The translations under genes and the position numbers were made by a program. Below the pieces are notes generated by a model, which saw only the letters and a program-made list of their open reading frames with translations, was not told the DNA's origin and did no database searches. This document shows positions 1 to 30,077 of a stretch of DNA of 30,077 nucleotides, piece by piece. The stretch comes from Candidatus Eiseniibacteriota bacterium (lineage in GTDB: Bacteria; Eisenbacteria; RBG-16-71-46): the NCBI GenBank assembly GCA_044222065.1, contig JBGAOA010000032.1, positions 19,575 to 49,651 on the forward strand, read 5' to 3'. Numbering within the stretch: position 1 is the stretch's first letter; each line of letters starts with the position of its first letter.

Positions 1-68
1 CCGCCGACACCTTCGAGTCGGCGGGCCGCCCTGGAACCTCCGGCGCCTCGCGGCGCCTGCGACCGGCC

Positions 69-191
69 AGGCTCCGTTTGAAAACCCGATTGCCGCGTTG
101 GCTCGTTCGTTCGTCACTGCGGAGTGTCCTGCGGACACACCTCGTTCCTCACGCCCTCGCCGCCTTGCACTCGGGTTTTCAGACGGAGCCT
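69..191. mobile_element. MITE/REP-like non-autonomous element with 21-bp terminal inverted repeats
   Basis: AGGCTCCGTTTGAAAACCCGA (69-89) is the reverse complement of TCGGGTTTTCAGACGGAGCCT (171-191) with one mismatch. There is an internal hairpin GTGTCC-TGC-GGACAC. Flanks are CCAG (67-70) and CTAG (190-193). The element has no coding capacity. Confidence 0.6.
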
Positions 192-2301
192 AGACGCTCA
201 TCACTCTCGCGTACTCCGCACCGACGCGCCCCTCGCGACAGGCCTTGGACGCGAGGAACTCGGCCGCGAGCTTCGCCTGAAGCGCGAGCGCATCGGCCGC
301 GGGAACGGCGCACGACTTCGCGATGCACTGCGCGATCGCGTCGCGTGCGGCCTGGGTGAGCGGCCCGTCCGCGGGCGGAAGCCCCGCGCCGTCCGACGGC
401 ACGCCCGCGAGAGCGCCCGCTTCGAGCGGCCGCTTCGCGAGCGTCTTCGCGCCGCTCGCGAGTCCCCACGCGAGCGCGAGCGCGTCGTTCACGGGCAGCG
501 CCGCGTCGATCAGCCAGCCCGCCGCGTCCTTCGCCTTCACGGGCTCGCCCGCGAGCAGCATCGCCGCGAGCTTCGGCCAGCGCTCCTTCGGCGCACGCCG
601 GAACGGCCAGTGGCACGCCTCCATTCCCGGCACGACCGGCAGCGACACCTCGGGCCATCCGAAGCGGGCGTCGTCCACGGCGACGACGTAGTGGCAGTGC
701 ATCACCGCCTCGAGCATGCCGCCGAGGCAGCGCTTTCCGCCGACGAATCCGACCGACACGTCGAAGTCGTCCCAGAAGCGCCGCGCGGTCTTCGTCCAGC
801 CGTTCGTGATCGCGAGACCCTTCTGCACGTCCTCGAGCGCGCCGAAGAAGTCGGACGTGTCGGCGCCGACCATCTGCGTGCTCAGGTGGAAGTCGCCGCT
901 CACGATGAGCCGCCGGATGCCGGCCGCCTTCAGCCAGTCCAGCGCGCGGTTCAGCTCGCGGTCCACCTCCCAGCTGTAGCTCTCGCGCGCGATCGTCACG
1001 ACGCCGACCTCGCCGTCGTGCTCGGCGTTCACGTACAGCTGCTGCCACTCGGGCGTGTCCATGCGGTCGAACGCCTCGGGGTGCCACGCCCGCTTCGCCG
1101 CCTCCGGGTGGAGCCGGTGGTACGCCGCGACCGTCTCCTTCACCTTCGCCGCTCCCGCTTCGCGCGCCATCGCGACCGCGCCCTTGCGGAATTGCGCGCA
1201 CAGCTCGCCGATCGCGTTCATGTGCGTCAGGTGCGCGCGCTTCTCGTGCAGCATCAGGCTCGTCATCTGGAAGATCGGCCCGAGCACCCGGACGCGGAAT
1301 TCTTCGTGTTCCTCGGGGCTCAGCGTCCAGTCCACGAGCGGGCGGAAGTGGTCGGGCGGGTACCACGGCTGGCCCGTGTCCTTGCGTTCGACGAGTTCCG
1401 GCGTCGGCGTGAACAGCTCGCCGTACGTCTTCGACAGGTGGTGCAGGCACGACCAGGTGAGGAAGTCCGCGCCCTTCGCGCCGATCGCGTCGTGCGCGCG
1501 GAACGGGTTCGGACCGACGAGCCGGCGCACGAGCTTGTCGGCCTTCCAGAACGGCAGGTTCGTCGCGCGGTGCACCTGCAGGCCCGCGTGCGTCACGCCG
1601 CAGAACAGCACGTCGAGCACGAAGGACCAGTCGTCGCTCACCGGCACCGGCACGAGGCCGAGCGCCCACAGCAGCGGCGTCACCGACGACGGACCGTGCT
1701 CGACCGTCTCCCACAGCTTGTTGATCTCGTGCGGGAACGCGGGGTGCGCGATGCCGACGCCGAGTTCCTTCGCCGGGAAGCCCGACGTGACGCTGCGGAT
1801 CTCGATGCCGGGGAAGGTGTCGCGGAAGAGCTGGTAGTGCGCGCGCTTCACTTCGAGGATCTCGGGGATCGCCTCGAGCAGGAAGCGTGGCTTCAGCGTC
1901 TTCAGCTCTTCGGGCAGGTGGCGGCCGTCGTACGTGAGCCGCACGATGTTCCCCATGATGCGCGCCGCGCCGTCCTTGCCGAACGCGGCGACGAGGCCGG
2001 GCCACTGCTTGCCGATGCCGTCCGGCGCGCCCGGGAAGTCGAGCGCCACGACGCGCACGCCGAACGGCTCGAGGCGGGATCCGAGCTGCATGGTCTTGCC
2101 GGCGCCGACGATGCCGGACGCGCCCGAGATCACGAGCGATCCGCGGTCGTCCTTCGGTCCGAACACCTTCTCGACGAGCGCTTCCGCGTCGGCCGGGAGC
2201 GCGCCGCGCCTGAAGACGTCGAGCACGGTGCCGAGGCCGAGCGTTTCGAGCGTGGGCGGACGCAGCGTCGTCACCGCCGCGCCGGTCGCGGTCTTCGTCA
2301 T
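190..2301 (-). CDS. 3-hydroxyacyl-CoA dehydrogenase / enoyl-CoA hydratase bifunctional protein (HAD N-terminal, crotonase C-terminal), 703 aa
   Basis: True start is MTKTATG at 2301, with an ATGA overlap on the thiolase stop. Motifs: Rossmann-like LVISGASGIVGAG, LLEAIPEILEVK, AHPAFPHEINKLWE (His/Glu pair), and crotonase CLGGMLEA and FGWPEVSLPVVPG. Confidence 0.85.
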   Translation of the reverse strand: MTKTATGAAVTTLRPPTLETLGLGTVLDVFRRGALPADAEALVEKVFGPKDDRGSLVISGASGIVGAGKTMQLGSRLEPFGVRVVALDFPGAPDGIGKQWPGLVAAFGKDGAARIMGNIVRLTYDGRHLPEELKTLKPRFLLEAIPEILEVKRAHYQLFRDTFPGIEIRSVTSGFPAKELGVGIAHPAFPHEINKLWETVEHGPSSVTPLLWALGLVPVPVSDDWSFVLDVLFCGVTHAGLQVHRATNLPFWKADKLVRRLVGPNPFRAHDAIGAKGADFLTWSCLHHLSKTYGELFTPTPELVERKDTGQPWYPPDHFRPLVDWTLSPEEHEEFRVRVLGPIFQMTSLMLHEKRAHLTHMNAIGELCAQFRKGAVAMAREAGAAKVKETVAAYHRLHPEAAKRAWHPEAFDRMDTPEWQQLYVNAEHDGEVGVVTIARESYSWEVDRELNRALDWLKAAGIRRLIVSGDFHLSTQMVGADTSDFFGALEDVQKGLAITNGWTKTARRFWDDFDVSVGFVGGKRCLGGMLEAVMHCHYVVAVDDARFGWPEVSLPVVPGMEACHWPFRRAPKERWPKLAAMLLAGEPVKAKDAAGWLIDAALPVNDALALAWGLASGAKTLAKRPLEAGALAGVPSDGAGLPPADGPLTQAARDAIAQCIAKSCAVPAADALALQAKLAAEFLASKACREGRVGAEYARVMSV

Positions 2302-3509
2302 CGCGGGCCTCCTTCCGAGACTTCGAACAGCGCCGCGATGCCGACGTCGCCGGCCGCGCAGCCGAAGATCAGGACGTAGCCGCCGCCGAGGTCCACCGCC
2401 TCCTCGAGCGCCTCGATCAGGACGCGCGTGAGCGTCGGTCCCTGCGGGTGGCCCCACACGAGCGAGCAGCCCGTCTGGTTGAGCTTCCGCCAGTCGAAGC
2501 CCGTCACCTTCGTGAACACGACGTCGTTCACGGCGAACGGGTTGTGGTTCTTCGCCACCTTCACGTCGTCCATCGTGAGGCCGACGTGCTTCAGCAGCTT
2601 CTGCACCGCGAACGCCGGCGCCTCGGGCATCAGGCTCGGCTGCGTGCGCGCTTCGGCCTTGCCGACGAGCCGGATGTCGATCTCGGGGCGGCGCGAGAGC
2701 CGCTGCGCCTTCTCGCGCGAGGTCACGAGCAGCGTCGCCATGCCGTCCGAGGCGTGCGTCTGCGTGCCGCCCGTGACGCACGTGTCGAGTTCGCGCTGCG
2801 CGCGCAGGGCGCCGATCGTGACGGGCTTCACGCCGGCGTCGGAGTCCACCGTGCCGAGCTTGCGGCCCGCGACGTTCAACAGGTCGAGCGGCACCATCAC
2901 GCGCGCGAGGAAACCCGAGTCCTTCGCGCGGAAGTACTGCTCGTAGCGCACCGCCGCGCACTCGTCCACTTCGCGCCGGTCGAGGCCGTACTTGCGCGCG
3001 GTGATGCCCGCGGCCGTGATCATCGCGTTGCCCGTCGCGGGATCGAAGCCGAAGTTGTCCCACACGTCGGCGATCGCCTGCGTGCGCTGGTGCGCGCGGC
3101 GCTCGGGGAACACGCCCACGGGCGAGTCGCTCGTGCGGTCGAACGTCAGCACGCCGACCGCGTCCTTCGTGCCCGATTCGACCTCGGCCGCGCCGAGCAG
3201 CACCGCCTGCAGCCCCGTCGCGCACGCCTGCTCGACGTGGTAGCCGGGGAGGCGCTCGCCCATGCAGCTCGCGACGAGCGGCGCGGTCCAGAACTTCCAG
3301 TGCCACGGGATCGTGGAGCCGAGCACCAGGTAGTCGAGTTCGTGCTTCGGCACTTTGCGCAGGCCGAGGATGCGGCCCATCGCCTCGCCCGCGAACTGGC
3401 CGATGTTCACCTCGGCGAGCGCGCTCGTCTGCCAGGCGGGGAAGTAGCTGCTGCCCCACGTGCCGTACGGAATCCGGGCGCGCGGGAACAGTGTCGCGGT
3501 GGTCTTCAT
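2298..3509 (-). CDS. thiolase family protein (acetyl-CoA C-acyltransferase), 403 aa
   Basis: EQACATGLQA (nucleophilic Cys), HASDGMATLL, NHNPFAVND, GCSLVWGHPQGPT and FGCAAGDVG. GAGG RBS upstream. Confidence 0.92.
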   Translation of the reverse strand: MKTTATLFPRARIPYGTWGSSYFPAWQTSALAEVNIGQFAGEAMGRILGLRKVPKHELDYLVLGSTIPWHWKFWTAPLVASCMGERLPGYHVEQACATGLQAVLLGAAEVESGTKDAVGVLTFDRTSDSPVGVFPERRAHQRTQAIADVWDNFGFDPATGNAMITAAGITARKYGLDRREVDECAAVRYEQYFRAKDSGFLARVMVPLDLLNVAGRKLGTVDSDAGVKPVTIGALRAQRELDTCVTGGTQTHASDGMATLLVTSREKAQRLSRRPEIDIRLVGKAEARTQPSLMPEAPAFAVQKLLKHVGLTMDDVKVAKNHNPFAVNDVVFTKVTGFDWRKLNQTGCSLVWGHPQGPTLTRVLIEALEEAVDLGGGYVLIFGCAAGDVGIAALFEVSEGGPR

Positions 3510-3624
3510 CGGGGACCTCGGTGATCGCGGAGTTCGGATGCGGGGCGCGCGCGGGGCGCGCGCGAACCGCGACAGTGGAGCAAAAAGGCGGGTTGAAGTC
3601 GAGGCCCGAAACGCCGCCGGCGCG

Positions 3625-4545
3625 CTACGAGAACAGGCTGCGCGCGACGAACCAGACGTTCGCCGGGCGCTCGGCGAGGCGCCGCATGTACCACGGGAAC
3701 CAGTAGCTCCCGTAGGCGATCAGCACGCGCACGTTCGCGCCCTCGGCGGCGAGCGCGCGCTGGGCGGCGCGCTGGATGCCGTAGAGCATGTGGATCTCGC
3801 AGGCCGCGTCCGGCGCGCCCGCCGCCCGCGCGTGCTCGCGGACGCGCGCGACGAGCCCGAGGTCGTGCGTTCCGAACGCGAGCCGCGCCCCGGCCGCGCG
3901 CCCCGCGGGCGAGAGCATCGTGCGCGCGAGGGTGAAGTACGCCGCGTCCACGTCGCGCTTCGCGGCGTGCGCGACGGACGGCGGTTCGCGGTAGGCGCCC
4001 TTCACGAGCCGCACGCCGCAGCCCGACTCGAGCAGCGCCGGAAGGTCCGCCGGCGTGCGGTGGAGGTAGCTCTGAAGGCACACGCCGACGTTCGGGAACG
4101 CGACGCGCACGTTGCGCACCATCGACAGCGTGCGATCCACGTAGGGGGACTGCTCCATGTCCACCCACAGGTAGAACCCGCGCGCATCCGCCCGGGCCGC
4201 GATCGTGCACAGCGCCTCGAAGCACCGCTCTTCGTCCACGTCGAGCCCGAGCTGCGTGAGCTTCACCGACGGTTCGCACTCGAGACGCTCGGCGACGACG
4301 CGGTCGAGCGCGTCCAGGTAGTGGCGCGTGACGGACTCGGCCTCGTCGGTGCGCGTCACGTTCTCGCCGAGCCGTGTGAACACGCACCGCAGGCCCGCGG
4401 CCGACTGCTCGCGGGCCGCGGCGAGCATGTCGTCGAACGTCTCGCCGGGCATGAAGCGCCGCGTCGCACGCCGGACGAACGCGGCCTTCGTGGCGCGATC
4501 GCGCAGCCAGGCGCTTCCGGACATCGCGAGCAGAAGCGAACGCAT
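3625..4545 (-). CDS. monofunctional proline dehydrogenase, 306 aa
   Basis: RFMPGET, LGENV, SVKLTQLGL, VDMEQS, GVCLQSYLHRT, VRLVKGAYREP, FGTHD, MLYGI and WFPWYMRRLAERPAN. Confidence 0.95.
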   Translation of the reverse strand: MRSLLLAMSGSAWLRDRATKAAFVRRATRRFMPGETFDDMLAAAREQSAAGLRCVFTRLGENVTRTDEAESVTRHYLDALDRVVAERLECEPSVKLTQLGLDVDEERCFEALCTIAARADARGFYLWVDMEQSPYVDRTLSMVRNVRVAFPNVGVCLQSYLHRTPADLPALLESGCGVRLVKGAYREPPSVAHAAKRDVDAAYFTLARTMLSPAGRAAGARLAFGTHDLGLVARVREHARAAGAPDAACEIHMLYGIQRAAQRALAAEGANVRVLIAYGSYWFPWYMRRLAERPANVWFVARSLFS

Positions 4546-4629
4546 CGTGCGCGGGCCCCCCGAGAACGCCGAACCGGCGCGCCCCTCGCGGAGCGCGCCG
4601 GCAGCATACGACGGACGCCGAGCCCGGTT

Positions 4630-5805
4630 CTACGCCGCCTTCGCCTCCGCGGCGCGCGACTCGGGCGGCACGATCACGTGGATCTTGATCGCCGTCACTT
4701 CGGGCGGGCTGTTGTCGATACGGGCGACGAGGCTGCGCGACACCGTGAAGCCGCGGGCCGCGAGCAGGATGCCGCTCGGCAGCTTCAGGTCCTCGACCAG
4801 CGTCATGCCTTCGCGCAGGGCGCCGAGCCGCAGCTCGCGCACCTCCTGCCGCTCGCTCGACTCGCCGCGCAGCCGCGTCAGCGCGTCGAGAACGTCGCCC
4901 GCGTAGCGGTTCGAGTGCGCGCGCATCGTGTCGATCGCTTCCGCGGGCGAGTCGCCGTTCGACTCGAGCGTGTCGTAGTCGAGCGCGACCCTCAGGATCT
5001 GGGCGCCCCGGTCGATCACCGGGTCCACGGCGGCGCCGGCCGCGCGCGGATCGGCCCACGTACGCTGCGCGAGCCGCGCGAGCATCGCGCGCACGGCGTC
5101 GAGCCGCGGGATGTGGGCGAGCAACTGCTCGGTGATCGCCGGTACGCGGTCGACGAGCGCGCGCTCGCTGTCCGACAGCGGCCGCGCGTACTGCGCCTTC
5201 TCGACGACCTCCATGGGCAGCGTCACGAAGCCGATCTGCGAGAGCATCGCCGCGACGTCGAGCTGCCAGCGGTCCCCGAAGCTCAGCGCGCCGGCCAGCT
5301 CGCTCGCAAGCGTCTGGATGCGTGACGCCCGGCCGAACGCGAGCGGGTTCGTGAGCGCGAGGATGTCCGTGAGCGCCTCGATGCTGCCGCGCAGCGTCTG
5401 TTCGAGCAGCACGCGTTCGGCGGTGACGAGCCGGTTCATCTCGACCGCGGCGGCGAGCGCGACCTGCAGCTGCTCGGGCGGCAGCGGCTTCGTCAGGAAG
5501 CGGAAGATCTGACCGTCGTTCACGGCCGAGATCGCCGAGGCGAGATCGGCCTGGCCCGTGAGGAGCACGCGGGTCGCGTCCGGCGCCGTCGCCCGTGCTT
5601 CCTTGAGGAACGCCGCGCCGTCCATGCCCGGCATGCGCATGTCCGAGACGACGACCGCGACCTCGGGGTGCGCGCGCAGCAGCTCGAGTCCCTGCGAGCC
5701 GCTCGTCGCGGTGAGCACCTGGTACTTGCGGCGCAGGTGGAGGGTGAGTCCCTCGAGCACGTTCGGTTCGTCGTCCACGCACAGGATCACGATTCGCTCG
5801 CTCAT
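4630..5805 (-). CDS. response regulator with degenerate HD/HD-GYP-like output domain (RpfG-like), 391 aa
   Basis: True start is MSERIVILCVDDE at 5805 (TGATG overlap). REC motifs VDDE, SDMRMPGMDG and FLTKP. The output domain has AAMLSQIG where HDIG is expected. C-terminal LREGMTLVEDL...GILLAARG. Confidence 0.88.
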   Translation of the reverse strand: MSERIVILCVDDEPNVLEGLTLHLRRKYQVLTATSGSQGLELLRAHPEVAVVVSDMRMPGMDGAAFLKEARATAPDATRVLLTGQADLASAISAVNDGQIFRFLTKPLPPEQLQVALAAAVEMNRLVTAERVLLEQTLRGSIEALTDILALTNPLAFGRASRIQTLASELAGALSFGDRWQLDVAAMLSQIGFVTLPMEVVEKAQYARPLSDSERALVDRVPAITEQLLAHIPRLDAVRAMLARLAQRTWADPRAAGAAVDPVIDRGAQILRVALDYDTLESNGDSPAEAIDTMRAHSNRYAGDVLDALTRLRGESSERQEVRELRLGALREGMTLVEDLKLPSGILLAARGFTVSRSLVARIDNSPPEVTAIKIHVIVPPESRAAEAKAA

Positions 5806-7040
5806 CACGCTGCCTCCCTGTCGGCCGAGCCGGATTGCGGCTCCTCCGGCGCGGCTTCCGCTCGTGCGAGCTCGCGCCATTCCTCGATGTGTGACGTGAG
5901 ACCCATGGACTCGATGAACGCGAAGTCGAGCGGATGCTGCGGGCTCGATCCCGCGCTCGCGATGCGCAGCTCGTCGACGAGGCCCGCCGCGATGTGCACC
6001 GCCGCGAGTACGGCGCGCGGGCCTTCGGGGACGCGCGCCGGTTCGTGGTGATAGGCGACCGCCTCGACGATCGGGATCGGCAGCCCCCACGAGCCGAGCA
6101 GGTAGGCGCCCATCTCGGCGTGCGTCATGCCGAAGGCGTCGAACTCCTCGAGGTACAGCGGCCGGCCGCTCGTGCGCGAGGACTCGAACACCTTCGCGAA
6201 CTTCTGCTTCATGCCGTACGCCTCGACCACGATGCCGAGGTCGTGCAGCAGGCCCGCGGCGAACGCGTCGTCGGCGAACTTCGGGTCCGAGACGATTCGG
6301 CGGGCGATGCGCGCCGTGAGCAGCGAGCGGTGCTGGAGCTCGTTCAGCGACACGGGGCACTGGGCGTCGTTCTCGAGCGTCGAGAAGACGTGCGCGGTCA
6401 GCGCGAGCGAACGGATCAGCTCGAGTCCGAGGAACGCGACGGCGCGCTCGACGGACGTCACGGGCTGCGACAGCCCGAAGTACGCCGAGTTCACGAGCTG
6501 CAGCACCTTCGCCGACATCGCCGGGTCGTTCTCGACGACCGCGGAGACGTCGGCGATGCCGCGGTCCGGGTCGGCCATCACGAGCGTCAGCTCGCGATAG
6601 AGCTTCGGCGCCGAGGGCAGGCGGTCCATGCGGCCGATCGCCTTGCGCATGCCCTCGTCGGCGAGCGCGTCGCGCAGGCGCAGCGCGCGCGTGAGCGTGA
6701 TGCGCAGCGCGTCCGGGTCGGCCGGCTTGCTCATGAACTGCTGCGCCGACGTGAGGGCCTTCGTCACGGCCTCGCGCTCGGCGTGCCCGGAGAGCACGAA
6801 GCGCAGCACCTCGGGATGGCGCTCGCGCACCTGCTCGAGCAGCATCGCGCCGTCCATCCCGGGCATGCGCATGTCCGACACGATGACGTCGAACGGCTGC
6901 TGCTCGAGCGCCTTGAGCGCGGCCTCGCCGCTCGTCACGAACGTCATGTCCCACTCCTTGCGCTGGCGCCGGAGCAGGTCCTGGATGCCCTCGAGAATCT
7001 GCGGTTCGTCGTCGACGAACAGGATCTTCTGCGAATTCAC
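5805..7040 (-). CDS. response regulator with HDOD domain, 411 aa
   Basis: GTG start [12 protein letters not shown] at 7040 (GTGA overlap). REC domain followed by HDOD motifs LPSAPK, DPAMSAKVLQLVNSAYFG, GLLHDLG, HAEMGAYLLGSWGLP and YHHEP. Confidence 0.92.
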   Translation of the reverse strand: MNSQKILFVDDEPQILEGIQDLLRRQRKEWDMTFVTSGEAALKALEQQPFDVIVSDMRMPGMDGAMLLEQVRERHPEVLRFVLSGHAEREAVTKALTSAQQFMSKPADPDALRITLTRALRLRDALADEGMRKAIGRMDRLPSAPKLYRELTLVMADPDRGIADVSAVVENDPAMSAKVLQLVNSAYFGLSQPVTSVERAVAFLGLELIRSLALTAHVFSTLENDAQCPVSLNELQHRSLLTARIARRIVSDPKFADDAFAAGLLHDLGIVVEAYGMKQKFAKVFESSRTSGRPLYLEEFDAFGMTHAEMGAYLLGSWGLPIPIVEAVAYHHEPARVPEGPRAVLAAVHIAAGLVDELRIASAGSSPQHPLDFAFIESMGLTSHIEEWRELARAEAAPEEPQSGSADREAA

Positions 7041-8980
7041 GCCGCCTCCTGCAGCGCGGCCGTCCGTCCGAGGACGGGAAGCCGGAGGATGAAGGTCGTG
7101 CCCTGACCGGATTGGGTTTCGAAGCGGATGTCGCCGCCGTGCTTGTCCACGACGATGCTGCGAGCGATCGACAGCCCCTGGCCGGTGCCCTTGCCGACTT
7201 CCTTGGTGGTGAAGAACGGGTCGAAGATGCGCTCGCGGATGCCCTCGGGGATCCCGCCGCCCGTGTCCGAGATCTCGATCACGGCGAAGTCGCCGTCGAG
7301 CGACGTGCGCACGAGGATGCGGCCACGCCGCTCGGTGCCGCGCACCTGGTCCGCGATCGCGTGCGCCGCGTTCACGACGATGTTCAGTACGGCCTGGTTG
7401 ATGTCGCCGGGGAAGCACCGCACCGGCGGCAGGTCCGCGAACTCGGTCACCGCGTCGGCGACGTACTTGTACTCGTTGCGCGCGATCGTGAGCGTGCTCT
7501 GGATGCCGCGGTTCAGGTCGACCGTGGTCATCTCCTTCTGGTCCGGGTGCGCGAATTCCTTCATCGAGCGCACGATCGCGGTGACGCGTCCGAGCCCCTC
7601 GAGCGAACGGTCGAGCGCTCGCGGGGCGTTCTCGACGAAATAGTCCACGTCCGCCTCCTCGCGCTCGCGGTCGAGCCGCGCCACGAGTTCCGCCGGCGCG
7701 GCGCCCGAGCGCGCCGCGTCGTGCAGTTCGCGGTAGCTCGCGAGCAGCGTCGAGAGGTCCAGCATCGCGTCGCGCAGGAAGTGGATGCTGTCGCTCACGA
7801 ACTGCACCGGCGTGTTGATCTCGTGCGCCACGCCGGCCGCGAGCCGGCCCACCGACTCGAGCTTCTGCGCCTGCCGCAGCTCGGACTCGAGCTGTCGCGC
7901 CTCGGACACGTCTTGGAGCACGCCGCGCAGGTACGGGGGGATCAGCGAGTCCATGAGGTCGTCGCCCGACACGCTGCCCATCACGAGCGAGCCGTTGAGC
8001 CGTATCCAGCGCACGCGCCCGTCGGCGCCCACGACCCGGAACTCGAGCTCGCCCTCGCCCGCGCGCGCGATGCGTTCGAGGTCCTCGCCGAACTTCGCGC
8101 GACACTCGGCGTGCATCTCGACGGTCGCGAAGTCGGGCGCCGTCCAGCGCTCCTGCGGGATGTGGGTCAGCTCGGCGATCTGCGGCCCGATGTAGCTGAA
8201 GCGCCGCGCCGCCGCATCCAGCTCGAACGGCACCGTGCGCGTGGTTTCGACGAGCACGCGGTACTGCTCGCGGCTCGTCGCGAGCACGCGCGTGCGCTCG
8301 TTCACGCGCTCTTCGAAATCGGCGTTCAAGGCTTCGAGCTCGGCCTGCCGCAGCGACAGGATGCGCATCTCGATGACGTTCTCGTGGATGCCCCGGTACA
8401 GGATCGCGGCTTCGAATCCGACCCACACGGGGTGGAGCAGGGGGCGCCACCACTCGGGGTGCGCCGTGCCGTAGACGAGCGTCGGCCAGAACACGCCGGT
8501 GACGCCGTTCGCCGCGAGCGTCGTCAAGATCCCCGTCGTCAACACCCAGGGGTCGCGGTAGTAGGCCAGGAACGCGAGCGAGCCGAATACGTGGAGGTGC
8601 GACTCGAGTCGGCCGCCCGAGATGTGCACGAACAGCGCCGACCAGCTCATCTGCGCCACGGCGACCGCGTGCCGCGTGATCCGCGACGACGGGCGGAGGA
8701 AGGTGAGCAAGAGGACGGGCAGCGTGATCTCGGTGCCGAAGATCAGCGCGTACCACACCTGCAGCACGCCCGAGTGATCGGTCGAGCCCCGGACGTGCGG
8801 CGCGACGAAGAACTCGAGCAGCAGCGCGGCCACCCACTGGCCGACGAGCAGCCACGCGAACGCGCGGTCGCGCCGCCGGTACGTCGCCCGCATCTCCTCG
8901 TCGAAGAGGTCACGCGCGCGGTCGCGCACGTGCTTCGGCGCGGCACGGTAGTGCTCGCGGAACTCGCGGAACGACTTCAC
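7037..8980 (-). CDS. membrane-bound PAS sensor histidine kinase (NtrB-like HisKA/HATPase), 647 aa
   Basis: About 5-6 TM N-terminal domain ([18 protein letters not shown]), a PAS domain, H-box [13 protein letters not shown]-box NIVVNAAHA, and [14 protein letters not shown] and GTGQGL. Confidence 0.93.
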
Positions 8981-9295
8981 GCGCGTCCCTCCGCGCGCCG
9001 CGCTCGCGAGACTTCGCCATGCTTCGACACGCGCCCTCCCGTCGTTGAACCGCGCGCCCCGGCGTCCAGTCGCCGACGGCGCGCGGAGGGACGGCGGCGC
9101 GCGTGACGGGCACGCGGGGCGCCGCCGGACGCGGGGTCGTCGCCCGGGGTTTCCCGGGCAAGTTTCGTCGGGTGCGGGCTGGAATTTGAGGGCGCCGGAA
9201 CGGCCGGGCCGTCGCCGGCCGCTCAGCGGGATCGAAGAGCGATCTCGCGTGAAGGATGGACCGAACCGACGGGCGGCCGCGCGGCCGCGCGCGAC

Positions 9296-10282
9296 TCAGT
9301 TCGGCGGGGTGAAGACGAACGGCGCCTGGAACGTTGTCGAGCCTTCGGCGATCGCCGGGAACTTCCAGTCGTGGATCTGCGAGAGCGCGCACGATTCGAG
9401 GCGCGCAGAGCCGACCGTGTTGCGCACGACCGAGACCTCGGTGACGGCGCCCGAGGCGGCGACCGTGATCGCGACGACGAGCTTGCCCTTGAGCGTGGGG
9501 TCGCGCTTGAGCTCGTTGCCGTAGCAGTACTGGATGCCGGCCGCGTACTTCTGGATCACGGCGAGCAGCGAGGCGTTGCTGCGGTAGATGCCGGGCGCGG
9601 CGCCGCTCGAGCGCGGATCGCCGCCGCCTCCGCCGCCGCCGCGATCGACGTCGGACGCCTGCAGCGAGCCGATCGCGACCATCTGGCCCGCGACGCCCGA
9701 GCCCGCGAGGTCGCTGCCCGCGCCGCTCGAGGCGAGGCGGCTCTCGTAGCCCGCGAGCTGACCGTCCGAGCGGCCGCCGCCGACACTGCGGCCGCGGCGC
9801 CGCCCGACGGGCTCGCCCTGGTCGCCGGTGGCGGCGAGGGCGTTCGAGAGCGCGCCGAGGTTCTTGTCGAGCGCGCTCGTCGCGCGCGCGAGCTCCTGCG
9901 TCGCCTGCTCGGCTCGCTGGCGTCCGAGCTTCCCGGCGTCGGGATCGACTTCGGGCGCGCGCCGTCGCGCGGGCGCGACCGGCGTCGGCTCGTTCACGAT
10001 GCCGTCCGGAAGCTCGCGCACGGCGAACTGCCGCACGGTCGCCTGCGAGGCCGGGGCCGGGGGCATCGGCGCCGGCATGCGCAGCACGACCTCGCGATGC
10101 GGTTCGGGCAGCACGACCTTCACGATCTGCTGCTCGGTGCGCGGCCACACGACCCACAGCAGCAGGAACACGGCGATCGCGAGGCCGGAGGCGATCATCA
10201 GGCTGCGCGAGACGCGCTGCCCGTTGCCTTCGGACTGCGCGCGTCGCTGCGCGCTCATCACGAGTGCCATGCTCGCGATCAT
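9296..10282 (-). CDS. AgmX/PglI C-terminal (TonB-C-like) domain protein, GltG-like, 328 aa
   Basis: Start MIASMALV at 10282 (ATGA overlap). One TM helix, a Pro/Gly-rich linker, and C-terminal IQYCYGNELKRDPTLKGKLVVAITV...LESCALSQIHDWKFP...PFVFTP. Confidence 0.85.
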   Translation of the reverse strand: MIASMALVMSAQRRAQSEGNGQRVSRSLMIASGLAIAVFLLLWVVWPRTEQQIVKVVLPEPHREVVLRMPAPMPPAPASQATVRQFAVRELPDGIVNEPTPVAPARRRAPEVDPDAGKLGRQRAEQATQELARATSALDKNLGALSNALAATGDQGEPVGRRRGRSVGGGRSDGQLAGYESRLASSGAGSDLAGSGVAGQMVAIGSLQASDVDRGGGGGGGDPRSSGAAPGIYRSNASLLAVIQKYAAGIQYCYGNELKRDPTLKGKLVVAITVAASGAVTEVSVVRNTVGSARLESCALSQIHDWKFPAIAEGSTTFQAPFVFTPPN

Positions 10283-10686
10283 CGGGAGTTCTCCTTCGGC
10301 ACGAGGGGAGAGGCCGCGCCGGTCTCGGTGACGCGCGCCGGCAGCGGCGTCGCCTCGCCGAGCTCGCGGCTCGTCCGCAGGTAACGGCGGTGGTGGAAGT
10401 CGAGGAAGCGGCGCTGGTCGCGCGCCGTGATGAACAGCACCTGGGGCACCGGGATCTCGCCCTCGATGTGCACGTCGTCGAGCTGGCGCGGACCGGCGGC
10501 GCCACGGGCGCTCGCGTTCGTGCCGGCCGCGGCCTTCTTCGTCGCGGCGACGCGCTCGGCGCGCGCCTTCGCGGCCGGATCGGCCGCGGGCTTCGCGGCC
10601 GCGCGCGACGGCGCCGCGTCGGACGCCGGCGCCGCCCACAGGGCGATCGCGAGCAGCAGCAGGGACGGACGGAGCGGTCGGATCAC
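10279..10686 (-). CDS. small secreted GltF/CglF-like protein, 135 aa
   Basis: Signal peptide, Ala/Lys-rich linker, and motif LDDVHIEGEIPVPQVLFI resembling the GltF 'IEG..xKP' core. It lies between a TPR gene and the GltG-like gene. Confidence 0.6.
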   Translation of the reverse strand: MIRPLRPSLLLLAIALWAAPASDAAPSRAAAKPAADPAAKARAERVAATKKAAAGTNASARGAAGPRQLDDVHIEGEIPVPQVLFITARDQRRFLDFHHRRYLRTSRELGEATPLPARVTETGAASPLVPKENSR

Positions 10687-11696
10687 GGCTGGTCTCCTCC
10701 TTCGGCGAGCGGCTTCGGCGAGATCGCGCCGAACGCTTCCGCGAGGTGGTCGGGATCGGCGTGCGAACGCTCCCAGTACTGCTCGAACCAGCGCTTCGCC
10801 GCCGCGTCGTCGAGCGTGTAGTACTTCTCGAGGATCGCGAGGTTGTAGTAGGGGCCCGGCAGCGCCGGGTTCAGTTCGATCGCGCGCAGGAAGCCGCGCC
10901 GCGCGTCCTTCGGATCGCCGGAGCGCAGCCGCGTGATGCCCCAGTTGTTCTGCGCGACGGCGCTCTTCGGGTCGTCGTCGAGCGCGTCCTCGGCGATCGC
11001 CTTCGCGTCGTCCGGATGTTCGCCGCGGAGCCGCACGTAGACGATCGCCGAGCGCGCCTCGCGCGGCGACGACTTCGGCAGGGCCGCGAGCGCGGCCTCC
11101 GCGAGGTCGGGGCGGTCGAGCGCGTCGTAGTGGAGCGCGAGCCCGGCGAGGAGCTGGACGGGCACGCCGTCGGGGTAGGCGTCGGAACGCTGGCGCGCGG
11201 CTTCGAGCAGCTGGACCGCCTCCTCGTGGCGGCCGTCGGCGAACAGCAGCCGCGACAGCAGCGACAGTGCGGGCGCGTACGTGGGCGATTGCGCGAGCGA
11301 CGCACGCAGGTCGCGCTCCGCCGCGCCGCCCGCACCGCGCTCGATCTCGACCTCGGCGGCGCGGAACGGCCAGTAGGGCTCCGCGGGCTCGCTCGCGGCG
11401 CGCGCGCGCGCGGCGTCGAGCGGATCGCTCGGCGTTTCCTCGGCGGCTACCTCGTCGTGCTTCGCCTTCTTCTTCGACGGCTCGTCGGCTCGGCGCTCGG
11501 CCTTCGGCGGCTTCGGCGACCTGGCCGCCTTCGCGGGCTTCGAGGCGCCGCCGTCGGCGAGCACCCGCGCCTCGTCCTTCGTGCGCTTCGCGGCCTTCGC
11601 CTTCTTCTCCTTCTTCGGCTTCTTCGCCGCCTTCGGCTCGGCCGACGCGGTCGCGGACGGCACCGTGCGCGAGTCGTGGAGGCCGAGAAGGCTCAC
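10683..11696 (-). CDS. tetratricopeptide repeat protein, GltE/AglT-like, ~337 aa
   Basis: GTG at 11696 with AGGAG RBS and GTGA overlap. Lys-rich N-terminus. TPRs such as AQNNWGITRLRSGDPKDARRGFLRAIELNP and PYYNLAILEKYY. Confidence 0.75.
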   Translation of the reverse strand: MSLLGLHDSRTVPSATASAEPKAAKKPKKEKKAKAAKRTKDEARVLADGGASKPAKAARSPKPPKAERRADEPSKKKAKHDEVAAEETPSDPLDAARARAASEPAEPYWPFRAAEVEIERGAGGAAERDLRASLAQSPTYAPALSLLSRLLFADGRHEEAVQLLEAARQRSDAYPDGVPVQLLAGLALHYDALDRPDLAEAALAALPKSSPREARSAIVYVRLRGEHPDDAKAIAEDALDDDPKSAVAQNNWGITRLRSGDPKDARRGFLRAIELNPALPGPYYNLAILEKYYTLDDAAAKRWFEQYWERSHADPDHLAEAFGAISPKPLAEGGDQP

Positions 11697-14600
11697 GGCT
11701 GCTCCTTCCTGAGTTGCGTGCGCGCGCGATCGCCGGCCGCGTCCTCGTCGAGCGCGCCGAGACCGCCGGCCGAAGTCTTCGGGGCCTTGCCGGCCACGAC
11801 CGGATATTCCATCTCGGGCCGGTAGAAGAACCGGTTGCCGAGCCGCGACCACAGCGAGGTCTGCGCGCGCGCGAGCCAGTCGTCCGGAGCGTCGTCGCGC
11901 GACTTCTTGAGCGCTTCCGTCCACACCGTCTCGCCGCGGTCGTAGAACTGCTGGGCCTTGTCGCCGAGCACCTGCACGTACGCCTTGAGGTCGTCCCCGT
12001 GGAGATCGGCCGGCCGCTCGCTGCGCTCCAGCGCTTCTCCGAACGCGATGAGCGACTGCCCGATCCGGTACGCGGAGGCGTGTGCCCACTCGGGCACGCC
12101 GGTGTCCACCGACTTGCGGTAGAGCGCCATCGTCTCGTCGAGCTTCTTCTGCCGCGCCGCGATGGACTTCGCGAGCGGCAGCGTGAGCTTCACGGCGTCG
12201 TACTTCGCGAACGCCTCCTCGCCCTCGAGGAAGCGCACGCGCGCCACGATCTTCTTGGACGCCAGCTCCGGATGGGCCGCGGCGCGCCGCAGATAGTCCG
12301 CGAGGTAGCTCGCCGGCGCCGCAGCCGCGGCGGCCTTCGCGCCCTTCGCGGCCGGCTTCGGCATCACGGTCGAGATCGGGCGGTCCGCCGTGACGCGGTC
12401 GAGGTCGCGCATCGCGAAGCCTTCCAGGATCTCGATCGCGGTCGAGTCGTCCTTCGGGTACTGCTTCAGGTAGGCGAGGCGCTGCTCGTCGGCGCGCGTC
12501 GAGAGGCCCGCGGCCTGCCACAGGTCGGCGGCCTTGAGCCACGCGTCGTCGGCGTCGGCGTCCTTCGGGTAGCGGGTCGCGAAGCGCGCGTAGGCGTCGG
12601 CGCCCTGTTCCTTCTCGCCGGCCTCTTCCCAGCGGTGCGCGATCTCGAGGTGGGCGTCGCGCACGTAGTCGCTCTTCGGGAAGTCGCGGATCAGCGCTTC
12701 CATCGCGAGCACGCCGTCGCGCGTGCGGCCGGCCTTGAAGTAGGCGAGGCCCGCGCGGTACGCCGCGACGTGCGCGTGTTCGTAGTTCGGGAACCGGCGC
12801 GCGACCTGCTCGAACAGCTCGGCGTGGCGCGCGTACGCGTTCGAGTCCGCTGCGACCGAGGCCTCGGCATTCTTGTAGGCGCAGATCGGCACCGCCGTCG
12901 CGAGCCGCTTCGCGAGCGTGTCGTTGCCGGCGCGCTGCGCGACGACGAGCGCCTCTTCGTAGGCCGTGCCGGCGGCCGCGAAGTCGCCCGAGCGGAACAC
13001 GGCGTCGGCGCGCAGGCCGAGCGCGAGCGGCGCGCGCTTGTCGTCCGGCCAGCGCTTCGCGAGCCGCTCCATGTCCTGCGCCGCGCGTTCCCACCAGCCG
13101 TGCGCGAAGCCGAGCTGGCCCTCGCGCCACACGATGTCCGCGCCCTGCGCGTGCGACGGGAACCGCTCGAGCAGCGCGTCGCCGGCCGCGATCACCTCGC
13201 GCGCGAGCGAGTCGCGTCCGAGCGCCTGCGCGCCCTTCGGCGTCGTTCCGCGGTACCACGCGTCGGTCACCGCCACGCGCTGCCACAGCGCCTGCACGGC
13301 GAGCGAGTCATCGCCGCTCTTCGCCGCGGCGGCGTAGTGGGCGAGCGCGCCGGGCCAGTCCTCGAGCTGCGCGCTCGCTTCGCCCGCGGACAGCTCGAGC
13401 GTCGGCGCCTCGGGACGGTTCGGGAACTTCGCGAGCAGCGTCTCGTACAGTTCGAGCGCCTGCTTCCAGTCGCTCTTCGCGCCCTTCTCGCGCGCGAGCC
13501 GGTGGTAGTCCTTCGCGACCGCGCTCCAGGCGCCGAGCGCGAACGCCTCGCCGGCCGCGCGCAGCGAGTCCGACGCCTGCGCTTCGGCCCACGCGCTGCC
13601 GGGCGCGAAGTGCGCCGCGACGTCGAGTCGCGCCTCGCGCGCGCGTTCGTCGTGGTTCGCGCGCTGGTGGGTCTCGATCAGCCGCTCGGCGGTCGTGAGC
13701 GCCTGCGCGTCGAGCGGGTAGCGGGCGAGAAAGCGGCGGTCGGCGTCGGTCGCATCCGCGTACAGGCCGTAGCGTCGGAAGTGCTGGCCGAGCGCGAGCA
13801 GCACGCGGCGCTCGTAGGGCCGCGCGCCGAGCGAGTCGAAGTACGACGCGAACGCGTCGGCGCCGCCGGCGCCCGCGAGCGAGTGGACCAGGTACGACTC
13901 CGCCTCGCCCTCGACGTCGGCGGCGATCTCGGCGCGCCGCGGCGAGTCGTACAGGTCGAGCACGGCGCGGAACGCGTCGGCGGCCTCGAGGAAGCGGTCC
14001 TGGTTGAAGCGCGCCCAGCCCTTCTTGTAGAGCGCGATCGCGGACAGCCCCGCGTCCTTGCCGGCCGCGGCGTGCGTGTAGAACGCGACGCCTTCGTCGA
14101 AGCGCTTCTCGTTGAAGCGCAGGTCGCCGAGGCGGAGCGTCGCCTCCTGCACGTACGGCGACTCCGGATGGAGCGTGACGAGATCGGTGAAGAACGCCTC
14201 GGCCTCGGGGTTCGCCTCGTCGGCGAGGATCATGCCGGCGTTGAAGCGCACGGCGTCGAGGTGCTCGAAGTCGCGGTCCTCGGCGAGGATCTTCCGGTAG
14301 AGCGCGAGCGCGTCGGCGTGCGTGAGCACCGGCAGCGGTCCGGGCTCGCGGCCCGCGGCCTGCGCGGCGAGGTAGGCTTCCATCGCCTTGCGGAACTCCT
14401 GCCGCGCGGCGACGAGTTCCAGGTCCGCGAGCCGGAAGCGCGACTCGCCGCGGGCGCCCGACTTCGGGTGCTTCGCGAGGAACGACTGGAGCGCCTCGAT
14501 CGCGACTGCGCGCCAGCGCGCGGACTCGGGATCGTCGAACGCTTCGTCCGCCTGCTGCTGCGTGCGCACCGTGTCGCCGTCGGCCGGGCCGCCCGGGCGG

Positions 14601-16697
14601 TCGAGCTTCACGGCGAGACCGTAGGCCGAGGCGGCGAGGCCGTAGTCGAGGCCCTCGCGCTCGGCGGTGAGCCCCGCGAGCGCGCGTTCGAGCGCGGCGC
14701 GCGCCGCGCGTTCGCGCTGCCGCGCGTGCGCGACGATCAGCGTGTCCACGCGCCGTTCGAGCCCGCCGATCGCGGCGACGAGCCGCCGCTCCTCGTCGCT
14801 CGTGTGCGAGGCGGCGAGGTTCGAGTCGATGCGCACGCCGAGCGTGCGCGCCCACGCGAGCGCGCGCCGGGCGTCTTCCGCCTCGCGCGCGGCGCGGTCC
14901 ACGAGGCCCGGACGCCACGCCGTGTCGTACGAGCGCGCGAGCAGCCCCGGGGCGTCGGCCGCCATGCGCGTCGCGAAGCCCACGAGGTCGCGCGCGAGCG
15001 CTTCCTCGACCGCGACGACCGAGTCGGCCGGTTCGTAGCCGAGCGGGGCCGGCACGGCGCGCACGCGGTTCGGGCCCTCGAGGTGGAAGTGCTTCATGGC
15101 CGCGAGCCACAGCAGGTGCCGCTCGCACGCGACGAGCTGCGCCGCCGTGCGCTCGAGCACGTGCCGCGTCGCCTCGTCGCGCACGTCGCGCAGGCGGCGG
15201 TCGAGGTCGTCGAGCGTGCGGCGCAGCGAGTCGAGCAGCGCGCTCTTCGCCTCGAGGTCCGCGGCCTCCTGGCGTGCGAGCCCGAGTCCGCCCGTGAGGT
15301 AGCGGGTCAGGGACGACAGCGCCTCGCGCTCGCGGGCGAGGTCCCAGCGCGCACGCTGGAGCGCGCCTTCCGCCTCGCGTTCGGCGTCGGCCGTGGCCTC
15401 GATGCGGCGGCGCTCCTCGCCGTTCGGCGCATCGACGGTCCAGGTCATCGTCGCGCCCCACGGCGCCGACGCGGGCGCGGGCAGCTCGAACGCGGGCGGC
15501 GCGGACAGGTCGGTCGAGGCGTCGGCGAGCGCGTTCGCGAACAGCGCCGCCGAGACGCCGTCGAGCGCGAGCGCGTCCGAGAGCGGATCGCCCGACTCCC
15601 ACGCCTTCCAGCGCGCCTCGAAGTTCCCCGAGGCGAGCTCCCACTGCAGCGACTGGCGGTTCGCGTCCCAGTCCTGGTCGGCGCGCTCGTACAGCGCGCG
15701 GGCGTGGGCCCAGCGGCCCTCGTCGAGCGCGTGACCGGCGAGCGCGAGCCACACCTCGCGGCGCGCGCCGTAGGTCGAGTCCGAGGCCAGCACCGACTCG
15801 AGGTCGGCGGCGCCCTCGGCGCCGCGGCCGTCCTCGAGCCGCGCGAGTCCGAGCGCGTGCCGCGCGCGCGCGGCGTAGCGGCTGCCGGCGGGCACTTCGG
15901 CGAGCAGCGCCGACGGATCCTCGCCGGCGCGCGCCGCGGCCGCGAGCCGCAGCTTCGCCGCGCCGACGAGGTCGCGGCCGAGCGCCGTGGCGGTGTCGCC
16001 CGAGGCGAGCCGGCGTCCACGTGGCTGTCGTCGCGGCCCGCCGCGGCGAGCGCGCGCGCCTCGACGAACGCGACGAGCGGCGTCGCGCGGGCGGCGCCGT
16101 CGAGTTGCTCGAGGAACGCGAGCGCCGGCGTCGCCGCGCTGGACGAGCAGGTTCTGGCGACGAGCGCGTCGGCCGCGGCGTCGCCCGAGGGCGACGCGGG
16201 GCGGCGAGGCCGCTGTCGGCTGCTCCGCCCGCGCGCGCGCCGCCGAGCTCGCGAGTTCGAGCGTCAGCGCGCACACGCTGTGCCGGTCCCACGCCGCGAC
16301 GGCGCGAGCGATCTTCTCCGAAAGGCTCGCGCTGGCCGGTGCGCAGGTAGTGCGCGAGCAGGAACGCCGCGCGGTCGGCCTCGCCGAACGACGGCCGCGC
16401 GCGAAGTCCACCTGCTCCAGGTGTTCGATCACGCCGCGCACGTTGCCGCGCGCGCGTGCTCGTAGGCCGCACGTCCGAGCGGCAGCACCCCACGTCCTCG
16501 CCCGGCTGCGCGCCGATGAGCGCGCGCGTCATCGGCGCGGGCGCGGGCGCGGCCGGGGCCGGCGCCGCGGCCGCGGGGCGCTTCGCGGCGTGCGCCGCGG
16601 GCGCCGTGGCGAGCAGCGCCGCGGCGAGCGCGAACGCCGCGCCCGCACTCCGGGGCCGCGGACGGAGGCGGCCGTCGTGGCTCGGGAAGGAGGTCAC
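11693..16697 (-). CDS. giant secreted TPR protein (GltD/AgmU-like C-terminal part with GltC-like N-terminal part), ~1,660 aa; apparent frameshifts at ~16000-16500
   Basis: Signal peptide from GTG 16697 (AFALAAALLATAPAAHA). Protein-like sequence hops frames between 16500 and 16000, then runs as an uninterrupted TPR-rich frame to 11693 (ESRFRLADLEL, ALYKKGWARFNQ, AAYRAGLAYFKAG, SAYRIGQSL). Confidence 0.75.
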
Positions 16698-16704
16698 GCG
16701 CCGC

Positions 16705-17619
16705 TCAGGAGCCCGTGCTCGGAATCGTCGTGTCGTGGAGCCAGACGCTCGCGCGGATCGAGGGCGCGCCCTGCTCGGGGCTCACGCCCGAGAGGTCGAG
16801 CCGCAGCATCGTGATGCGGTCGCGCGCGGGCTCGAGCGTGACGTAGCCCGAGTCCCCGGCGGGCGACGGGCCCGCACCGAGCGCGACCTCGAGGAACTGC
16901 TCGCGCGGCTCCACGAACTCGTGGAACACCTGCACGACGCCGCCCTTCGCGAGCGACTCGCGCTGCTCCACGCCGAGCTCGATGTCGAACGAGCTGCCGT
17001 CCTCGAGCCGCACCGACAGCCGGTCGAACGCGGCGTTCGCGGGCCAGCCGCTCGCGACCACGACGAGCGCCGTGCGCTGGTGGCCCGTGAAGTCGGCCTG
17101 CAGCACGCCGAGCCGGCCGCGCTGGTCGGCGAGCAGCCGGTCCATCTGGTCGAGCTGCGATTCGAGCTTGCCGAGGTCGGTGATGCTCGCGAGCAGCTCC
17201 TGGCGGCGTCGCGCCTCCTCGGTCGACGACACGGAGTCGCGCGCGCTCGTCGCGTCGGCGAGCAGCCGCTGGTAGTCGAGGTAGCGCGGGTCGATCGGCG
17301 CCGCGCCCTCGTCCTTCGCGGCCGGCTCTTCGTGCAGCAGGTCGTAGCGCGCGCGGATGAAGTCGCGGTTGGCCTTGAGGAACGAGAGCGTCGGGTGCTT
17401 CGCGCGCTTCGGCTTCACGCGCTCGACCGTCACGGCTTCCGCCGCGTCGGGGATGTCGGCGGCGGCGAGCGTCACGGGCGCTTCGGCGCCGCGCGCCCAG
17501 CGCACGCCGGCGGCGAGCGCCGCGAGCGCGATCAGCGTGCCGAAGGCGAACACGACGGGCAGGTTGCGGTCGGGCGCGGCGGCGAGCGCGCGGGCGCGCA
17601 CGGTCGGGAACGCGATCAC
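16705..17619 (-). CDS. hypothetical exported protein, coiled-coil plus beta-sandwich, 304 aa
   Basis: GTG 17619 with GGAGGGG RBS. N-terminal TM/signal segment and a coiled coil. LSVRLEDG...EQRESLAKGGVVQVFH resembles the small 'ALRRGGVQRLY' protein that precedes TPR genes in gammaproteobacterial Glt-core clusters (recalled, not searched). Confidence 0.7.
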   Translation of the reverse strand: MIAFPTVRARALAAAPDRNLPVVFAFGTLIALAALAAGVRWARGAEAPVTLAAADIPDAAEAVTVERVKPKRAKHPTLSFLKANRDFIRARYDLLHEEPAAKDEGAAPIDPRYLDYQRLLADATSARDSVSSTEEARRRQELLASITDLGKLESQLDQMDRLLADQRGRLGVLQADFTGHQRTALVVVASGWPANAAFDRLSVRLEDGSSFDIELGVEQRESLAKGGVVQVFHEFVEPREQFLEVALGAGPSPAGDSGYVTLEPARDRITMLRLDLSGVSPEQGAPSIRASVWLHDTTIPSTGS

Positions 17620-17621
17620 GA

Positions 17622-18182
17622 TCAGCCCCTCCACGTGCGGCGGACGCTGCCGTCGGAAGCGCTCACCATGACGAACAGCGACGGCGCGTGCGGCGCCGCG
17701 TAGACGAGCGTCCACGTCGCCTCGTCCGGGTGCTCGTCCTGGAACGCGCCGCGCATGAGCAGCATCGTGCGCAGCTCGCCGCCGAACTTGCGGCGGTAGT
17801 CGCGCACCGGGCCGTTCTCGGCCGCGGCGATCGCCGCGCCGCTGTCGATCCACTGCGTCGTGAGCGGCGGCGCGTCGAACTTCATCTCGAGGTTCTCGGC
17901 GACGAGGATCCGGCCGTCGCGCACCGAGTACGCGCGCGAGGCCGCGAGCGACGGCGAGTGGAACAGGTAGCCCCAGCGGGGCGCGCGGCCGTCCGCTTCC
18001 AGGCCTTCGTCGTTCTCGACGTAGATCAGGAACGCGTCCGGGGCCCAGGCCTGCGCGGCCGCGGCCGCGAGGTCGAGGCCCTCGCGCGCGGCGAACGGCT
18101 CGGGCCGCCCGGCGAACGCGGGCGCGGTCGCGAGCGCGAGCAGCGCGGCGGCGGGCAGGGCGAAGCGTCGAACGATCCTCAT
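17622..18182 (-). CDS. hypothetical secreted protein, possibly tandem PepSY-like fold, 186 aa
   Basis: GGAGG RBS and signal peptide (ALATAPAFA). Two helix-plus-beta units: AAAQAWAPDA...WGYLF and WIDSGAAIAAAE...WTLVY...VSASDGSV. Confidence 0.75.
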   Translation of the reverse strand: MRIVRRFALPAAALLALATAPAFAGRPEPFAAREGLDLAAAAAQAWAPDAFLIYVENDEGLEADGRAPRWGYLFHSPSLAASRAYSVRDGRILVAENLEMKFDAPPLTTQWIDSGAAIAAAENGPVRDYRRKFGGELRTMLLMRGAFQDEHPDEATWTLVYAAPHAPSLFVMVSASDGSVRRTWRG

Positions 18183-18192
18183 CGGCGCCCTC

Positions 18193-19119
18193 CTAGAACA
18201 GGTACGTGGTGCCGAGCGTGAACTCGACGTTGTTGTTGTCGACGCGTGCGGCGTCGGGGCCGGACTTGAAGCGGAAGTCGCGGAACTCCCAGCGCATCGC
18301 GACGCGCTTCGACAGGAACAGCTCGGTGCCCGCGCCGTAGTTGAAGCTCGGCTCCGTGTCGCCCTGCATCAGCGTCGAGCCGACGCCGACGGTGACGTAG
18401 GGGACCATCTGGCGGCCGGGCAGGAGTTCGAACGTCGCGTTCAGGTGGTAGGACAGCATCTCGAAGCGCTCCTGCTCGAGCGTGAGCCCGAACAGCGACT
18501 CGACGATCTCCGCCGGGCGCAGCACGCGCGTCCACGCGAGGCCGGCCTCGGCCTGCAGGCGGTCGAACACGTAGTAGCCGAGCCGTCCGCCGACGACGAG
18601 CGAGTTCGACTTGCGGTCGAACGCGTACGCGCCGCCGTAGCCGCTGACGACGAAGCTGCCGGTGCGCGTGTAGAGGCGCGGATTCGGCTTGAACTGCAGG
18701 TCCGAGAGGTCGTCGAACTCCTTCACGAGCGAGGCGTGGATCCAGCCCGTCTCGGTGTCCGACAGCTCGATGCCGTACCAGTCGTCGCTCTTCGCGATCA
18801 CCGTGAACTCGGCGTCCTTCGGGTACACGCCCGCGATCGCGTAGCGGTCGCCCGGGCCGGAGCGCACGACGTTGCGGTTGCCGCGCACCGTCTTCACCTT
18901 GCGCAGCGCGACGTGCGGGCGCTCGTTGTACGCCGCGGCCGCGGCCTCGGTGGCCGTCAGAGCGGAGTCCGCGGGCGCGCTCGCGCCGGCCGAGTCGGCG
19001 GGCGCGGGCGCCGGAGCGTCGTCGGCCGCCGCGGGGGCCGCGAGCGCGCACGCGAGCGCCGCCGCGAGCAGCGCGCGATCGAACGGGGTCTTCGCCGAGT
19101 TCCACGACCAGCGCTTCAT
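18193..19119 (-). CDS. SH3b domain + outer-membrane beta-barrel protein, 308 aa
   Basis: Signal peptide, then SH3b-like NVVRSGPGDRYAI...DWYGIELSDTETGWIHASLV. OmpA-like 8-strand barrel (VPYVTVGVG, FNYGAGTELF) ending in aromatic TTYLF. Confidence 0.88.
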   Translation of the reverse strand: MKRWSWNSAKTPFDRALLAAALACALAAPAAADDAPAPAPADSAGASAPADSALTATEAAAAAYNERPHVALRKVKTVRGNRNVVRSGPGDRYAIAGVYPKDAEFTVIAKSDDWYGIELSDTETGWIHASLVKEFDDLSDLQFKPNPRLYTRTGSFVVSGYGGAYAFDRKSNSLVVGGRLGYYVFDRLQAEAGLAWTRVLRPAEIVESLFGLTLEQERFEMLSYHLNATFELLPGRQMVPYVTVGVGSTLMQGDTEPSFNYGAGTELFLSKRVAMRWEFRDFRFKSGPDAARVDNNNVEFTLGTTYLF

Positions 19120-19132
19120 CGAGACGTCCCTT

Positions 19133-19823
19133 TCATCGCCAGGCGAAGCGCCGCGCGAGCGTCACGCGCGCGCTCCAGTCGCCGAAGCTCTCCCGGCCCT
19201 CCACGATCGAACCGCCGCTGCGGTGCGCCGTATCGAGCCCGAACACCCGTCGTTCCACTTCGACTCCCGCGGCGCTCCAGCGCGGGCCGATGCCGCGTTC
19301 GAGCGCCGTCCGCCGCCCGCGATCCACTCGTGGATCGGGGCGAACGCCACTTCGACCGTGCCGCCGCCCGTATCGATCGCGAGCCGGTCCGGGCCGTAGC
19401 CGAGCCACAGCCGGCCGCCGCTCGCGAGCGCCGACAGCGCGACGCCGCCGATCGTCAACACCCGGCCGCGCGCGACGAGTTCGAGGCTCGTGGAACGCAC
19501 GTGCACGGACGCCGGCGCCCCGGGCGCGTCCACCGCCTGGGCCGTCCGCGTCGTCCACAGGCGCACGCCGCCCGCGAAGCATGTCCGGCTCCGGCCATCG
19601 CGCCGGCCCCGAACCCCGCCTTCGGAAGGGTGTCCCACCGGTAATCGGCGAGCGCGCCGTCGGCTTGAGTGGAACCGCTCGCCAGCTCGATCGCGGCCCA
19701 CGGGCTCGTGGGCGCGAACACCTGCGCGTCCGCCGCGGGGGCGGAGCCGCGGCCGCGAGCAGCGCGGCCACGGGAGCCGGCGCGCCGCAGATAGCGCCGC
19801 GCAGGCGATAGGCGCGCGCTCAC
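19133..19823 (-). CDS. probable outer-membrane beta-barrel protein, apparent multiple frameshifts
   Basis: GTG 19823 (GTGA overlap). Coding segments lie in three frames: WAAIELASGSTQADGALADYRWD, then FAGGVRLW...GGRLWLGY...IHEWIAGGG, then GVEVERRVFGLD...WSARVTLARRFAWR. Amphipathic strand pattern. Confidence 0.6.
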
Positions 19824-20398
19824 GGCGTGATCGCGACCTCGTAGCCGACCGGCAGCAGCTGGTAAATGTTCGAGTCGAACGGCGTCACGATCAGCGTGTC
19901 CGGCTGGTTCACGCGCTCGACCTCGTCGCCCGCGCCGAGGTAGACGACGAGGAACACGCTGCCCGTGTCCGGGACCGCGCCCCGGAACGACAGCGTGAGG
20001 TCCTGGATCAGGTGGTCCCAGCCCGTGATCGCGCGCGTCGCGCGGCCGAGCGTCACCGAGTTCTGCAGGATGTTGTCGATGTCGTTCGCCATCCGGACGC
20101 GGTCCGCGTCGGGGGCGAGGTCGACGTCGTTGTGCGTCACGTTCGGGCTCACCCGCAGGTCCGCGACCACGAACCCGGTGATGATGCGCCGGTACGTGAT
20201 CGCGAGCTGCAGGTTGAAGCTGTCGGAGCCCGCGGGCACCGACGGATGGGCGCTCAGGTTCGCGCCCTTCACGTCGATGCGCGTCCACTTCTCCTCGGTC
20301 TTCGGCTCGTCGAAGCAGCCGGCGACCGTGAGCGTCACCGCCGCGAGCAGCGCGGCGAGCGCCGCGCGGCGGGTGTTGCGATGAGAAGTGCGGGTCAT
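19820..20398 (-). CDS. hypothetical lipoprotein, 192 aa
   Basis: Start MTRTSHR at 20398. Lipobox VAG|C and a beta-rich mature domain. Confidence 0.8.
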   Translation of the reverse strand: MTRTSHRNTRRAALAALLAAVTLTVAGCFDEPKTEEKWTRIDVKGANLSAHPSVPAGSDSFNLQLAITYRRIITGFVVADLRVSPNVTHNDVDLAPDADRVRMANDIDNILQNSVTLGRATRAITGWDHLIQDLTLSFRGAVPDTGSVFLVVYLGAGDEVERVNQPDTLIVTPFDSNIYQLLPVGYEVAITP

Positions 20399-20421
20399 GG
20401 CTCCGTCGTCCTTCCGTCCGG

Positions 20422-22068
20422 TCACTGCACCACGACGATGCGGTTCGCGAAGCTGTCTTCGCCGGCGTCGAGGCGCGCGAAGTACACGCCCGCCTTCACG
20501 CCGCGGCCCGCGTCGTCGCGGCCGTCCCACGTCGTCTCGTTGAAGCCCGGCGCGAAGGCCGGACGCAGCGTGCGCACGACGCGGCCCTGCGCGTCGAACA
20601 CGCGCAGCGCGAGCTTGCCGTGCACTTCGTTCGGCAGCACGAACGAGATCCGCGTCCACGGATTCGCGGGGTTCGGCGTGTTGCCGAGCAGCATCGGTCG
20701 CGACGGCGGGCCGGACACGACGCCGCCCGCGAAGTGGAACGTCGTGCTCGCGCTCGTCGCCGGGCCGTTCTCGTAGCTCGAGGCGGCGCGGACGCGCACG
20801 AGGAAGTCGCTCGCCGGGTCGGCGCCCGCGAGGTCGGCCGCGGTGAGCGGGACCGCGTGCGCGCCGGCGTCCAGCGTGCCGACCGTGCGGCGCGACAGCG
20901 CGCGGCCCGTCGTCGCGTCGGTCACGTCGATCGCGATCTCGGCGCGGTCGGTCAGCTCGAAGCGCAGTTCGGGCTCGGACGTGCCCGCGACCTCGAAGTG
21001 CGTCAGCTCGAGGCCGAGGTCCCACATCGCGATGCCGCTCTGGTCGGACCAGTCGGAGACGGTCAGCGCCGACGGCTGGCCGACGCGCGCGAGCGTGCCC
21101 GAGCGGTGGTCGCGCACGTTCGTGAACGGCACGTGCAGCGACTTCGGACGCGCGAGCCCGGCCGACATCTCGGCGACGGGTTCGAGCGCGGGGTTGAACT
21201 TCTTCACGAGCCCGGCGCGCGGCGCGGCGGCGTACACGTTGCCCCACGCGTCGGTGTCGAGCGACGTCACGACGTCGGCGCCGGCGACGGCCTCGCCGTC
21301 CCAGCGGAACGCGCCGCCCTCGAGGCGCAGGTGCGCGATGCGGCCGTTGTGCGCGTCGGCGACGTACACGTCGGGCGAGCTGCCCGCGCCCGAACGGCCG
21401 ACGGCGACCGCCATCGGGCCCGCGAAGCGGCCGGCGCCGCTGCCGAGCTCGCCGATCGAGGCGATCTCGCGCGCGCCCGCCGCGTCGAGCGCGTACGCGA
21501 CGACGCGGTTCTTGCCGGTCTCGGCCACGATCAGCACGTCGTCGCCGCCCACGAACGGCGTGCCGCCGTCCGAGTACGCGACGTCCTGCGGCGCGCCGAC
21601 GTTCGGGATCGCGAACGCGGGCGAAAGCGTGATGTCGCCGTGCTCGGTCGAGGCCTGGAGCACGAGCACGCGGTCGTTGCCGGCGTCGGCCACGTACACG
21701 CGGTCGTTCTCGTCCACCGCCAGCCCGCGCGGCTGCTTGAGCGCGCCGAGGCCGCCCGCGACGTCGAACGCCTTGAGGCTCTGGCCGCGCTCGCCGTAGA
21801 CGATGCGATTCCAAGCCGGGTCGGACACGATCTCGAAGTGGCGCGACTCGACGTACGGGAAGCGGTCGTACACGTCCACGTGCGAGATCGTCACGGTCGA
21901 GTACGGGTCTGCGAACAGATCGCGGTTCACGAGCTCACGGGACACGGAGCGCGTCAGCGACTGCACGCCGAGGTCGGGGGCGATCGGGGCGGAACGGAAC
22001 GTTCCGCCCGAGACCGGCTGCGCCGCGGCCAGCGCAAGGGTGAGCATCATCAGGGTGTGTCGTCGCAC
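20422..22068 (-). CDS. secreted NHL-repeat beta-propeller protein with C-terminal FlgD-Ig domain, 548 aa
   Basis: Signal peptide. NHL repeats (PRGLAVDENDRVYVADAGNDRV, GPMAVAV...VYVADAHNGRI). C-terminal NTPNPANP...LRVFDAQGRVVRTL...WDGRDDAGRGVKAGVYFARL. Confidence 0.88.
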   Translation of the reverse strand: MRRHTLMMLTLALAAAQPVSGGTFRSAPIAPDLGVQSLTRSVSRELVNRDLFADPYSTVTISHVDVYDRFPYVESRHFEIVSDPAWNRIVYGERGQSLKAFDVAGGLGALKQPRGLAVDENDRVYVADAGNDRVLVLQASTEHGDITLSPAFAIPNVGAPQDVAYSDGGTPFVGGDDVLIVAETGKNRVVAYALDAAGAREIASIGELGSGAGRFAGPMAVAVGRSGAGSSPDVYVADAHNGRIAHLRLEGGAFRWDGEAVAGADVVTSLDTDAWGNVYAAAPRAGLVKKFNPALEPVAEMSAGLARPKSLHVPFTNVRDHRSGTLARVGQPSALTVSDWSDQSGIAMWDLGLELTHFEVAGTSEPELRFELTDRAEIAIDVTDATTGRALSRRTVGTLDAGAHAVPLTAADLAGADPASDFLVRVRAASSYENGPATSASTTFHFAGGVVSGPPSRPMLLGNTPNPANPWTRISFVLPNEVHGKLALRVFDAQGRVVRTLRPAFAPGFNETTWDGRDDAGRGVKAGVYFARLDAGEDSFANRIVVVQ

Positions 22069-22105
22069 GTGCTGCTCCTCTCGTGAGCGTCCCTGCCGAC
22101 TGGGA

Positions 22106-23245
22106 TCAAAAGTGATACGTGAGCTGCGTCGTCAGGATGTTCGCGGAGTAGTTGTTGCTGTTGAAGTACCGCTCGTACGCCGCGCGCACTCCCATGCGCC
22201 CGAGCACGGGCGTCTTCACTTCGAGCGTCGAAAAGTCCATATCGAGAGCGACTCCGAACAGGTGGCTCGACAGGTCCGACAGGCGGTAGTCGCCCGAGCG
22301 GTAACCGTCGATCCCGTTCACGTCCGTGTATTCGTCGCGATAGAAGTCCGCGGCGTTCTGCGAGTACCAGCGGTAGTCGTAGCTCGCGAACACGCCGTGC
22401 GTGATGTACTGGCTCAGCGTCGTGCCGACCTCGTTCGAGAGGACGCCCCAGTCGTCGTTGTAGAAGCGGTAGTGCAGCTTCACGCTCGACCGGTTGCCGA
22501 GGTACTGGTTGAGCTTCAGGAACGCGTCGCGCCGCTGGCGCGCGTCGGGGTGCCGCTCGGGCGCGTGCGTGCCGCCGGCGTACACGTTCCGGTAGGGGTT
22601 GTGCTGCAGGCCGTTCACCAGGTTCATCTCGACGCCGACCCGCGCCTGCAGCGTCGGCGTGACGATCCGGGTCGCGACCACGTTCCAGTGCAGCGTCGTC
22701 TTGTGGTCCTTGCCCGCGTTCGTGTCGTCGTCCTGGACCGGGTCGATCGCGTCCCAGCCGTAGCTCGCGCCGACGGACAGGTTGAGCTGGTCGTCGAGGT
22801 CGCGGTTCCAGCTCGCGCCGACGAGCTGGCCCAGATAGTCCTTCTCGCTCGACAGGTAGTACTGCGCCGACAGCCGGCCGGTGGAGTACTCGCCCTCGAG
22901 CTCGTTGCGCACCTTCGAGAAGTCCTGGAACGCGTTGCCCGAGATCGGGCGGCTCGCGGTCGTGATCGCGTCCACGGCCTCCTGCGTTCCGGGCGGCGCG
23001 TCCACGGCGGGCACGTTCACCTTTTCGTTGTTCCAGTGCAGCGTCAGCGTGCGGTTCTGCGGCAGGGCGAACGTGTAGTCGCCGATCGCCGAGCGGACCG
23101 ACACGTGCTGCGAGTCGTTGAAGTACTGCATCAGTCCTTCGACGACCTGGTCGTCGAACGACGGAAAGGCCGCGGCCGGCGCGGCGCACGCCGCGCACGC
23201 CCCGATCGCGAGCGCGATCCGGTTCGGTACGCGCGTCAGTTGCAC
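22106..23245 (-). CDS. DUF3570-family outer-membrane beta-barrel, 379 aa
   Basis: MQLT start overlapping the DUF4266 C-terminus. Motifs VDAITTAS, SSEKDY, GLQHNPYR, PERHPDARQR, YRFYNDDWG, YRWYSQNAADFY and DYRLS. C-terminal YHF. Confidence 0.85.
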   Translation of the reverse strand: MQLTRVPNRIALAIGACAACAAPAAAFPSFDDQVVEGLMQYFNDSQHVSVRSAIGDYTFALPQNRTLTLHWNNEKVNVPAVDAPPGTQEAVDAITTASRPISGNAFQDFSKVRNELEGEYSTGRLSAQYYLSSEKDYLGQLVGASWNRDLDDQLNLSVGASYGWDAIDPVQDDDTNAGKDHKTTLHWNVVATRIVTPTLQARVGVEMNLVNGLQHNPYRNVYAGGTHAPERHPDARQRRDAFLKLNQYLGNRSSVKLHYRFYNDDWGVLSNEVGTTLSQYITHGVFASYDYRWYSQNAADFYRDEYTDVNGIDGYRSGDYRLSDLSSHLFGVALDMDFSTLEVKTPVLGRMGVRAAYERYFNSNNYSANILTTQLTYHF

Positions 23246-23478
23246 GCGCAGCCTCCGCCCGCGCCGCCGTTCCCGCCGGTCGAGCCCTCGCGCGCGTCGA
23301 GCGCCTTCACGCGCCGCGCCGCTTCCTTCTTGAACGTGTCGAACGACATGATGCGGTCGCCGAGGTGCTCGCGCTCGTACGGACGCACGGTCGCGCAGCC
23401 GCTCATCGCCACCGCCAGAGCGGCCAGCAGCGCGAGCGCGACGCCGCGCCCGAGGGCGCTCGTGAGCCGGGTCGTCAT
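23236..23478 (-). CDS. DUF4266-family small lipoprotein, 80 aa
   Basis: Start MTTRLT at 23478 (ATGA overlap). Lipobox MSG|C, VRPYEREHL, and terminal REGSTGGNGGAGGGCACN. Confidence 0.88.
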   Translation of the reverse strand: MTTRLTSALGRGVALALLAALAVAMSGCATVRPYEREHLGDRIMSFDTFKKEAARRVKALDAREGSTGGNGGAGGGCACN

Positions 23479-24116
23479 CGCATTCCTCCCTGAACGTCGT
23501 CGTCGTTGCTCGCGGCGCGCGAGTCGAGCAGGCGCCGCGCGACGGAACGGACCTGCGCGAGCGACTGCGCGTCGGCGCCGCCGCCCGACCAGGCGACCTG
23601 GCCGTCGCGGTCGAACACCACGGTGAAGGGGATCTGTCCGAGGTCGAGCTGGCGCGCGAGACCGTCGGTGCCGTCGCAGTAGACCGGCATCCGGAGGCCG
23701 CGCGAGCGCGCGAAGCGGCGCGCGTTCTCGGCGTCCGAGTCGATCGACACCGCGATCACGCGGCCGCCCTGCTTCGCGATCTCGGCGTGCAGCGCGTCGA
23801 GTTCGGGCAGCTCGCGCTGGCAGGGCCGGCACCAGCTCGCCCAGAAGTTCACGACCACGACCTCGCCGCGCGCGCTCGCGACCGAAAACGTGCGCCCGTC
23901 GAGCCCGCGCAGCGTGTGCGCGCGCACGGCGTCGCGCAGCCGCGACGCCGAGGGCGCCGAGACCGCGCGATTGCCCGCCTCGGGCGCGCCCGCGAACGCG
24001 AGCGACGCGACGAGCGCGAGCGCGAGGCCGCGCGCGACCGGGGCCGCGCCGCGGCACGGCGCGGGCCCCTGCGAATTCGAACGGAACGTGGTCACGGGTG
24101 TCGAGGTCCCGGTCAC
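23475..24116 (-). CDS. TlpA/ResA-family thiol-disulfide oxidoreductase, ~213 aa (start uncertain)
   Basis: VVVVNFWASWCRPCQRELP, IAVSID and IPFTVVFDRDG. N-terminal hydrophobic segment. GTG 24116 overlaps the upstream stop; GTG 24095 is an alternative start. Confidence 0.9.
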   Translation of the reverse strand: MTGTSTPVTTFRSNSQGPAPCRGAAPVARGLALALVASLAFAGAPEAGNRAVSAPSASRLRDAVRAHTLRGLDGRTFSVASARGEVVVVNFWASWCRPCQRELPELDALHAEIAKQGGRVIAVSIDSDAENARRFARSRGLRMPVYCDGTDGLARQLDLGQIPFTVVFDRDGQVAWSGGGADAQSLAQVRSVARRLLDSRAASNDDDVQGGMR

Positions 24117-26089
24117 TTGTACTGGGCGCCCATCAGCACCCAGAGGTTGAACTTGCGCCGCTCCTCGGGCGTGAGCGCGTCGAGGCCGGTCGGGTGGAAG
24201 CCCTGGCCCGAGCGCGGGCCGACGGCGAGCACGTAGTCCACGAGGCGCGAGCGCCGCGGGAAGGCGGGATCGACTTCCTGCGTCGTCATCTTCATGGACT
24301 CGCCCGACAGGTTGACGTAGGCGCGCGGGAAGATGCGGTTCATGCGCACCGTGTCGGGGACGAACGTCAGGTCGAGGTTGCCCGCGGCCGCGGTCGTGTC
24401 CACGCCGACGATCGTCGGCTGGTGGCACGAGGTGCACTTGGCCTGGACGATCGGGCCGATCGTGTTCTCGAAGTTGATGTGCTGCCACTGCGCGCTCGGG
24501 ACGTTCAGGTCGTGCGCCGGGAACATCGCCGCCTGCGGATTCGGGTTCGTCGGGAACGGTCCGCCCGGAACGCGGTCCTCGTGGCAGCCGGTGCAGCGGT
24601 CGAACGTCTCGCCGGGGCGCACGTAGAGGTGCGTGCGCTTCACGACGAAGCCGCGGCCCTTGTCGTCGAGCGTGGCGAAGCTGAACGGCGTGTTCGCCGG
24701 CACCTTGATGCGGAACGAACCGTCCGGATAGACCGGCGCCATGCCGATCAGCGAACGCATCTCGAACTCGTTCGCCGAGATCTCGTTGTTCATGCCGACG
24801 GTCGTCGGGATCGAGGCGATGACCGCGATGCTGTCGACCGCGTCCACGCCCTTGACCGGCACTTCCTGCCCGTCGCCCGAGCTGCGGTTGAAGATGTCCT
24901 GCGCCAGCATGAAGCCGTAGTCGAGCGTCTTGTTGAGCGTCGAGGCGATGATCGGCGGCTTCGGACGCGGCGCGAGCAGCTGCGCGTCGTACTCGTTCGA
25001 GTTCGGGTCGTTGTAGAGGAACGTCAGGTTGCCGAGCGAGAACGTCGCCGGGTCGCCGACCGTGCCGCCGCCGGCCTGGTTCAGCGTGAACGTGTAGAGC
25101 GCGTAGTCCACCTCGCCGTCCGTCGCGGCCGGCAGCGTGTACGAGGCGACGTAGCGGTTGCCGCCGATCGGATGCGGGAACTTGAACGCGCCGTAGGTCC
25201 AGGGCGCGCCGTCGTCGTTGACCTGCGCGGTGACGTTGTCGAAGTGCAGCGCCCAGCCGCCGAGCGCCGGATCCGCGGGACCCTGCTCGGGCTTCAGCAC
25301 CGCGAGCGGACCGGCGTCCTCGTTGATCATGCCCGACTCGATCGCGACGATGCGGCCGTCCGGCGTCGGCATCGGGTGGAAGAAGTTGCGGTCGTGCGGG
25401 CCGAACAGGTGGAACGTGCCCGAGCCGTCCGGATTCGTGAAGAACAGCGGGAAGCGGTTCATCGTCCCGAAGTGCTCCCAGCGCGTGTACAGGATGCGCC
25501 CGTCCGGCATGAGCATCGGGTCGAAGTCGTCGCTCTGGTTGTAGCTGATGCGCTCCATGTTCGAGCCGTCCGCGTCGGACGTGTACAGGTGCTCGGCGGG
25601 CGAGTGGTTGTACTCGTCCATCTCGCCGTCGCGGTTGCTCGTGAACAGGATGCGGCCGTCGGGGAGGTACAGCGGGTCGTAGTCGTCGCCGCCGCCGGTC
25701 GTCACCTGGCGCAGCCCGGTGCCGTCCGCGTTGATCTCCCAGATGTTCCGGTTCGGGTCACCCGCGCGGCGCATCGAGAACATGATCTTCGTGCCGTCGA
25801 AGCTCACGTCGGGATCCGACAGGCTCGCGCCGGTGAAGTTCGTGATCGGCGTGACCACCCCGTCCGGAGCGATCGGCGAGAGCTTGTACAGATTGCCCGT
25901 CGCCCAGCTGCGGTTGAGCGTCTCCTCGCCATCCGTCTTCACGAACACCAGAGCGTCCGTCGTGGGCTCCTGCTGAATGAGGTCGTCGGGCGCGCTCTCG
26001 CGACAGCCCGGCAGCGCGAGCTGAGCCGCGAGCCCGGCCGCCGCGAGAATCGCAACGGTGCGCGTTGAGAGGTGCGTGAGTCGCTTCAT
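24113..26089 (-). CDS. HzsA-related (hydrazine synthase alpha middle-domain) PD40 beta-propeller di-haem c lipoprotein, 658 aa
   Basis: Start MKRLTH at 26089, lipobox LPG|C. PD40/TolB-like repeats (DPDVSFDG, DPLYLPDGRILFTSNR, DGRILYTRWEH). Middle domain VYPDGSFRIKVPANTPFSFATLDDKGRG...VRPGE. CTGCH at 24581-24595 and CTSCH at 24422-24436. Confidence 0.85.
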   Translation of the reverse strand: MKRLTHLSTRTVAILAAAGLAAQLALPGCRESAPDDLIQQEPTTDALVFVKTDGEETLNRSWATGNLYKLSPIAPDGVVTPITNFTGASLSDPDVSFDGTKIMFSMRRAGDPNRNIWEINADGTGLRQVTTGGGDDYDPLYLPDGRILFTSNRDGEMDEYNHSPAEHLYTSDADGSNMERISYNQSDDFDPMLMPDGRILYTRWEHFGTMNRFPLFFTNPDGSGTFHLFGPHDRNFFHPMPTPDGRIVAIESGMINEDAGPLAVLKPEQGPADPALGGWALHFDNVTAQVNDDGAPWTYGAFKFPHPIGGNRYVASYTLPAATDGEVDYALYTFTLNQAGGGTVGDPATFSLGNLTFLYNDPNSNEYDAQLLAPRPKPPIIASTLNKTLDYGFMLAQDIFNRSSGDGQEVPVKGVDAVDSIAVIASIPTTVGMNNEISANEFEMRSLIGMAPVYPDGSFRIKVPANTPFSFATLDDKGRGFVVKRTHLYVRPGETFDRCTGCHEDRVPGGPFPTNPNPQAAMFPAHDLNVPSAQWQHINFENTIGPIVQAKCTSCHQPTIVGVDTTAAAGNLDLTFVPDTVRMNRIFPRAYVNLSGESMKMTTQEVDPAFPRRSRLVDYVLAVGPRSGQGFHPTGLDALTPEERRKFNLWVLMGAQYK

Positions 26090-26123
26090 GATGGTCTGAG
26101 TCCCTCCGGTGCGGGTCCGTCGG

Positions 26124-26864
26124 TCACGGCCGGACGAATCGGTAGAACGAGAGCCCGATCGTCTGCTCGACGTAGTCGTAGGCCACGACGCCGTCACGAT
26201 CCCGGTCCCGTCCGAACACGGTCGCGCGCCGCACATCGGCGCGTACTGCGAGATCACTGCGGATGTAGAACTCGAGCCCGCCACCGAACGCGAGTGCGTT
26301 CTTCGTCACCGGGTCGGCGTTCAGCGACCGACCCGGGAACACCATGACCATCCCGTAGCCCGCCGCGCCGTACGGCTGCAGCCGGCCCGGGAACGGATGA
26401 CGGAGCACGGCGGTGAGCGAGTGCATCACCGAGTGCACCGACTTCGCGGGGTTGTGGGCGAGCGTGCCCTCCCAGCCGAGCCACGGATTCGGGTTGTAGG
26501 CGAAGCGGAACGTGAACAGCCGCTCGTCGCCGAACGAGCCGAAGCCGGGGCTGAACGAGACGCGGTTCTGGAACGGGCGCGGGCCGCCCTCGAGCCGGTA
26601 GGGATGCGCCGCCACGTCGGGCACGAGCGGCACGAGCGCGTTCGGCCGCGCCGGACGCGCGATCGCGTGCGTCGGCAGCGACGCGTCGTCCCACGCGTCC
26701 GGATCGGCGCTGCCGCGGCGGGCGTCCGGGAGCGCGCTCGCGACGAGCGTGTCGGCGTTCGCGACGAGGCTCGAGTCGGGCGCGTCGTCGCCGCGAACGG
26801 CGGGCGCGCCGGAAACGAGCGCGAGCGCCGCGAGGGCGCAGGAGGCGAGGAGGCGGGGCGTCAC
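26124..26864 (-). CDS. outer-membrane beta-barrel domain protein (GltA/GltB-like size), 246 aa
   Basis: GTG 26864 (GTGA overlap) and signal peptide. LQPYGAAGYG, LAFGGGLEFYI, VRADVR and IGLSFY. Confidence 0.82.
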   Translation of the reverse strand: MTPRLLASCALAALALVSGAPAVRGDDAPDSSLVANADTLVASALPDARRGSADPDAWDDASLPTHAIARPARPNALVPLVPDVAAHPYRLEGGPRPFQNRVSFSPGFGSFGDERLFTFRFAYNPNPWLGWEGTLAHNPAKSVHSVMHSLTAVLRHPFPGRLQPYGAAGYGMVMVFPGRSLNADPVTKNALAFGGGLEFYIRSDLAVRADVRRATVFGRDRDRDGVVAYDYVEQTIGLSFYRFVRP

Positions 26865-27313
26865 TGGATCGTGCCCGCCTGGATCCACGAGCGGATCGCG
26901 ACGTAGTCGGTGTCGGCCGTGGACGCGAACGGCTTGTACGCGTGCGGCGTGCCGCCGGCGACGGCGGCGAGCGGCTTCAGCAGCAGCGGGCTCGAGTCGC
27001 GATTCGTGCCCCAGACCTGCAGCGACGCCTGGTCGAAGTCGAACTGCGAGTTCTTCGCGCCGGGAGGGGAGAGCTGGAACGTGCCGCGGATGCCGCCGCC
27101 GTGGCAGTCGCCCTCGGCGTCACAACCGCGCCGGGTGAGCGCCGGTTCCACCGTGGAGGCGAACGAGGCGTAGCTCAGCACGAGCTGCGACCCGCCCGTG
27201 GGCGGAGCCGGCGGCTCGGTCGGCGAGCTGCACCCCGTGACCACCAGCGGCAGCGCCAGGGCCACGAACATCGTCGCGACCGTCTCGCGGCCGCGCAGCG
27301 ATCTCCCGAACAC
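26861..27313 (-). CDS. lipoprotein with planctomycete-type cytochrome c-like domain (CX5CH), 150 aa
   Basis: GAGGAGG RBS and lipobox VTG|C. FASTVEPALTRRGCDAEGDCHGG...SSPLLLKP...PH...AIRSWIQAG. Confidence 0.75.
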   Translation of the reverse strand: MFGRSLRGRETVATMFVALALPLVVTGCSSPTEPPAPPTGGSQLVLSYASFASTVEPALTRRGCDAEGDCHGGGIRGTFQLSPPGAKNSQFDFDQASLQVWGTNRDSSPLLLKPLAAVAGGTPHAYKPFASTADTDYVAIRSWIQAGTIQ

Positions 27314-27477
27314 GGTGGTCGAACCTCCTCATCGTGCGATCTGCAACCCGCGACGTCCGCGCATGCGAGGCGCCCGGGGTCTCGATCGCACCGCAACGCG
27401 CGCACGCGATCGCTAGGACTTGCGTTCCTTCGTCACCCATGGTCCTCCCCTCCTCCGGGAGGATGGGGCACTCCTCA

Positions 27478-27493
27478 GGCAAGAGGCTTGCCA
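27478..27493 (-). promoter_or_regulatory. sigma54 (-24/-12) promoter for the envelope operon
   Basis: Minus strand reads TGGCAAGCCTCTTGCC, i.e. TGGCA...TTGC with exact GG-N10-GC spacing, about 165 bp upstream of the first gene. Confidence 0.65.
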
Positions 27494-27628
27494 CGCGGCA
27501 ATTCGGGAACGCAGCGCGCACGAATGAGGGAAAACTCCGCGCGGGCGACGCGCGTGCGCGATTCCTCGTGAAGAAGAGTGCGAGGAACCTTCTACAAATT
27601 GCCGCTCAACTCGCGCGCCCGGAGCGGG

Positions 27629-27694
27629 CGCATCGTGCGAGATGCGTCGTGCGAGGCCGAACGACGTTCAGCGTGACGCACCGTGCAAGACGCG
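27629..27694. promoter_or_regulatory. candidate enhancer (bEBP) binding sites: two copies of an 18-bp dyad
   Basis: CGCATC-GTGCGA-GATGCG (27629-27646, perfect 6-bp arms) and CGCACC-GTGCAA-GACGCG (27677-27694). The copies are 15/18 identical, 48 bp apart, and upstream of the sigma54 site. Confidence 0.4.
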
Positions 27695-27723
27695 AAGGGC
27701 GCTTTGTCGCGGGCGCGCGCGGC

Positions 27724-28812
27724 TCAGAACCAGGCGACGCGGAAGTGCTCGCGCGCCGCATCCTCGAGCACGAAACGCTCGCGCAGCGAGGATTCCACCC
27801 ACACGGTGTCCACGCCGGCCGCACCGGGGGCGACGAGGATCACGTCCAGTTCCGGATGGGCCTTCGCGATGCGCCGCGCGCCGTCGAGCCCGAGTACGAA
27901 CAGCCCGGTGTCCCACGCGTCGGCCTCCATCGCGCTGCGCGCGAGCACCGTCACCGCGATGAGTCCCTCGGCCGGGCGGCCGGTGCGCGGATCGAGGATG
28001 TGTCCGTACGTGCGGCCGTTCGCGGCGACGAACTGCTCGTACTTGCCCGAGGTCGCGATGCCGCCGCGATCGAGCGGCACGCGCGCGAAGTACGGCACGC
28101 GGTCGCGCGGATCGCGCACGCCGATGCGCCAGTGCGCAACGCCGGGAGGCGCGCCGAGGCCGCGCATGTTCCCGGACAGGTCCACGAGCGCGTCGGTGAC
28201 GCCGGCGGCCGCGAGCTTCGAGGCCGCGCGGTCCACGGCGTAGCCCTTCGCGATGCCGCCGAGGTCGATCTTCACGCCCGCCGTGTCGAAGCGGATCGAG
28301 CGTTTCGCCCCGTTCCAGCGCAGGTGACGCCATCCGACCCGGCGGAACGCGGCGGCGACCTCGTCCTCGGCGGGCACGCGCCTCGGACCGCCGAGGAATC
28401 CCCACAGCCGCACGAGCGGCTCGACCGTGATGTCCATTGCGCCCTCGCTCGCGCGCCCGACGCGCACGGCTTCGTCGAGCACGCGCGCGACTTCGCGCTC
28501 GACGACGGTCGCGCGCGTGGCGGCGACGCGGTTGATGCGCGCGACCTCGCTCGTCTCGGTCCAGTTCGTCATGAGCGAGTCCACGTACGCGAACGAGCGG
28601 TGGGCGAGGGCCGCCGCGGGCTGCGTGCGCGCGGAGTCGTCCGTCACGATCGTGACGTTCGCGTACGTGCCCATCGTGCGAATCGGGAAGGGGACCGCGC
28701 GGCGCGCAACGGCCGACCCGGCTTCCTCCGGCGGTGCGGCGGCGACGGCGGCGGCCGCGACGGCGGCGGCGAGCGCCGCGACGGCGCGGCGGCGAAGCGT
28801 GTGATCCCTCAC
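27724..28812 (-). CDS. apbE: FAD:protein FMN transferase ApbE, ~362 aa
   Basis: GTG 28812 with GAGGGAG RBS. TMGT, SEVARIN, MDITVEPLVRLWGF, IDLGGIAKGYAVD, IATSGKYEQF, HILDPRTG and ADAWDTGLFVLG. Confidence 0.95.
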   Translation of the reverse strand: MRDHTLRRRAVAALAAAVAAAAVAAAPPEEAGSAVARRAVPFPIRTMGTYANVTIVTDDSARTQPAAALAHRSFAYVDSLMTNWTETSEVARINRVAATRATVVEREVARVLDEAVRVGRASEGAMDITVEPLVRLWGFLGGPRRVPAEDEVAAAFRRVGWRHLRWNGAKRSIRFDTAGVKIDLGGIAKGYAVDRAASKLAAAGVTDALVDLSGNMRGLGAPPGVAHWRIGVRDPRDRVPYFARVPLDRGGIATSGKYEQFVAANGRTYGHILDPRTGRPAEGLIAVTVLARSAMEADAWDTGLFVLGLDGARRIAKAHPELDVILVAPGAAGVDTVWVESSLRERFVLEDAAREHFRVAWF

Positions 28813-29057
28813 GTCCGACTCCCTCGTTTCGGTGCGCGCCGCTCGACCGCGGCCGGGCCCGCCCGCGCGGGCCGCGGCGCATCCTAGCACCCCGCCCGGC
28901 GGCTCCGGTCCGTCCGCAGCCCCACCTCTTATAGAGGAGCAGCCGCCGGCGAGGGCCCCGGGGACTCAGGTTCGCGGGGTGCGCGCCGAGACTCGGGGCT
29001 GACCGGTCGCGCCCCGACCTTGCCCGGGGCGTTCTTCGTCTGCCATCGGAGGGCCAC

Positions 29058-30077
29058 GTGATCGACTCGCTCCTCAAGCGGCTGAGCGCGGTGTTGAAGA
29101 AGCCCGCCGAGACTCCCGCGCCGTCCGACCCGAACCTCACGGCGTTCGACGTCTCGGCGCTCGCCTCGGCCCGGCCCGAGCCGGAGGCGCTCCGTGCGCC
29201 TTCGCCCGAGCCGGCGCGGATCGCGCCGCCCGCGCTCGCGCAACTCGACGAGACCGCGGTCCGCACCCGCCTCAAGTCCGAGCTGCACCTGCGCTACCTG
29301 AGCCTGATCGAGCACCTGCCGCCGCCGATGCAGGTGACGGACGTGCCGGCCGTGCTCAACTCGCTGCTCGACGAGGGCGAGTCGGCGATCCGCCAGCCTC
29401 CGATCGCCGCCCAGCGCGCCCTGAGCGCGGCGCGGCGCGAGGACGTGAACCGCGACCAGCTCGTGGACCTGGTCTCGAACGACCCGGGTCTCGCGCAGGA
29501 ACTGCTCAAGGCGGCGAACAGCGCGTTCTACGCGGTGCCGGACCAGCCCGTCGTGTCGCTCGATGCGGCCGTCGGCCGCGTCGGCACGCGCGGCGTCGAG
29601 AACGTCGTGCTCTCGCATCTCTTCGGCAGCACGTTCTGCAAGCCCGGCGCGGCCTACGAGACGCTCGTGCGTCAGGTGTGGAACCACATGGTGCGCTCCG
29701 CGCCGATCGCGCGGCGCCTCGCGCCTTCGTACGGGCTCGACCCCGAGTACGCGTTCTCGCTCGGACTACTGCACGACGCGGGCAAGCTCGTGCTGTTCGA
29801 GCGCATCTCGCAGTTCCGCCACGCGTGGCGGCGCGAGGTCAACGTGCCGCAGCACTTCCTGCTGTGGGCGCTGCGCAAGCTGCACGAGCCCGTCAGCGGG
29901 CTCGCGGCGCTCGAGTGGGGGCTCGGACACGAGGCGGCGTGGGCGATCGCGCACCATCATCGCGACCCTGCGCCCGCGGGCGCCGACCCGGCGAGCGAAG
30001 TGCTGTTCCTCGCCGAACGGCTCGACCTCGCGCAGATGCGGGGCACGACGCCGGATCTCGCGGCGTGGTGGAGCGAG
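29058..30077 (+). CDS. HDOD domain protein (3' end outside window; absent from the ORF track)
   Basis: GGAGGG RBS then GTG at 29058. Open frame to the window end with NDPGLAQELLKAANSAFY, SLDAAVGRVG, VWNHMVRSA, LGLLHDAGKL and AIAHHH. Confidence 0.88.
   Translation, partial: MIDSLLKRLSAVLKKPAETPAPSDPNLTAFDVSALASARPEPEALRAPSPEPARIAPPALAQLDETAVRTRLKSELHLRYLSLIEHLPPPMQVTDVPAVLNSLLDEGESAIRQPPIAAQRALSAARREDVNRDQLVDLVSNDPGLAQELLKAANSAFYAVPDQPVVSLDAAVGRVGTRGVENVVLSHLFGSTFCKPGAAYETLVRQVWNHMVRSAPIARRLAPSYGLDPEYAFSLGLLHDAGKLVLFERISQFRHAWRREVNVPQHFLLWALRKLHEPVSGLAALEWGLGHEAAWAIAHHHRDPAPAGADPASEVLFLAERLDLAQMRGTTPDLAAWWSE

Follow-up and report, generated by a model that had tools for sequence, protein, structure and literature searches.

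The window, a stretch of 30,077 nucleotides, carries 16 genes and apbE, all on the minus strand (as are all features below) and in the order given by an earlier note on this DNA; gene calls and strand agree with that note, and all of these genes were confirmed as real. The note had drawn a single range, 9296..28812. The 16 genes hold together as one unit, whereas apbE (27724..28812), which encodes an FAD:protein FMN transferase (PF02424, E 3e-81), is parted from them by a 410-nt gap bearing a conserved sigma-54-type motif. The genes had been described as mostly overlapping, but the 12 intra-operon junctions measured directly comprise five overlaps and seven gaps (2–37 nt). Profile searches matched the families assigned in the note (ApbE, HZS_alpha, TlpA, DUF4266, DUF3570, NHL-FlgD, SH3-barrel and the TPRs), and the gene order is collinear in 17/18 loci of relatives chosen for strong DUF3570 matches and long contigs. 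A protein homologue search returned close kin as the sole matches. No terminator-like site was seen on the coding strand in a scan of the operon, and an Rfam search gave no match. RNA-library contigs touch many of the operon genes; such contigs can show neither transcription nor its level. The host is an uncultured sludge bacterium with a 94%-complete genome.

The motif heading the 16-gene unit (27479..27493) is of the sigma-54 type (−24/−12), and this single motif precedes both the redox half and the Glt-like half. Although it is the sole strict match in the window, 0.48 strict matches are expected by chance, so its support lies in conservation: a relaxed motif is present in 15/16 relatives, 13 of them at 207–232 nt from the gene, against a background of 13%. 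Sigma-54 itself is encoded in the genome, and no other assignable conserved box was seen in the promoter region. apbE, which lies 5′ of the motif, is directly upstream in 12 of the 16 relatives whose upstream DNA was read. Upstream of gammaproteobacterial HzsA-like genes, a sigma-54 motif was found on the coding strand at only 5/16 loci and at scattered distances, and is therefore not conserved there.

Two genes, encoding outer-membrane barrel 2 (19133..19823) and a giant TPR protein (11693..16697, at its 5′ end), are frameshifted in the window. The three frames of barrel 2 match intact relatives, and the break is specific to this assembly. Because independent runs carry indels at both places (barrel 2, with one indel in 4/4 runs; the 5′ region of the TPR gene, in three other runs), we regard the frameshifts as assembly errors; pseudogene decay was ruled out for both genes on the same grounds.

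The redox half begins with a small lipoprotein (26861..27313) that has a CX5CH motif, present in 15/17 alignment rows, and a second conserved His. It aligns (HHalign 95%) with a CX4CH lipoprotein adjoining the HzsA-like gene in Gammaproteobacteria and, judging from its sequence, is likely an atypical monohaem cytochrome c. A larger dihaem lipoprotein (24113..26089) combines HZS_alpha (PF18582) and PD40 (PF07676) domains, with a propeller, a middle domain, two CxxCH motifs and a distal His; both CxxCH and the distal His are kept in 46–47 of 47 alignment rows. Its model (pLDDT 85) shares the full-length fold of the hydrazine synthase alpha subunit (TM 0.74 to 5c2v_A, 20% identity), as well as the two CxxCH. 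Hydrazine synthase was nevertheless rejected, as neither its active site nor its set of partner genes is matched. The alpha active site, from the 2015 work of Dietl, reportedly has a Tyr haem ligand and a Cys zinc ligand. In contrast to the alpha subunit (PDB 5c2v), the operon protein is a lipoprotein, lacks the extra Cys for the zinc site and does not conserve the Tyr four residues past the first CxxCH: a Val aligns with it, in a column that is not conserved in the HzsA-like family. Profile searches (Pfam/NCBIfam) found neither hzsB nor hzsC, the beta and gamma subunit genes, among the operon genes. This HzsA-fold family accounts for some ‘hzsA-like’ annotations in genomes of non-anammox bacteria from sludge.

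Next come a TlpA/ResA-type thioredoxin with a CxxC motif (23475..24038; PF00578, NF002854; start codon uncertain), a DUF4266 lipoprotein (23236..23478; PF14086, E 4e-14) whose alignment reveals a C-terminal CxC (it ends CACN), and a DUF3570 outer-membrane barrel (22106..23245; PF12094) predicted to have 16 strands (model pLDDT 91.5). A structure search with this model gave generic barrel matches only, and no 22-strand plugged receptor was found in the operon by Pfam/NCBIfam search. Model and motif survey place one degenerate ApbE-type motif at residues 92–98 of the barrel, in a long outer loop following strand 3 that is modelled with low confidence. The strict [S/T]GA[S/T] motif is absent, leaving one candidate flavin site versus two in published clusters; the same degenerate motif recurs in 16/17 relatives' loci showing the site, and in Caldithrix (L081) the canonical motif aligns there. 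The predicted DUF3570-DUF4266 complex scored 0.59 (best control 0.01), in a range, up to 0.60, where the mark was reached by 18/157 solved complexes and by both of the mismatches (2/215) that passed; at least 65% of contacts agree between runs and the partner pLDDT is at least 54. The modelling thus weakly suggests a contact between the two proteins.

The earlier note had called the machine undescribed, but its redox quartet is already in print: the ApbE-DUF3570-thioredoxin-DUF4266 cluster has its name from Méheust 2021 (PMC8238504), where flavinylation of DUF3570 was also demonstrated, Chlorobium DUF3570 being a proven ApbE substrate. Compared with these ‘DsbD systems’, as far as that account describes them (PMC8238504), all four genes are present in the operon plus apbE, and a DsbD-type domain is encoded elsewhere in the genome, as for the 316 published clusters that have no adjacent DsbD. 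What sets the operon apart is a short subtype of DUF3570, whose single site is degenerate, and the addition of the HzsA-fold and CX5CH lipoproteins, barrels and a Glt-like core. Besides this operon, the genome encodes another quartet of ApbE, DUF3570, thioredoxin and DUF4266, a plain one in which DUF3570 has the canonical motif (C78).

Several envelope proteins are interspersed. Barrel 1 (26124..26864; PF13505, with TIGR04565 below cut-off) is related to the GltA/B/H-like class and aligns with a gammaproteobacterial barrel (HHalign 97%); barrel 2 has no profile match to TIGR04565 barrels, and an SH3 protein (18193..19119; SH3_3) carries a further TIGR04565 barrel (70.6 bits, cut-off 60). A protein with an NHL propeller and a FlgD-Ig/T9SS-type C-terminal domain (20422..22068; PF01436, PF13860, and TIGR04183 at 25.8 bits, cut-off 23) is likely a surface cargo of a T9SS-like route; the genome has a SprA-like gene, and an NHL-FlgD gene occupies the same position in the Caldithrix locus. 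A lipoprotein without Pfam match (19820..20398) is conserved in relatives, its Atlas leads all being under 0.9, and an exported protein without Pfam/NCBIfam match (17622..18182) reaches Atlas 0.94 to unnamed clusters.

The remaining genes resemble the Agl-Glt ‘core complex’, defined as gltC, D, E, G, aglQ, R, S and one extra gene (Luciano et al. 2011, PMC3169522). The product of the gene at 16705..17619 is homologous (HHalign 95%) to that of the gene preceding the TPR genes in gammaproteobacterial core loci; such a homologue heads all five HzsA-less core loci read and is likely the ‘additional gene’ of Luciano. The C-terminal part of the giant TPR protein matches the gammaproteobacterial GltD-like protein (E 5e-37), and its family profile matches Myxococcota proteins in the GltD position, before GltE (best 5e-75), while the N half aligns (HHalign 93%) with a separate 656-aa gammaproteobacterial TPR protein in the GltC position. 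The gene is split in one relative (L052) and fused in another (L057), and a fusion of GltC-like and GltD-like proteins is likely on sequence grounds. The GltE-like TPR protein (10683..11696) aligns with the gammaproteobacterial GltE-position protein (HHalign 97%), which itself matches NF033758 at 2e-11, below cut-off; the window protein gave no NF033758 match in the NCBIfam search, and no signal peptide or lipobox is visible in this copy, whereas relatives have them. A small exported protein (10279..10686) with a conserved short beta-strand motif is GltF-like by position and by HHalign, at the level of the motif only (54%, E 1e-4, to Myxococcota GltF-position proteins; 15% to gammaproteobacterial ones). 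The last gene (9296..10282) encodes a GltG-like TonB-type protein with membrane anchor, linker and AgmX/PglI domain (NF033768, 88.8 bits, cut-off 40). It aligns with gammaproteobacterial GltG (HHalign 98%) and falls far below cut-off against the full-length Myxococcus model NF033760 (66.7 of 650).

Profiles and alignments thus bear out the Glt homology proposed in the earlier note for the TonB-like GltG, the GltD-like TPR and the GltF-like motif and, more tentatively, for the GltE-like TPR. That note had also counted barrels in the known core; its TPR and GltG part stands and the barrels do not, since the published core is gltC/D/E/G with aglQRS (in the account of PMC3169522). With that core, as Luciano et al. 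describe it (PMC3169522), the operon shares a GltD-like TPR (probably fused here to a GltC-like one), the GltF-like and TonB-like GltG proteins, a putative GltE-like protein and, probably, the extra upstream gene; its gene order is that of gammaproteobacterial core loci, and most relatives have the motor. Unlike it, the operon joins the core to a haem/thiol/flavin outer-membrane module and three small barrels, and the phylum, Eisenbacteria, lies outside the coverage given there. Differences from the gliding machinery are also apparent: no FHA domain was found in the GltG-like protein (Pfam/NCBIfam), and as only one AgmX/PglI domain in the whole genome scores over the NF033768 cut-off, GltJ is absent. 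CglB/GltK adhesin, GltI and AglZ had no match among the operon proteins (NCBIfam). In models of the Myxococcus machine (as presented in PMC11761067), a GltF strand sits on the GltG TonB domain and lipoproteins on the outer face of the barrels.

What is new in this locus is a copy without the ExbB/ExbD/ExbD (AglR/Q/S) motor present in most GltG-positive relatives (37/51 family genomes): gltF joins gltG directly. Misassembly was ruled out, as the gltF-gltG junction is bridged without insertion in four DNA runs and one RNA-library contig. No orthologue of the motor ExbB was found in the 94%-complete genome, where the only candidates, generic Tol and ExbBD-TonB loci, show ∼30% identity versus 48–70% for true orthologues. 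In the GltG tree the 12 motor-less genomes, which span nine genera, fall into a single clade (bootstrap 100), and a GltG N-terminal motif, read from the same alignment on which it was counted, occurs in 0/12 of them versus 25/26; as the 12 rows form one clade, this loss counts as one event. A concatenated tree of upstream genes grouped only 5/7 motor-less genomes, and the difference between the trees makes recombination or transfer of the gltG end possible. The motor-less GltG gave no profile match as an ExbB-GltG fusion. Unusually, then, a lineage (this copy and 11 others, with a remodelled GltG N-terminus) lost the proton-motor genes of the machine and retained the rest. The earlier description of the complex as ‘TonB-like energised’ fits most relatives and is conjectural for this organism, whose copy has no dedicated motor. 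As a natural experiment, the motor-less branch sets what the scaffold does apart from the generation of force, and it singles out a GltG segment as the likely docking site for the motor.

The two halves are linked across phyla. Within the phylum (153 genomes), HzsA-like proteins occur in 50 genomes, GltG-like proteins in 53 and both in 49; in 241 gammaproteobacterial genomes, GltD-like proteins accompany 29/30 HzsA-like ones (5.9 expected if independent), though such counts overstate the association because kin are not independent. Both genes lie on one contig within 30 kb in 22/29 of the latter, and complete fused loci with motor were found in L052, L057, G189, G200 and G203. The core also occurs without the module: 18/47 GltD-positive gammaproteobacterial genomes have no HzsA-like gene, nine of these also lack DUF3570, and the five HzsA-less core loci read have no barrel or redox neighbour. 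Among 80 sampled DUF4266-pattern loci, DUF3570 is present in 75, an HzsA-like gene in 14 and the core within 10 kb in three, the plain quartet being far commoner without the core than with it. The earlier note would have abandoned its proposal had the halves failed to co-occur or Glt homology been missing; these objections do not hold, because both were found. The operon brings together two modules that are published but unexplained, the flavinylation cluster of Méheust 2021 and the Agl-Glt core of Luciano 2011; none of the papers searched connects them.

We favour, at somewhat less than even confidence, a thiol-flavin-haem relay on a scaffold in the outer membrane, which the Glt-like core would assemble or gate; it would be neither a gliding machine nor a hydrazine synthase. 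Electrons from a DsbD/CcdA-type carrier would reach TlpA and next the DUF4266 CxC; a predicted FMN on the DUF3570 barrel loop would follow, and the two haem lipoproteins would come last. The flavin could act as the switch between two-electron thiols and one-electron haems, a role that is established flavin chemistry. In Myxococcus, GltA/B/H display the lipoproteins GltK and CglB on the cell surface; the small barrels would by analogy do so for the CX5CH and HzsA-fold lipoproteins, and the capped haem site of the latter may reduce a substrate outside the cell, for which a metal complex or an oxidised organic ligand is the most plausible candidate. No transporter or enzyme neighbour naming a substrate is found in the operon. 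The TPR scaffold and the GltF-like and GltG-like proteins would likely serve to hold, load or gate the platform and not to drive cell movement. Where a dedicated ExbB/ExbD/ExbD motor is encoded, as in most relatives, it would exert the pull on GltG; in this lineage, because the motor genes are gone and the GltG N-terminus is remodelled, the scaffold is likely static or borrows housekeeping ExbBD or TolQR. We infer flavinylation of this DUF3570 copy, the electron path, the surface location and the physical coupling of the halves.

Other readings account for part of these data. GltG could open the DUF3570 barrel, the flavin loop acting as plug, and import a metal or cofactor freed by reduction at the haem proteins: the C-terminal domain is of TonB type, ExbB/ExbD homologues occur in 37/51 GltG-positive family genomes, 25 DUF3570 clusters come with a VIT1 iron transporter (in the account of Méheust 2021, PMC8238504), and the long, low-confidence loop might plug the modelled barrel. 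We consider this unlikely, as the operon has neither a 22-strand receptor nor an inner-membrane transporter, most DUF3570 clusters lack the core, the conserved promoter is of the sigma-54 type with no other assignable box seen, and 12 genomes retain the operon without the motor, whose dispensability there weakens strictly energy-driven models. Just as doubtful is an export or maturation machine, in which the haem lipoproteins reach the surface through secretion or flipping by the core, and TlpA, DUF4266 and DUF3570 only keep their cysteines reduced as they mature (e.g., at the CX5CH site) with no catalytic outward electron flow. According to Islam et al. (10.1101/2020.07.22.216333, as far as the account goes), the core could suffice for protein secretion. 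TlpA resembles the maturation proteins ResA/DsbE, and the HzsA module is hardly ever seen apart from the core, which itself does occur without the module, a cargo-like pattern. However, haem is attached at the inner membrane, a step for which no flavinylated outer-membrane barrel is needed, and the quartet is widespread without cytochrome cargo.

It is improbable that two separate systems are together only through shared regulation or transfer as one block. Each half is found alone elsewhere, and the halves are divergent or on separate contigs in G054 and several gammaproteobacterial genomes; yet the core is near-obligate wherever the HzsA-like gene is present in two distant groups (49/50 and 29/30), and the redox half contains barrels of the GltA/B class, which core-only loci do not have. 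Gliding over surfaces or adhesion in the manner of Agl-Glt, suggested by the proteins resembling GltC/D/E/F/G and the GltA/B-class barrels, is least credible of all: there is no motor, no FHA domain in GltG and no GltJ, flagellar and chemotaxis genes are present in the genome, and Luciano et al. (in the account of PMC3169522) considered motility unlikely to be driven by the core alone.

A wider version of the favoured relay is more speculative than the relay itself: a widespread, undescribed trans-envelope machine in which a flavin-porin conduit (thiol-FMN-haem) feeds a surface HzsA-fold haem enzyme on an ancestor-type Glt scaffold. Porin-cytochrome conduits of the MtrCAB type consist of a barrel and a multihaem wire. 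The operon likewise has a barrel and redox partners that could pass electrons across the outer membrane, but it lacks a multihaem wire and has instead a predicted thiol-flavin path and a trans-envelope TPR/TonB-like scaffold. If true, such a machine would be what the non-gliding core is for, and in the motor-less lineage the scaffold would have come to work without a proton motor, or with a borrowed one. The purpose of the Agl-Glt core in bacteria that do not glide has been a question since 2011, and no pathway has been assigned to DUF3570 flavinylation since 2021; because the two are tightly linked in two distant groups, one deletion set could address both. A cultured carrier of the locus exists, Microbulbifer epialgicus DSM 18651 (L066).

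The 16 genes and the upstream apbE listed in the earlier note are all present on the minus strand, in one orientation and in the order it had given, and the labels assigned to them were upheld by domain searches. Where junctions were measured, neighbouring genes within the operon overlap or are separated by at most 37 nt, and apbE is set apart by a gap of 410 nt. This gap holds a sigma-54-type motif at 27479-27493, which alone is not above chance (0.48 matches expected); the motif was found again in 15 of 16 relatives (background, 13%), lying in 13 of these 207-232 nt upstream of the CX5CH lipoprotein gene, and sigma-54 is encoded in the genome. Terminator-like sites were searched for along the coding strand of the operon and none was found. 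The tight junctions, the conserved motif and the lack of a terminator-like site on that strand suggest that the redox half and the Glt half are likely carried on one transcript, with apbE apart. A second stretch conserved in most relatives (window ∼27325-27350, minus strand) directly precedes the CX5CH gene's ribosome-binding site and is possibly a regulator site.

The association of the two halves, noticed in the window alone, holds by genome counts in the organism's own phylum and in Gammaproteobacteria. Gene order is kept in 17 of 18 relatives' loci, selected for strong DUF3570 matches and long contigs, as far as these contigs extend; in one genome (G054) the halves adjoin but are divergent. 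Among 153 genomes of the phylum, 49 (counting the unpublished G038) have both an HzsA-like and a GltG-like gene, 1 has only the former and 4 only the latter. In the gammaproteobacterial sample (241 genomes, 240 scored for GltD), a GltD-like gene is present in 29 of 30 HzsA-like-positive genomes, within 30 kb on one contig in 22 of the 29; 18 of 47 GltD-positive genomes have no HzsA-like gene, and 16 of 54 DUF3570-positive genomes, including the unpublished G102, have no GltD-like gene. The dependence between HzsA-like gene and core is one-sided in this class. Among 80 DUF4266-pattern loci, sampled in 1/64 of the genome collection, DUF3570 is present in 75, an HzsA-like gene in 14 and the core, within 10 kb, in 3; for 5 of the 14 the genome was searched, and all five have a GltD-like gene. 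Together with the genome counts, these data indicate that the quartet usually occurs in its plain form and that linkage to the core is a trait of the HzsA subtype. A LamG dihaem protein, a DUF1585-like monohaem protein and a Tat-type protein are frequent additions in gammaproteobacterial loci. On contigs assigned to Halobacteria, Bifidobacteriaceae and Klebsiella (L053, L067 and L071) the DUF3570 loci are of Gammaproteobacteria or Bacteroidota type; these contigs are probably mis-binned.

The Glt homology of the second half was likewise borne out, the window family matching gammaproteobacterial core loci gene by gene in profile comparisons: 98% for GltG, 97% for the GltE-like protein, 95% for the additional core gene, 93% for the N-terminal half of the giant TPR protein against the TPR protein in the GltC position, 95% for the CX5CH lipoprotein and 97-99% for the barrels, with all five control pairs below 2%. 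The C-terminal half of the giant TPR protein matches GltD-like proteins, including those of Myxococcota; the GltF-like assignment is based on position plus a short motif (54%). The Glt names were assigned from NCBIfam models, from gene order and by comparison with six Myxococcota loci. No GltE-like match lies between giant TPR gene and gltF in G028 (L012:12800-17400), several genomes of its genus likewise gave no GltE match, and a core-only gammaproteobacterial locus (G112, L177:4400-9900) has three GltC-like TPR genes in tandem.

For the redox half, Méheust et al. 2021 (PMC8238504) describe the cluster of ApbE, thioredoxin-like protein, DUF4266 and DUF3570 and show flavinylation of a Chlorobium DUF3570 at two sites. 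DUF3570 or DUF4266 occurs in only four papers of the literature searched, among them 10.1101/2023.06.07.544157, where the gene trio is mentioned in passing. The window DUF3570 is modelled as a 16-strand barrel (pLDDT 91.5), for which comparison with the PDB gave generic barrels only. The long loop that follows strand 3 carries a single degenerate ApbE-type motif (residues 92-98); 16 of 17 relatives' loci have it unaltered, and Caldithrix has the canonical form. Because the long loops of the modelled barrel follow odd strands, this loop is likely on the outer side. A DUF3570-DUF4266 complex was weakly supported (0.59 versus 0.01 for the best control); with scores of ≤0.60, 18 of 157 solved complexes passed the mark, as did the only two of 215 mismatched pairs to pass at all. 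The dihaem lipoprotein has the entire hydrazine synthase alpha fold (TM 0.74). It was checked for the Tyr after the first CxxCH and for any further Cys, the haem and zinc ligands of the hydrazine synthase alpha active site; since neither is there despite the fold match, a hydrazine synthase is ruled out. That hzs-like genes form a wider family with other substrates is suggested in PMC10732223. A second, plain TlpA-DUF4266-DUF3570-ApbE cluster lies near chemotaxis genes on another contig of the genome (C78, L020:9300-12100), with a canonical flavinylation motif, and in G032 a plain cluster is immediately upstream of and divergent to the Glt-linked operon (L002).

Most relatives have exbB-exbD-exbD between gltF and gltG (10 of 16 extension loci, and G032). 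In the window gltF overlaps gltG, a junction bridged unchanged in five independent runs. Among 89 family genomes, 51 have a GltG orthologue, 37 of these with a dedicated ExbB; of the other 14, 12 leave no space between the genes and 2 are too fragmented to judge. The 12 motor-less genomes belong to nine genera, and three of these genera include motor-bearing species as well. Motor-less GltGs form a single clade (bootstrap 100; n=38 sequences), and an N-terminal motif present in 25 of 26 GltGs from motor-bearing genomes occurs in none of the 12. In a tree of upstream genes only 5 of 7 motor-less genomes group together, which suggests possible recombination of the gltG end. The remainder of the operon is conserved at 45-75% identity. 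The genome retains a Tol-Pal locus and an ExbB-ExbD-TonB locus, either of which could lend a motor. That the motor was lost while all else stayed suggests a role for force in loading or gating and a scaffold with importance of its own.

We favour a scaffolded outer-membrane relay. Electrons would pass from a DsbD-type carrier, a domain of which is present in the genome, to TlpA, DUF4266, FMN-bearing DUF3570 and the haem lipoproteins. The small barrels would present these lipoproteins, by analogy with GltA/B/H presenting GltK and CglB, and GltF would tie the scaffold to the TonB-like domain of GltG, as modelled for Myxococcus (PMC11761067). The same genes might instead serve reductive uptake, or export and maturation, for which 10.1101/2020.07.22.216333 is cited; the halves might also be merely co-regulated, or the machine might be used for gliding. 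Luciano et al. (PMC3169522) define the Agl-Glt core as gltC, D, E, G, aglQ, R, S and one extra gene, and give its function in non-gliders as unknown. Each half has already been published; no account joining them turned up in the literature searched, and subscription papers and supplements may bear on this. The interest of the system is high, as it opens an old question to testing.

Frameshifts in the window break barrel 2 (19133-19823) and the opening 700 nt of the giant TPR gene. Intact relatives' proteins align across the frames, and contigs of other public runs differ by indels at the affected sites, one indel recurring in 4 of 4 DNA runs; the frameshifts are assembly errors. Small indels in other runs also occur near 28200 (inside apbE) and 13217 (inside the giant TPR gene), so the window may contain more local errors. 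The GltE-like protein has a Lys/Ala-rich low-complexity start (window 11500-11696, minus strand) where relatives have a lipoprotein signal, either an assembly error or a real change.

The organism was detected in sequencing runs from bioreactors, biofilm, wastewater and activated sludge. Judged by its phosphoglycerate kinase it is probably an Eisenbacterium, the enzyme sharing 81% identity with its counterpart in a genome labelled Ca. Eisenbacteria and 54% with that of an Ignavibacteriales genome. Downstream of the operon (window 2298-8980, minus strand) lie a PAS histidine kinase with a membrane sensor, response regulator-HDOD and response regulator-HD domain proteins, proline dehydrogenase and thiolase; upstream and divergent (29058-30077, plus strand) is an HDOD protein truncated by the contig end. 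Most of the relatives read do not have these genes next to the operon. Three further contigs of the genome (C85, C89 and C35) encode very large multihaem proteins with up to 42 CxxCH motifs, which point to extensive extracellular electron transfer.
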